Source of the DNA: Penicillus capitatus | Lineage: Eukaryota; Plantae; Chlorophyta | NCBI GenBank assembly: GCA_965649825.1 | Contig: OZ287696.1 | Span: 291,101 to 355,100 of the forward strand | DNA: 64,000 nucleotides | Direction: 5' to 3' | In this document: positions 1-64,000 of the stretch, piece after piece | Numbering within the stretch: the first letter of the stretch is position 1 | Layout: every line of letters begins with the position of its first letter | Translations under genes and position numbers: made by a program | The notes under the pieces: generated by a model | What the model was told of the DNA's origin: nothing | Database searches by the model: none | Seen by the model: only the letters and a program-made list of their open reading frames with translations

Positions 1-1333
1 TTTATTGCCTTTGCAGTTTTCCTATTGAGCGGAAGTGTCCAAGGAGATGGATGTCACGAGCCCTCAAAAGAAATCGGCGACGAAGCAGGTCTGACGGCGG
101 ATATCTGTTCGCTCACGAAGGGTACACAAAAACTACTCCCCCGACAAAGATCTCACCTTTGTGCAATGGTGCAGCCCTTAAACGTTCGCCGCCAGACTAC
201 GTCACGGCCGAGGCTTACTACCGCCTTGGCTACGAGAGTAGAGATATCAAGCTTGAGGAGATTGCCAAGGGTCTCGCTAACGTCACAAGTGGCGAGTATG
301 TGGACGGTTCGATGGAGTTGTTCGAAGACGAGGCGTGGATGCACGATATGCTCCAAAATGCCTTTGAGGGGACCGGTATTTTTGAAGACATGGATGATCT
401 CAGACGTGCAACGGTATGTGACTGACATGACAGCTTGGCACACATCTCATGGGTCATGTTCTTATGCAGTTTATTGAAAAGCTCTTGCAGGGCGGCGCCC
501 TATCACACCGTCTCTTTTCAAATCTTGACGAAGCTTATGCCCGTGCCGATGCGGGGAGGCGAAACAAAGCGATTGAGTCAATGGAGCGCGCCATGGCCAA
601 TTTCTTTGGAAAGGATTCCGAGTGTTCGATTTTTGGAACGGGTCAGTTGAGAGGTATCGAATTCGGTGTCATCAAAGGCGGCGCTGCTTTCACCAACTAT
701 GACATCGTTGAATCCTTCGCCGACGGTACGTCGTCACTGAACTCACGGCATGTCAGATGCGACTTTTCTTTGTGGACAGGCATCAAGGCCATTGACAGCG
801 ATCCTGTTGACCTCGAGTCCTTGCAGGCCGCAATTGACCTGATTCGCAAAAATGTCATAACCATCTATCTGCATGCAATCACCAAGTACTCGACAAAGAT
901 TGCTGAAGAAAACGACTCTTTTGAGGCACAAGTGCGAAGAGATGGTATGTGCGACTCGATGCTGAGCTCTCTCTTTGTAGGCTGAAGGATATGGATATTA
1001 CCTCGCCATTGCCGCCGCCATTAACAATATGCTTCCAGAAGCGCATGAAGTGATTAACGATGCGCTCTCCTTGGAGAACGATCCCGATGCAGAAAAAGCA
1101 GCCAAGGTCTATCGATGTCGCTTCATTCACTACTTCATCGAAACGCTTTTCTGGGCGAACAGGTGAAAGGAGCCGTGGATGATATTCTGGAAGAGCTCGG
1201 GGTCAATGAAGACGATTTTGGCACATACGATCCAGATGCTCGCGACAACTACAAGGAGCCGGCCGAGGTTGCATGCGAGGCTGTCAATCCATTCCAGGAG
1301 TCGTTTGTCCAACTCATTGACTTTGACCGCTAA
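1..1333 (+). CDS. Secreted FEA1-like / low-iron-inducible periplasmic protein (5'-partial, spliced)
   Basis: Signal-peptide tail FIAFAVFLLSGSVQG at the window edge. ORFs 51-425, 449-985 and 1115-1333 join through short GT-AG introns. Segments FEGTGIF..RRATFIEK, NLDEA, SIFGTGQLRGIEFG and HAITKY..EAQAEGYGYYLAI resemble the FEA1 family as I recall it. Confidence 0.6.
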
Positions 1334-1589
1334 ACACACGTCACGTGTACCTCCACCATGACAAACCAAAGAGATTCGACTGTTTACTGTCGTCGCAACG
1401 TTCTAAAATTCCGTTTCGTTTCAGATGCTAAAACGCTGATGCGTTGTCGCGTTCCGTGCCGTGAATCCAATGAAAGGCTCTTCGCTACGAAAGCGACGCT
1501 TTCGGTTTTTTGCGGTCTCTCCGTCGTGACTCTTTTTGTTCGCTTTCTTTGCGCGTTTTCCTTACGTTCGCTGCCTCAAACGCGTCACC

Positions 1590-2735
1590 ATGGCATGCGG
1601 CTCAGCTCCGATGATGGGTACAGAGACCGAAATAAAGAATATCATCGACCAGCATCTCTACAGTTACTTCAAGCCTATGAATCAGCATGGACGTGTGATG
1701 GCGGAGTATATTTGGATCGGAGGCAGTGGAGAGGATTTGCGTTCGAAAACCAAGACGCTGTCCGAACGGCCAAAAACGATTGACCAAGTGCCACTATGGA
1801 ATTTCGACGGTTCGTCGACGGACCAAGCCACAGGAGACGATTCCGAGGTCTACCTGAACCCTGTTGCCATATATCATGATCCACTGAGAGGAGGGGAAAA
1901 CATTCTGGTGCTCTGTGAGACGTACGAGCCTCCACGGATCGATGCATCTGGCAATGCCGTGACAGCACCAAAGCCATTGAAATCCAACACACGACATGCC
2001 TGTGGTCGCATCATGGAGAAAGCCAAGTCCGAAGAGCCCTGGTTCGGTATCGAACAGGAGTATACGTTGTTAGATTCACGAACACAGTGGCCTCTGGGAT
2101 GGCCCAAGAATGGCTTCCCTGAGCCACAAGGACCTTATTACTGTTCAGTTGGCGCTGGCCGTGCCGTCGGCCGTGCCATTGCAGAGTGTCACTACAAAGC
2201 CTGCCTCTGTGCCGGCATCAGCATCTCCGGTGTCAATGCGGAAGTCATGCCGGCTCAGTGGGAGTATCAAGTCGGACCGTGTGCCGGTATCGAAATGGGA
2301 GATCAGCTGTGGATTTCTAGATTCTTAATGCTAAGAGTGTGCGAAATGTTCAACGTGACATGTAGTTTCGATCCTAAACCGATTCCTGGAGACTGGAACG
2401 GAGCGGGAGGTCATTGCAATTACTCAAACAAAGCCACAAGGACACCCGGAACAGGATGGACGGCGATCCAAGAACAGATTGAGAAGCTCAGAGCACGACA
2501 CGCTGTACATATCGCGGCTTACGGCCGAGGCATCGAGCGTCGATTGACGGGAGCACACGAGACATCCTCTCTGACAACATTCACCTGGGGTGTCGCCGAT
2601 CGTGGAGCCTCGATTCGCGTCGGCCGAATGGTTCCAGTTGAAAGATGCGGGTACTACGAAGACCGACGTCCAGCATCGAATCTGGATCCATACATCGTGA
2701 CACAATTGATTGTGGAGACCACCATTCTCATGTAG
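1590..2735 (+). CDS. GLN1: Glutamine synthetase type II (cytosolic-type), intronless
   Basis: [66 protein letters not shown]-like DRGASIRV and [14 protein letters not shown] are canonical GSII motifs. Confidence 0.97.
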
Positions 2736-3243
2736 CGCGCTTCCCCGAGTCTATCCATTCACCATCCCGTCAACAAACTGCGCTGCTTTCTATTCTTTTA
2801 TAGAGTTCTTGGGATGAAGTGATGTCAGGCAATAAAGACGGCGAATTGTGTCTCTGGCGCGGACGTTCTGTGTCATCATCATTAGCGAAGCAGGGATGGT
2901 GAAGCAGGCGATGAAGTTCTTAGGAATGGGTGAGAATCCATGACTGAGTTCGTGTACGGGGGAACGATGTAAGCCAATAGCTCAAGTGGCTTTTCTTGGC
3001 AGTTGCATACTCTGTGAACCGTCTATGTGAATTTTCCTCATCATTCGCAGTCCTTTTCACCGCGTTTTCTTAACGCCTGTTGTTCTCGACCGTCAATACT
3101 AACAACCACCTCTCCGGTAGATCCGTCAGATAACTGTCGTTCGCTTAAAGGGCTGCCTCCCTGGCTTCGTATTCAGAGTTAATATTTTATTGGACCGGCT
3201 TACGACAACTGAATTCATACTCCTCTATCCGGCCACCGCAACT

Positions 3244-4320
3244 ATGAAATACTTTGCGCTCGTGCTCGCACTCGTCGTCGTCGGTGCTCAAGGTCAGTCA
3301 GCCGCGTGGTGGTGATAGAACGCGGTTTCATTTCTCCTCTGTGTGCAGCTCATGAGCATCCGCCGGAGAGAGGTGCGGTGCCCTGCTTCTACTGGGATGA
3401 CGAATGCACGTCGTCATACGGTGTTGACTTCCCCGGCAATGATATTGCTATCTACAGAACAAACAGCACGACAGACTGCTGCAATTTCTGCAAATCCTTC
3501 GAAGGTCTCGAATGTCGTCGCGAAGAAGACCGGCAGTGCTAAACGTCTGTCTGTCTGTGTATCTAGGATGCATGCATTGGGTGGCCCGCGCTGTCGATGA
3601 TGGCGGTTATGTCTGCTTCTTGAAGTCCGTCTACGGATTCCCTCGTTACTGCGCGGAGTGCACTTTCAGTTACGCCAAATCCGACGCATGTAAGCTCAGC
3701 GCCGTCGTTATGTATGACGCGCCGAATTTTGCATGTTCTAGGCAAACAGTTCTGCGAGTCGACGTGCCATAATCTCGGACAATACGAACCCGCAGTCTGC
3801 GGAACAGATGGATACACATATGAGAGCCCATGTCAGATGCAATGCTCTGCTGTGATGCAAGCGGCGGACGGAGAATGCGACAGTGAGCTCTATCTCTATG
3901 ACACACAAGCATGTTTCTGATCCATGTGCATATCTAGGCCCATTCAGAGATCCTGTCGAGGCCGATCCGAACTTGTCGACATACCCCATCGATCCCACAC
4001 AATATCCTTATCTGCCAACCCACGTTCCTGAAGCTGCAGAGACGCACGAAGCATCACCTGTTGCTGAAGCTGCAGAGACGCACGAAGAACCCGTTGTTGT
4101 CGAATCGCACGAAGAACCAGCGGAACCCGTTGTTGTCGAATCGCACGAAGAACCAGCGGAACATGAGGTTGCAGTCGAAGCACATGCTGTTGCCGGTGGC
4201 AATGTCGAACATTTCCCCTCCGACAACGCGGAAGCGAAAACAGTGGTCGTTGAAGATGTGTCGTCCGATGGCCATGCGCAAGCAGGTGGCCACGTTCATG
4301 TGGACGGACATGGACACTAA
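3244..4320 (+). CDS. Secreted PAN/Apple + Kazal domain protein with His/Glu-rich repetitive tail (5 exons)
   Basis: MKYFALVLALVVVGAQ signal peptide. PAN-like C..YGVDFPGNDI....TDCCNFC...CMHW....VCFLK. Kazal-like C...YEPAVCGTDGYTYESPCQMQC. Four short GT-AG introns give an open frame. Confidence 0.7.
4028..4162 (+). repeat. Coding tandem repeats with 36-bp period (EAAETHE x2; EPVVVESHEEPA x2)
   Basis: ctgaagctgcagagacgcacgaag at 4028 and 4064; gaacccgttgttgtcgaatcgcacgaagaaccagcg at 4087 and 4123. Confidence 0.95.
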
Positions 4321-4566
4321 GTTGCAGCACTGAGCTATCCGAGCTACTAGGCACGCTGTGCATTTCATTTGTTCATGCACTGTGGCAGTGATTCACTCCC
4401 AGTCGTGACATATGTATCAGGTCTGCTCTGTTAGAACTCTCCTTTCAATAACTTCGAACAGCGGTGGCTTTTTGGACGAGCTCAAAATAAGTCTGGAACC
4501 TTGATTTGTTGAGTCGATTACCATTCCAAAAACCACGACGCGTTCCATCGTTGCGCAATCGGAGAG

Positions 4567-5604
4567 ATGCACCTCCACAAGTGGATCGGTCATCGTCTCG
4601 ACGTTGTGTGCTTCTTCGTCCACGCTTGCGAGTTCTGTGTGAACTGCCTCTTCGTTGGGCTCTGCTGTCGTCGACGATGGATCCCGTGGTGGATGCAGCT
4701 GCTCTCCTTCCTCGCGCAGATGGCCATACTGCGCCTCTACGTCATCTCTTATTTCTATTGGCATTCCTCACGGACAATGCGCCATGCACCACGCAGTTTT
4801 CAGCTCTCGTTGATTCGGGAAGCGATCTTGGTTTTCCAGGAAGGCCTCTTGGGCACCTGGCTCCTCTACTCCATCTTACATCCCTTTGCACAGATCTTCA
4901 TTCGATCCTTTGAAGTCTGTCGCCCTTGTCCAATGGCCAGAGTCAAGTATCCCGTTCTCTTTATACACGGAATCGCCTGCAATGCCGGTTACTGGTATCC
5001 CATTTTGCGCTACCTCTACCGTGCAGATGTCGATCGTCTCTATGCCATTTCGCTGGAGCCACTATACTTGGACATCCCTTCGTTTGCTCATCAAGTTGCG
5101 CTCAAAGTGGATGAGATCTTGGCGGAAACAAAGAGCCCCAAAGTGATCTTGGTGGGGCATTCGATGGGCGGATTGGTGGCCAGAGCCTATACCAAATGGC
5201 ACGGAGGAAAGAAGTGCGTCGCCAAACTGATCACACTGCAGACGCCGCATCAGGGGACCGTGGTGGCAAAGAGTTCGTTGGTTCGTCTTTTGAAAATGTC
5301 TTCTGCACGAGACATGCTTCCGGGTAATGACGCCTTTGTCTTTATTTTTGTACCGACGATGTCTTGAACAGGGAGTTCATTTCTGACGAAATTGGGATCA
5401 CCAGAAGAGAGCAACGACGGCGGGGCGATTCCTATGACATCGGTGTTTAGTTATCATGACACGCTTGTCTCTCCACAGGAGAGTTCCATCATCCATGCAC
5501 CCAACACCAGGAACATCCCGTTTGCCGGATTGGGACACTTGATGATGCCCTTTGTCCCTTACATTCACAAGTTGATTCTTCAAGAGCTCATAAGCTGCAA
5601 CTGA
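4567..5604 (+). CDS. Alpha/beta-hydrolase lipase/esterase with hydrophobic N-terminus
   Basis: PVLFIHGIACN oxyanion motif, VILVGHSMGGL nucleophile elbow, LITLQTPHQGT, HDTLV (Asp) and GLGH (His). One intron near 5324-5369 joins to ORF 5392-5604. Start uncertain. Confidence 0.85.
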
Positions 5605-5823
5605 TTCTTTAACTGCATTATTGAACATTAGAATAGCAGATATGCATTTTTGGGTGGTCTTTGGCTGGATGATTGAGGAGGATGTAGATGTGAGTAGCCG
5701 GTGCGCGTACCGACATGACAGTCCTGTGTGTAAGTGGGTTGCGTCTGCGTCTCCATAACCACCCGTCTTTGTCGCGTGAACCCCATCTACACTCCCTTTC
5801 ACCTTCGCTCTCCAAACACAGAC

Positions 5824-6874
5824 ATGTCGGGCGTGGACAAAGCAACCTTCGGTGTCAAAGTGCGAGAGAGCGTGGACAAAGCGACGGTCGTGGCCAAAGG
5901 CGGCGTGTGTCTCTTCAGGTCGGATTGGCCCAGATGCTCAAGGGCGGTGTCATCATGGATGTCACCAACGTCGAGCAAGCCCGCATCGCAGAGGAAGCGG
6001 GAGCGTGTGCTGTCATGGCATTGGAACGCGTCCCTGCAGACATCCGCAAGGATGGTGGTGTGGCCCGAATGACGGATCCCCTCGTTATCCAGGAAATCAA
6101 AGCAGCTGTGACGATCCCCGTCATGGCAAAGGCACGCATCGGCCACTTTGTTGAAGCGCAGATATTGGAAGCTCTCGAAGTGGACTACGTCGATGAATCA
6201 GAGGTCGCAGTGCTTGTCATACTCGACGGATCTGCTGATCCACTGTCTCTCAGGTTCTCACGCTGGCGGACGAGGCCAATCACATCAACAAACACAATTT
6301 CAGAGTCCCCTTTGTCTGCGGATGTCGCGATCTCGGCGAAGCGCTGCGTCGCATTTCGGAGGGCGCCGCTATGATCCGCACAAAAGTGAGAAATCTCTGA
6401 GTCTTTTCGCAGCCGGTCGGTCTCACGCGGTGATGACAGGGCGAAGCCGGAACGGGTGATGTTGTCGAGGCCGTTCGCCATTGCCGTGCCGTTCTTGGCG
6501 AGATCCGCCGTTTGCAGTCCATGGATGACGACGAGCTTTACGTCTATGCCAAAGAGATTCGGGCGCCCATTGAATTGGTGCGTCAGACCAAGCACCTCGG
6601 TCGACTGCCCGTCGTCAATTTCGCAGCTGGTGGTGTTGCCACACCCGCCGACGCCGCTCTGATGATGCAACTCGGTGTGGATGGCGTCTTCGTTGGATCC
6701 GGCATCTTCAAATCTGGAAATCCAAAAAAACGCGCCCAGGCCATTGTTCAGGCCGTCACACATTATAACGATCCTAAAGTACTGGCTGACGTCTCCAAGG
6801 GACTCGGCGAGGCAATGGTCGGCATCAACTGCAAAGGACCCGGATTCGAAAGCTACGCCACGCGTTCTGAGTAA
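5824..6874 (+). CDS. PDX1: Pyridoxal 5'-phosphate synthase subunit PDX1 (4 exons)
   Basis: [44 protein letters not shown] and [25 protein letters not shown]. Introns 5860-5918, 6204-6253 and 6386-6439. Confidence 0.97.
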
Positions 6875-6973
6875 CCCTCATCCCTTTTTGCACCTGTCGT
6901 CGAATTGAATAGCGATGACGACGTTGAAAACAACGACGATTCTTTAAAACTCTTCAGATTCCTTGACGCGCAG

Positions 6974-7735
6974 ATGACGTCAACGCCAATGCTATCCTCG
7001 TCGTATGCCATGCTTGCCTGTGCCCTCGTGTCGAACGACGTTTCTGCGTCCGCCGCGTCGTCTTCTCCACGGATGTCGTATCTCGCGCCTTCATATGAAC
7101 CTCCTCTCGCTGAAGATGGTCGTCCTGCATTTTGGCTCGTTTTCTTTGAATCCGTCGCCATTGGGTTCATCGGGACTTTCTTTCTCGTGTTCTTTGTGAT
7201 CACCGTCGCCTGTCTGTGCAGGTCACTAGCAGCAAGCCATTTTGGACACAGCAAACGCTCTTTGTCTAGAGGATGCTGCTTGATCTTCAGAGAACGCGAG
7301 AGACACCCTACACCGATTCCGACATCGGGTGGCGACGAACCGGTCCACTACATGACACAAACCCCGATGACCACGTGGGCCATTGGCAATTCAAATGATC
7401 CAAGCGCGATATCCTCCGGATCGCTTTCGATACCGAATGACGACGAAGCCGTCCACATCACGACACAAACGCTGACGCCGATACGAGATGCTGACAAAGA
7501 CATTCACCTCGTCCTTAATCCAGGCAGCGCGATTACGCCACGAATCGCTGACGGAGGCAGCAGATATGTTCGTAGGCGACCTGCCAACCTGCTTGGCTGT
7601 GAAAGAACAAGAATGAATAAAATATTTGGCATTAATGCAATAGTTGCACGAGGCAAGCTGCTATTCTTCTGTACGCGACATTGCTCTTCAAAAATTGTTT
7701 CCGTTGTGACACCGAGTTTAAATCGTGAGGGATAA
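6974..7735 (+). CDS. Hypothetical single-pass membrane protein
   Basis: Long ORF with one hydrophobic helix (FWLVFFESVAIGFIGTFFLVFFVITVACLC) and an internal near-repeat (DEPVHYMTQT / DEAVHITTQT). Ends uncertain. Confidence 0.4.
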   Translation: MTSTPMLSSSYAMLACALVSNDVSASAASSSPRMSYLAPSYEPPLAEDGRPAFWLVFFESVAIGFIGTFFLVFFVITVACLCRSLAASHFGHSKRSLSRGCCLIFRERERHPTPIPTSGGDEPVHYMTQTPMTTWAIGNSNDPSAISSGSLSIPNDDEAVHITTQTLTPIRDADKDIHLVLNPGSAITPRIADGGSRYVRRRPANLLGCERTRMNKIFGINAIVARGKLLFFCTRHCSSKIVSVVTPSLNREG

Positions 7736-7787
7736 TCTATCTGTCGACTGTGAATTGCGTTTACGGGACGCGTCAGGATTCGAGGTT

Positions 7788-9442
7788 ATGGAATTTCTCA
7801 AGTGGGGACAAAAACAAGTGCGACAGTTCGCGCTGAACCTAACAGAGACGGAGATACGCGTCGAAGAAGCGACGAATAATGATCCTTGGGGTCCACACGG
7901 AGGAGAAATGGCGAGAATTGCCGAGGAAGCCACGGACCCCGAGAAGTACCGCGAAATCATGACGGTCATCGCTCGTCGTCTGACGGAAAGCGGAGACAAT
8001 TGGCGCCACATCTACAAGGCATTGCTGTTATTAGAATACTTGGCCCGGCATGGACCTAGCAAAGTTGCCCGAGACACACAGGCCAACTCCACTGTCCTCC
8101 GTGAGCTACAGGTATGGCCTTAATGCAGACAGAAGTGGTTTTTGATACAATAAGAGATGTAGAGCTATGAATACACTGACAAAAATGGACGCGATCAGGG
8201 AATCAATGTGCGCAATCGATCGAAGGAGCTGTTGGCATTGGTCTCCGATTCGGCAAGACTGGCAGAGGCACGAGAGATCGCAAGGAAGAACAGAGATAAA
8301 TTCAGTGGAACAGCAAAAGGAGAGGCACGATACCGTGCACCATCACCATCTTCTCCACCTCCTGCCACTGCCTACAATCAATCACTGCCGAAACGCGTGG
8401 TGTACGAAGAGAAAGGGGAGGAAGAGTCGGAAGATCCATTTGAAGCAACGAGAAAGCGAATAGAGAGATTGAAGGCGGATGAAAAGGAAAAGACATCGAC
8501 GATTCGAGTGAGCTTGCCACAACATCAGCTCCAACAGAAGAAGGAACCAAAGAGACTGTCACAAGTGAAAGTGAATCCCAAAATTGCAGCGACGCTCCTG
8601 AAGCCACAGAATACTGTGCCTGCTGCGAAACCGACTGTTGAAACGAATGAAACACGAGGGTCTGAAGATTTGTTGGGGGATCTGGCAGATGAGACGACTC
8701 CTCCTGCTGTACCGACCGCGTCTGTGGTGCCATTGGAAGAGGTTAAGCACAATGCGGATGATCTTTTTGATCCTTTTGCTGTCTCTGTGCCCGTTGCTTC
8801 GCCAAAGGCTCCTCCGACGTTCGAGAAAGTCGAAAGCAATGACTGGGCAGATTTCAGTGCAGCTCAAGCAAAACCTGCGCCTGCTGAGATTCCGCTGAAT
8901 GACCTACTGGCAGAAAGTCTGGCATTTCTCTCTTTGTCATTTTATGCACTGACGATGTTGGTGGTGTAGATGGACAAACACAGACACCAGTGGTTTTGAC
9001 TGGAACGGCACCAGCACCTACACCTATACCGGCACCTGCGATCCCTGCCCCGGCACCGGTCCCTGTCACATCAAAACGCGCCAACGCAGATCCCTTTGCC
9101 AATCTCTGTCCCACAGGGCAAAAACCTGTTCAGGTGCCGATGGGGAGCAGCAAGATAAAATCAGCATCTCATGCCACCCAACAGCCTCCTGGTCCACAGA
9201 ATGCAGTGCAGCAAGGTCTGGTTACGGATGCGCATACCTCATGGACAACACAAAAGCTGCCTCAGCAATTCGGAGTGCAGCCAGGAGTCGGAGTTCAGCT
9301 AAACGGGATCGGCCAGATGGGAATACCAACCATGTCGACGATGCGTTCACCACAAAGCGTCCCGATGAATCCATCAGCGACGCTACCAGCACAACGCGCA
9401 GCTGTGCCAAAAGAGGATCCCTTTGCAAATCTGGGCTTCTGA
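7788..9442 (+). CDS. Epsin-like ENTH-domain protein
   Basis: RVEEATNNDPWGP, NWRHIYKALLLLEYL and DQGINVRNRSKEL. Disordered tail with DLFDPF, DWADF and DPFANL clathrin/adaptor-type motifs. Two introns. Confidence 0.92.
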
Positions 9443-9536
9443 AAATGCTATTCATATATGTCATGAATTTGTCTTTCGCTTTCAAGAATCAACCTCGTCC
9501 GTCTTGGTGCGCCAAGACACAGATGACGTGCTGCAC

Positions 9537-9541
9537 TGTAA
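9537..9541 (+). promoter_or_regulatory. TGTAA chlorophyte-type polyadenylation signal downstream of epsin
   Basis: TGTAA lies ~95 nt after the epsin stop. A TTACA (minus-strand TGTAA) at 9603-9607 lies ~50 nt past the DTD stop. Confidence 0.45.
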
Positions 9542-9657
9542 CTACATCATTAAACCAGGAAACCTGCCTGTACACTCTCTCATTTGCTTCCCGCAATTTC
9601 TATTACAGACGATAAATGTCATGCCAATACATGGTTGGCAGATACATGCATCACAGA

Positions 9658-10388
9658 TCAGTTTTTTTGGATGGCTTCGATGGCCTCGTCCGAGATCTCT
9701 TCTTCGGAATCCGAATGATCTGGCGCTGAATACTTTCTGCGCTTCGTGGAATCCACAATTATCGTAACAGGTCCATCGTTTTCGAGCTTCACATTCATCA
9801 TAGCTCCGAATAGGCCGTCCTTGATTCGATAGGCATGATAAGACTTTTTCGTCATATCCACTAATTCGCCATACATACTCCTGGCCTACACCAAATCTTC
9901 ATCCTCATCTGGAACAGTGATGTGACCTGCCTTCTCAACGGGCATGGCTTGAGAGAAATCTGGCTTATTTCCTTTCAGGCGACCGTATAGAGTGAACTGA
10001 CTCACCATCAAGACTTCATATCCCATTTTTCGCACCTTCACATGATCACCGATTCAACGAATGGCAACGAAAGAATGTCTGCCGAACATCGAATTGCCAG
10101 GAACTGCCATCGGATTTGGGCCACAATCGCGTTCCCAAGATTTTTCGACAGCTACAGTCACCATAACACATCGCACAGATCCACGATGCCATGCAACGCC
10201 ACCACACATGAATTCGGCATCGAGCATCGTGTCTGTTCCTTTCAGTCCGATGAGACATAGCAGACCTGGTCCGATGCTCGACACGATATTACCATCCACC
10301 TGATGAATGTCCCCCTCTCACACTAGACAGAGATATAGATCCCTGCCTCGACACTCGCCGAGCGGACACGTTGCAGAACAGCCCGCAT
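9658..10388 (-). CDS. DTD1: D-aminoacyl-tRNA deacylase
   Basis: MRAVLQRVRSASVE|VDGNIVSSIGPGLLCLIG, the VSQFTLYG motif, and GLFGAMMNVKLENDGPVT. Intron 1 is probably GC-AG (10300-10346). Confidence 0.95.
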
Positions 10389-10576
10389 GGCAAACGGTCG
10401 GACAAGACGTCTTTCTCGTTTAGCAGTGCCCTTGACGGACGGAAATGTGAAAGGGCAACTCGCACTGCTATGATGCTTAACACAGAATGCCGGACACATC
10501 CGTCGCATCAAATGTCCCGCCGCGGCTCATTTACAGCCGCCTTTTATTCGCCATTGCGTACCGTCTCTGTCTTCCA

Positions 10577-11236
10577 ATGTCTAAGTTCCTCGCGCTCTTC
10601 CTCATTGTCTGCGCCGTCGCTGCCCATTGCGACGCAGCCTCGGTTCCAGGATTCTTCCCTCGCAACGGTAACGACGCCCTCTGATTTTTGCGGCGACACA
10701 CATGCACTTCTCTGTAGGACCGTCGAGTTGCAGCTTTAACGTATCGGCACTGTTTACTCCATGCATTGCATGCTCTTTCTCTAGGTCGGCTTCAAATATG
10801 ATTCCTCTCAGCTCTTCTCGACGAAACAATTGGAAACAGAACTGAGGAGCCTTCTATCGGAGACCTACGATGAAATCAAAAGCTGCGGCACCAAACTGTA
10901 CGTCGTCGAGCATTTCTTTACTTCGCATCCTCCTACCTCTGTCATTGTAGCTTCGATACCAGCAGTTGCTATATGACCATTGTGCATGGCGTCATGGACA
11001 GATCATGTGCCATTTCGATGCTCTTGATCTGTCGCACGGAAAAGGGTGCCAGTTTCGATTCCTGTTCCGATTTGGATGCAGCGAAGATCAAAGGCACGAC
11101 ATTGGAAATCTCCGTAAGTCTCTTCTGCCACAGGCAACTGTATTCTACGTGCATATCCTTGCAGGACAAGGTCGAGGCAACGATCACATCCCTTTCCATT
11201 CAAGACTACGGACATACCGACCTCGTCGTTGTTTAG
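10577..11236 (+). CDS. Small secreted Cys-containing protein of unknown function (5 exons incl. a 23-nt microexon)
   Basis: MSKFLALFLIVCAVAAHCDA signal peptide. Four GT-AG introns give a continuous ~150-aa frame ending ..HTDLVVV*. Confidence 0.6.
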
Positions 11237-11484
11237 ACGAAGCTGCCGTCACATCGTCTGAATGGACAGCCAAGACAGAATCTTAGATTTTCTTCCCCTG
11301 TTGATGGAGAGCCGCCCTTCAATTTCAACCATTCCTCAACTCTTTGTTTCGCTACCGCATGCTTTTGCTTTCTCTTGACGACATTAGATGAAGTTTCACA
11401 CACCAACCATCCCAATATGTGGACGATGCATTTTTGGAAGGAGAGTTTAATGGGCTGAAATGACGCGCGATTTGACGAGACGCG

Positions 11485-14077
11485 ATGAAAAGTGTGTGGG
11501 AAAATCAGAGACACTATGGCGTTGCAGGATGGCTTGGACCAGCGCCATTCGAAAGAAAACAATGGACCGATGCCGAAGGGCAGCCCGTTGCCGTAGAACA
11601 GGCAAGGCTTCCGCCACATGACATCCACTGGACACCTGTCCTCACTGGTGTGCTCGTCCATCGAACGCATACGATGCGAGGACCTTTGGGCTCTGCTTGC
11701 ATCCAGATCTGACGGATGGAGAGGGATGGATATATGGCACATCTTTTGAACACATTCCGCGCTCCAGACCAGGAGGCCGCGCTTGCAAACGTGCGACGGA
11801 TCGCGTACGTCAACGTCAGTGGCAATTTACTGAAAAGGTTGGACGTGGTTTCCAAATCGCATGTTAAGGAAAAGAGGTCTGACCTGACAGGCAGAACGCA
11901 ACGCTCGGTCTTTTCATGCATCCGGTCGCAATGGACGACCTGTCGATGTTCAGAGGTCAGCAATGGTCTCTATGGATGTCAGTGATTGAATGTTGTATAT
12001 AGGGGACTACAACAATTCATGTTCTTCCTCACAGGTCTGTGCTGTTATACACAACCATACGTGACTGTCTCAAACACCTGGATTTGTGGATGTAGAGATA
12101 CAATTGAGAAAAAAGCTGTGGGAGTATCTACCATGGGATCCCATCGCCTGGCTGCTCGTTCATGCTGAGCATCAAGAGTATCTAAGGTATCTCTTTCATC
12201 TGGTGGCAGAAGAGTGTGAGATGTGACTTACTCTGTCTGGCCAGTTCCTTCGAATCCTTACAGCTTCGTTTGAATGAATGTGTGACCCAACGATCCGATG
12301 ACGCAGTGGAAGATCTGCTGACCAGTCTTTCTATGGGTGCGACAATCTCGCGTGCAGCCTATGGCTATGCCATGGCAGCCGGTCATCTAAACACCATCGA
12401 AAATTTCATCGCTATGCACACCATCCATGCCCAATAGTATGACAATTGTCAATGAAGCGACAGAGATGGCTGAGATTGCAGGTGGTGAGCAGTTTCGATC
12501 CGGTAGCAGGCGCGTCGATCGATGCCAACCTCGAAGCGGTACGACAGTTTACTGGATTTGCAAAGGAAGACATTATCATGTCCGACTGGAGCAACAGAGA
12601 ATTCCAACCGTGCCACTTTTTGGCCAAAGATGCACGGCATCAATCCATTGTCTTGGCGATTCGGGGCTCCATGGAAATGGGCGATTTGGTGACAGACATC
12701 TCGGGCGCTCCACTGACAGTCAACATTGGCGGCGTTTCTGGAAAAGTACACGAAGGTCTGGTCACACTCTTGTCACACAGTTGACGATCAATTTGCTTCT
12801 CATTCTCAGGATCGATGGCGGCTGCCATCTATGTGCAGTGCAAGACAGCCCCCTTTCTTCAAGATCTCTTTAAAAAGCATCCAGGATGGTCACTCTTCAT
12901 TACGGGCCACTCGATCGGAGGAGGAGTGGCCGCCTTGTTGGCATTAATTCTTAAGTTTGAAAACACACTGCCTGCCACTGTCGGCTCTCTTCGTTGCGTC
13001 GCCATCGGCTCCGCTGCAGGTGCGCCCAAAACACTCCAAACAACGTATACATCCATTTCCTGCAGTCATGTCTGAAAACCTGGCAGAGTTCTGCAAAGAC
13101 TTTGTGACAACCCTGGTATTCCGTTACGATGTTGTACCTCGTCTCAGTGCCTACAGCATCGAATCCATGATGGTGGAGCTCGCAAATGCCAGTCCAGCTA
13201 AGAAAACAGTGGATACCATCGTGCAGCACGCCACATCTGCGATACAGTCTATCAAGCAAAAATTTGTTCAACTCACAGGATCGATGGAGAAGGACGTCAC
13301 CAAGAATGTCGTTGCCGATCTCAGATGGACACAGCAACTTGCAGAAGACAGTGATGTCGTTGCCCGTGCGCTTCGTGATGTTGAAGAAGCTTTCAAGACA
13401 GGAAATGCAGCAGCAGCATCTGGAGCCTCGCCACTATCGGGTTCACCTTCTCAGGCAACGGCCGCTGTCCAACAGGCAAATCGATCTTTCAGTCCACTCT
13501 TTCCTCCCGGTCGTGTTCTGTGGCTCTTCGGATCTAACTTGATCGATCTGGATCAAACAAACAATTCCGCAGCCATTGGTCGCCAAGATCCGTGGTGGGA
13601 GCAACTACAGACCTGGTCCAAAGAGAAGATCATTTCCTTTCAGAAAAATGTACCGGTCCATGACGACGCCAACACACAGAAGAGTCTTCAATATCCTCTA
13701 CCCTTGCTGATTCCGACGTAGAGCATGTTGCAGGTATAAGTGCCAAGGTTGCCAGCGACATGTCGTGGCTTCGAGAGTGGCTGGACTACTATCACACATC
13801 GTCCAAAGAGTGAGATCTTCTACCCTCTCAAACATTCCACAGTAGCAGCGCCTGTGACTCTTGCAGAATGGAAGTGCCAAAGGATAAGGCGGCTGCTGTC
13901 TCTGACACACCGCGTGCCGAAGCTGTGCTGATCGAGGCCGAGAGAAAGAGCTTCAGCCGTTTGCTTATACATCCCTTAATGATGCAGGATCACCTTCCGC
14001 GATCGTACGTCGAGTCGATTCATCGACTGCAATTCCACCGTCGCAATCGTCAGGAGACCACAGATCCAACCTTGTAA
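11485..14077 (+). CDS. Class 3 lipase (diacylglycerol-lipase-like), multi-exon
   Basis: IVLAIRGSMEMGDLVTD, KVHEG, LFITGHSIGGGVAALLA, VFRYDVVPRLS and MMQDHLPRSY. 5' end uncertain. Confidence 0.85.
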
Positions 14078-14322
14078 AGCTTCATGCGCGTTCTCCGAGA
14101 TTTGCGCATCCCGGATCTGCGACGTGAGACGGATCGTGGGATCCCTCGTATAGGGGTTCCTCGCATTCGGTCAATCGTCGCACCAAGGGTTCATTTTCTT
14201 CGTAACGTTCATAACTTTGCGGCAACGACGGCATCGTTCGCCGTCTTTCCCGACGAAAGGTGTGTGCCATTCTAAAAGGACCATCGGTAGAGAGTACAGA
14301 AGCGGGTTTCAGATTTGCAGCT

Positions 14323-15747
14323 ATGAGTCTTCGGAAGTTGTGGAGATGGACACAAAAGCCTTTCTGGTTTTTGACAAAACAAAAGAAGAGAGATAGTGAC
14401 CGCGTGACGCCAAAGAAGACAGATGAACCTGAAAAGCCTCTCTCACCCGAACAACAGAAGAAACTTGACGAAATGGTGCGATCTCTCCCCGCATGAGTGA
14501 TGAGCATTTCTGTCGTCTATTTGCATCAGATGTACTGGTATGATCAAAGTCAGAGGAAATTTAATCTGGACGGACGCGAGATGCCGCTTTTTCAGGCCAT
14601 AGAGAAGATGCACGAGAAGATGTCGGCGAATGAACGATCCGTAAACGTCGATACACTTGAAGAGCTGAAGAAGAGCTACACGTATTGGCCAACATTTTTC
14701 TTCTGGTGAGTTCATATGGGGATGATGATGATGCTGCTGCTTTACAGAATGGAAGAGTTGTTGACATTCTTGCCGGCGAACTATTTCCGACGCGATGCTC
14801 CGAAGCAGCAGCTGTCGACAGCGGACGAAAGAAAACTGGAACTGACAAGGATAACGGGCGGCGTGTGTGACAAAGGGTTCTGGGGTGGAAGCGAATATGC
14901 ATTTGGTATCTTTGCCAGGACGAATGTCCTTCGAGAGCGTCTGCAAAACTGGAAAAGAGTTTCTGTCGCCGATGTACCTATCCCTCACTCCTGTCCTCTC
15001 CACTTGCCGATGTCTTGTGTTTATTAGGCGTACAAGAATCCTCACCTGTTGCTGGACATAATCCGTCACTGTTCTGATATGGAGCTGACACTCATGGTCG
15101 TCCCTCGCAAGAAACTGTCGATTCGCAAACTCCAATGGTTGACTCATGCATAACGGATCAAAACTCAAAGCGTGCTGTCTAGGGAGTATAGACAACGACT
15201 TATGAGTACCTTGAGAAGTTGGCACGCCGAACAAGATAAGGAACTCTTACTGGGAGTGCAGTACCTCATCAGAATGTTCGATACGGATCGCCTTATGGGA
15301 AATGTGAAATGGGTGAGAGGCACAAGGATTCTGCCAGATACGCAGCTCATTTTCACGACAAAAGAAAAGAGTATGCTCTCAGTCGAGGTGATCAATCCTG
15401 GGATGCTCAAAGATCAGGAGACATGTTTCCTCGGCTTAAACCACGAAAAGCTCGTCACCCATTGCGTTTTCGACCAGTTTTTGGGTGCTCATCCGATTGA
15501 TCGCAAAGCGAAGGAGCTGTTCGTGCGCAATCTCAAACGGATTCTCTATGGCAGCGAACTCGATCCCGATGGCGATGACTATCGCTATGAGATAGCGTTT
15601 CACAAAGCGAAAGAGTACGCAATGCAACGCCGCATTGAAGAACGCATGAAGCATTTCGTCACAAAAAAGCCTCTGACTGAATTAACACCCATTCCCACTC
15701 GCGAGGATAAGGATATCGTAAATCAATTCATGCCAATCATAAATTGA
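14323..15747 (+). CDS. Hypothetical protein (~5 exons)
   Basis: ORFs 14260-14496, 14497-14709, 14716-15027 and 15172-15747 can be joined by GT-AG introns into one frame. No family recognised. Confidence 0.55.
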
Positions 15748-16137
15748 ACGCGTGCAAGAATAGAGTCTTGTGTTGGGTCGTAAGGACAGTCTTTGCTGGG
15801 GACTTCGAGTGTGGCAGGGACCGGTTTTGTGTTGGCATTGATAACATTGCGGATCATGTTGGCGATGTACTGGTTTATGAGAATGACTGCCACGTCGTCC
15901 CGCGCAGCAAACTCCTTGTAGGCTGATTCGATCTGCTTCGTTGTGGTCTTGGCGTCCACGACGAGGAAGTTGGATTTGCGACGAATATCAAGGTGACCTG
16001 CACAAACAAACATCGAACGGAGAAGCCACGAGGTGAGAGCACGCACCGATGCCTGCCAGGAGCAAACCGGTAACTGTGTCCTCATCGCCTATCACGGCGA
16101 GTACAGCGCCATCAACGTTTGCAGCAGTGGTAGCCAT
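15723..16137 (-). CDS. VHA-F: V-type proton ATPase subunit F
   Basis: LAVIGDEDTVTGLLLAGIG|H, NFLVVD, DDVAVILINQYIANMIR and LEVPSKDCPYDPTQDSIL. Confidence 0.95.
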
Positions 16138-16439
16138 TGGAGACACAGAAAGGCCGTTTGAGCGACAATGAACGGTCGAGACAGGGAATGATAGTCACAT
16201 CATCGATCTGCTCGCATCTTAGCAGCAACCTCTCTAGTATCTCATCATCTGACACGACCGCACTCTTCTTGCTATAAGCTCTCTCCGTCATCTTGACGAA
16301 CAGGGTAGGGCTGTCACAAAGAAACTGCCAAGGGGCAAGAGGATCAATCCTGATGCGCTGACACAACATACTTCAGTCGTAGCTTCTGCGTAGCAAACGA
16401 CAAATCTTTCCGTCTACATTTCTATATGACGATAGAGCA

Positions 16440-19400
16440 ATGGACGCTACAAGGACTGTTTTGAGAAGTGCCATGGTTATTTTATCAATTCGCAATTTAA
16501 TGAGATCTAGGTGACGATGAGGGTCTTGGTGGATGGTGGAGCCGAGATTGACGCAAGAGATCAACAGGGGTACATGCCGATGATTAGAGCTGTCGGTGTC
16601 TTAAGCTATGTTTTACAGATCAGTCGGCTACATGCTCTTCGGATCTATGGTTTGGACTCAGGAGCAGCCTTGATTTAGACTCGGTCTTCAACCCGGTAAA
16701 CTAAGGTTCACTTATACACATGCTAAGGTGTCTGTCAGTGCCGAGTTAGGGAAAGCGAATATCGTTCTGAAGTCTCGATAAACCTGAAGAACGAAACAAG
16801 AAGTTTCGTACAGTAGCAACTTTGTCACATAGTGTTGTTTGGCGCAAAGATCGCCGTTTGTATCTCACAGAGTGCGGTTTTCGTGTTAGAATTCGTGGAC
16901 GAGGTAGTCGAGCCGAGAAAAACACAGCGCTAACGATCCCATAGAAGTGTATACCGTTGTGGACCGTTGTCGTGCTGCGCACGGACAACCATGGAAAGAC
17001 CGAGCTGTACAGTCGATTGAATACAAACCAGCCGTCCATGATCCGAGGACTGCACGACACAGTGAGAGACATGCGGCACGTTGCACGGCGACACAGTTGT
17101 TTGGATCCTGTCCTATGCGTCTGTCACTGTCCTATCGATTTTTCATGAGGCAGGTGTAAACTACATAGTGACAGACGAATGAACTTCGTGCACTCGATGG
17201 CACTGAATTTGCCAAACTGCAATGCTTTATCCTCTTCCTCGTCGATACCAACAACGTCCAACGAAAACTCGGGTGCTCATGTGACACGATACACCAGCTG
17301 AATGTGTCTATTCACGTTTCTAGGAGAGTCAGCCCACGGTAAGATTGAATCGACCGTTTATCAGTGTCCTCTGGAGAAGGCGTCACTTGAATGTGGCCAA
17401 AACAGGTCTTTGATCTCCCTTCGAATGAACAGCAGGTTTTTCACTGACTGGGTCTGGTACCATCATTTCACAGTTCTGGGTGTCTCGCGGAATGTGGCCA
17501 ACACCCATTGGTGTCCTCAGTTGAGCGACAGCGTCGTCGAACTGACGTAATTCTGCACAGACAGCATTGTCTGCTGTCCATCACGGACCATGCCAACCAA
17601 GAACATCGTCAAAGACCCATAAGCTGGTCAAGACGGAGGACATGTCGTCAACAGACACCGCTTCTGTCGACGCAACGCCATGATGCCTCCCTCAACGGGT
17701 GCCCCGTCTCCGAATGAACGAGGTGGCGAAGACGGCATGTGCCAGTACGTCATAGCGCATGCAATCGTCAGTAATGAAGGACGCAAGAAATTCAGCGTCT
17801 CCTTTACCCTTAACAAGATTCCACAACGACCATCTCTCGTTTCGTCATCGATGTCTTCAACGGCATAGACTGGTAACCCGTCTTCTCCCGAACGAACATT
17901 ACACAGCACAAGTTGACAAGGCAATTCTATCGCGCTTCTGTCGAGACATTCGAGATTTGCTGACGAGGCACGTCGACGAGACTCCATTTATCCGTGCTGT
18001 CTTTGTCAACCGTCCTGCCCGACGACATGAATGCCCATCCAGATGCCAGCAGTGTTTTGCCGTCGCCGCCACTGCTATCGTACGCTGAGGATGAGAAGGA
18101 GGAATGCATGTCCGTAAGCATCGTCGGATGTCCAATGAATGACGGACGGTTGTGAAAACAGAAAGACGATGCGCTTGTGCGAATCTGCACGTCACGCCCA
18201 ATCAGACGGCGCTCTCTCCGCCCTTATCCATCGATCGTATCGGCAAAGCATGTCAACCTCCGAAACCGTCGAAAACGATAGCAACCGCACGCGGGAAGCA
18301 CGAAATCGTCAAGATTTGGGGTCCATCGAGAACATCCGAGAGTGGAATGTCAACTTTATCGACCTCCCGACAGAAGAACTCGTAAGAGGCTAATGCTGAG
18401 AGCCATTCTGAAACAGATGAGATCTCAGATAACACTCTGCTTTGACATCTTCAAAGACATGTGCCCCGAGGAATTCGAGATGACAGATGATGTCGTGATT
18501 CAGTTCTTGAAAGCCGTCGCGTCGCACTACCGGGCAAATCCGTACCATACATTCCTGCATGCATGCTATGTTCTTCATTCTGTTTGGATGGTCGGATCTC
18601 TGTGCTCATACACATGACGTGCCGGTGTGATGTCCGATCGAATGGTGTAGATCATGACAACGACAGCTCTGCCTCGATATCTACTTCCCTACGAAAGACT
18701 GGCACTGTTCATTGCTGCGATTTGCCATGATGTGGATCATGACGGTATGTTTGACAGCATCAAAGACTCAAGCTTCATCTGACAGCGATGGTCGATGTGT
18801 CTGTTCTGTCAAGGGTACACGAATCAATTCCATGTCAGCAGTAGGTCAGAAATGGCACTGCGTTACAATGGCGGGGCTGTGCTCGAGAAGCACCATTGTA
18901 ACACTGCCTTTGTCATTCTGAAGAGACAGGACTGCGGAATGCTACAGTCGTTGCCTCAGCGGCTCCAGACACAGGTCCGTGATGTCATCACACTTCTTCC
19001 CTCTCTCAATCACAACGACGTCGTCATTCAGATTCAGAAAGTTATCATCCAGTATATCATGGGCACAGACATGTTCATTCACGAAGAGCTTGTTTCGGAG
19101 CTCCTTCCGCTGGAACTCCCCAAAGTACTGCGTGCCTCCCTGCAGTGATCCAACTTTCACGACATGTGTATACAGGCCAATGAGAATGAGAATCATCCGA
19201 TTGAGTGCCCAGAGCACATCCCTACACTTTTGGGAAAATCTGTTTTGCATGCATCAGATTTGTCCAACCCTGTTCGATCCTTCGAAGTGGATTACTTCAT
19301 GGCTGAAAGGGTCAAGGATGAATTCAGGTAAAGACAAAGACAGGTATGCTATTGAACATCCGATGCTGCATGGGTGTCATTCCAGGAATCAAATCGTACG

Positions 19401-19711
19401 GGAGAAAGAACTGGGGCTGCCCACATCACCCTGCATGGATATTCAGACCGAAGCCGAGAAGTATGAAGCCGAAGTCAACTTCATTAATAATTTTGTAAAA
19501 CCTCTTTGGGGTGATCGTCCTTTCCTCTCTCACTCAATGCAATGTGTGATGTGCAGAACAACTGGCTCGAATTTTTCCTTCTTTGGAATGCTGTGTTCGT
19601 CAAATGAAAGCAAACGGGGATCAATTTGCACAACTTGCAGAAAGGGCGAGGCGTAATGAAGCATCCACGGCTGTCGATTATGGAACTCTCACCCAGACCT
19701 CTGATAAATAG
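16440..19711 (+). CDS. Class I cyclic-nucleotide phosphodiesterase, multi-exon; N-terminal part poorly resolved
   Basis: YRANPYHTFLHA, AAICHDVDHDG|YTN, LEKHHCNTAF, IMGTDMFIH and LHASDLSNP. The catalytic domain (~18.3-19.7 kb) is firm; the start is speculative. Confidence 0.8.
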
Positions 19712-19967
19712 GGGCCCTTTCTGAATCCTTTAGTTTATCATAAATTTATTGCTGCAGTCGGACGAGAATCAAAAGTTTCATTCTTCGAATGGCATCAGTG
19801 TTTCTGTCATCTTCTGCATCTGATGCTAACTGACGGCAGAAAGAATTTATTTGCCTCAACCGTTCAGGAACAGACACTGCAAAACATAGATCACTTATCT
19901 CTGCTCACAATTGTCAATCAATGTAATGAATGTACTGTCTGTACCTTCTAGTTGATGCATCGTCCCT

Positions 19968-20583
19968 TTACAAACGCACACACACAAAATGAATACGATT
20001 CCTCTTTGCGTTCTCTCTGACATGATGCATTTGCTTAACGAATACCGACGCTGGTAGATTGTTCCATCTTTCGACCAGTGAGTGCCTCGTAACTATGCGA
20101 GAGTGAAGATTGTTTTTGGGGTAGCAAAAAAATCGTGTTCGCTGCAATGAATTTTGACTTTGTCGTTGACATTCAACTAGCGAAGATGCCTTGGCGTTTA
20201 AAGGGAACCAAGGTGACGTCATTGTCACTCTTCTCGATCCATGCGTCGCATGATCCGCTTTTCGCGCCGGCTTTATTGTCTCGTAAGGTCACAGTTGCGC
20301 CAAAAGTGTGACGTGGGAAGTCGTCTCTCGGATTTGGTGTCCGCAGGGCCGATGTCTGTACACCAGAAATTGCAAAATCTCCGCGTTCCACTAGCGTCTC
20401 GAATAAAGACGCCTCGTCGTTCTGACAGTCGCCGTTAGTGGACAAATTGAAAAGGCGCCGCGACTCGCAGCCGATGAGAGCAGATGAAGGCATCGTCAAT
20501 GGCGAAAAGCTGTCGAAACGCGCAGATATGATGAGATACAGACGAGGAGAGATGCGGAAATAGGTGCTGGCGCATCGACGCAA
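19968..20583 (-). CDS. Possible hypothetical protein
   Basis: Two overlapping minus-strand ORFs fill the gap between PDE and PPD2. No motif recognised. Confidence 0.2.
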
Positions 20584-20615
20584 TTGTGTGCGACGAAAGT
20601 CTGCCTCATCGGCTG

Positions 20616-21420
20616 TCAGAGAACGACAAATGATGTGACAGCTCGTTTCAGGGACTCAAAGTCGTCCAAACCATCTATCTTGCACTGGCCATTGACAATG
20701 AAGAGCCGAAAGTCGTTAATCGTCACACCTGGCACACCATGCAATAGTGTGATAAAAGTGAGAACTGACCTGTAACGATGCGTTTTGTTCCTCGAGTCGT
20801 ACGGAGTTCATAGACGTAAATGTCATATAGAACATCCTGCTTAATGACCTCACTCTTCTGTTCCAGGAGTTGTAGATCGAGAAAACCATCCTTCAGAAAG
20901 AGCCCTAGTTCTTTGCTTTTTAGTTTCTGCTCACCTTCTGTCGTTCAACATTGAACAGCCGTTCTCCAATCTCCTCCAAGGATCCAAACTTCTCAAGTGA
21001 TACGACCTTCACTGGATTGATGGTGATGCCGAGATTGCTTGAGCTTCGCCGACGGTTTTTAAAGAGAACCTCTGCTCCTGGCTTTACGGATTGAATCCAA
21101 GATGAAGGGACTGAGATTTCGTAACGATTTCGAGGATCTTTGTACAAACGGACGCCGTCTTCGGACTCTGCCTCCGAAGCTATAGCTGTCTGATCGCTCT
21201 GCAATGAATGGAACCAGATCCCTCCTGAGGCAACGAGGCACTCCCTTCTTGTCCGTCCACTTTGTCCGTCCTCGTTGGATCTGTTACTGCTAGAGACAGG
21301 TCGCTGACGAAGTCCAGTCATATCACTCTTTTCATGCCATTCCTGTCGAAAGGCGTTGCCAGAAATCCACGAAGATCGATCCAGAGACGGGACGCATCTG
21401 ATCGATCGGCGGGTCAGCAT
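20616..21420 (-). CDS. PPD2: PsbP-domain thylakoid lumen protein (PPD2-like)
   Basis: Transit/TAT-like RTRRECL, then YKDPRNRYEISVPSSW, NLGITINPVKVVSLEKFGS and YELRTTRGTKRIVT. An alternative start exists at 21471. Confidence 0.75.
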
Positions 21421-21469
21421 CGCGAATGATCCAAAGACATTGATTGCGTCACGAGGGAAAGATTGGTGC

Positions 21470-22348
21470 ATGAAGATGAAAACCTTCGGTACACATACCA
21501 CAGCGCCTTCTTTGGGGAGTCGCTCTTCTGATTGCTTTCGTTTGTTGCCGCCTCGGCAGAAACGGACTCCTCTGCGACGTAAGAGATTGCAAACAGATCG
21601 AAGCGAGAGCTCGTCGTGATCTTCAGGGCAGACTCTAATCGTCGCGGAAGGCGATCAGAACAAGAGGGATGTGTTCGACGAATTCGAGAGATGGAGGCGG
21701 AATACGCGTATGAAGTGGAGACTGAAGAAGTTTGAATGGATTGACAAAATGGAAAAGAAACGAGCAGAATTCAAGTGCTTCTCACACATTTGTTTAAGAA
21801 GCATAAGGGAACATCTGCTCTGATGACAGACAGAAGCCCTTAGTGCAAGCATTCGATCGAAAGATGGCCCGGCTGCGTGCGACTCTCGATCCCCTGTTCA
21901 GATCTTGGACGTGGCTTCTGGATAGGAAGTCTGACTTTACGCTAGGGTGCATCGATGCACTCAACCACTCACTCTTCCGAACAATGTTCTCACACTTTTA
22001 GAATGATGGAGTTTGTGGGCGAAGAGGTCAAGGCTCGATGGAAATGGTCCGTCAAATACGAGAGGGAAATCGAGTTCTGGAAAGAATCGATCGGCTACTT
22101 GCAACGTACAATCTGTCGCACGTGTATACGACTGCAGAACACAACGTCCGTTTGTGTGTTTGGCAGATATGTTTTTCACAGTGGTATTACTGGCGTTTAT
22201 TCCTCCATCGTTTGTGCGCGGCATATTGATTCCGATGGTGATGGGCTATTTCATGCATGCGAGTTTTTGGTTATCGCCTCAGGCAGTAACCGTCTATCTC
22301 ACTTTTCCGTTAAGATACGGGCCTGGATATCCTTTCCCTTTTTTCTGA
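21470..22348 (+). CDS. Hypothetical membrane protein with plastid-transit-like N-terminus (5 exons)
   Basis: Four GT-AG introns give an uninterrupted frame from MKMKTFG to ..GYPFPFF*, with C-terminal hydrophobic helices. Confidence 0.55.
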
Positions 22349-23560
22349 GAAGGTTTGCAAGAAAGGAGCGCGATGCTGGTGGAGAGGCATAGATGTCCTC
22401 CTTTGTCTTAGTTCTTTGAGATCGATTTCCAAAACACCAATCTCGTTGTCCTCTGTTCCCAAATCGAACAAGACCTCTCCTAAGAGAAAGTGTGATGCCT
22501 ATGGGGACAATGTGTGACGCACCCCATGGATTTATCGCCATGGTGTGACCATAGCTCTCACGCCTGTCGTTGTGACGGTTCGTTTGTGCAGCAGCGATGA
22601 TATAGCACTGGGTTTCGATCGCCCTAGCTCTGAGCAGCACCTCCCAGTGCGCCTTGCCTGTTGGCACCGTAAAAGCAGATGGCACCTGAGAAAGAGCATC
22701 GACTGACAGAACAGACACCAATGATGGACAAACGAGTAAAACGTCTGCGTGTTGATCAAATCTCAACATCTGGTAGATGTGTGGAAATCGAAGATCATAA
22801 CATACGGTCAGTCCGAGTCTGCCAACGTCACTCTCGCAACATACCACTTGGTCGCCTGCCTTTGTAAACGAGCCCTCGTCTAAGTGGACATCGTTATCGG
22901 GATCCTCGAATGTGAAAAGATGGATCTTCCTGTAGCAAGCGACCACATTTCCCAGGGCATTCACGACAACATGCGTGTTAAACAGATGGCGATCATCCGG
23001 TCCCTTCTCCTGTAAAAGACAGCTGTCGTACAGGAGATGATAAAATGAATGCGGAGAGAGAATGTGTGATATGGAGACGGCTCGTCGAGAGTGTTGAGAA
23101 AAACGATCGTTGTTCTGACGCATGTGTCTGTCGTGTACTGTCCGTCGAGAATTAGTTACCTGAAATCCGCCCAGGGACAACCAAAGGCCCATTTCTTTGG
23201 CCAAATCGCGATAGCGTTGCAACGTCGGGCCGTTCAGATCTTCACTTATGGCCAACTGTAGAGCAGAGGTGGCATCGAAGCGACGGCTCAAAGACGCACC
23301 GATTCGGCAGCACTTGTTCCGATAAAGGAGAAGCCCTCTGGCAGAGCGAGGAGCGTACACTCCTGCCGCTTCGCCTTCTTTGCCAGCAGACGCACTTTCT
23401 CAAAGTTTTTCGATGGATCGTCGCCGGAACACATCTGCCCGACGGCCACTCTTTTCGCACGAGGCGTCGTGACACTCATGGCTCGGATGCTCCTTATAAG
23501 CGTCGTCCGCACAGACGTAATTCCGTGTCGCATTCGAAGGCTGACGCGATTCATCAGCAT
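22310..23560 (-). CDS. Nitrilase-family deaminated-glutathione amidase (NIT1-like)
   Basis: RVAVGQM, LALPE (Glu), YRKIHLF (Lys), GLTVCYDLRFP (Cys), PSAFTVPTGKAHWEVLLRARAIETQCY and RESYGHTMAINPWG. Confidence 0.93.
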
Positions 23561-23595
23561 TGCATGAGCATTTGAGCAAGGTCCTCGTTCGACAG

Positions 23596-25218
23596 ATGTT
23601 TAGTATCAAGGTGGAGGTGAACGAACAATCAAGAGAAGGAGCTTATTGCAGTACGGACGGCGACGGCGAAACCGACGCCGAAGAAATGGACCGTCTGCGT
23701 GAAACTGTCGATTTCAGTGTCGGCAATCAACGCGTCGAACATATCACTGGTGCCATACACCTTTACAAACGAACAGAATCCGATGAGGCATGTCTCTCTG
23801 CTCTCTCGTCTACGAGACTCCTTGTGTCGTCGTTGCAGGAAACGAAAGCCGTTTCGAGTCAGGTCTGTGTTCTCTCTGTGCCAGCTGACGTCGGCGTTCA
23901 GGAATTCAGCCGTCTTTGCGGACCGCACCTCAAGTCCGTCAAGGAGATGCGCTTTCTTCGGAGGGAGAACTCGAGAACGTCGACTTATATGGTCTGGATG
24001 CGATTCCACGACGAAAATTTGGCTGGCAGTTTTGTGGAAGAACACAATGGCCGTCCATTCTGCGCTTTCGAAAAGGAAGTTGTATGGAAGCTGCTGTACG
24101 TTGATCGACTCGAGTATTCGAGGGATCCTGGCCCGTCACCAGGCGAGACGGAACTCCCAACATGCCCCGTCTGTCTCGAGAGACTCGACGAGAGCGTCAG
24201 TGGGGTTGTTGTCACGGTTGGCCTTCCCTCTAACGTCTCTCCATATGAGATCCTGTCACTGTAGGTCTGCAATCACGTGTTCCACAATGAGTGTTTGATG
24301 AAATGGGGAGATACGTCGTGCCCCGTTTGTCGCTATTACATGCAAGCGCCTTCTCGGACGTCGTGCAGCAATTGCGGCGTAACGGAGGACTTGTGGATCT
24401 GTTTGATCTGTGGCCACGTCGGCTGCGGTCGGTATAAGAGCAAGCACGCGATCGATCACTGGAAAGAGACCCATCACTGCTATGCGCTGGAGGTCGAGTC
24501 GCAACGCGTATGGGATTACGTGGGCGATGGCTATGTACATCGACTGGTGCAGACAAAATCGTGCAAGGGATTGGTGGAAGTTCCATCCCCAGCCGAGTGT
24601 TCCGGATCGCGTTCTGACGGCCACTCAGGGGGAGCAAATGAGAAGGTCGATTACGATAGAGACGAAGCCATCGTGGCCAGCAAGATCGATGCCGTTGCCT
24701 TTGAGTATAATCATTTGCTGTCCGCCCAACTGGAGAGTCAGCGACTTTATTTCGAAGGCATCCTGTTGCAGAATAGAGTCGATTCGGATGCTCGAGCAGC
24801 GACGCTGCAAGAGCAAATGGACGAAGTATCGCAGGACTTAGCCAAGGCACGAGATGAGGCGAAGGAAGCCGCGAAGCAGAAGAAAGCGTCCGCCAAGAAA
24901 GCATCGGACTTCGCAGAGAAGGCTCGCAAAGTGGAGGAGGAGAAGGAATTTCTGCGACAGCTGAACGACACGCTGATTTCGAATCAGAAGCAATGGAAGG
25001 AGAAGACGGAGAAACTGGAAGCCACCATCACCGCCACTTCCGCCGCGAAGGACGCAAAGATTCTGGAATTGGAAGAACAGGTCCGCGATCTCATTGTCTT
25101 CATCGAAGCACAGAAGACAGTGGAGGGCGGCGAACTCGAAGGGGGTACCGTGGTTGCCGCGGAACCGGAGAGGCGTCGGGAGACAAGACCATCGCGGAGC
25201 AGACGGTCGAGGCGGTAA
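23596..25218 (+). CDS. BRAP: BRAP2/BRIZ-like E3 ligase (BRAP2 domain, RING, zf-UBP, coiled coil)
   Basis: ELPTCPVCLERLDES, CNHVFHNECLMKWGDTSCPVCRY, LWICLICGHVGCGRY..HA..HWKETHH, RVWDYVGDGYVHRL, and a coiled-coil tail. Confidence 0.95.
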
Positions 25219-25247
25219 AGACATGTTAAACACAATGAATGCGTCCG

Positions 25248-26897
25248 TCATATGTGCCCTCGCGCGTGCCCTTCGAGCAATTCCTCGAGCCGTGTCATCT
25301 CGGGCCACTGCGGATGACGGACGTCTCGCATGGCAGTGTACTTCGACAAGTGCCTTTTAGCTTCCTCGACGTCTCTTGCGTTCCACAATGTCACGGCTGA
25401 GTGACAGACGCACTCGAGTGAATGAACATTGAAGGATATGTGGAATGCTCACCGAGATGGAGATGCGTCTCGGCATTGTCTTCAAGTTTGAGGGCATTGC
25501 GGAAAGCTTGTTTTGCGTTTCCTGTGTCGCCGAGTGTAGACAGCGCCACGCCCAGCCATGTCCACGTCTGTGAACGCCTTTTGTCGAGAGCGGCTGCGGA
25601 TTTAAGATGAACGATGGCAAGTGAGCCGTGTCCTGCTCGCAGATGACAGCAGCCCATATTGAAATGGATTCTCCAATCGAATGGATCCAGCTCCACCGCT
25701 TGCTCCAAGCATCCAACCGCCTCGTCGTATCGCTGGAGAGAACAGCTTTTGTGCGAATGCGAATGTGGGTGATACCTCTTTCAGCATGAGGCACAGGGCG
25801 AGGTTGTTCCATACTTCAGACGATTCTGCTGATCGCATTAGATGACGATGGCTGCAACAAAAAGGATCGGATACGAGTCTGCACGTCTGATATCCTTACG
25901 CATCGAGGGCATCATCCACAGCGCCTTTCTCTTGTTTAAGGCACGAAAGTGTTGCCGCGGCTTTGTTGTCGAGTCCGACGGTCGCCTGTGCATCGGAGAG
26001 ACTGCGAAACGCCGCCTTCTCGTTTCCACTTCTGCGCAAGAAACATGCCGTGTCAAGATGGCCATACAGCGTTCACCTGAGATGTAGCAGGCCGAGCGTC
26101 GACAGCTGCTCCGACGAAGGACCGCAGAGGCGAATGCCTTCGAGAGAGATGCCGATTGCCGCCTCAATATCTCCCCTTTTCGCATGCTCTTTGCTCATGC
26201 CGACGAAAGCTGCTGTCGTCGGCTGGGCCGCAGCCGAACGTCGAAAGCAGTCCAGAGCCCTTTCCGCCTAAAAAATGCAGCAAAGGCAACGGATGTCTTA
26301 AGTGGTGCACTTTGACACCTTGTCAAGGGCGGAATAGCAACGTCCCATATTGCACAGGTCGCCACTTTCTATACATCCCTTTCGTCCAATGTCTTTATAC
26401 GCTTTCAGCGCTTCACTGTGCCGCCCGAGCAACAGAAGTGTTTGCGCTACCTGAGAGATCTTCAGCTTAACGTGGAGAAAGAAACAGAAGTGCACTTCTC
26501 TCAAACTGTCGGTATCGCTCTCAGAAATGGCCCGTGCTTCTTCGAAGCACACCAAGGATTCCTCGATATGGCCTGCACATCCATGACGTGCCGAGAATCT
26601 CATTTCTGTCTTGACCTTGTTGTCTCAGAATGCGTCCCTTGAGTCGAAGCGGGTAGACGTCGCGTTGGCGACGTCCTACTGAACGGCGAAGTGCCCCTTC
26701 GATGTGTTTCAGACATTCGTCCGCGTCCTGTCACGCCTCGCCGATATGCACTCTTCAGTGATGCGTGATCTAGGAGGCCCTACCCCCGAGACAAAGATCT
26801 GGTAAAGTTCGTGGTTGGCGAGTGTCGTCGACATGGTCAAGGGGTCATCATCACTCCGTTACGGATTAACAGTCAACAATACATGTCTTGTCTCCAT
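25248..26897 (-). CDS. BBS4: TPR protein, BBSome subunit BBS4-like
   Basis: SEVWNNLALCL, AVELDPFDWRIHFNMG and LGVALSTLGDTGNAKQAF match BBS4 TPRs as recalled. Start uncertain. Confidence 0.75.
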
Positions 26898-26925
26898 GGT
26901 CGCCTTCTGTGAGATGGCTCACGTA

Positions 26926-28433
26926 TCAAATGTACAGCAAGGCCATCTCTTGAACAGCGGCTTCCTCTGACACACCGTTTGATGTCTGATACCTCTCTTC
27001 TCTGCGCTGCATTTCTCGTTGGCGTTTTGACTCCACAATCTTACAACATTTCTTGTATGGCTTTCTGCTCCCACATGGACACGGCTTGTTGTTTGCAGGC
27101 TTTTTCTTCTCGATGATCACCGGATCTTGACGCAGTACTTTGTTCCCGCCTGCGAATCGGGAAGCTTGACACACGTGCAAGCAAAGGCAGAGCCACTTGG
27201 GAATTCCTCTTCCGTGTCAGGTGACGGAATGCATGTCTCAGATGTGGTGTCTTCTTCGCTGGCACTACAATCAAACGCCAGTGGATTGTTCTCGTCTTCG
27301 GCCAGGAAGGCAGCCTTCTCGGTGAGACAGTCGTTCTCCGTCATCCATGCAATCACACGCTCGATCACTTCATTGACATTGCCATCACACTCCTGAACAG
27401 CAGCGTCACGTAATTGGCGACTTTGGGGCAGACCCACAGAGAGGTAGGTATGAATGAGCCCGTCGTTGTGACATCCCGTTTCTTCCATGATCCGCTTCTC
27501 ATCTTTCCAACTCCAGTTTTGACTAAAGAAAACGATCGAACACGGGTTTCCCATACCAAAATGTGTAAGACGTGTTTGGCTGTGCGCTGGCACAGTTGCC
27601 ATTGAGTACAATGGGCTCCGGAGGTCCATGCGTATAGTCACGTGCTTTTCGGACACTGTTGTAGTGCTCCCCTCCGTGATACGAGATGTGAATGCGTTTC
27701 TGGCTCTGCACAGGTCACACTTTGTGATGTGACTGCTCGTTCTCCCGGTACCAACCTCTGGATGCTTGTTACATAAACACTGCAGCTTGTCGTTGTCGAT
27801 TTGGTAAATACAAATATCCACTTCAAAGCACAGAGAAGCCGCATGTACCTCGAAATCGCCAGCCCAATGACCTGTCTAATCACCAAAACCTTTCATTCCC
27901 GAAAAAGAGTGAGATCACACTTGTCGCATGTCTGAGATATAGGACTCGAATGTCTCGTTCTCCTCCAAACACGGTTCCACAAAAAGCTCAAACAATGCTC
28001 GATGCTCTTCCATAAACATCATCACTTGCTCGCGTATCATCAGGTGATCCTCGTCATGCCCCTGTGAGCATGCCATCTCACACTCGGCACCCTTCATGCG
28101 TCGTGGTAGACATAGAGTTGGTCTCCCAATGAACGAAAGAAACAGTTGCCATCTGCTGGCATGTACTTCACTCTGAGACCCATCTTGTAAAGCTCGTCTT
28201 CGATTTCGGGCCCTCTGGGTTTCTTGATGTGACCCCTCTTTCCTTTAACCCGCTCTGGGTCTTTCGTCGTCGTAGAGCCCGATGCTTTGCCTTTCGCTGC
28301 TTTGTTGGACTGAGCTCAAAGAGTGCCTTTCTAGATGATGTTTGCCAACAGAGTGGCGGACTTGTTTTCTGGAGTCTTTGCATTTGGCCTTTTTGCTGCC
28401 GTTCTTTTGCTGCCCTTTCTTTTTTAAAGTCAT
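26926..28433 (-). CDS. OTU-domain deubiquitinase (OTUD3-like) with C-terminal SEC-C motif
   Basis: PADGNCFFRSLGDQL (catalytic Cys), WAGDFEV, ISYHGGEHYNSVR (His) and NKPCPCGSRKPYKKCC (SEC-C). Confidence 0.9.
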
Positions 28434-28534
28434 GGAGACAGTGCTGCAGCTTCACTCCGTTCGAAACGTCTCATCAGCGGCGCTGCGCAGATAAGACGTC
28501 ATTCGCTGTCGTTGTCGTACACTGCCTTTCCAAT

Positions 28535-30964
28535 ATGTGGGTCTTCTTTTCGCTCGTCAGCGTCGCCCTCGTATGCGTCGTTGCTTGGCTGTAAGAACCC
28601 TCCATCATTTCAGAGGTGACAGTGGTGTGCGACAACTGCGATGACAGGCTTTATCGTTATCCGCTGAAGAATGTCGGTTTTGGCGTGCGGATGGCAGTGG
28701 GAATAGCCTGGCTGACATCTATCTCCATCATTGCCTTCATCCCTGTCGATCTCTGGGCTACTCTGCGCGACCAGAATGTAAATCAAATCTATGTCATGTG
28801 GGAAATCTCTTTCTGGTGAACTGCTCTGTCGCTGGATCTGCCATTGTGCCAACGACGCTTTCCAGGTCAACTCAGTTCTTGACATGGGTGGGAATTCCGC
28901 TGTACATGGGCTACGTCGACTCCGGAGCGTTTAGTCATCTTGGAAAGTGAGATTGGTGCTGTGAGAGTGCGAGATGGTACAGGGGGTGTTGCCACAGAAT
29001 TCTTGGCAGTATACGCGACAATCTCCTGTTCTATGGTGTTCTGTTGGGGCTCTCTATCATCGGTATCTCTCCCCCTGTGTCTATCGATCGTCTTCTCCTC
29101 AGTTTCTTGTGCTAGGTATCCTGTTTGTCATGTCAGCTGGAAATCTTTCCTTCCGCGCTCTGCCCGGAACCTGCGTTGCCTTGACAAACATGTTTGGTAA
29201 GATCAATAGAGGTGATCTTTATGATCAGTTAACATTTTTCTGTGTTCAGGACTGACAGTCGTTGTCTTTCTACTTGGATATGGATTGGTACGCCGCCTCT
29301 CGTTTTTGGACGGACCAAAGAAGACAGACATGTGTCTAGGTGTCTTTTCCTCGATCGACATGGAGACTGTCAGATCTGGAAGCCCAGCTCAAGCAAAGGC
29401 ACTACGATATGGGAAAGCTCTCCATGCGAGTGGAAGAAGCGATTGCCGAAATGGAGCGTGTGGTGCGTTTCCTCTTCCATTTGTGCCTACCACGGTCACC
29501 ATCTTCTGCTGTCATGTCAGAATCTGGTTGTCCATGCTTCAGAACGACAGATCTCACGGCGCGATCCTCTGAGACCTTTCATGGACATCGTGTGCATGGA
29601 TTTTATGAAGAGCAAGCCCAGTGGCATCGAACTGGAGAAAGGACAGAGTCTGGATGATCATATCAAACAACTGACATCCGAAGAGCTGGATTATGCTCTA
29701 GACATGCGAGGACTCACCGATCTCCGCCGAAGGGTACGAGATTCGAGCAATCGGTTCGAAGGGGTCAGGACCGAGTACACAGCGACAGTCAAACACGCAT
29801 TGCTTCTCTCGGAAGTCTGTAAAAGGCGGCGCAATCGAGACTATGTTCCTGCAGGAGACAGTCGAGCAGAACCTCTCTATTGGTATGGTCTGTGCGTGAT
29901 CAGTCCGATTCTTGGTCGAGTGGCTGCTGTTATCTTTGCACTGCTCTCTGCAGTGGTCGTGTGGTCAGAGCTCGTAATCGTGGGCCAGCGTGGGTACCTG
30001 TCACCCATTCACTTGCTCATGACATCTGCCAAGACGGAATGGTCTGTCTACTGTGTAACCGTCATTCCACTGGTCTCCATTGCCACTCGGAGACTTCACC
30101 TGACAAGGACGTGTGTATCTAGGCCTATATGTTTTTCTGTACTTATCACACGCTGTTCAATCTGGCAGCATTTAGATTCTATCATCTGATTCCTAAGGCA
30201 TCTCCTTCGTACAGCCTGCTGCTGAACGGCAGTTTAATGTGTCGCTTTGCGGCGCCTCTGGCTTACAACTTTCTCCACGTCATCCAAATCATCAAAAAAG
30301 GAGAAGGTGCGTTCGGCCTACGGATGGATGGAGAATGGCATGAGGAGTTTGTTTTTCTGTTGTGTAGACGATTCCACGGAGTTTTCAAAGGTCATGGGCG
30401 TCATGAAAGTGCTGCCTTTCTTTGGCACACATTTTAATTCTCTGCTTCCCATTCTCCTGCTGATCCACTGTTTGCTCATCTACTTGAATGTCTGGAAGAA
30501 ACTCAGCAATCAGTTTGTACCTGCTCGCTATCAGTTCTGCGAAAATGAAGCCGATGATGATCATTCCAGCAAGGGACGCCTGTTGCTGTTCAAAGAACAG
30601 GAGGCAATAGAACAAGGCAAAAAGATCGGCGAAATTCTGGGAATCACGACGCATCCTCGCGAATCTGATCTCCCGTCCTCTCTGACGCCTATCGAAACCA
30701 ATTTCTCACGGCGTACAAGTTTAGATGCCCCTTTGGCACATGTCGAAGTATCACAGCCATCCACGAACAAACAGTATAGAGACTCTTGATGCATTGCAGG
30801 AAGAGAAGCCGGACGAGAACAGCAAGACAGGAGAGAGTTCCAGTCGCCTGGACAACATCTTTTCATCGTTGACAGGAAGCAGCTCCCGTGGGTTGCTCCC
30901 TGTCGATGCCCCAGAAGCGACATCGCAGAAAAAGACAGGATGGAAACGATGGATGTCCAGATAG
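28535..30964 (+). CDS. LMBR1-domain membrane protein (LMBRD2-like)
   Basis: AWLTSISIIAFIPVDL, multiple TM helices, LLLNGSLMCRFAAPLAYNFL and F.KVMGVMKVLPFFG..FN..LP. Confidence 0.88.
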
Positions 30965-31024
30965 TACGTGTGTGCGTGTCCCTTGTATACTCCGTAAGAC
31001 AGACGGTCATGTTTAAGTATCACA

Positions 31025-32221
31025 TTACTTGTACCATCCATGGAGACACCATCTCAGTACGAAAGCGAAACAGCATGACATGTATTGAATGATGAGTACT
31101 CGAATACAAAGCCACTCTTCTGAACAGGGTCCCATCACATAAAGGATCAGATTGATCAAATTCCACTGGGGAACAGCATAGAGCCGACCGTCGGATTTCT
31201 CATAGCGTGGTAGTCGATGTCTGGGACAGTGAACGATTTGTAAGAGCTGAGGCAGCGAGTAGCAGAAATTGATGAGCTGAGGGATCAGAAAGATCAGAAG
31301 CGTTTCGCTAAAGTGCCCCAGGATCCCGGCAACGGCGATGCACATTCCGGCAAAATTGGTAAATGTGTCGCCCACAAATACTTGCGCAGGAAACCAATTA
31401 AACCCCAAAAGCGCAAAGGTCGTTGTCGCCAAAGGCAGCATCAAAAAGAGTGAGAACAAATGACCACTCTGCACCGTTGCGTTACCAGCAGCATTGCCCA
31501 CGATCTCGATCAAATTGTGAACCGAAATGCCACAGGCAATGAGAAATGTTTGACCCGCTTCTAGCCCGTTCACTCCTGCAAGGATATTAATAGCATTGGC
31601 ACAGAAAATGGTAAGCAGCACCATGTAGATCTTGTAGAGCGCCCCCAATTCCAAAAACGCACCGAGCCATGGACGCAGCGGTTTTGGGATCAGAATTCCT
31701 GTCCCTCCAGAATACGACACCAACAAAGGAAGTGCAGCAATGCCGGGAAGCGTCATCTTGACGCTCCAACGGATGTTCAGTACATCGTCAGCGAATCCAA
31801 GAAAGAGCATGAAGCAGATAGTGGCCAATGCAGCATTGTAATCCATGATCCATTCGACGAGATCACTCTCTTTTGCAAAGTACTGCGATCCTGTGGCGTC
31901 GTAAACGTGTAGATACTCAAAAAGAATGAGACAGAGAAGGTAGATGACGCCAACAGCCAGTCCCAATGCCTCCGGAACGGGTTTCTCCCCGCCCTCTGTT
32001 CCACGTTTGTTGATATCTTTTCCAAAGATCCCGGCCTTAAGGTTCAATGCAGCAACAAAAGGCACCAGCCATTGCGTGGCGAGAAATCCTAGATAGCTGA
32101 CAAGTGCACTGGCAGCGATAGAGTACTGGAGACGCCGTTCCTCGACGAACAGGAAGGCAAAGATGACGGGAAAGAAGCCGAGAAAAGCGAGCGCAAAGAG
32201 ATGGCGTTGACGAGGGAGCAT
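31025..32221 (-). CDS. DPAGT1: UDP-GlcNAc:dolichyl-phosphate GlcNAc-1-phosphotransferase, intronless
   Basis: FGKDINK, VPEALG, FLGFADDVL, FCANAINILAGVNGLEAGQ, FNWFPAQVFVGDTF, HFSETLLIFLIPQ and CPRHRLP. Confidence 0.96.
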   Translation of the reverse strand: MLPRQRHLFALAFLGFFPVIFAFLFVEERRLQYSIAASALVSYLGFLATQWLVPFVAALNLKAGIFGKDINKRGTEGGEKPVPEALGLAVGVIYLLCLILFEYLHVYDATGSQYFAKESDLVEWIMDYNAALATICFMLFLGFADDVLNIRWSVKMTLPGIAALPLLVSYSGGTGILIPKPLRPWLGAFLELGALYKIYMVLLTIFCANAINILAGVNGLEAGQTFLIACGISVHNLIEIVGNAAGNATVQSGHLFSLFLMLPLATTTFALLGFNWFPAQVFVGDTFTNFAGMCIAVAGILGHFSETLLIFLIPQLINFCYSLPQLLQIVHCPRHRLPRYEKSDGRLYAVPQWNLINLILYVMGPCSEEWLCIRVLIIQYMSCCFAFVLRWCLHGWYK

Positions 32222-32239
32222 GACGATGGTGTACCTGAA

Positions 32240-33745
32240 ATGACAGACGCGTCGGACGACGAGATTCCTGACCTCACCGAATTGGATCTCAGTCAGCATC
32301 CATTTACAACCTCTCGCCTTCCGTTCGATCCTCTCTCTATTGGCAGACCCTGAGCCATGCGAAGCTGAGGTGTCTCGAAAACCAGACGTGGAAACGGCCG
32401 CCATCGAGAGCAAGGTGGTCCCTGTGACGCTTATTACGGGTAGACGGTGTAAAAGAGTGAGATGGTGTGATGTGGACGAGCCGTGTAGGGTACTTGGGAT
32501 CCGGAAAGAGCACACTCGTTCGCTACATCTTGACAGCGGAACACGGATTTCGTATCGCCGTCATCGTAAATGAGTATGGCGATTCCTCGGGCATCGAACA
32601 GTCTGTCATCGAAGCACCGGATGTGATCACTCTTTATCGCATTCCTATCTCACACTTTCTTGCTTTAGGGCGAGAAGATGATTGCCACCGATTGGCTAGA
32701 ATTATCAAATGGCTGCCTCTGTTGCAGCGTCAAGAGCGATTTTGTCTCGGCATTGGAAGGATTGATGGGCACACGTCGCGATCGATTTGATTACATTCTG
32801 ATAGAAACGACAGGCCTCGCTAATCCAGGACCCGTCGCAGCTTCTCTCTGGACAGATACCGAACTGGAATCTGCGATTCGTTTAGATTCGATTATAACAG
32901 TCGTCGATGCCAAGAACATCACCAGACATCTGGAATTGGATATCTATCATGCACAGACGAACGAAGCACAACAGCAGTTAGCCTACGCCGATATGATTCT
33001 TCTCAACAAAGCAAGAACACCCAATCTGCTGTTTCACTCTGAGAAAGACATCCATCTGCCCAGATGGATTTGGTGTCCACAGAAGAGGCCAGCGAGATTC
33101 AACAGGTGCTTTTCTCCGTGAATGCCTCAGCCGAGGTGGTATGGACAACGCGATGTTGTCTGGATATAGCTCGGCTGCTCAATCGAAATGCCTATGGAGC
33201 AGAGTCTGTGTCGCGCACTGAGGATTTCGTTCATGACTCCTCCCCTGTCTGTTCTCCATATTACGCGAACTATCCGTTCAGTCTTCCACGTCACACCTGT
33301 AGAAAGAAACGAAATAGAAAGGGAATGCATTCGCCTGACGTCGGGACAGTTGCCCTGACAATGGAGGAACCACTTGACCGTGACATGTCGATCTTCTCGT
33401 TCTTGAAAAGCGTTTTCAGCAGAGAGTTGGTGTTTTAGATTTGAAACGTGGATCAATGATTTGCTGTGGGGAGAAAGATCCCAAGCCGAGGATGTCTTTC
33501 GCATGAAGGGGTTGTTGAATTTTGAAGGATCAATTCGCAAACATGTCCTGCAGGTATTGCATGATTATGTATACGGCAGACAGACCCTGATGTGACGGAT
33601 CCAGGCTGTGCATGAACTCTATGAAATCACTGAAGGAATGAAATGGCCAGAACAGGAGACCCGCCGAACGAAGCTCGTTCTTATTGGCCGGCGGCTCCAC
33701 TTCCAAACCCTCTTCTCATCTCTGCAAAAATGCCGAGTAGTGTAA
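32240..33745 (+). CDS. CBWD1: CobW/COBW-domain (ZNG1-like) metallochaperone GTPase
   Basis: VTLITG|YLGSGKST, IAVIVNEYG, LSNGCLCCSVK, LIETTGLANPGP, LLNK|MDL (GC-AG intron 33011-33063) and FRMKG. Confidence 0.93.
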
Positions 33746-34152
33746 GCGCCATCCTGTGACCTGACGACTCCATTCGACTCGGGATTCGCACTCGGGCGGC
33801 ACCGGAAAAGACGAAGAGGAGAGAGAATCCGCCAGGCCAATTGCTTATGCTTGATGCTAATGGGTTGCAGCAGTTCATGATCGATTTCGCCGCTGAGTAG
33901 TGTTCGTCGCCGCCTTCTGTAAGGTGTTCCATCAGTTCTGTCTAGAATGGTTTGTATCCGCCAATCGCGACGATGAAACGAAGCCGCACATGCTTTGGCC
34001 GTTCGAAGGGGCCCACTACGGTTAGAAGAAGCCGCGGCCGTACTGCGCGCTATTGGTAGCTGCTTTCCTACGAAGTCTCTTAAGAGTTTTGATCGTCTTC
34101 GCCGTGTTATTGCCGCTTTGTATTTTGCTCGCCGAAAGACTAGACCGCGAAC

Positions 34153-35151
34153 ATGGTGTCTTTTAAAGCACTCGCGCTTCTTTGCCTTGTCTACATTTCT
34201 TTCGCCACTGCAGCAAATGGTTTTGACATCCTTACGGCTAGACGCGCCGTGCTACAGTCGCCCACCACGTCAACAACAACAATGGCAACAGGAGGAACGG
34301 CCACGGTATCTGCATCTGGACAAGCGACTGGAGGCAGAGGCAGTGTCGCGACGCAAGTTATCGTAAGACAAGGCCCTTCAACGCCTTCCGATCCTTTAAG
34401 AGATGAACTCGTCGATACAGTGGCGGAAGCCATAGACGATGTTGAAAATGGCCAGTCGGCCAAAACCGTCGCAGAAGAGATGGCCGTGGCTTACGCCATA
34501 AGCGTGTCAGAGACTCAAGCGGATGTTATTGTCGAACAGTTGAAAGAGGGAGACAAATGTTCGGACGGTTTTGAAGATCCCGTCAAAACGGCGACGCCAT
34601 TTGCTCGCACCCTGGTCGAGGTTCTCGCCAATGCCTCGACATTTATTGCTTTTGAAGACACAGATGCAGCGATTGCGAAAATTGCAGAGGTCACTGGTGC
34701 GGTCTTTGCCGACACAGAGGCCCTGGCATGCGAGATTGGAGATGATGTGACAGCTCTTGCTGAATCGCTGACAGCCGGATTAACAGAGCCTTATGAGGAA
34801 GTCATGAGATTCGCTTTCATCGCTGTTGCTGGCGAGAGAGAGGATGACGTCATTGCGTTCTCCGTCTCGTCCAATGCCCTCGATGGGAGCTTCATTGACT
34901 TGGCGATGGCACCCGGTTCAATGGAAGAAGCCGAAGATTTTGTGGAAATCCTTCCTGCCTTGGAAGAGTCCTTCCCGCCATGCGGTTCGCGATTCAGAGG
35001 TTGTTGCTTTGCTGAACGCAACAAATGTCGCTGCGGTGGAAGTTGTGAAGCGATTCCTTACGAATTTGATAATTCGGCCTTCTTTGGATATGAGGTGACT
35101 GTGTCTTCGACGCTGGGTCCTTCGGAAGGAGAGATCTGTCTCTGCTCCTGA
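34153..35151 (+). CDS. Secreted acidic Ala/Glu/Asp-rich protein with Cys-rich C-terminal module, intronless
   Basis: MVSFKALALLCLVYISFATAA signal peptide, a Thr-rich linker, and C-terminal PPCG..GCC..KCRCG..C..ICLCS*. Confidence 0.75.
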   Translation: MVSFKALALLCLVYISFATAANGFDILTARRAVLQSPTTSTTTMATGGTATVSASGQATGGRGSVATQVIVRQGPSTPSDPLRDELVDTVAEAIDDVENGQSAKTVAEEMAVAYAISVSETQADVIVEQLKEGDKCSDGFEDPVKTATPFARTLVEVLANASTFIAFEDTDAAIAKIAEVTGAVFADTEALACEIGDDVTALAESLTAGLTEPYEEVMRFAFIAVAGEREDDVIAFSVSSNALDGSFIDLAMAPGSMEEAEDFVEILPALEESFPPCGSRFRGCCFAERNKCRCGGSCEAIPYEFDNSAFFGYEVTVSSTLGPSEGEICLCS

Positions 35152-36092
35152 AGAGCCTGTGCTTATTCTTTGCATCATCCGGGTCTACGAGATAGATCAT
35201 CACACAAACGCATCGGTATAAACGCATGCATAGACGATGTTACGTCTACAAAAGATGAGATGGGTTAAAGCTCTCGTGCTCTTGCTTTGGAAGTTCACAT
35301 AAAATTCAAGTGACAAAAATTGTGTGTTCTGTAAACATCAGCTTGATGGTTTCGAAATGAATGGGACTCGAGACGCCGATCGAGAAACATCGTTTGTCGG
35401 AGAAGCGGGCATGACTTCATTTTGCGATGCTGTGTGTCGATGGCGGCTGCTTTGTGCGAAAGTACAAGAGAATGATTCTGAGGCAATCATCGATACTCTC
35501 ACTCTTCGAACTACGAAACATCACCACCACCTTCAGCAATTGGAGATGCGGTATTGACCAACAGTCTATGGTATAAGCAAAAGTGCTCTCTTCTCTGTCA
35601 TTCTCTTCTTTTAAGATGCCGAACTTGAGAATGAAATAGCGCGTAGATAAAGGTACAATCGCATTTCAGGGTTACAGAGAGACAGAGTCTACGAGCCTGT
35701 TAGTGATGGATCCTATGCTATTTGACAGTATCTACATTGCCTTATGTTCTCTTGCTATAGCTTTGGAAGCCTCCTAGAAATGGTCTCCTGTATATCGACA
35801 GTATTCATGTCGCAGTTGTGTGCCCCAATCGTCGATCAACACATGTTCACAAACTGCTTAAAAGTTCAACGACTCTTACGACCATCAGATTGTAATTGAC
35901 ATGTGCCAATTGGAATAGCACGGGATCCTTCAACATTTGATAAGGCAATATTCAGGGAAACATGGGACAACGCACAAGGAAGAGTATTCAAGCTATCGAA
36001 CACACAGACGGCAAAAATGAGCAGGGTAAGAAATGATCTGACAAGGGAAAACGATCATGAATGTTGGAATTGTATGACAGGCATGGAATCAG

Positions 36093-36174
36093 AAGCCAAA
36101 TCGATCAGCTTCTTCTGCTGTTATACGCGCATTAAGCCAAATCGATCAGCTTCTTCTGCTGTTATACGCGCATT
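36093..36174. repeat. Perfect 41-bp tandem duplication spanning the ZNFX1-A stop codon
   Basis: aagccaaatcgatcagcttcttctgctgttatacgcgcatt at 36093-36133 and 36134-36174. Confidence 0.97.
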
Positions 36175-39100
36175 TCCAGAAGACAGCTGGTGATGGCCGC
36201 CGCCAATAGTCGCTCCACAATCTGGGCATCGACTTTGTTCCATTGCTCCGCCACATTCGCCAATGATATACCAATGACCGTTGGGGCATCGATACAAATG
36301 GCCACGAGTTTGATTCACACTTATACGTGGATCAACAGCAACAACTGTCCGCAGAAGTCTAATCTGATCTTCGATGGGAAGTCGATCAAAACGCTGCTTC
36401 AAAACTTGCAACTCGGATTGCTGCCTTCTTATCTTCTCTCTCTGCACGGGCCACAGTATCGTTAGAAGAAGCGCTGGAGGTTGTACACATTCGTGCTATA
36501 CCCACCTCAGCAGGAGTTCTGCAAACCTCCAGTGCCCTTGATATTCCCTCCTCAATGTTCCGCAGAATTGTGCTTTGGAATTCTTTGACTTTGTCACAGT
36601 GAAAGGGAGAATCTGTCGTTAAGGCATTAGCCAGCATACAACTCGCCGCTGTTGTGACAAATTTCAGCATCTCCAGATAGACTTGGGCAGAATCTGTAAA
36701 TGCATCTGTCATCCTCTTGTTGCTCAACGACTCCTGCGCAGCTTTGATCAGGTTTTTTGCATCCAAATCAACCTTTCGGATCATCGCAAGACCGTTGTTA
36801 ACAATTGACCGATATGATTCAACCTACCAAGAAACAACATACATGCACAAAAGACAGTATATAAGCGATCTATACCGCTTGTCGAGAAAAAGCAGAGTTC
36901 ACGTTTCTGTGAACTTCCAGAGTTCTAATGGCGTAATGCTGACATTGAAACCAGAGTCTTCGACAGTAGACGACTCCAATATAAGACCTGCACGGTGTTT
37001 GGCATGATGGCATATATACAGAAATGACAGAAATTACGCGCAGGCTCTAGACGGATCAGGTTTTGGAACTGTCAGACGACTGAGTTCCATTTCAATCTCT
37101 TCTTGTGACAATTTCTCTTCCTTCGCCTTTCCGAGTATCGCAGAACGAATCTTCTTGTAGATATCAATCGACGGGGTGCTACAACACAACAATGCGCCGC
37201 CTGAAATATCGAGCATGGAATACCGCTGACACATGGCAATGAGTTCCTGATAGTCTCTTGCTCCAGCCATGACCTTTTTCTCAATGTTCTTAAGATTTTG
37301 TATTATTGACAGATTCTGATTCTTATCCGACACATGGGGTTCCGTATCTTTAAGCTGCTGCGCAACTTGTGCGATTTCAGAATTCAGTCGAGCTTGACTT
37401 CGAGAGAACTGCTCGTAAAAAACTCTTTCCATGAGATCGATAGCAGTCTTGTTGATGATGCGCCCGTATCGACGAACAAGTACAATGGGCTTTCTACACA
37501 ACATGCATGTCTTTCTGTTTTCAAACTCAAGCAGTCGCTCTCCAAAGATCGGACTCCTCCATCTGCAACGCGTATTCTGAAATCAGTGCGTCAGAAGGAA
37601 AACTACCTTCCGAATCTGTCTTGCCGGTAGAATTCTGCGATGCCCATGTGGCCGTCGAGCGTGGACGTCAGGAATGCATGTCCGCAGCTGAGCACGATCA
37701 ATGGGTCCTGCGTGAGTTCCTCGTCTGTGAGCTCCCCGTATTTTCGGAACATGATCATGTCCACATCCTTGAAGGCATGACACGATACACAAAACTGTCC
37801 ACATTTGAAGGGCGACTGACCATATTCTTGACTCTGGGGCCAGCATGCACAAGACAGAATTCGGGTGAAGGGCATTCCTCTCCGCAAAGAGATGGACAGC
37901 GACAGCCACATGCAAGTATCTTGTTGCAACGTTGATCGCAAGGAAGTCGGTTGCATGGCGCTCCACATGGCAGATCGCATTCGCCTTCATGCTCGCATTC
38001 CCACGAGCACGGCTCGGCGCATGAGACGCAAGGTTCTGAACATGTCTTGTCACAGCCACGTCTGCGATGCTCGCAGACCACTGAGCATTTCTCCTTGCAT
38101 GGTCCGCAGTCTTGACGGTCTACAGGCGGTATTGAGAGTGGATAGTCGAGCTCAGCAATCTCACCTGGGTGACACTTCTCTCTGCATTCGTGTCCACATA
38201 GAAGTTTCTTGCCGCACAGGGATTGACACCTTCCATGTTCGATCAAGTGAGCATTTGAGTCTGACAGTACAAAATCCGGATTCTTCTTGAGTGTTCGGTC
38301 GAGGCATCCGCCACACTTCCTTTCGCATACGTGGCCGCAACCTTCCATTACGCGGTGGCATCGTTCAGTACATCGAGTTGGGTTATCCAGGAATGTGGCC
38401 TCTTGGTGACACGGCACCATGATCTCATGTCCGCACATCGGCATGCGAACATGGATTTGCTCGGTGCAGTTCTTGGGGTCCTTGCGGAAATTCTCTGCCC
38501 AAGAGCATCTCACATGATAACTGTGGCCATGACGGCACCCCTCCACGCCAACATCAACGTACTCATCGCAGAGAATTCCATTCGGATTGGCCGTTCTGCC
38601 AGAGACACGCTGTCACTAGAGGAAACTGGATCGCTGACGTACTCGAAGCATGGAACATTGGTCTTGACATGACCGCAGGGTAGCTCGATGCTGACGGGGA
38701 TGGCACAGTCGTTCTCCTTGTGGTCCCGGTTCGTCATATGACACCGTCTGCCAAAAAGACAGGCAATCGAGAAAGATCCCGCGTCATTAGCCGATATACC
38801 GTCTGCAGATATGACCACACGGCAACTGCCGGCCGCACGGTTCCTGGCAACCCCCGTCCCCGACGAGGAGATCGAAATGCCTCCAATCTGAGATCTCCGT
38901 TATGTTCTCCGGATGGTTATGGCATTGCAACTGAAACATGAGTACGATAGGACGCATCATCGACAAAACAGTCAGACTACCTTCAACTCGGTTCCGACGC
39001 AACCCTCGTCTCTCATCAGACGCAAGACGTCCCTCCATACTGTGTTCTTGCTGTAGGCTTCCAGGGATTCACTGTTTCCCAGAATATACATTCCTTCCTT

Positions 39101-42100
39101 TGCTCTCGAGAGCATGACGTTGATCCGGTTCTTGATTCCGACGAACCCGATATGTCCTTGTTTTTGATTCCGGACGAGGGACAATATGACGATCTTTGCC
39201 TCTTCTCCCTGAGATCCGAATGAGCCTTGTTCAGTCTCATGATGGATGACAGGCAGCTTACTTGAAAGTTGTCAATAGTTGCCAGACGCACACATGACTG
39301 CACAGAACGATTTGCATGCTTTGGCTCATTCGTCGCGTTCTGACTTCGACGACCACGATCTTCGCTGGACCCTTCTCCCGGAGTCTCTGGATCACCTAGA
39401 AGAACAAGAAGCCGACATGCGAACCTGATACAACAGAATGATGGATTCACCAGTTTCTCCATAGTCGGCTAGGAGTTCCTCATCTTTTGCATCGATTCGC
39501 ATTCGAAGGGAAACGCCTGTGTGCTTGCGGAGCTGCAGAAGCTGCCCTACGTATGGCGTCACGATGGCGATGTCATCTAAAGACAAAGTCAATCACAGAA
39601 TCGTCATGCAGGAAACACACCTGGTTTGAAGCATCCCTGCTTCAACAAGTAAATGGCGAGGTGGATAGCAAACTTTGCTTCGAAGACGTTACTCTTTGAC
39701 TTGGCATCAGCCATGCCTCCTTCTGGATGGTCATGATCGAAGAAGAACAATGCCTTTTCCATTCCAGGAACGGCTGATGGATACTGAGTCACAGAAACGT
39801 GATCTTTCAGATCAGGGTATATCGTCGAACGGATGAGCCTAAGATGACAACATCATCCGGAGACAACAGCATTTGAAAGAGGACCTTGAGAATGAAGGAC
39901 GCATTCTTCGCTGGCTGCTCAGTGTGACGTGGCTAACACTGTTCTCGGTGATGAGTCTCTCAAAGAGGGAGACATCGAGATTGAATCCTGACTCCGAATG
40001 AACTTGCAGCAAGAAGTTATCCACTTTCGGGCGAAGTTGTTCATGGTCTCCAATCATAATCAGCTGCTGAGTGCTTGAGGAGAGCGATGTCAGGACATGG
40101 GCTTCCAGAACTTCAGCTGCCTCTTCGAGAATCACGATCTTCGGTCGGAGGCCAGCCAGGAGTTTTTGATGCATTGCCACATACGTCGTTGTCATCCCTA
40201 CTACGGACGCTGATCTCAAACACTCCAGATCAGAATATCTCTTTAATTCTGCAAACTCCTCCATGTATCGTCTGTATTCTCCCATTAATCTTTGAATGGT
40301 GTTGACAGCTGCTGTTCTCGCCTCTTGAGCCCAGTACTCGTACAGTGTCCTGTGTTCTCGGGGTGAGATGGCATTGAAGTCTTCCATTTGCAGCAATGCC
40401 TCCACGGGAAGAACATTATAGTGCGCGGCATTCTGCGTTTCGACATCGCTACAATTGGAATACATACGGCACCAAGATGTCCATGCCGACGGAAGGGTCT
40501 CCGGTTCATCGTCACCATCGCTGATGGAACTGCCGCTTGCAAGGAAATCAATAAACTGCGGACAGTGTGCCAAAATGATATCCTTGACCTGGTGCCATTT
40601 AAGCAAGCTAAATGGTCGCAAATCTTAGAGGTGTCAAAACGATAGGCGAGATGATGTACCTTTGGCTGGATTTTTTGAGACAGGAATCCATGCTTTGTAT
40701 TCTCTTTTCGAGCTCTGGCATCTTTTTCGTCAACAGCTCAAAGCCTCTGGATCCGGTACCGCGTTTTTGTTTGTTCTTGAGATTGTACGGTCCCATTTCT
40801 TCGCATCGACTGCTTCCTCCAAGGCGAACGATGTTATCAATGCCAGCATGAATCAAACCAAGCAAGAACTGATCCAGCGCATGATTTGTGAAGCAAACGC
40901 ATAGGATCGGACTGACAGAATCGCCCGGCTTTCTAACTACTGGAGGGCGGTTGACAGGAATGCGGCGATTGGCGTCTTCAAAGGTGAGAAGAGCACGAAC
41001 GATCTGTATTCCGACATACGTCTTTCCTGTTGTTAGCAAATGTCTGACCTCAACATGCATGAAATAAACAAGCAAACGCACCTGTTCCTGGAGGGCCCTG
41101 AATCAAAGCGACCTCCTGTGTGAGCGCCGCTTTCAATGCTTCTGCCTGACATTTGTCAAGGGTGGTCCGCCTAAGGACTTCTTCCAGTGGAAAATGATCA
41201 GGATGGGCCGCATTGAACTTTGTCATCCTGCGACAAATGTCCATTTTCGCTCGTCAAAAGTGTAAGTGATAGAAATACCACGATCGGGAAGTGCGTCCGC
41301 CCCGATCCAGGAATTTCAGATCGAAACTGCCTCCACTCTCTGCATATTCGGGTATGGCTACTATCCGTCTGCCCGTGATTCGCTGCTGTTCAGAATACAA
41401 TATCGTCGATGGTCTGCCTTTGTATGGATGCATCACCTGTGGAGGCTGAGCTATGATGTGAGCAAGAGGAATAGGAGCCGTCTTCAGGGCGTTCAAGATT
41501 GGCTCGAATGCGAAGAAGCTTGGACCTGCTTGCAACATCACCACTTCTGAGACCTGTAGCTCTTCTTCTTCCTTGAGTAAGAGAGTAATGAGTTTCTCAT
41601 TGTAAGGCTGCGGGATCGATCTGAAGACATCTCCTTACGAAATTAGGGCCAGTGAATGACGAACCTGACTCCAAGACTTGGACGAGATTGCGCTAAATCG
41701 TCTGCATCACGTTCGCCGATAACTCCAAAGACGATACTGGGACGAGGTGTATTTTCTGGAAGCCAATACAAGCAGATCAGTGAACCATGAGACAATCGTC
41801 TTGTTTTCTTCCAGAAAGCCAATTTATCTCGTTTTGCCGATTCCTTGACGACATCCGGTTCATCGCATTCAATCTGTTGACGTATTGAAAAACGATCCGA
41901 GTGTTAATGAAACGATAGATGCACCTTATAATAGACTCCGGAGTGCCGGTTCGCGTCCATCGAAACGACGCGTGCATGTCTGTAAATGTCCATGACAACG
42001 TCCCTGGACTCAAAGCCTTCAGCAACTGTCTTTTTTTGACGATCCTGTCATCCGAATGCTGTCAAGAAGGCAACATTCAATTGGCAGCTTAGCGTCACCA

Positions 42101-43736
42101 GCTTTTTGAGAGTTTTGATTCCTCCATTCTCCATGAAAGTGCGAATTGCGGTTTGAATATCTGAAACCAAATTGTGACGTAGTAAGCGGAAGTGCAGGTC
42201 CCGGTGGGCTGCCACACTACCAGGAGGCATATGTACAACAGATCCAGCCCTGTGATTGTGTGACATTCACTTTTTCCAAAAAAGAATGACATACTTGTTT
42301 GGTGGCAGATACGGGGGAGTATCGCACAGGACTTCTTCTTCGGTCGGGGCAATCTGAATTCGTGCAATGTCTTCGTGGTCGTTGTCATGCCTTGGTCCTT
42401 GAGGATGCAATGAACCTGATAACAGCACTTACTTGATTCACACGTGCAGATGATTCATCTTACCAGGCGGTTGAGCGTAGAGAAGGGTTTTTGTTTTCGT
42501 CGTGGGTTTTTGTGTGGGACGACGGGTCTTTTCAAGCTGCTTTGCTATCTTGTCACTCATCTCATTTCTCCCTGTCTTTTGTTTTAAGAGACTAATTCAA
42601 ATACGACATCAGCAGGAAATTTAAGAGGCTGAATGCTTGCTTCGAAAACTCGGAGATGTGTTGTGCAAACAGTCGATGTTGTCTGTCGGAATGAGAAAAA
42701 TCGATGGGCACACGACGCATCATTCTCTCGACATACGGATAGACGTCCGTAATATCTCGGAGAAAGCGATCATCAAATCTTCGCAGGAGCTCCAGCAAGA
42801 ACAGCACAAATGGATGTACGATTTCCATCCAATTGTCAATTTCTGGGCCAGAGCTTTGCTGGGTCGATGAGTTTGATGAGAAGCTCAGGAAGGAAAGAAG
42901 AGATCCCAAGCCGCTTCTCGGTTCTTCGACAGGCAGGAGTTCTTCCAGAACTGGATGTAGCTCTGCCCACTGAAAAGATTGCCCCAGGGCCTGCAGAAAT
43001 GTGTTCGCACAATTCTGCAGCGCTGCTGTCAAAATCAAAGGAGATGTAGCCAGCTTCAAAAAGGGAACAAAAGTGCGAAGAAAAGACACCTGGTACAACA
43101 ACTCATCGTCAACCAGAATGCGTACGACAGCTGCAGACTTGTCCATTCGTTGTGGCTTGTCGAAGCACAAATCGCTTCGGTCTGCCAAACAGGTTGCGCA
43201 GAATCTCGACGCCGGTCGCACAACCGAGTGTCTCTAGAACCGAACATTCTCCTGATCCGTCGTTGCTTCTGAGGCAGCGCTCCGTGCATTGAATAAACAT
43301 TTCGACTTGCCTCGTCGATACATTCTCCATCCGCTTACCAACCAGTATGCTGCCGAAAGGCTTTTTAGCATTGAGACGGCCCTTTGCGAGCTTACGTGAA
43401 TACGGCGAGATGGTCCGTTTCGTCGTTGACGGATCCGCTCAGGACTTCAGCTTCACGGGCGTGTAAGAAGCGGCAGTTGTCGCCGTAATCACATCTCCCC
43501 GTTCTGCTGTAGAACTTGCAAATTTCCTTTTTGTGAGACCGCCTATTCTCATTGGCATCTTTTTTTGCTCTCTCCACTTTTTCCGGATCCGAAGTGTCGT
43601 GCGAGAATTTGCACGACGCGCCAAACTTGCACGTTCCTGTTCTTGCGAAGTGAGGACATAAACGGCGCGTGGATGTTCCTTAAAAGAGAAAAACTACACA
43701 ACTTCGACAAACACGAGGTTTACCTCTTTGAGACAT
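36121..43736 (-). CDS. ZNFX1: ZNFX1-like protein A: 2xCCCH, UPF1/NAM7-type SF1 helicase, NF-X1 zinc fingers, RING-like segment, RZ finger
   Basis: CPHFARTGTCKFGASCKFSH and CKFYSRTGRCDYGDNCRFLH. QGPPGTG|KTYVG, CFTNHALDQFL, ILEEAAEVLEAH, IGDHEQLRP, QRRMRP, TIDNFQ|GEE and NRINVMLSRAK. C-x-H-x-C NF-X1 repeats, LSCGH...CMLCRKPI, and HLYRCPNGHWYIIGECG..CPDCGATIGG. Confidence 0.93.
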
Positions 43737-43974
43737 GTCCGAGACGGCGGATGTCCCCAACGGAAGAAGCTGTAATGGCTTGAAAGAAGCTAGCTGTCTG
43801 GTTTTGTCGTCGAACACCGAGGTCAGGTTTATGAAACAACCAAAGCGAGGTTATAAGAAGCACGCGTAGATCTTCAATTTCCTTTGTGCCTTTGTCACAT
43901 CCGTCGTGCGCAGATGCCATTGCATGCGTGTTGAGCACGGCGTCATGTCAATCTTCGCCTTTTAGATATCATCA

Positions 43975-44052
43975 AACGTGTCCTTCCCAACAGCGTCACA
44001 TCCACCCTAGCCGCCGTAGTACAAATGTCTCGTCGGACATTACAGAAACTGC
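43975..44052. repeat. 78-bp dispersed noncoding element, copy 1
   Basis: 72/78 identical to 60784-60861, in the same orientation. Confidence 0.93.
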
Positions 44053-44080
44053 GTCTCGCCGTCGAACAACGTGATCAACA

Positions 44081-47000
44081 ATGTCAAACGTATCAAACGT
44101 AACAGACACGCACAACGACGAAGCTGCCTTCTCCCACAATCACATGGAGCTCACCACAGAGTTCGATCCGGAAAAGCTCGAGAATGTTCGCAAGTGGGTC
44201 AAAGCACAGACGATCGCCAGTCCACCTTCGACAAATGTCAAGAGCAACATTCTGTCTCTCGACGACTGTCAACGTTCTGCCTCTCAATCTTCGGCATCGC
44301 GTTCGAATTTCGAGTCAGAGAGCGAGAGACAACGGAGCAAAGGGACCGAATCCGAATTCACGAAGATGTCCAGCTCCGGTCAGAACTCGGAAAAAACTGG
44401 AGGGACAACGAGTTCCGATCAAAGCTCTTCGTCGTCGTTCGATTTCGAGAAGTTCTCAGAAGAGGATCGCGACAGCCGCAGTGCCTCTTCGCCGACCTCT
44501 TTCGTCTCCGCTGAAGAGCCGCATCAGGAAAAATCGCTCGTCCCCTGTTCTCTGTCCTACAAATCTGACAACTCTTCGCGTCGCTCTGCCGTTTCCGACT
44601 CCTTGTCGCAGCTGAATGGTCGCTTAGTCGACATGGGGTATGGTCCCATGGACTTGGATACGTCAACAGGTCAGCTGCCTGCCGTTCGTTTCTGTGAACA
44701 CAAGTGTTGAATTTCGCGCAGTTGAATCTGTCGGAAAGAAGCTTCGCGTTGTCCTGATGGACGTATGGCAGAAGAGTGAGACGTCGCGTCTGTTAATGGA
44801 ACAGACGAACAGATGGAAGACGGAAGAGCGAGCGCTAACAGCCAAGATCAGGTGTGTCGGCAGGGACACGACCCTTTGCGAACGCCCAGAGCCTTTCAGG
44901 TCTCTCGAGACGAAGCTGACCGAAAACGAGTCCGCTGGACGCACTGCCGAGCAGATGCGTCTCAAGGAAAGGCAGAATGCCGACCGCACCATGAACAGCC
45001 TGCAAGAGGCAAAGAAGACACTCGAGACGGAAAACAGCAAACTGAACCACGCATGCGCTTTGCTGAAACGCAAGCAGAGGTACGGTTGCGGAGACTGGAT
45101 TTGTGGCCGCAGAGGCGGCGGGTCTCCGTTTAGCGAAATGCATCGGCTGCTCGAGGAGGCGAAAAAGGAGGCCGGCGACAAGGCGAATGAGATAGAGACG
45201 CTTAGAGCGCGCTCAAGGGAACTGGTCGATCAAGAGAGGCACCACGACCGAAAACGCGACGAGATGCAGAGACACTCCAAGGCACTTGAGAACAAACTGA
45301 GGTCTGTCCTTGTGCCTCTGGCGAGATTTGAGATTCCATTCTACCGAACATCAGGTTAAGGGACAGCGAGCTGTCGAAACTGAGAATGCAACACGAGAGT
45401 TCATCGAAAGAGCAGGAGGTTCTCAAACGAAGGCTCGCCGAATGCGAAAAGGCGCTCAGAGAACAGGAACGGGAGAACCTGACTCTCAAGCAAACGCTTC
45501 AGTCAGACGTTCGATCACAGAATGCCGAAAAGGCATTGACCGCGGCAACAGATGAAATCAAGGCGCTCAAGGCACCTTCTCGAACGCCGCCTATCGGAAC
45601 GCATCTGCGATGGTCTGGTAGGAGAACCTGTCAATGGAGAGGAGCAAAAGGAACTCGCTGGATCACAAATGCGAGAAGCTGGCGATGGATCTCAAGAGGA
45701 ACCAGCAACAAGCGAAGGAGCGCGAGTCGAAATGTCAAGATCAAGAGCATAAGGCGCGACATTCCTGCAACAGAACGGTCCTGAGCTGTTTGTTCTCGGC
45801 AGATCTATGAGTTGGAGATCGAGGTCAAGAGACAAAAGCTGGCAGAGACAGCGAGCACTGTGCGCGCCGCGGACAACGAAAAATCACAGAGAATGCAGGA
45901 GCTGAGAAAGCAAGTCGCCAGAGTCGAATCTGAGAAGAGAGAACTGCAGCAATCCGTTCACGGCCTGTCGCAGAAATGCAACTTCCTGCAGAAGGAGACG
46001 CTTCAGTTGGACACCAAAAGATTTCAAGCCGAGAAGAGAGTCCAGGAGTGCACATCCGAGATTACGCGTCTCTCCGACGATCTCGCCGACAAGGGCTATG
46101 GGCTCAAGTCCGATTCCCCGCCGTGCTCCGTTCTTCCTGCGGTGATACTTGCTGCTCAGGGAGACGGCCAACAGGCTTTCGGAGACAGAGAAGTCGTTGG
46201 CGAGCAGCGAGAGGCAGATGCTTGTACAGTCGGAGGACATGAAAGGGACGGCGATAGCAAACAGCACTCTCCAAAGGGCGAACGCCAACTTGGTGACGGG
46301 AAAGATCTTCCTGGAGCACCGAGTGACGGAGTTGGAAGCGACATGCCAGAGACTCCGAGAGAAACTGCGCGAGAAAGTCTCCAAAGAAGAGAAGAGTATA
46401 GGGCGCGAGAGAGATACCTACCGCAGACTCAAGCACCGAGCACAGACGGAGAACTGTGGGACGGCTGTGCAGACGGGCCAGTAACGAGACGCGTGTGGGT
46501 GCACTAGGTGGAAGGAGCGATCTACGTCGCGAAGATGTCTTTCGGTTCTGCGAGAAGAGGATTCAAGATCTCACGGAGGAGATCAAGTCTCTTCAAGAGA
46601 ACAACAAGAAATGCGAATTCCAGATGAAATCGCTCGAGAATGGGCTCGTCGAATATCGCAGAATGGAAGCAGCCCTGTCTCTGCCACCTGATAAGTTGAA
46701 AGTGAGGTTCCAACTGCTGAGGTCGAATCCTCGCGCGCTCGGTTTTCCCTGCAGAACCGTCTGAGATTGGCGGAGAAGAGCATTACAGAGCTGACGACGA
46801 AGTTGATGATGCATAGAGAAGGAAAGACAGGAGAGATGCAGCAGTTGAAGTCGGAGAAAGAGAACCTCGAGATGCGGCTTTCGGAGCACAAACAGACGAT
46901 ACACAGGCTGCAACAGAAGCTGCATCAGACGCCTCCCGAACTCGCCGCGGCGCAGAAACAAGTCAAATCGACCGGAGAATCCCATGTCACAAGATTGTCT

Positions 47001-47536
47001 ATCCAAGTTGTTTAGATCAAGGCGCTGCGCGACAAGGTCAAAACGCAGAGCCAGCGACATCCGGTGGCCCAGCATCAGCAGATCGGCCAATGGACGGGAA
47101 GTGCCATTCCGAAGACGGGCAGCTCCGTGGACAGAATTCCGAGACCGCAGATCGAGAAAATTCTGAAGGTCCGAAGGAGCACAACGCCGTGGAAGATTGA
47201 CACGTGCGACTGCAGAGTCTGTGTCTGGTGATGGAGATCGACGATCCCGCTCTGCTGGCCGGACGGGCTGCGAAGCTGCAGAAGATCGTCGCATCGCTTC
47301 CAAGGATCCAGAGATTCGTTTCGGAGGTCTGCGAGATCGTTCTGTGTCACGGCGCCGATCTCATCCCCTATCATCTCAAACCGCCTTCTTCCAAAAGTAC
47401 GCCATCGAAGCCTCACCTCCGTCACTGCCCATCGCAGGCACCGTTCATCAAGAAGATGTTTCGGTCTTGGTGCCGTCTATCCTTAAGTATTGGATCCATC
47501 AGTTTTCGTAATACGACCCACGCACAGCATCGTTAA
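44081..47536 (+). CDS. Large coiled-coil protein with Ser-rich N-terminus, multi-exon (family not identified)
   Basis: A chain of plus-strand ORFs rich in E/K/R/L/Q heptads (44081-44710, 44640-45359, 45386-45784, 45812-46507 etc.), ending KLQKIVASLPRIQRFVSEVCEIV. Confidence 0.7.
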
Positions 47537-47572
47537 ATTCTTGTCAGTCGGATCTCGACAGAGAAATCAGAT

Positions 47573-49989
47573 CTAGAGCGTCCTGTTGTCGAGATTCAGA
47601 GAATCCTTCTTTTCGAGAATCTCGGAAAGCTTTCTTTTCAGTTTCTCTTTTGTCTTGGTCTGTTCGTCTGAATCTTGTGATCCATCCGTGTTTGAACCGG
47701 ACATCTTGCTCGTTTCACGGTCGGAAAAACTCTCATCTCTGGAATCGCTGTCGGGCTTCTTTGCCTCCCTCTCTATGTCCGTGATCTTGGTGCCGCGATC
47801 GCGATGACCGTCTTTTGATAGATGTCTCCTAAACCGTGGCACGAAGATTGCGGAAGGGTGGAACAATGCTCCAAGGAAGTGACCTGTGTGTTCTCCTGTG
47901 GCCTTTCTCCGGACTTGCACTTCTGTAAACGCGATCTCTGTTTGCCGATGACCTCAGCGAGGGCATTGGATCTCTGTGTCTTCCTAAAGACCAACACGAC
48001 GTGCATTCATCCGCGCGCATTGTTTCATCGACAAACCTCTGCTGGACGGAAATCGGTCCCCGGGTGGCGATTGAGGAGATCTGTAGGCGTACCCGCGTCT
48101 GCCTCTCTGCCTGTCGTCGGAAGGAAATCGACGATCACTAGGAAATCTTACGTAGCCTCTCGAGTACTCATCTCTTCGTCTGCGCCCTTCCTCTGGGCGA
48201 TGCTTAGGACGATGAGGACCAGACATGCGGTGGCGACGGGCCGTTGGGGATGGAGTTCTTCTCGGGGGCCGCCGAGTCCTATCACAAAACGCATCATCTT
48301 CATCAGGAAAGGCGTACATACTACCGAACGGACGCACTCTGTCAGCAAAACATCAACGAACGTGTTCGCTCATTAATGTCGTACTCACCCTCTGGTTCTT
48401 CTCTCGGGCTCTATGTGGCGATTGTTGCGCACAGGTGGTGTGCGCGTCCTGGGAGTGGCCGGCTTGGGAATGGGAGATGTTGTGGATAGGGGTGCTCCCG
48501 GCGATGGACGCGTGGAGGGAGATGGCGTTCCCTCTCTGGGATCTGGTGTCGAACTCATACGGTTTCTCGAACGAGGTGACGGAGACTTCGTCGGTGGAGA
48601 TCGCGAGGACACGTGCGGTTCGATGCTACGAGACTTTCGATCGTGATGCTCTCGTCTCCTTGCCAGAGGCAGACTGGAGCAGGAGAGAGATAAGAAACTT
48701 CTGAGAGGAAACGCAAGTGGGAGACTTGTAAGGTCGCGGAGGTGGACTGCTGTGCCGCGACTGAGGCGGCGAGCGACTCAACGAGTGATCTACTGGCTTC
48801 ACTCTCCTGTCGCGCTCCTCTCTGCCAGAGCACAGAGTCACAGAGCGATCGTGCAGAAGGGTGAGCGTGTCGCACCTGTGTTTTCTCTCTTTGGATGGCC
48901 GGCGGCGATTCCCGTCCAGCTTTGGAGATCTAGAACGCCGTGCTCTGTTTCTTTCCCAACTGGGACTCCTGTCGGGGGATCTGGATCTTCGATGCGGTTT
49001 TCTCGACGGGCGGGATTTTACATCATGTCGTCTTCTTGGAGATCTGGACCGCGAGGCAGGACGTCCCTTTGGCGTTCTTCGACGTTTCTGTGGAGGAGAG
49101 TAGCTGCGATCGCGCCATCGATCTCTGCGCTGTCTTCTGACATGATCCGGTCCTCCGCTGAATCGACTTCCCTTCTCTCTAAACGGTGGAAGTGGCCCTC
49201 TTTGAGGCATGGGCTCCGTTCTGGGAGGCGGCACCCATCTCTTGTTCTTGTCCTTCTTTAGCTGAGGTTCCTTCTGGGCGTCCTCTTTGGCGTCCAGTTC
49301 CGCTGACTCCATTTCGAGTTTTGCTTTCTTTCTCTGTTCCTCTATCGACTCCTGAACAGAAGGGCGTGAGAAGATGACGTGACGAAACGGCGAGAGACAA
49401 TGATGGTCGACTGCTGTTCTATCTTTTGGCGCACTTCCTCGGCTTTGGCGTCCAAAATCTGTTGTGGAATTCCGGTCTCGTTGGCTGCTGCGCTTGCGAG
49501 CAGAGTCCATAGCTCCTGCAGCCTCGCCCACGTGTATCATTTTTGCTCGTGCATTTCGAGCCTCACTTTCATGAAGAGTCCAGTGTTCTTCTCCAAAAAT
49601 GGCATCAGCTCTAGATACAACTCCTTCGGATTGAGGTCCTGGCAGAACAGGGCAGAATGAGGGGTGTAAAGGGAGTGACACGTTTGTTGGTACGTGCAGT
49701 TCTTCGAGTCTGTTGTGGATGAACTGAATCAGCACCTCGTCCTCGACTCCGAGAAGCTCCGTCACACGTTTCGCCGTCCACTCTCGAATCACCGCCCAAT
49801 TCACACGCGCGTAATCGACGACGACGTCCAGCTCCTTCGGAAATTTCTTCGTCTTGAGCATTCGCTTTTGCTTACTGCCAGACAAAACGGCCCGGCGATG
49901 AGAGCGCTGTGTGGGATACGCGAGTCACACTTGACGAAGCGCGCATCTTGACTCGCCGAGACACCGCGGAAGCCGCCAATGCCCGACAT
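47573..49989 (-). CDS. SRRM1: PWI-domain Ser/Arg-rich splicing coactivator (SRm160/SRRM1-like)
   Basis: MSGIGGFRGVSASQDARF.NKQKRML, REWTAKRVTELLGVEDEVLIQFI, LMPFLEKNTGLFMK|ELWTLL, and a long RS-rich tail. Confidence 0.9.
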
Positions 49990-50161
49990 CGATGTCGTTA
50001 ATGCACCCGAACAGAAGTTCCAAAGCTTAAATGCTCTGACGCGACGCACTGTTACGCGCTTTTACGACTCCCACTGTCGTCACTGGTAGAAGTCGTCGAC
50101 CAACACCAAAAACCTCGACGCCTTCTCGAAAGCCGAGCCTTTCGCGTCTCTTATCGCCTGG

Positions 50162-53100
50162 ATGCGTCGACACGGCAAGCGTCTTTACCTCCGGAACGTT
50201 GTCGTCGTTCAATGGGCGGTCATAGAGGAGCGAACGGATAGGATCTGTTCACACTTCGCCAGGACTGGATGGTGCAAGTTTGGGTCAACGTGCCGGTTCT
50301 CCCACGACACTTCGGATGCAAAGAGCGTCTCGCAAGCTTTAAGAGAATCGGACGACAAAAGAAGCGCGCGGACGGATCGTGTGTGCAGCTTTTTTTCGCG
50401 AACTGGACACTGCCGCTTTGGCGACAGATGCCGCTTCGTCCACGTGCGCGAGCAGGAAGTGCTTGCGGGTGTCGAGAACGACGTGGATCCTCATCCTCTC
50501 TTCATGTACGGCCGCCTCCGTCTTGACCGATTTCGTCCAATGCGTTTTCAGGTTGCTGGCTGAACGCAGAATGGCCAACTGCACGGCGAAACAGGTGCAG
50601 ACGTTCGTGCGCTACGCCGAGAACTGTCTGGTCAAGGACATGGGTTCGATGGAATCGTCCGTGCTCGAAACACTCGGCAGCGACGTCGGTGTCGAAATCT
50701 TGCGCAACCTTTTCGGCCCGACAAAGAACTTCGTCCTCAAGCAAACCACCTCCAACGCCCAGGTGCGTGACTCCTGTCGACCTGATGTTGGAAACGTGTC
50801 GTGTGCCAGACGTCTTTTCTTCACACGTTCATCCCGGTGCTGAGGCTGGCGACGTCGTCGCTCATTCTGACAGCGGCGCGCCAGACCTACGTCAACACCT
50901 TCTTGCAGGCACTGGGGCACTCTTTTCAATGGGTTTCGCTCCGTGCGGTGCTCGACGAACTTGTGTCCAGCGATCGCGCTCCTTCGCTTACGGAGGTCGA
51001 AGGCTCTTCGGTGAGCACGTCTGCTGTCGGCTTCATACTCTCAGCATTGTCGGTCCGTCGCCGTAGAGCGACGAATCGAGTGATTGGCTCGATATACTGC
51101 GCCCTTTCCTGGCCTTCGTATCGGAGATTCTGCAGAGATTTGATGCAATGTTCTTGGCGGAGATCGCAGAGCTGCATCCGTTTCTGTGCAGAGTGAAAGA
51201 GATCGTGAATCCAGATCTCCGTTCCCCCGATCGCAGATTTCGTCAATTCTCGAAGGATTTTGCAGAACTGACCAAGTACCGCACGTCCTTTTGCATCTTG
51301 CGTTCTTCTCGATCGTTGCGCCAGTTCTCTTGCGCAAAAGACTGGGAAGCAGCAGTTGAAGATAGACACTTCACAGAAACTGGAGAAACTTAACCTCGAC
51401 AGGAGAACCGCGAAGGAATCCATGATCGTAGTATATTCCCAGCCACCAGGTAAGGCGTGACTGTACTTGGTACACGGGTCAAACTTCTTCAAGGTCTTCT
51501 TCGACCGGAGGGGCAAAGACATGACAATGACCATGCGGATATTGCGCAAATCAATGTGGCGCCTACAGAAGCAGAGGTTTTATGCACCGTTCCGCCTTAT
51601 CTGCCACCCAACAAGCATGCTCTTCCTCCACTCTTTCTGGTCCAATGTCTTTTCGGTAGGGCCGGGACGGTGGTTCACCTCCCGGAGGCAAGTGTCTCTG
51701 CACATCGGGATTTGCATTTCCGTTTGCTCCGTTTCAATCTCGTCTCTGACATCCAGACCGCCATTCGCCACTTTACGGAATGCGGAGGGATCAAGGCGCT
51801 CAAAAAGATGGTCCAATTCACCCCACCTCTGTCTCTTCAACCGAGTCGGTTTCGCATTTCCAGGACAGACAGAAGAAAAGGGTGTCGGAAGGGCTAGACT
51901 TCAGAGAAGTCACCTTGGACATCTACAGACGTGTAGAGATCCAGGCAATCGGAGCCAACCAAAGGTCTGGCGTGTACTACAAGGTCACATCGTTGTCGAT
52001 ACTGGTGACTTGCCTCCTCACGGTCCACCTTCGCAGATCGCGTTCGACGAGCCAGACTTCGTGAGAAAGATGCCAGTCGCCAGAAAACCTCTGTTCTGGC
52101 AGAGGACGCACAGACTGGCCCACGGATCCTTAGCATGTCTGTGGTGGCAAGTGGATGACGAAGAGGAGCCATCAGTTGTGTTTGGCGCTGTCAGCGAACG
52201 CGACGAAGGAGACCTCATGCAATCTCGCCCTTCACTGGGCATCAGGTCCGCCTTCTTGACTCTCCTGTCTCTGAAACGGTTTCCCAGAGCGATCCCCGTT
52301 CCTTACAACGAGAAGCTGGCATCCCTCTTGTTCAAAGAGGACCAGGGCGCGCGGACATCAGAAGTCGTTCTGCTGCAAGCCGGTCCGAGCTTCTTCGCCT
52401 TCGAACCCATTTTGAAAGCGCTCAAGAAAGCGTCCATTCCGTTGGAACACATTATCACGCAGCCTCCTCCCAAGGTGGTAGCGATTCAGAACAGCAGCAC
52501 GAACTAACTGTATCCAGTGCGAAATCTAGCAGAAGGAGGACACTTGTGGCACCAAACGAGAACTGGCCCTTCCTGAGTATGCCGAGACAGGCGGAACGTT
52601 CAATCTCAGCTTCCTCTGCGAGGATAATCCGCCGAGGCACCCCAAGTGCACGGCCGATTCGAACGGAACTGAGGCGTAGAGATGTGGTTCTGTAGTCTGA
52701 TGAGCATCGATCCCTCGAATCCAGACAGCTTTCCCGTGGACGAACTCGTGCAATGCACGACACTTGACCGATGCCAGGCAGACGCTGTCAAGGCAGCATT
52801 GACAAGAGAGATGGCACTGATCCAGGGTCCTCCAGGAACAGGCAAAGATCCGCCTGTTTCTCGACAGCCGTACGTTAGTTGTCTGCAGGGAAGACGTATG
52901 TTGGCATCCAGATTGTCCGGGCTCTGTTGTCTTTCAAGAAAGCGCAGGAGGATCGATTGCCCGTTCCGCACTTTCCTTTTCGTCGGGAAGTCACATCGCC
53001 CCTGGGCCCGATTCTCTGCGTCTGCTTCACCAACCATGCCCTGGATCAGTTTCTCCTGGGCCTTGTGGAGGCCGGAATCGAGAATATTGTGCGGGTTGGC

Positions 53101-56100
53101 GGCAACAGCAGAACTGAGAAGCTGGCCCCATACAACCTCCGCAACCTGCACAAAGTGGGCTTGGGGCCGAGGGGATATGAACTCAGGAAAGAGATCATCC
53201 CGGAGGCCGAGAAGAGGATAAACCGACTCGACAACGATCTCCGACGTTCCCGAGAAAGGTCGTCTTTCTTCATTGCTCGAGATTTCAGTTCGTTGCTTTT
53301 GCAGTTACGTTTCCTGGTATCGAGTCGAGCCCTTGGTAAACCTGTCCTGTCCCAGCTTCGTCGAGTGCTTGGAAGCTGCGATTGGGTACGATGAGTACGT
53401 ACATGACAGGCAAACTGCCTGGTTAGAATGGTGCCGTTCGTACGCCAATGGTTTCGATGAGTGGTATCATCCACCGCAGACCACAAATCGCACCGTCGAC
53501 GAGCTGCTCGAGGCAGACGACTTCTGGGACTTGACAGAGGCAGAACACCGAAGATTCTATGAACACTGGGAGAAGCTGGCGAGAGACACAGCCAAAAAGG
53601 GCATTGAGAGGCGGCTCAATCGCTATGAGTCATTGGTCGGAGAGTACACGCAGCTGGAAACTGCCTCGAATCTGACGTGCCTGCTCAAGGCCTCCGTCGT
53701 TGGCATGACAACGACATACGTTGCCAAAAACCAGAACCTTCTCGCGGGACTGATGCCAAAAATCGTGATTCTGGAAGAGGCAGCCGAGGTGCTGGAAGCC
53801 CATGTTCTGACATCTCTCTCGTCCAATACGCAGCAGCTCATCATGATCGGCGATCACGAACAGCTCCGTCCAAAAGTCAACAACTATATCCTGCAAGCAC
53901 ATTCTGGATGCGGATTCGATCTGGATGTCTCCATGTTCGAAAGGCTCATCACCGACAACAACATCCCGTATGTCACACTTCAGATTCAGAGGCGGATGCG
54001 TCCGCAGTTCTCAAGGTGACCCTTTCTTTTCGTTATTGATGCACGGCGTCTCTCTGCAGACTGATCCGTTCGTCCATCTATCCGAAGTTGGAGGATCACG
54101 TTTCGGTGACAAGCTATCCAGCCGAGGTGCCTGGAATGGCGAAGACGTTGTTCTTTTTCGACCACGATCACCAAGAGAGGGGCCTGCAAGATGCCAAGTC
54201 CAAGAGCAACGAATTTGAAGCGCTGTTCGCTATCGAACTGGCGCTGTACCTTCTCAAACAGGACTGCTTCAAATCAGGTTTTGACTCGCTGCTTTGCAAA
54301 GTGTTCTCACGCCGTCCGCCATTGCAGGGGATATCGCAATTATCACTCCGTACGTCGGGCAGCTCTTGACATTGAAGAAGCACACGGCAGACGTTTCTCT
54401 TGTCATGCAGATCGATGACAAGGACAGAGAACTCCTCGAGAACTATGCTGAGACTGGTGAGCTAAGGAGCACCTCCGCCTGACCGCATTCTCTTGCGGAA
54501 TACGTGTAGACGAGACGAATGTCCCAGCAGAAGGGGCTCAAGCGGATGGCCGATCCGAAGAAAGGAAAGTCGAAGAGATGCCCAGAATCGATACCAAGAT
54601 GAACAGATGCGTTCGATTGGCCACGATCGACAACTTTCAAGCAAAGAACCGCGGATGTCGAAGGAGGACATCCAGTTCTCTTCGGTTTTCTAGGGAGAGG
54701 AGGCAAAGATTGTGATTCTGTCCCTGGTCAGAAATGAGAAGGAAGGACACATCGGGTTCGTCGGAATCAAGAACCGGATCAACGTCATGCTCTCCAGAGC
54801 GAAGGAAGGGATGTACATTCTGGGAAACTGCGAATCCCTGGAAGCCTACAGCAGGAACACGATGTGGAGAGATGTCCTGGCAATGATGAGAGAAGAGGGA
54901 TGTGTGGGCTCAGAACTCGAGGTGCAACTGAGCAATAATTGCTTGACAGTCCCTCTGCATCTGCTTGCTCTTTCTGTTTCAGCTGAAATGCCAGAACCAT
55001 CCAGAATGCATCACCAAGATCAAGCACTGGAGAGACTTTGATCTCTTGGCCGGAGACGGCGGCTGCCAAGCTCCCTGCAATCACCAGCTGTCATGCGGCC
55101 ATGTCTGCAGAAGGTGTGTGTACACCATGCAGAATGAATGACCAGTCTGCACGTCACCGTGCGTTTGCTCTTTAGGCGATGCCACATCGTCAACAAGGAC
55201 CACAAAGAAAACGACTGCTCTTTGCTTGTCAACGTCGAACTGCCTTGCGGACACGTCAAAACAAACATTCCCTGCCACGAGTATGCTCTTCCACTCAAGT
55301 GTACGAGAGACGGCCCTTTACTACAGGGCCGTGGAGCCGAGTAAGATTCTCTGTCAAGAGTATCTCGAAGTGGGTGTCCAAGGCTGTCAGCACGATCACA
55401 AGTACCGCGTTCGGTGTCACATGGCCGACAATTTCTCGAAGGACCCCGAAAGCTGCATCCACCATGTCCGCGTGCGCATGCCAATCTGCGGACACGAGAT
55501 CGAAGTGCCCTGCCACCAAGAACGCATCGCGATCAAAAACCCAGAGAGATGCAACCAGCGATGCCACAAGGATCTCGGGAACTGCGGACACACCTGTGAG
55601 AGAAGATGCGGAGACTGCATCAGTCGAACACTGAAGAAGATCCCGGGATTTGTGCTGTCGTCCTCAAACGCACACCTGCTGGATCACGGAGTTTGCCAGT
55701 CACTGTGCAACAAGACTCTTCTCTGCGGCCATCCGTGCAGAGAGAAATGCCATGCAGGTGAGATTGAATGATCAGCACTCTGTGCTTCGATACGTCTCTC
55801 TGCAGATCGAGATCACTGTGGACTGTGTCAGGAGAGGTGCTCTGTCGTTTGCGAGCATCGAAAAAGGTGCCACAAGAGATGCTCAGACCCCTGCGTCTCG
55901 TGCGCCGAGCCATGCTCGTGGAATTGCGAGCATCAAGGCGCATGCGATCTTCCATGTGGGGCGCCATGCAATCGGCTGCCGTGTGACCGTCGCTGCGACA
56001 AGCTGCTCACGTGTGGCTGTCGATGTCCATCTCTCTGTGGAGAGGAATGCCCCTCGCAACGATTCTGCCACAAGTGCGGTGTTCCGAGCGTCAAAGACAT

Positions 56101-57788
56101 GGTCGAAACCCACATGCGTGCATGTACTCTAAGCAATCGTGTCGTGCCTTCCAGGAGGTGGACATGACCATGTTCCGGAGGTATGGCGAGCTCACGGACG
56201 AGGAGCTCACTCAGGACCCATTGATCGTGCTCAGCTGCGGACATGCATTCCTGACGTCCACGCTCGATGGCCACATGGGCATCACAGAATTCTACCAGCA
56301 AGACAGATTCGGAAGGTCTATCGCCTTCCTTCGCAGAAATCGTGAAAACATTCTGTTGCAGGTGGACGCGGCCTGTGTTCGGCGAACGTCTGCGCATGTT
56401 TGACGACAGAAAGCTGTGTATCATCTGCAGAGCGCCGATTGTTTTCGTTCGACGCTACGGTCGAATCATCAACAAATCGGCAATAGATCTGATGGAGAGG
56501 GTCTTCTTCCAACACTTCGAGTCGAAATTCGGCAAACTGAAACTCAGACTGGACAAAACTGCGAACGAACTGGACACTCTCGGAAGTTCAAGGACCGATA
56601 GAGACAACAGAAACCTCATCAAAAACATTCAGTCCGTTAGGGATCGGATCAACGCCATTGCCTCTGAGTATCTCCAAATGGTGGATGATTCTGGCAAGTG
56701 CGTGCTGTCATGTCGCCTGTCCCCATCGAAAGATTGCTGATGTAACACGTAGAACGCCTTCACTAGATATCTATCAGAAGATCCGATCTTCTATTTTGGG
56801 CAAGAGCATCGAAGAAGAGCTGTCACCAGAGGAGACAGCAGAAAAACTCGAGTCCGTAACGGTCCCGGTTCCAGACAACACCAGGGCGTGCAGGTGATGG
56901 ACGGGGTTTCTCTGCGGTCTCATTCTTCTTGTCTTAGAGCCTTGGTGGCTCACATCTGCTGCCAGAAGATGTGGCTTCGATGCCAGACTCGTGCTCTTGT
57001 AGCCTTGAAGAGTAGTTCTTCTTATGGAAAGGCCAGGGAAGATTTCAAAGTCTTGTCGATACGCAGAGTTCTTTCGCATGTCGCCTCGTTTTCTATCGTA
57101 TAGATGAACGGAATTCGCAAGACCATAAAGGGAGGAAGCAAAAGAATACATGAGTGTCAGGACGAAATCGACAAGACACTCGAGGCCGCGGAGAAAACGC
57201 GCAGTGCCACCAGGGTAGTGGACGCCTGCAAAGGAGCTCTTCAGATTCATCTGGAGTCCATTCGATTTACGATCGAGATAAGTGGACACGAGGTGGCCAG
57301 AGCGATGAACAAAAACACTTTCCAGTTAGAAGACACTGGGAAACAACAGCAAACGGCCACGATAAGAAAAGCAGAGAAGCTCATTGAGATAGCACTCAAT
57401 GTCTGCACAAGTGTTGAACAGGTAGGCCCAATTGTTATTTCGCCACTAAGAGGGTAATGCGCAGAAGTCCGAGATACTCAGCATCAAAACCGAATTTGAG
57501 AAAGCGAAGCAGATTCTAACGGAGATGACGACCGAGGAGAAGCTCAAGCTGCTCATGAGAGTCATCATCAACGATCCGCGCATCCAGACGAATGAACCCA
57601 GAGGGCATATCTACCGATGCCCTAATGGACATTACTATATCATTGGCGAATGTGGAGGTGCAAATCAGGGAGGTGTATGCCCTGATTGCGGAGCTCGCAT
57701 TGGAGGCAGTGGCTTGACGAACGGTCACATGTTGGCCCCTGACAACACACAAATCACTGTCGAAGAGACCAGCCTCATGAACCGTTAA
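50162..57788 (+). CDS. ZNFX1: ZNFX1-like protein B: same architecture as A
   Basis: CSHFARTGWCKFGSTCRFSH and CSFFSRTGHCRFGDRCRFVH. QGPPGTG|KTYVG, CFTNHALDQFL, ILEEAAEVLEAH, IGDHEQLRP, TIDNFQ|GEE and NRINVMLSRAK. NF-X1 repeats, LSCGH..CIICRAPI, and HIYRCPNGHYYIIGECG..CPDCGARIGG. Confidence 0.93.
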
Positions 57789-58078
57789 TCCGACACCTCT
57801 GACCCCCCCCCAACGACCGATCCAAGCACTTTTCTATTTGTATTAAGTTGCTGTTTGTTTCACACGTTTCACACGTTCAGTACCACAATCTCCTTCCTCG
57901 TCGAGAAAGGAGGAGGAGTCCAACAGTGAGATGGCTGTTTTTGAGAAGAACAAAACTTGGATAACGATTAAGCGAAATGTTCATTTTGGGATGCTATCAT
58001 GGTGTTTTTGATCCCTCGGTCGCAAAACAAGCGAGCCAGCAAGAAGACATTCGTTACCGACCTGCAAAGGATCTCTAT

Positions 58079-58577
58079 CTACTCGTCCCCTTCACCACTC
58101 TTCCAACCAAATCTCTCCCGTAGGAATGCATTTATCTCTTCCGCTGCTTTATCGACCGATTGCGGATCACCACCAGTCTCCCTCTTTCTGGACAACATAA
58201 CCGTCGATCAAGGATGAGAGAAAGAGCGACGAACGGGAAGATGCTGGAATTGGCAACAGTCCATGCAGCCATATAGAAGGCTCCGTATACGCCAACAGCA
58301 GCAATGCCCACAGCAAAGAAAGCTGGATTCCATCCGAATGACGTTTAAAGAGTCTGTCTTCTTGCCATCATCTTACCTCCGATTCCCATTGCGCCGATCA
58401 CGAGCATCGGGTTGGTCGGTTCCGGCGGCGGTCCTTCGGTGTCGTAGTCATCATCATCCGAGGAAGAAGAGGAGCCTCTCGGGCGCGTCCTTCTGCAAGA
58501 CCCGTTAGAGAAGCTATCGCGAAGCTGTCGACCTGTTCTGCGTTGCGAGGCAGCGCGTGCTTAAGGTGGTACGACAT
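58079..58577 (-). CDS. Possible small membrane protein
   Basis: Spliced frame SSSSDDDDYDTEGPPPEPTNPMLVIGAMGIG|AFFAVGIAAVGVYGAFYMAAW. Neither end is resolved. Confidence 0.35.
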
Positions 58578-58655
58578 CCCTGAGAAACTCCGGCGACATA
58601 GGCTCCCAAAGCCCGACGTATCATCGTCGACATTAGACAAGTTAGATTCTTCCGA

Positions 58656-59066
58656 ATGGATCAGCGTGGACCTCCAGGTCTTGGGGGTGTCGAAACCTTT
58701 TCTTCTTTGAAATCCTACAGAAAACACCTTCGAAAGAAGACAAGGATGCTTCAGGACGCCATCGGTGCGTCCGTTCTTTCGACTCCACTCTCGGGGGACG
58801 TGTTTTTAGACAGAGACTGGCTCGGACCACAACAGAGCCAATCCCTGAAGCGTCAACTTTCGGAGATGAAATCGAAAATCACGAAAGTCGCGGAGGAGCT
58901 CGACTCTCTTAAGCAGGAAATGACAGAACCGCAAAGACATCGCATCAATGGACTGTTGAATCTCATCGATAAAGTTGTGCCCATTCTACCACGTTCACAG
59001 GACCACGTGCCATCGCCGCCACCTACACTACCAGACATCCGCATCAAAGAGGAAACGCACCTGTAA
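58656..59066 (+). CDS. Hypothetical protein with short coiled coil
   Basis: 136-aa ORF containing LKRQLSEMKSKITKVAEELDSLKQE. No family recognised. Confidence 0.45.
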   Translation: MDQRGPPGLGGVETFSSLKSYRKHLRKKTRMLQDAIGASVLSTPLSGDVFLDRDWLGPQQSQSLKRQLSEMKSKITKVAEELDSLKQEMTEPQRHRINGLLNLIDKVVPILPRSQDHVPSPPPTLPDIRIKEETHL

Positions 59067-59545
59067 GTGCAGACGGTGGTCTGTGTGCAGCGAGGCACGG
59101 TCTCTTGTTTGGACATCTGATGGGATGGTCACGCGATTCTCTTTCTCTCGATGTTTGTCGTGTATATACATACGATCCACCCATCCTTGTCTGATGATGC
59201 TGACGATGATACGAGGCTGTGTCATCGCTGCTCTGCGAAATGGTCAGGCGCATGTGAATAGCTGGTGTTAGTAGAGGAATGGCCTAGCCCTTTGAGATGC
59301 GACGCTCAACAAACGTGTGAATTGTTCGAATTAAATGCGTATTTAATACTCGACTGGAAATGATTGCACACATACGCGCTCGCATTTAACGTTCCCTGAT
59401 GGAAGCTTGAATCGCAACGAGTCTTTGTACAATCCAAACACATCCTGCTGCATTCCATCAGGCACGGAGCACTCCCTGACGTCGATTCTGACGGAGAAAC
59501 ACGTACAACGACAAATTGGATGGACACCGTCATGCAAACCTATCT

Positions 59546-60748
59546 TCAGGCTCGGTGCTTAGAAAGATCGATGGTTCGAAGCTCGTGGAGAAGCTCGATC
59601 TGTTGCTTCAGCGCCCAGTTTGGAATGAGGGAAGAGGGCGACATTCTCTCTCGGGTTAGGGGAGATCTTTTGTACAAGTCGAGCCACTGGGTGATGGCCG
59701 TACGCTCGTAGGAACGCCCATCTGGCGCGACCACTGGATCCTCCATGACCTCCAGCGTGATGGGGCACGTACACAACGATTCCATCTCGGACAGCACTTT
59801 TGTGAAAAGATCGTCCGATCGCAAACCACTCGAAGACGCTCCTGCCGACGTCTTCTCTCCCAGAGACAGCTCCTGGATTCTCTGGCCGATAAGACGGGCG
59901 ATCTCTTCGTGACACATAAAACTCGCCAGATCCAAAGCAGTCAGCGATTCGGCGTTCTCAGCAAAGGGATCGGCTCCGCAGCGCAAAAGGCTTCGGACGG
60001 CCATGACGTCCTCTTCCACGCATGCCAAATGAAGTATGGTCGTTCCGGGGGATAAGGGGACGTTGACATCCGCTCCGGCTTCGGCTAGTGATTGCACAAC
60101 GTCAAAGTGTTTGTTTGCCGCTGCATGAACGATGGCAGGATCAAGAGTCGTCGGCGAAGCTTCGAGATCTGCTCCGTATTGTATAAGACGGTCAACGATG
60201 GTGATATGACCGAGACTGGCAGCCAGAATCAGAGGACTGCATCCGTTGACCCACATGTTGACATCTGCTCCTGCATCGATGAGGCTCTTGACAATATCAT
60301 GCAGATCATGGCTTGTGGCCAAGTGTAATGGCGACGAACGTGCTTCGTCGACAACAACTGTGTACTTCACGTCTGCGCAATGAGGCAGCAACATATCCAC
60401 TCACTCTTTGTTTGTAATAGGCATGATAGGGGCTGTCCTCTTTCAGAGAGTTGAACTTCGCATTTCCTTTCTCATTCTCTTTGACACGCTGTTCAAACAC
60501 AATACCTGCATTTAATACGTCGTCTTGCGGTTTCCATACAAGTGTTGCCGCTTACCGTTTCTCGCGACGAATTGAGCTGTTTTGTCGGCTATTCCACGAA
60601 TATCGTGTGGCGGCAGGATAACGCCAATAGCGCCCGTCTGTGTTGCCGGAAGCAGGGCGTCATTTGAGGGAGCAACCGGGAGAGACGGTGTGACCGTCTT
60701 CACCTCCCCGACGGGTACAATAGAACTCTGCTTCGTTTCTGCCAGCAT
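59546..60748 (-). CDS. Ankyrin-repeat + U-box E3 ligase, apparently preceded in the same gene by an SF3A1-type SURP/SWAP domain
   Basis: SURP: GVILPPHDIRGIADKTAQFVARNG|IVFEQRV..KFNSL..SPYHAYYKQRV (intron 60506-60555). Ankyrin repeats SPLHLA, SPLILAA, AIVHAA and TILHLA. U-box LCTCPITLEVMEDPVVAPDGRSYERTAI.W...SPLTRE...LIPNWALK. Confidence 0.8.
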
Positions 60749-60783
60749 CAGAGAATGGACAAACGACGACCATCGACTTCCTT

Positions 60784-60861
60784 AACGTGTCCTTCCCAAC
60801 AGCGTCACATCCACCCCAGCCGCCGTACTACAAATGCTTCGTCGGACATCACAGAGACTGC
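60784..60861. repeat. 78-bp dispersed noncoding element, copy 2
   Basis: 72/78 identical to 43975-44052; lies ~35 nt upstream of the SURP-gene ATG. Confidence 0.93.
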
Positions 60862-61018
60862 TTACTCATGTCCATCGACGCATTCTTGGCACCGGGATCG
60901 GGCATGTGTCAACGAGCGGGCTGCAGGATTTTGACAAGTGGTGCTTAGAGAGGCTTTGGGGATCGCGGGTCGGAGAAATGCCAACGTTGCCTCGCCTGTC
61001 TTGAATCGGTCTCTCTCT

Positions 61019-61659
61019 ATGAGAACGCGCATGAAGCTCAAAGACACTCCTCAAGATCCATTCGTTCAAGCTGTCAAATACTTTGCCCTCTGTCTCTTAG
61101 CCATTGGATGTTACAGAGTCTATTCCTACGTCGGTACGTACGCTCGACCTTCTCCTGCCCCAAGAGAGATTCCTTCGGGCGATGGACGGATAGGGGAATA
61201 CACCTTGATACATTCCGTGGGTCTGTTGGATTCAGAAGATCCGTTCTTTGTGCGAATTGGCCTCTCACGCATGAAGAGGCTGATCCGGACAGAGAACGGT
61301 GCCAGAAAAGTCATCGAAGTATCTCTCGTCAAAAAATGTCAGATGCTGCTCGATTCCCAAACAGATCGAAGTTGCCCGCCAGCTCGTATGTGTTTTCTGA
61401 TTGGAACGGCTTCTCCTGTCTTCAGAGTTGATCCCAATGATCCTGGATGTCTTGGAAGTGCTCTCAACGTTCGACGCATCCAGACCCGCCCTGCAGCAAG
61501 TCATCTTTTCCCTGTCTTCCTGCCGCGCTGCTGATGGAATGTACCTTACAGGAAGATGTCCTCGAATGGATCGACGAAGGAATTCGAGAAGGATGGATCG
61601 ATGAAGCGACGTGTGCGCGTCAGTTGAAAACGTTGAGATGGGAACTCACGCGGCACTGA
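61019..61659 (+). CDS. Hypothetical protein with one N-terminal TM helix
   Basis: AVKYFALCLLAIGCYRVYSYV helix. Probable short introns link it to ORF 61447-61659. Confidence 0.4.
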
Positions 61660-61911
61660 ACAGTTCTCACTCTTACATAGATCAAGGACAGACCCTCGAA
61701 ATGCCCGTACCCGGATGTCATCATCACCGACTCTCGTCATACAAGGACGTTTCCACAGATCCGATCCGCGTTGCAACATCCGTCCGTTAACTCCATCATC
61801 CTTCCTTCCTTAAAAGGAGCTTGTCGCTTTCGCGTTTCGAGCATTCGACGCCGAAAAACGCGTCGTGTCTGTAACGGTTGAGGTTCGTTCGTCTAAGTCG
61901 AACGACTCGTA

Positions 61912-63824
61912 ATGGAATCACGTAACAACGCCCTTTGTACTCACATGAACGCAGCAGAGAGTGTTATCTCAGGGTACAAATGTCGTCTCGACGTGGTACT
62001 CCTAGTGGACGAGACAACCGACAACGTGACGTTGCAAATTGGAAGCGCTTCAAACGCGTCCAGCCACTCCTCAACCTCAACGACGGAGGGAGACGAAAAG
62101 AGACTCCCCGAAGACTCTCCCGTGGAATCTGTCGATTTTAAACGCATCCACAGTGATGAGAGATGCGACATCGAGACCGAAAGCGAGGACCACAAGGACC
62201 ACAAGGAGACAACGACAGCTCCCATCGTTCAGCAGGAAGAGACGCAACAACCTGCATTCCTGGAAGCTCTGTCGGCCACTTTGGCGCCGCAAAAAACGAA
62301 TAAGGTACAATCGTGTCATTTTCGGATCGAGGCGCACGATGTCGGCACCGCAGGAGCTGATGGATATGACTCTGGAAGCGCACAAGCAGTTTGAGGAGGA
62401 TAGGGCCAGGCATATTCAGCTGATCGAGGTTGTCATTTGTCCGAACAACCGTCCTAGTTTCTGATTTGACGTCTTCTTAGAGATTGGACGTGTGCTTAAG
62501 CACTTTGCGCAGAGAGAAGAGGAGAATGCTGGAAATGCTTGTCGAAATGCGTTTCCGAGCGGAGAAACCGGCCGATCGAGGGATGCATTTCATGGAATAC
62601 CAAGAACAGCTCCTCAGAAAAGTGGTCACTGGGAAGCAGCTCCTGCGCCGTCTCCAAAAGCACGTCGGGGAGATGGCCGACGAGAGAGACATGCATTTTC
62701 GCGATGTCAACCATCAAGGTGCAGGAGGAGAGACACGAAGAGAGGAGAGCAAATCTGTCGTCTTTACAAAGAAGCCATTGCCCGAATGGCTCTCAGAGAA
62801 TGTGCCTCCTGCATCCGTGAAACCCAGAAGGACATCCGCCAAGAGCCCAGCTGATTTGCATCCGCTCTGGGACATGGCATTGAAAGTAGAGAAGAGGAGG
62901 GAAGGGAACGTCGCTGATTCGTTGTATCAAGTCCAGTGGGTGCCCAAGAAATCGAAGTCGGCATCAGGAACAGTACCTTCGGAGGGCGATCGCTCACCAT
63001 CACCCCTGAAGGCGAGAAGCTCTTGTCCTAAAAAGCCGCCAGCCGCTCCGCGTCCTGCCTCTCTGTTTTCGACCCAAACGCCACCAGTATTGAAAGGAGA
63101 GAAACAACAGGCATCTACAGAAACGCGAGAAGCCGATGCACGGAAGGTGCTGCAGGAAATGTCAAAGATGGGATTCGAATCGACCGCACAAAAGAGCGCT
63201 TCGAGTGCTCCTGTCGCTCGAAAGGAGACCTCCGTTCCGTCTACGGTATCCCAAACGGCAGAGAAAGTCAAAGAGCCAAAGCCAGATGCACCCGAAGTGC
63301 CCAGGACGAGGGGAGTCGGAGAAAGTCCTGCGTTTCAGACAGCTGTCTCTTCGGAGGCACCAAAGCCCTCAATGTTTGCGCCTCAATCAAGACCTGGACA
63401 TCACCCGTCTCTCTTTCAAGCGCCAATCCAGGCACAACAGGTGCAAGCATCCAGCATCGCAGGAGGCGCTGCCTTTGGACAGCCATCTGTCCCGCGTGCA
63501 AACATCGGCCTTAACAGTGTGGCACCTCAACTGGGATCTCTGTGCCCACCGAACATCAGTGCAAGTGATGGTGGCAGTTCCAGTCAAGGGGGATTCGGAA
63601 AGTTTGCCGCCATTGGCGGCGGTTTTTCGGCGTTCGCATCTCAAGGCAGCTTCCAAGGAGTCTGTGGACAACATTCTGGTGGCGGATTTGTCCAGCAGAG
63701 TGGATTTTCGACTAGCTTTGCACCGTCCTCCGGCACAGAATTCGCTAATGCTGCATCTATGACTTCTCTTTTCGGAATGCGACCTGCTCAAGACAGTAGC
63801 AAGATGTGGGAAATGCGTAAGTAG
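61912..63824 (+). CDS. FG-nucleoporin, Nup214-like C-terminal region
   Basis: A coiled coil, then an S/P/T/A-rich spacer, then AFG, GGFG, GGF and SLFG repeats ending ..MWEMRK* (similar to the ..QMRK end I recall for plant Nup214). Confidence 0.6.
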
Positions 63825-64000
63825 TGACCCTATCCCGTTTTTCAAACCATTTCTGTGAATTCCTCTCATTCGAAGGAAACCGACGACATTACATTGCCAG
63901 GATTTACTATCGTCCCTCAAAACGAAAAGGATCAGATCATTTCGATCAACAATGTCCCTCCGAATTTAACAGGCATTGGATCAGATTTCACCTCTTCCGG

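Follow-up and report, generated by a model that had tools for sequence, protein, structure and literature searches.

An intact, divergently oriented pair of ZNFX1-family genes in a green alga and their probable role as RNA-triggered ubiquitin ligases

Human ZNFX1 was recently shown to be an RNA helicase and a two-headed ubiquitin ligase of innate immunity, and RNA-stimulated ATPase together with ubiquitin-ligase activity is established for this human protein only (bioRxiv 10.1101/2025.10.14.682297). C. elegans ZNFX-1, S. pombe Hrr1 and Neurospora SAD-3 are reported helicase orthologs that act in small-RNA amplification, and in RNAi the first two work together with RNA-dependent RNA polymerases (PMC9276528). 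Our literature search on ZNFX1 outside animals found only fission-yeast Hrr1, in RNAi, and no paper on the family in green algae, in line with the original prediction that its function in chlorophytes is undescribed.

We analyzed a window of 64,000 nucleotides, meaning the whole stretch of DNA presented here. A green-algal source, as the original prediction had it, is supported by the closest named glutamine synthetases, which are those of Caulerpa (74%) and Ostreobium (70%), and by the closest ZNFX1-like proteins, Caulerpa g6783 and g6793. We place the window in the nuclear genome of an uncultured ulvophycean of siphonous type, close to Caulerpa and Ostreobium, in a metagenome assembly. Two genes of ~7.6 kb on opposite strands had been placed 6.4 kb apart, and their coordinates proved exact, with two further genes in the gap:

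36121..43736, minus strand: gene A, ZNFX1-like coding sequence (joined-exon model, Pfam and PDB matches)
50162..57788, plus strand: gene B, ZNFX1-like coding sequence (joined-exon model, 5' end, Pfam)
44081..46800 (end approximate), plus strand: gene between A and B with coiled-coil-like open reading frames
48629..49861, minus strand: PWI-domain gene between A and B (Pfam PWI, 5.2e-07)

Gene A covers 7,616 bp in 28 exons and 27 introns and encodes 2088 amino acids, running on the minus strand from a start codon at 43736-43734 to a stop codon at 36123-36121; its 5' exon, 43724-43736, was taken straight from the sequence. Gene B covers 7,627 bp in 29 exons and 28 introns, encodes 2074 amino acids and ends with a stop codon at 57786-57788 on the plus strand. 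The two are divergent and head-to-head, with start codons 6,425 bp apart. The exon models of both genes are predictions from sequence alone, and those of B have close alternative junctions at 51011-51066, 52475-52538 and 56681-56732. The joined-exon models contain no internal stops, and both frames are open over ~2,080 codons. At the protein level A and B are 56.7% identical over 2,063 aligned residues and collinear end to end; their stop-to-stop open reading frame fragments are likewise collinear throughout, and the best per-exon BLASTP E-values reach 1e-86. The predicted agreement of intron positions was likewise recovered: 24 of the 27 introns of A match B in both alignment column and phase, the remaining three are offset by 1-6 columns, and B has one additional intron. 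Introns in both genes measure 42-64 nt.

The description of the pair as a module was not supported: the two other genes standing between A and B leave them without a common promoter. The ATG of the coiled-coil-like gene, for which a Pfam search gave no match, lies ~345 bp from that of A. The first ATG of the PWI gene lies ~300 bp from that of B, and this adjacency is kept in L004 and L006. A related alga carries orthologs, A' and B', at a syntenic locus (synteny with L002 and L004), as well as a third paralog.

The family assignment draws on the following features:

43461..43658, minus strand: A, tandem CCCH zinc fingers (Pfam zf-CCCH, E 7.9e-19)
50246..50443, plus strand: B, tandem CCCH zinc fingers (Pfam zf-CCCH, 3.2e-17)
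41667..41993, minus strand: A, ZNFX1 domain, the helicase 1B insertion (PF25396, 28.4 bits, cut-off 27; aligns with 9q9z)
51909..52243, plus strand: B, ZNFX1 domain (PF25396, 33.0 bits, cut-off 27)
39071..41160, minus strand: A, SF1 helicase core, AAA_11 and AAA_12, motifs I-VI, EEAA Walker B (PF13086 3.3e-24, PF13087 1.8e-36)
52763..54831, plus strand: B, SF1 helicase core, motifs I-VI, EEAA Walker B (PF13086 7.8e-25, PF13087 1.2e-36)
37854..38930, minus strand: A, NFX1-type Cys/His-rich zinc-finger stalk (first fingers align with 9q9z; 59-78% identical to B)
54983..56068, plus strand: B, NFX1-type zinc-finger stalk (collinear with A)

Both genes score above the Pfam gathering cut-offs for ZNFX1, AAA_11, AAA_12, RZ and zf-CCCH, the margin for PF25396 being narrow in each. 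As had been proposed, the domain order is the same in A and B (two zf-CCCH fingers, ZNFX1 domain, AAA_11, AAA_12, Cys-rich NFX1-type region, RZ finger), and the helicase motifs GPPGTGKT, ILEEAAE, IGDHEQLRP, QRRMRP, TIDNFQGEE and NRINVMLSRAK are intact in both. When solved structures were searched with A, the best match was human ZNFX1 (9q9z, E 2.3e-117, 396 bits), followed by UPF1/NAM7 at ~1e-28 (best 3.7e-29), SEN1 at 1e-23, and Aquarius and IGHMBP2 at ~1e-20; this ranking was run with A only, to which B is 57% identical. The alignment of A with 9q9z reaches the 1B domain and the first fingers of the zinc-finger stalk. Among the residues highlighted in the human structure paper (bioRxiv 10.1101/2025.10.14.682297), A and B conserve the EEAA Walker B, the Arg of motif VI, two cysteines of the stalk that are mutated in patients, and an aromatic corresponding to Y1043, which is F in A and Y in B. 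We considered whether the helicases might instead fall in another UPF1-like clade (UPF1, SEN1, MOV10/SDE3 or Aquarius), the resemblance to ZNFX1 being superficial, since the AAA_11/AAA_12 core is common to all of these enzymes. With the ZNFX1 match standing ~90 orders of magnitude ahead of UPF1 and SEN1 and covering 1B and the stalk, and with Pfam ZNFX1 and RZ domains both present, we regard that placement as vanishingly improbable. By sequence, then, A and B are assigned to the ZNFX1 family, as the original prediction had proposed.

Some regions are less readily matched. No Pfam model matched the NFX1-type stalk, ~200 residues between motifs Ia and II are unaligned to 9q9z, and within the 1C insertion no acidic 'plug' helix could be picked out from sequence. 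The N-terminal region is predicted to be all-helical, with a poor model (pLDDT 49.7), and a profile of it matched nothing in 9q9z when an armadillo dimerization domain was sought. At the end of the stalk, A reads C-L-V-H, whereas B retains C-x-x-C.

Closer inspection of the C-terminal portion revealed the parts of a predicted ligase:

37448..37764, minus strand: A, RING-like (Miz-type) domain, C-x-H ... C-x-x-C (invariant ligands, AF2, Foldseek)
56158..56476, plus strand: B, RING-like (Miz-type) domain (alignment; invariant Zn ligands present)
36190..36288, minus strand: A, RZ finger; Zn ligands C,H,C,C and the catalytic Cys are in place, and the His lies at +9 (PF20173 3.3e-22; RNF213 RZ alignment; paralog comparison)
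57618..57728, plus strand: B, RZ finger with Zn ligands and catalytic Cys present (PF20173 6e-17)

In the RING-like domain, C63, H65, C108 and C111 are invariant across 25 homologs. The AF2 model of the A domain reaches a pLDDT of 91.5, and all of the top 50 Foldseek matches in the PDB are RING E3 domains, although with weak E-values (best 0.03). The human Miz segment is absent from the PDB chain, and the RING-like call rests on the ligands, the AF2 model and other RING folds. The RZ finger of both proteins has the spacing C-x3-H-x6-C-x8-C-x2-C found in RNF213 and ZNFX1. A 4-residue insertion in B, also present in B', places the putative general-base His at +13 instead of +9, and the alignment of B with the RNF213 RZ finger ends ahead of this insertion. 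The expected E3-ligase modules are thus predicted in both proteins, each with RZ Zn ligands, a catalytic Cys and a RING-like domain.

Splicing and exchange between the genes involve six segments:

50175..50225, plus strand: B, putative GC-AG intron 1 (position and phase of A's first intron; GC donor kept in B')
51615..51659, plus strand: B, in-frame GC-AG intron (the corresponding intron of A is GT-AG)
52842..52888, plus strand: B, GC-AG intron within the Walker A codons (GT at this site in all seven other paralogs/orthologs)
54641..54693, plus strand: B, GC-AG intron within motif V (splicing obligatory)
37607..37767, minus strand: A, exon in a gene-conversion tract (91-96% nucleotide identity with the B exon)
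56155..56315, plus strand: B, partner exon of the conversion tract (dS and sliding identity)

The first of these introns is in frame and could also be read through, whereas removal of the one at 52842..52888 is required for an intact P-loop. The GC donors of all four are conserved in B', and the other paralogs have GT. In the tract exon dS between A and B is 0.69, and it is saturated elsewhere. This pattern marks recurrent gene conversion between A and B, which on the sequence comparison is limited to the zinc-finger/RING segment.

Both genes are under purifying selection. Over ~2,000 codons dN/dS is 0.147 for A/A' and 0.134 for B/B' (dS 0.64-0.76), and with both orthologs at the syntenic locus the expectation of a retained, diverged pair was borne out. 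No fast-evolving window was found, pairwise dN/dS reaching at most 0.33 over 120-codon windows, and hence no sign of an arms race is seen at this resolution. It is very unlikely that one copy is a decaying or untranscribed duplicate. An intact B helicase does require at least two non-canonical GC donors, and the exon models of A and B are predicted; however, both long frames are open, both orthologs are kept at low dN/dS, and the GC donors are conserved between species. In a neighbor-joining tree built on 258-290 columns, where the signal is partly obscured by gene conversion, the two Caulerpa proteins form one group (81-88%) and the node uniting A, B and C has support of only 61-72%. Sequence comparison dates the A/B duplication within this algal lineage, after the Caulerpa split and before the split from the sister alga. 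The Caulerpa duplication looks separate and independent of it, because g6783 and g6793 pair together in the tree.

More tentatively, the four GC-AG introns and the 4-residue RZ-loop insertion of B suggest that A and B may differ in regulation or in E3 chemistry. Taken further, the pair could be sub- or neo-functionalized, with A as the canonical enzyme and B as a partner that is regulated, or altered in its catalysis, and could co-assemble with A, as in the heteromer originally suggested. The displaced general-base His in B and B', their GC donors set against GT in every other paralog and the differing stalk ends would all fit such a division, as would the conversion that holds the RING-like segments of A and B alike and the self-association of human ZNFX1 (bioRxiv 10.1101/2025.10.14.682297). 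We nonetheless consider it unlikely: B is missing none of the Zn ligands, retains the catalytic Cys and still has a His close by, its dN/dS is as low as that of A, the N-terminal model (poor) and the profile search gave no interaction surface, and the genes have no common promoter.

A second alternative keeps the same family but would have its members, like Hrr1 and ZNFX-1, amplify endogenous small RNAs or carry out heterochromatin-type silencing instead of antiviral sensing, with the paralogs in different small-RNA pathways or compartments. The partnership of ZNFX-1 and Hrr1 with RNA-dependent RNA polymerases speaks for it (PMC9276528), and strong purifying selection over the full length fits a housekeeping silencing factor at least as well as it fits a gene in an arms race. 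Yet A and B retain the full RING-like and RZ end of the mammalian immune protein, while the RZ finger is missing from C. elegans ZNFX-1 (bioRxiv 10.1101/2025.10.14.682297), and we hold this alternative to be possible but on balance the less probable.

Our preferred reading, which we consider likely, is that A and B are intact, divergent ZNFX1-family paralogs, retained and gene-converting, that would act as RNA-triggered ubiquitin ligases, with RNA surveillance the weakest part of this proposal. Each protein is predicted to run from TTP-type CCCH fingers through an all-helical region, the SF1 helicase, the NFX1-type stalk, the RING-like domain and a helical linker to the RZ finger. By analogy with human ZNFX1, single-stranded RNA would be held in the groove between the two RecA lobes, with the CCCH fingers as a second RNA contact, and its binding would switch on hydrolysis of ATP and translocation in the 5'-3' direction. 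A charged E2 would be recruited by the RING-like domain, and ubiquitin transfer would involve the Cys/His pair of the RZ finger, such that RNA recognition would lead to ubiquitylation of the protein itself and of targets nearby. The RNA under surveillance might be foreign or aberrant, such as that of viruses, transposons or small-RNA targets; we infer an antiviral or silencing role for A and B from homology only.

A bolder and rather improbable extension is that siphonous green algae, each a single giant cell with many nuclei, rely for cell-autonomous immunity on a ZNFX1-type system of RNA-sensing ubiquitin ligases that has expanded and been duplicated repeatedly, in which paralogs differ in RZ chemistry (His at +9, displaced His, Tyr) and in GC-AG splicing control, and RING-like conversion permits mixed polymers. 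If true, the full CCCH-helicase-stalk-Miz-RZ machine would date to or before the plant-opisthokont split. The whole predicted machine, including its RING-like and RZ parts, exists in green algae with an additional TTP-type RNA-binding head, and independent duplications appear in several siphonous-alga lineages. These provide comparative material for truly invariant residues, natural variants of the RZ active site, and a candidate gene set for studies of RNA surveillance and viruses in Caulerpa, Ostreobium and Bryopsis. The result for A and B themselves is a well-founded annotation and no new mechanism.

Among described systems, ZNFX-1, Hrr1 and SAD-3 were absent from the database matches and are set beside A and B by description only; S. 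pombe Hrr1 is much shorter and helicase-only. RNF213 shares the RZ finger only (E 4e-09 with A, 1.2e-05 with B), in an alignment that spans the Zn ligands, catalytic Cys and catalytic His of A and the ligands and Cys of B, whereas its remainder is that of an unrelated, dynein-like AAA+ E3. The CCCH fingers of A match TTP/TIS11d-type tandem fingers in the PDB (9y10 at 5.6e-12, 1m9o, 1rgo), and A and B share with TTP/TIS11 two C-x8-C-x5-C-x3-H fingers. TTP/TIS11 proteins have a fixed 18-residue linker and a YKTEL-type lead-in before both fingers. This canonical layout was rejected for A and B, whose linker is 26 residues in each, whose second finger alone has a TTP-like lead-in, and whose fingers form the N-terminal appendage of a 2,080-aa enzyme. 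Other named helicases were also set aside: no zinc-knuckle (CH, UPF2-binding) domain appeared among the Pfam matches at E<=0.01 and the UPF1 match covers the helicase core only, and no chain named MOV10 or SDE3 appeared at E<=0.001 among solved structures, where absence is weak evidence.

Human ZNFX1 (PDB 9q9z; bioRxiv 10.1101/2025.10.14.682297) resembles A and B in its SF1 helicase, 1B barrel, long insertion before motif II, EEAA Walker B, NFX1-type stalk, RING-like (Miz-type) domain and an RZ finger that shares their ligand spacing and catalytic Cys. The two N-terminal TTP-type CCCH fingers of the algal proteins are absent from human ZNFX1, the armadillo dimerization domain was not recognizable in A and B, and identity is moderate, with none over the 1C insertion. 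Fungal helicases annotated as 'C3H1-type / RZ-type domain-containing' (for example in Wilcoxina, Sphaerobolus, Mycena and Pyricularia; 29-35% identity) combine CCCH finger(s), helicase, Cys-rich stalk, RING-like segment and RZ finger as A and B do, but several have a DEA Walker B instead of EEAA and some have one CCCH finger or none. The closest full-length relatives are uncharacterized database proteins, namely Caulerpa lentillifera g6783.t1 (46% identity) and g6793.t1 (42%) and Ostreobium quekettii CAD7696268.1 (33%). As at the A/B locus, Caulerpa has two copies, ~ten gene models apart and near glutamine synthetase g6799; unlike in A and B, the RZ finger of g6793 is degenerate and that of g6783 carries Tyr where the general-base His would be. 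Caulerpa, Ostreobium, Closterium and many fungi have proteins with the architecture of A and B; it is not special to the source alga, and relatives of A and B are already in public databases.

We set the splice sites of the two ZNFX1-like helicase/E3-ligase genes (A and B) jointly, choosing donor/acceptor pairs that kept an open frame and gave the best protein alignment; uncertain junctions were compared with orthologous DNA, and the 5' ends were taken straight from the sequence. The window is also part of a 942,848-bp contig (ctg340469_44x) in the ENA metagenome assembly ERZ25074695. Stop-to-stop ORF fragments at 36.1-43.7 kb on the minus strand matched those at 50.2-57.8 kb on the plus strand in the same order and over the full length, with E-values down to 1e-86 in fragment-by-fragment BLASTP. 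The resulting features are:

43736 to 36121, minus strand, gene A coding sequence, 2088 aa, with 27 introns of 44-64 nt, all GT-AG
50162 to 57788, plus strand, gene B coding sequence, 2074 aa, with 28 introns of 42-64 nt, four of them GC-AG
50175-50225, plus strand, GC-AG intron of B
51615-51659, plus strand, GC-AG intron of B
52842-52888, plus strand, GC-AG intron of B
54641-54693, plus strand, GC-AG intron of B

Neither joined model contains an internal stop. The genes are divergent, with 6,425 bp between their start codons, so the originally predicted pair of ~7.6-kb genes on opposite strands, 6.4 kb apart, is confirmed, coordinates included. The proteins share 56.7% identity over 2,063 aligned residues, and the intron positions match as had been proposed, with 24 of the 27 introns of A falling at the same alignment column and phase in B; the remaining three lie 1-6 columns from their B counterparts, and B carries one additional intron. 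Small gaps between HSPs had raised the suspicion of ultra-short ~20-nt introns of ciliate or nucleomorph style, which disappeared once donors and acceptors were placed (42-64 nt), and a supposed single intron of 220-246 nt at the last-but-two junction proved, on comparison with the orthologs, to hold a conserved 112-nt middle exon. Nucleotide similarity between the loci is limited to exons, which excludes a recent segmental duplication, and no further ZNFX1-like copy was found within the 64-kb window.

Both proteins belong to the ZNFX1 family. Pfam searches of the joined models returned an identical set above curated cut-offs in A and B, comprising two zf-CCCH fingers, the ZNFX1 domain (28.4 bits in A and 33 bits in B; cut-off 27), AAA_11, AAA_12 and the RZ-type finger, in agreement with the identical domain order read from the sequence. 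When A was searched against all PDB chains, human ZNFX1 (9q9z) was the best match at E 2.3e-117, aligning in three blocks that cover the 1B region, both RecA lobes and the first NFX1-type fingers, whereas the next families were far weaker (UPF1/NAM7 at ~1e-28, SEN1 at 1e-23, Aquarius and IGHMBP2 at ~1e-20). Together with the Pfam ZNFX1 and RZ hits, this upholds the ZNFX1-like assignment. A recent structural study of human ZNFX1 described as distinctive an EEAA Walker B, an RNA-stacking Tyr and a motif VI Arg, and further a rigid zinc-finger stalk in which two cysteines are patient-mutation sites, a Miz-type RING-like E3 domain, and an RZ finger with C-H-C-C zinc ligands and a catalytic Cys/His pair (bioRxiv 10.1101/2025.10.14.682297). 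In the 9q9z alignment A has the EEAA, the LSRAK Arg and the two stalk cysteines in common with human ZNFX1, and the RNA-stacking position is aromatic in the algal genes, F in A and Y in B.

The remaining domains were compared with known folds. In A and B alike the RZ finger has exactly the spacing C-x3-H-x6-C-x8-C-x2-C, and the RNF213 RZ finger aligns with it at E 4e-09 (A) and 1.2e-05 (B). A segment of 145 residues, located after the stalk (the NFX1-type zinc-finger region that follows the helicase) and before the RZ finger, is conserved across 25 homologs from algae and fungi, with C-x-H...C-x-x-C invariant. Its AlphaFold2 model reached a pLDDT of 91.5, and the best 50 Foldseek matches in PDB were all RING E3 domains (APC11, RNF4, RBX1, TRIM21 and others) at weak statistics (best E 0.03, probability up to 0.96); as modelled, the segment fits the description of the human Miz-type domain. 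The N-terminal CCCH fingers are of the same type as those of TTP/TIS11 (PDB 9y10, 1m9o, 1rgo), with a 26-residue linker in the algal genes. For the helical region between these fingers and the helicase, a profile search against PDB gave no match to the human armadillo domain, and a single-exon model, at a pLDDT of 49.7, was too poor to use.

The two genes differ from one another at defined sites. GC donors occur in four of the 28 introns of B and in none of the 27 of A, and two of these four lie inside coding motifs, one in Walker A and one in motif V, so that both must be spliced. All four donors are kept in B', the ortholog of B in a related alga (ERZ26696514); wherever the comparison could be made, GT is the donor in all remaining paralogs and orthologs. 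In the RZ loop, B (57618-57728) and B' carry a four-residue insertion, which puts the putative general-base His at +13 instead of +9. A (36190-36288), its ortholog A', the third paralog C' of the ERZ26696514 alga, one gene of a more distant relative (L006_g1), Ostreobium and fungi have His at +9; C, the ortholog of C', and Caulerpa g6783 have Tyr instead, and in Caulerpa g6793 the RZ finger is degenerate. The stalk ends in C-L-(V/I)-H in A (37850-37870) and both Caulerpa proteins versus C-x-x-C in B (56060-56080), Ostreobium and the majority of fungal homologs, which may represent a Cys-to-His change of zinc ligand.

We next consider the host. An intronless glutamine synthetase gene at 1590-2732 has its closest named relatives exclusively in Ulvophyceae (Caulerpa lentillifera at 74% and 73%, Ostreobium quekettii at 70%, Acetabularia at 70%, Neomeris at 67%), with other green algae at 62-68%. 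The closest full-length relative of A is Caulerpa g6783.t1 (46% identity across 94% of the query), followed by Caulerpa g6793.t1 and an Ostreobium protein, and at greater distance by Closterium, a Volvox fragment and numerous fungal proteins. These relationships support a Bryopsidales-like ulvophyte host, in line with the green-algal host of the original prediction. The short introns and the GC content of about 50% could have indicated a fungal origin, and the first named helicase matches, to dinoflagellates, an alveolate one; glutamine synthetase and the full-length search ruled out both and led to Ulvophyceae. In Caulerpa, g6783 and g6793 lie at most 16 gene models from the glutamine synthetase g6799, and in the window glutamine synthetase lies ~33 kb from gene A. 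Judged solely by gene numbering, this linkage seems to have been kept between the window's alga and Caulerpa lentillifera.

In the ERZ26696514 alga (1.39-Mb contig, 184x), A' and B' stand head-to-head at the syntenic locus, with a PWI gene adjoining B' and Ank/U-box genes downstream. The pair is spaced ~26.5 kb apart there versus 6.4 kb in the window. LINE-like ORFs encoding endonuclease and reverse transcriptase lie between A' and B' (positions 1-2601 of L002, the A' DNA, from ctg303805). Just downstream of B is an ankyrin-repeat and U-box E3 gene (59549-60400, minus strand), and at this site the related alga carries a run of two or three genes of this kind (16645-21092 of L004, the B' DNA). 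Over about 2,000 codons each, dN/dS was 0.147 for A/A' (dS 0.76) and 0.134 for B/B' (dS 0.64), and a sliding analysis for positive selection found no 120-codon window over 0.33. These values indicate that A and B have been kept by purifying selection across their full length, with no sign of rapid adaptive change at this resolution. The prediction of a retained, diverged pair is thus sustained, and neither copy is broken, since both frames are open and both are under purifying selection.

Between A and B, synonymous sites are saturated nearly throughout. The exception is A residues 1561-1680, which take in the final fingers of the stalk and the N-terminal half of the RING-like domain; here dS(A,B) is 0.69 and dS(A',B') in the sister alga just 0.10. 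Sliding identity delimits an A'-B' tract of ~500 nt at 92-99% that spans an intron (L002 ~12448-12950 against L004) and an A-B tract of ~150 nt at 91-96% (A 37620-37763, B 56155-56315). The confinement of low dS and high identity to this segment indicates that the paralogs are still exchanging sequence there, and there only, independently in both species. At B 56136-56333 and A 37589-37786, DNA conservation is strong enough to give significant matches in three frames, which the conversion tract explains; the frame was settled by inspection.

The third paralog C' lies on a separate contig of equal coverage in the ERZ26696514 genome, and C belongs to a second, related alga of metagenome ERZ25074695 (L003, ctg340592_344x). 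Coverage of that alga is ~8-fold above the window's within the assembly. Between C and C' (L005) dS is 0.3-0.5; between A and B and their orthologs in the ERZ26696514 alga it is 0.5-1.0. In the more distant relative (L006, Logan contig SRR33785046), a tandem of two same-strand ZNFX1-like genes (7280-14375 and 14594-20704) adjoins a PWI gene, with cobW upstream, and this contig holds no inverted copy comparable to gene A. Neighbour-joining trees were built from 258-290 gap-free columns with two outgroup anchors, Caulerpa and Ostreobium; these replaced A-anchored identities, which were dropped as biased towards A. Bootstrap values were 100% each for A+A', B+B' and C+C', 74-85% for A+C, 61-72% for A+B+C, 97-100% for the window lineage with the L006 tandem pair, and 81-88% for the two Caulerpa genes as mutual sisters. 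From these groupings, independent duplications of the family appear to have occurred in several lineages of siphonous algae, and the trees place the A/B/C split before the divergence of the window's alga and its sister.

Architecture, intact motifs, family membership, retention and selection are established for both genes, and human ZNFX1 suggests how such proteins would act. RNA in the helicase groove would trigger ATP hydrolysis and translocation in the 5'-3' direction. A charged E2 would dock on the RING-like domain, and ubiquitin transfer would involve the Cys/His pair of the RZ finger; the CCCH fingers plausibly add a contact to single-stranded RNA. In mammals, relatives act in defence against viruses, and in worms and fission yeast they take part in amplifying small RNAs (PMC9276528). 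By analogy, we weakly infer that A and B survey foreign or aberrant RNA; the present evidence does not decide between an antiviral and a small-RNA role. The suggestions that the pair forms a module or a heteromer were not supported, because two unrelated genes intervene, each head-to-head with A or B at a start distance of ~300-345 bp, and no dimerisation surface was recognised. Six other genes lie at:

5694-6877
7722-8120
22302-23399
24265-25215
31028-32560
32669-33118

They include PdxS-like and ENTH-like genes (translations read by eye) and, by Pfam, CN-hydrolase, BRAP2-like zf-UBP/RING, family-4 glycosyltransferase and cobW genes. All are ordinary housekeeping genes, none tied to defence or RNA silencing.

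Literature searches on ZNFX1 in Chlamydomonas or algae in general brought up no paper on the family in green algae, which accords with the earlier statement that no function is described in chlorophytes. Public protein sets contain uncharacterised orthologs in Caulerpa, Ostreobium, Closterium and Volvox. The CCCH-helicase-stalk-RING-like-RZ architecture of A and B is common in fungi, and the two genes add comparative detail to an already known kind of protein.

Follow-up and report, generated by a model that had tools for sequence, protein, structure and literature searches.

Results

Organization of the SURP-ankyrin-U-box locus

We analysed a 64,000-nucleotide stretch of DNA from Penicillus capitatus, hereafter the window, in which exons of the kind that encode the first SURP domain (SURP1) of SF3A1 are followed by an open reading frame (ORF) with ankyrin repeats and a U-box, all on the minus strand. 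The locus and its surroundings comprise the following features.

60749..63887: duplicated SF3A1 upstream block (Z'), with the SF3A1 promoter region and divergently transcribed upstream genes
60556..60748, minus strand: SURP exon 1, a copy of SF3A1 exon 1, with its ATG at 60748
60506..60555, minus strand: intron 1, 50 nt, GTAAGC...TGCAG, identical in sequence to the parental intron 1
60405..60505, minus strand: SURP exon 2, a copy of SF3A1 exon 2, with KFNSL instead of KFNFL
60399..60404, minus strand: retained GTGAGT donor of SF3A1 intron 2, placed by three-way comparison with both parents
60358..60398, minus strand: ligase-derived coding stretch that would need to serve as a cryptic intron
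59546..60400, minus strand: ankyrin/U-box ORF, the 3' 47% of an intronless E3 gene, 284 aa from a GTG
44053..59545: remainder of the duplicated block (X1'), with a ZNFX1-like helicase gene, a PWI/RS-rich gene and others
43975..44052, minus strand: 78-nt copy of SF3A1 promoter-region sequence (source 60861-60784), placed exactly at the end of the duplicated block

The original prediction had described two SURP1 exons running into an ankyrin/U-box ORF with no space for the remainder of SF3A1, and both statements proved accurate: the exons occupy 60748-60556 and 60505-60405, the ankyrin/U-box ORF opens from 60400, and the SF3A1 frame, if left unspliced, meets a stop 32 codons past exon 2. The replacement of KFNFL by KFNSL is also real. 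In a spliced model of the locus, the Pfam domains Surp (64 bits, E 1.3e-17), Ank (84 bits) and U-box (60 bits) score far above their curated cut-offs. The ankyrin/U-box ORF holds about five ankyrin repeats and a U-box, and its start falls in the middle of a repeat; the 282-aa ligase that a gene caller places here (P0001, from the ATG at 60394) is a truncated duplicate, with about 9 of about 14 ankyrin repeats removed. Its C-terminal U-box carries the usual pattern CPI...DPV...G.TYER..I..W and scores 60.2 bits against PF04564 (cut-off 21.4), the closest solved structure being that of plant PUB12 (54 bits), and E3 activity is predicted. An Rfam scan of the window returned zero matches.

Both parental genes are intact on the same contig

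The 942,848-nt contig of the chimera also encodes a second member of each of the two protein clusters, that of the exon 1 ORF and that of the ligase ORF. Looking for a full-length SF3A1 elsewhere, as had been proposed, revealed an intact gene about 88 kb away, in inverted orientation relative to the chimera locus, which encodes 687 aa when spliced and shows two Surp domains, PRP21_like_P (163 bits) and a ubiquitin match (23.5 bits) just below the cut-off. The SURP piece duplicates the 5' end of this gene, as predicted; its exon 1 ORF (P0166) differs from the parental ORF (P0121) by R33L. An intact ankyrin/U-box gene (P0167, 596 aa) lies about 65 kb away, also in inverted orientation, and the ankyrin/U-box ORF differs from its C-terminal part at 5 of 855 nt. 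Both parents have remained intact. In this lineage, ankyrin/U-box genes of the parental type make up a local multigene family.

The duplication extends well beyond the coding sequences. Positions 63887-60396 of the window match 6862-10353 of L003, the sequence that holds the intact SF3A1, with 98.48% identity over 3,493 nt, the L003 side running upstream of the gene and into it. Positions 60411-49549 match L004 10926-21791 at 98.78% identity, and 47874-44053 match L003 1-3824 at 98.80%. The duplicated tracts amount to 3.5 kb of SF3A1 5' sequence and 16.3 kb from mid-ligase onward, with the two copies at record positions of about 311-334 kb (minus strand) and 396-416 kb (plus strand). A cluster look-up agrees with these limits: proteins within the X1' block have two copies each on the contig, and those past 44053 are single on the contig, one of them with a further paralogue encoded by a different contig of that sample. 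Substitutions specific to one copy are about evenly split between the duplicates (59 vs 44), which are 1.2-1.5% apart, and a divergence of about 1.3% points to a recent event.

Two further elements accompany the duplicates. At its far end, the duplicated block is bounded by the 78-nt SF3A1-promoter fragment, which matches its source at 92% identity; 5 of the fragment's 6 changes fall on its own lineage. A unique 3-kb insert, Y (L003 3825-6861), lies at the other new junction of the rearrangement, and the region gave no DNA match and no Pfam hit. A simple inversion model predicts neither of the two.

The breakpoint lies six nucleotides into SF3A1 intron 2

Three-way comparison shows that the window follows the SF3A1 parent through GTGAGT and the ligase parent from GTGGAT on, which places the breakpoint within the GT at 60400-60399, a microhomology of 2 nt; a 7-nt ACAAAGA at 60411-60405 is also common to both parents. 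On the SF3A1 side, the break therefore comes 6 nt into intron 2, at the end of the GTGAGT donor; on the ligase side, it falls in mid-exon. Neither new junction shows long homology or transposable elements, the chimera junction having 2 nt in common and the other carrying the 3-kb filler. The window and a public contig differ at 60 positions, yet are identical over 48379-61472, junction included; the junction is not assembly-specific.

A sister species places the chimera at the ancestral SF3A1 site

In a sister species with about 82-84% nucleotide identity to the window, we found intact genes only and no chimera. A 602-aa ligase is present at the same site, and homology to the window ends at 60411. 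A full-length SF3A1 follows directly after beta-amylase, PSY, PDS and 437-aa genes, and the block at 60749..63887 of the window is collinear with the PDS-to-SF3A1 interval of the sister species. Because these are the same genes that precede the chimera, we place the chimera at the ancestral SF3A1 site. The intact SF3A1 of the window species retains the ancestral downstream region, and the three of the four rearrangement flanks that we compared agree with the single-copy, uninverted order of the sister species. The idea that a ligase gene had captured an SF3A1 exon does not survive this comparison, since the chimera stands at the ancestral SF3A1 position, at one of two new rearrangement junctions.

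Several other origins were considered and set aside. Tandem duplication or re-insertion of a circle, suggested by the circularly permuted order Z|X1 versus X1-Y-Z, was dropped once the sister species put the chimera at the ancestral SF3A1 site. Non-allelic homologous recombination (NAHR) between the two 78-nt elements was rejected because the junctions that it predicts differ from those observed. A retroposed chimeric gene does not fit either, as the SF3A1 copy keeps intron 1 together with 3.1 kb of upstream DNA and 15.5 kb of downstream genes came along with the ligase copy.

Splicing across the junction and predicted products

Since the join runs from 6 nt inside an intron to the middle of an exon, any in-frame product needs a newly made acceptor, and the GTGAGT donor is an orphan with no inherited acceptor. 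In the parental SF3A1, an AAG acceptor is probably used for intron 2. Both in-frame joins named in the original prediction can be drawn. From the donor at 60404 to an AAG acceptor ending at 60365, a 40-nt intron would give 370 aa; from a GTGGAT donor at 60400 to an ACAG acceptor ending at 60358, a 43-nt intron would give 369 aa. Other outcomes are shorter: splicing from 60404 to a CAG ending at 60373 (32-nt intron) leads to a stop and 99 aa, splicing from 60404 to the ACAG ending at 60358 (47-nt intron) is out of frame and yields a 140-aa SURP-only product with a nonsense tail, and no splicing at this donor leaves 130 aa. Two substitutions, the G at 60365 and the A at 60359, are specific to the chimera, and both usable AGs past the junction arose on the chimera lineage, after the fusion.

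The introns of the parental SF3A1 measure 50, 80, 52, 52 and 49 nt. A loose scan for introns that join ORFs was too noisy to use, and its stricter version gave a small cluster at 46-53 nt. Judged by these lengths, the 47-nt intron ending at the ACAG acceptor would fit the local intron size best, and one of 40 nt would be unusually short.

The SURP domain shows relaxed constraint

Comparison of SURP substitutions with the parent, which had been suggested as a check, indicates relaxed constraint. The chimera lineage has 2 non-synonymous changes (R33L and the Phe-to-Ser change in KFNFL) against 2 synonymous ones, whereas parent and sister species are separated by 1 non-synonymous and 16 synonymous changes. 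The second Phe of KFNFL, Ser in the chimera, is Phe in all 45 other SURP1 sequences that we aligned, and a PDB match to human SF3A1 (80 bits) identifies it as the equivalent of Phe83, which sits in a 3-10 helix (PMC9514218). SURP1 of human SF3A1 binds SF1 with Phe81 as a contact residue (PMC9514218), and its equivalent in the chimera, the first F of KFNFL, is retained. The ligase ORF remains open and differs from its parent by 1 non-synonymous and 4 synonymous changes, too few for a selection test, of which 0-1 non-synonymous changes fall on the chimera lineage alone.

Searches for proteins with both SURP and U-box

A homologue search with the fused model was swamped by ankyrin repeats and was repeated with the SURP part alone; among the hits retrieved, no protein has both a SURP domain and a U-box. 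Such a protein was described in none of the papers found by a whole-word literature search for SURP together with U-box and ankyrin. In JGI metagenomes, neither the junction nor the shared SF3A1 exon 2 had a match; the species is absent from that collection, and the scan is uninformative on the junction because the shared exon is also unmatched. The pairing of ankyrin repeats with a U-box is itself not among the canonical animal U-box families (PMC3087547).

Discussion

A chimera probably formed at a rearrangement junction

Our comparisons make it likely that this locus is a young chimera at a rearrangement junction, a by-product of an inversion of about 65 kb with duplicated breakpoints, and not an established gene family or E3 ligase. 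In this organism's lineage, a block of about 65 kb reaching from the middle of an ankyrin/U-box E3 gene to SF3A1 intron 2 would have been inverted, and both breakpoint regions would have been duplicated in inverted orientation, one of 16.3 kb starting from mid-ligase and one of 3.5 kb ending 6 nt into SF3A1 intron 2, a pattern that staggered breaks would give. One new junction would then have received a complete ligase gene and, further on, a complete SF3A1, while the other, which lies in the window, would have received the SF3A1 promoter, exon 1, intron 1, exon 2 and GTGAGT donor fused to mid-exon ligase sequence. In this account, a single step is inferred and the remainder is demonstrated.

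As to what the locus does, transcription from the duplicated housekeeping promoter probably persists, with intron 1 probably spliced out. Only the 40-nt intron ending at AAG, or use of the weak GTGGAT donor, would then yield a SURP1-ankyrin-U-box protein of 370 or 369 aa. We judge that the fusion would represent at most a minor share of the putative transcripts, and that the locus is mainly a neutral or decaying by-product whose SURP domain appears to be degenerating already.

A different route to the same chimera and duplicates, through template switching of the FoSTeS/MMBIR type or through serial duplicative transposition instead of one staggered-break inversion, is an alternative that we regard as possible and much the less probable. 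It could account for the promoter fragment seated exactly at the end of the 16.3-kb block with 5 of 6 changes on its own lineage, for the 3-kb filler at the other junction and for the microhomology at the chimera junction, and the duplications are very long by comparison with the Drosophila cases (PMC1885836). However, the observed order fits an inversion with duplication exactly (A - B - E reversed - middle reversed - B reversed - E - F), and the 78-nt piece, at 92% identity against 98.5% for the blocks, may therefore be an older, unrelated event.

It is unlikely that the locus is a working new gene, in which the SF3A1 promoter and a 40-nt cryptic intron would produce a 370-aa SURP1-ankyrin-U-box E3 docking on partners of SURP1 such as SF1 in the early spliceosome. 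An in-frame join is indeed present: its AAG acceptor was made by a chimera-specific T>G at 60365, with a second AG 7 nt further on, and a post hoc calculation with the block-average rate gives a chance of about 1% for an in-frame AG and of about 6e-4 for two AG-creating hits. The intact ligase ORF with its well-formed U-box, together with the retained Phe81 contact residue for SF1 (PMC9514218), also agrees with function. Against it, the 40-nt intron is shorter than every intron inferred here (at least 46 nt), the competing 47-nt ACAG acceptor is out of frame, and SURP constraint is relaxed, with an invariant Phe lost. The substitution counts are tiny, and the changes cluster near the junction and in the 78-nt fragment, which could mean error-prone repair and not selection. 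The more specific proposal of a newborn gene under selection, in which the T>G at 60365 would have made an in-frame 3' splice site and so a U-box E3 with an SF1-binding SURP1, we consider quite unlikely.

We find it very unlikely that the SURP exons serve as a decaying leader from which the SF3A1 promoter drives the 282-aa ankyrin/U-box protein starting at the internal ATG 60394. The original prediction had raised a decaying duplicate that donates its promoter, and the decay part of that suggestion fits the SURP piece, which shows 2:2 changes against a parental 1:16 and has lost an invariant Phe. The ligase ORF is open, and the gene caller predicts just such a 282-aa protein. However, in transcripts from the SF3A1 start site, an upstream ORF of 99-140 codons would begin at ATG 60748 and overlap or precede ATG 60394, so that use of the latter should be strongly suppressed, the truncation begins in mid-repeat and costs the ligase most of its ankyrin array, and an internal promoter finds no support.

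An assembly artefact, in which a long-read metagenome assembly would have wrongly joined repeated or allelic sequences, is barely plausible: the contigs do come from metagenome assemblies, and two contigs of the sister sample are 98.9% identical, so that haplotype divergence of about 1% exists in the group and resembles that of the duplicates, yet the 2 nt shared at the junction are far too few for an overlap-based mis-join, the distinct window and public contig have exactly the same junction, the second new junction completes a coherent rearrangement, and the copy-specific substitutions are balanced.

A junction chimera of this kind offers a cleanly resolved case in which one rearrangement step builds a new domain combination, with both parents, both junctions and an outgroup in hand. 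An expressed fusion would amount to a natural experiment in which an E3 ligase is tethered to an early-spliceosome docking module, and to an example of the birth of a splice acceptor through a single substitution; should the newborn-gene reading be true, a ligase under the promoter of a housekeeping splicing factor would target the spliceosome at branch-point recognition. If the fusion is not expressed, the locus would instead be a caution that a striking architecture in raw sequence can be the scar of a breakpoint.

Comparison with known systems

Exons 1 and 2 of the chimera were copied from the organism's own SF3A1, to which they are 99% identical, and encode SURP1. Compared with SF3A1/Prp21, an SF3a subunit of the U2 snRNP, the chimera has one Surp match (residues 51-98) instead of two in tandem, lacks the PRP21-like region (PF12230) and the ubiquitin-like domain that its parent has, and is without the conserved KFNFL core, the Phe83 equivalent being Ser. 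Prp19 is the known spliceosomal U-box protein. The chimera differs from it in having ankyrin repeats where Prp19 has WD40 repeats, and from the plant PUB U-box E3 ligases, whose substrate-binding part consists of ARM repeats, in having ankyrin repeats for that part.

Young chimeric genes at duplication breakpoints are known from Drosophila and other genomes. Like them, the chimera owes its structure to duplication at the DNA level, which put the promoter and 5' end of one gene in front of the 3' part of another, both parents are retained, and the arrangement is lineage-specific, with about 1% divergence since its formation. Unlike in those genes, the join here connects an intron, 6 nt in, to the middle of an exon.

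The staggered-break model describes inversions with inverted duplications at their breakpoints (Ranz et al. 2007, PMC1885836). The duplicated tracts here, of 3.5 and 16.3 kb, far exceed the at most 1.9 kb of the Drosophila (D. yakuba) inversions, and the 3-kb filler and the templated-looking 78-nt piece are extra to that model (PMC1885836). In other respects, the locus resembles staggered-break inversions: two non-repetitive breakpoint regions each occur twice, inverted, at the ends of the inverted segment and are single-copy in the outgroup, the junctions are without long homology, and partial gene copies lie at one junction (PMC1885836).

A SURP and ankyrin/U-box chimera

The original prediction joined SURP exons to an ankyrin/U-box ORF at 60748-59546, and our analysis agrees with it in every detail. 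The features are:

60748-60556, minus strand: SURP exon 1, opening at ATG 60748
60555-60506, minus strand: intron 1, 50 nt, GTAAGC...TGCAG
60505-60405, minus strand: SURP exon 2, followed by GTGAGT
60404-60399, minus strand: GTGAGT donor, directly 3' of exon 2
60400-59546, minus strand: ORF with about five ankyrin repeats and a U-box

Spliced exons 1 and 2 read ...GAIGVILPPHDIRGIADKTAQFVARNGIVFEQRVKENEKGNAKFNSLKEDSPYHAYYKQR and contain a Surp module (64 bits in Pfam), the best solved match being the first SURP domain of human SF3A1 (80 bits). The ligase ORF carries Ank (84 bits) and U-box (60 bits) domains in Pfam, with plant PUB12 as the best solved match for the U-box. The architecture had been described as unfamiliar from the literature, and database and literature searches likewise yielded no SURP+U-box protein. 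Surp was combined with neither U-box nor Ank among the 120 matches listed of the fused model (243 above threshold), and a composite SURP+U-box query of 1.84 billion representatives returned nothing above 120 bits except SF3A1s and the ligase of the window itself, a search in which a distant SURP joined to a distant U-box would fall below the listing threshold and may be missed. None of the 438 proteins from the loci compared matched both parts in a local phmmer search, and a literature search found no description of a protein with SURP and U-box/ankyrin. This combination seems to be confined to the lineage, as would be expected of a breakpoint product.

Intact parental genes and duplicated blocks

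The window was matched to a 942,848-nt metagenome contig (ena:ERZ25074695:ctg340469_44x_l), and 90% protein clustering pairs each of the two ORFs, exon 1 and ligase, with a second protein on that contig. The full-length SF3A1 that the prediction had proposed to locate elsewhere in the genome lies intact on this contig (locus L003), with a spliced model of 687 aa comprising two Surp domains, PRP21_like_P and a ubiquitin-like domain; among named sequences, those nearest to the SF3A1 of this eukaryote, which carries plastid genes, are from Mamiellophyceae (67%) and land plants (63-64%). The full-length parental ligase, P0167 (locus L004), is a single-exon ankyrin/U-box gene of 596 aa. In blastn, window 63887-60396 matches L003 6862-10353 (98.48%), 60411-49549 matches L004 10926-21791 (98.78%) and 47874-44053 matches L003 1-3824 (98.80%). 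These three matches indicate that window 44053-63887 (19.8 kb) is composed of two duplicated blocks, one of 3.5 kb terminating in SF3A1 intron 2 and one of 16.3 kb beginning mid-ligase gene, both in the opposite orientation to their source copies ~65-88 kb off on the record.

A ZNFX1-like helicase gene (ZnF_RZ, AAA_11) is present in duplicate (window ~50500-58400; L004 12600-19800). Most of the frameshift-type indels, when polarised by comparison with the sister species, fall on the parent-side copy (+2 at the equivalent of 58357, -1 at 56134); a further +1 lies at 49665, outside the helicase gene, and the window side has one, at 59243, so that of the two copies the window's may be better preserved. 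An older ZNFX1-like paralogue (~70% nucleotide identity) lies just past the duplicated block at 37406-40210, and a further relative, next to an LTR retrotransposon, lies on a different contig of this sample (L008). Ankyrin/U-box genes form a local multigene family (L004 5953-7746; sister-species loci L001 5956-7749 and L005 14303-19240), with a 597-aa paralogue neighbouring the parental ligase upstream and additional copies downstream of SF3A1 in the sister species. The C-terminus of the plus-strand ORF 62484-63824 (446 aa) is FG-like and of low complexity; the ORF has no Pfam hit, and no Rfam family reaches gathering score across window 1-64000.

The junction

In a three-way comparison, the window shows no differences from the SF3A1 parent through ...AAACAAAGAGTGAGT and none from the ligase parent from GTGGATATGTTG... 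on. At the break the parents have only GT (60400-60399) in common; a 7-nt ACAAAGA four bases upstream of this shared GT is also present in both. We identify the GTGAGT at the junction as the donor of SF3A1 intron 2, since parental read-through runs into a stop, the ORFs of related species part company right after ...RVS, and a complete SF3A1 is regained once the intron is removed. The comparison and the identity of the donor together place the break 6 nt inside the intron on the SF3A1 side; on the ligase side, the comparison places it inside an ankyrin repeat, in its second helix (...ELVDMLLPHC...).

It is unlikely that the junction arose as an assembly artefact, given that 2 nt of common sequence cannot produce an overlap mis-join, that the window and the public contig have 60 differences yet none across the junction, and that sister-polarised copy-specific substitutions are balanced between the window side (59) and the parent side (44). 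The 60 differences cluster at 61472-63310, 48182-48379 and 39062-41548. The first of these, which overlaps the 446-aa ORF, is a hotspot with 36, including a 9-nt indel, in a mosaic of paralogue-like and private variants that suggests allelic variation or gene conversion between duplicates.

Predicted products

Both in-frame joins proposed in the original prediction work, as two of five outcomes:

No second splice at the orphan donor: predicted 130 aa
32-nt intron, CAG acceptor with the best pyrimidine tract: predicted 99 aa, KQR-T-stop
47-nt intron, ACAG acceptor: predicted 140 aa, including a 42-aa nonsense tail
40-nt intron, AAG acceptor: predicted 370-aa fusion
43-nt intron, GTGGAT donor and ACAG acceptor: predicted 369-aa fusion

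Local intron sizes make the out-of-frame 47-nt option the best fit and 40 nt unusually short: the parental SF3A1 introns measure 50, 80, 52, 52 and 49 nt, and ORF-joining GT[AG]AG[TC]...YAG candidates cluster at 46-53 nt in a scan. For parental intron 2 an AAG acceptor is the sole in-frame choice, and its use is supported by coding-like conservation 3' of the AAG in the sister species. That intron (L003 10345-10449) resembles two back-to-back 52-53-nt introns (GTGAGT...CTATAG and GTACGT...CTCCAG); excising both breaks the frame, which is kept only by an 80-nt intron ending AAAG. A gene finder proposes a 282-aa protein from ATG 60394, but this ATG sits behind a long upstream ORF when read from the SF3A1 start site, so the protein is unlikely to be efficiently translated.

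Evolutionary signals

Within the 294 nt of the SURP part, two non-synonymous changes (R33L and Phe-to-Ser in KFNFL) and two synonymous ones arose on the chimera lineage, and one synonymous change on the parent lineage. Set against the 1 non-synonymous and 16 synonymous differences between parent and sister species, this 2:2 ratio argues that constraint on the chimera's copy is clearly relaxed (p ~0.02 by a rough binomial estimate). The lost Phe, present in 45 of 45 other aligned SURP1 sequences, is the equivalent of human SF3A1 Phe83 in the 3-10 helix; the equivalent of Phe81, which contacts SF1 in human SF3A1 (PMC9514218), is kept. The ligase part (852 nt) differs from its parent by one non-synonymous and four synonymous changes, the ligase family showing 33 non-synonymous versus 55 synonymous differences between the two species, and these counts would fit either weak constraint or chance.

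That the chimera is a functional fusion seems improbable, and this reading is kept alive mainly by the two substitutions closest to the junction, a G at 60365 that made the AAG acceptor and an A at 60359 that made the ACAG. When the chimera formed, AGs were present only at 32 and 62 nt, both out of frame; a post hoc test that assumes the average rate of the block puts the probability of an in-frame AG at ~1% and that of two hits each creating an AG at ~6e-4, and substitutions are somewhat clustered close to the junction. At the DNA level the chimera is real and young, and its origin can now be accounted for. The fusion foreseen in the original prediction holds for the DNA, and for the SURP part its option of a decaying duplicate is favoured by the relaxed constraint and the lost Phe. 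On balance, the evidence speaks for a by-product whose SURP domain is decaying.

Proposed origin by inversion

At the syntenic position, the sister species (sample ERZ26696514), 82-84% identical to the window species in nucleotides, carries a ligase of 602 aa (P0002), and homology to the window stops at 60411. Its full-length SF3A1 lies ~74 kb from its ligase, in opposite orientation, directly preceded by a beta-amylase, a phytoene synthase, an amine-oxidase (PDS-like) gene and a 437-aa gene. The same context precedes the chimera, and L005 1-9625 of the sister species is collinear with L002 366-9999 of the window species. L003 6864-20237 is collinear with L005 6124-19544, indicating that the intact SF3A1 of the window species retains the ancestral downstream region. 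Within ERZ26696514, L005 and L006, on contigs of 1.39 Mb and 0.80 Mb, share 98.9% identity across the 20.5 kb surrounding SF3A1 and so represent two haplotypes or two strains.

We divided the region into segments A (flank past the ligase block), B (ligase 3' half and X1, the ligase-side duplicated block), mid (ligase 5' half, ~60 kb and the PDS region), E (Z, the SF3A1-side block, and SF3A1 exons 1-2) and F (remaining SF3A1 and downstream region). Their order is A-B-mid-E-F in the sister species, where we infer the A-B adjacency, and A-B-E(rev)-mid(rev)-B(rev)-[Y]-E-F in the window species, which reads as the mark of an inversion whose breakpoint regions were duplicated. The chimera would be the B|E(rev) junction of this inversion, and the B(rev)-E junction would have left both genes whole. 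At the latter, between the ligase-side and SF3A1-side blocks, lies Y, a 3,037-nt insert (L003 3825-6861, outside the window on the same contig) that has no match at any locus compared and whose two ORFs have no Pfam hit. Divergence between duplicates (1.2-1.5%) is far below that between species (16-18%), pointing to a recent rearrangement.

A 78-nt stretch copied from the SF3A1 promoter (43975-44052; source 60861-60784) lies precisely where the 16.3-kb block ends on its far side, between a plus-strand gene of 209 aa and a zf-CCCH-like gene on the minus strand. The copy and its source share 92% identity, with five of six changes on the copy's own lineage, and the copy may be error-prone templated filler of a replication-based event of greater complexity, or a small duplication of older date.

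The chimera belongs to a kind already known, chimeric genes at rearrangement breakpoints that have been duplicated. Inversion with duplicated breakpoint regions has been proposed for staggered breaks in Drosophila (PMC1885836), although the duplicated tracts described here are much longer than those examples.
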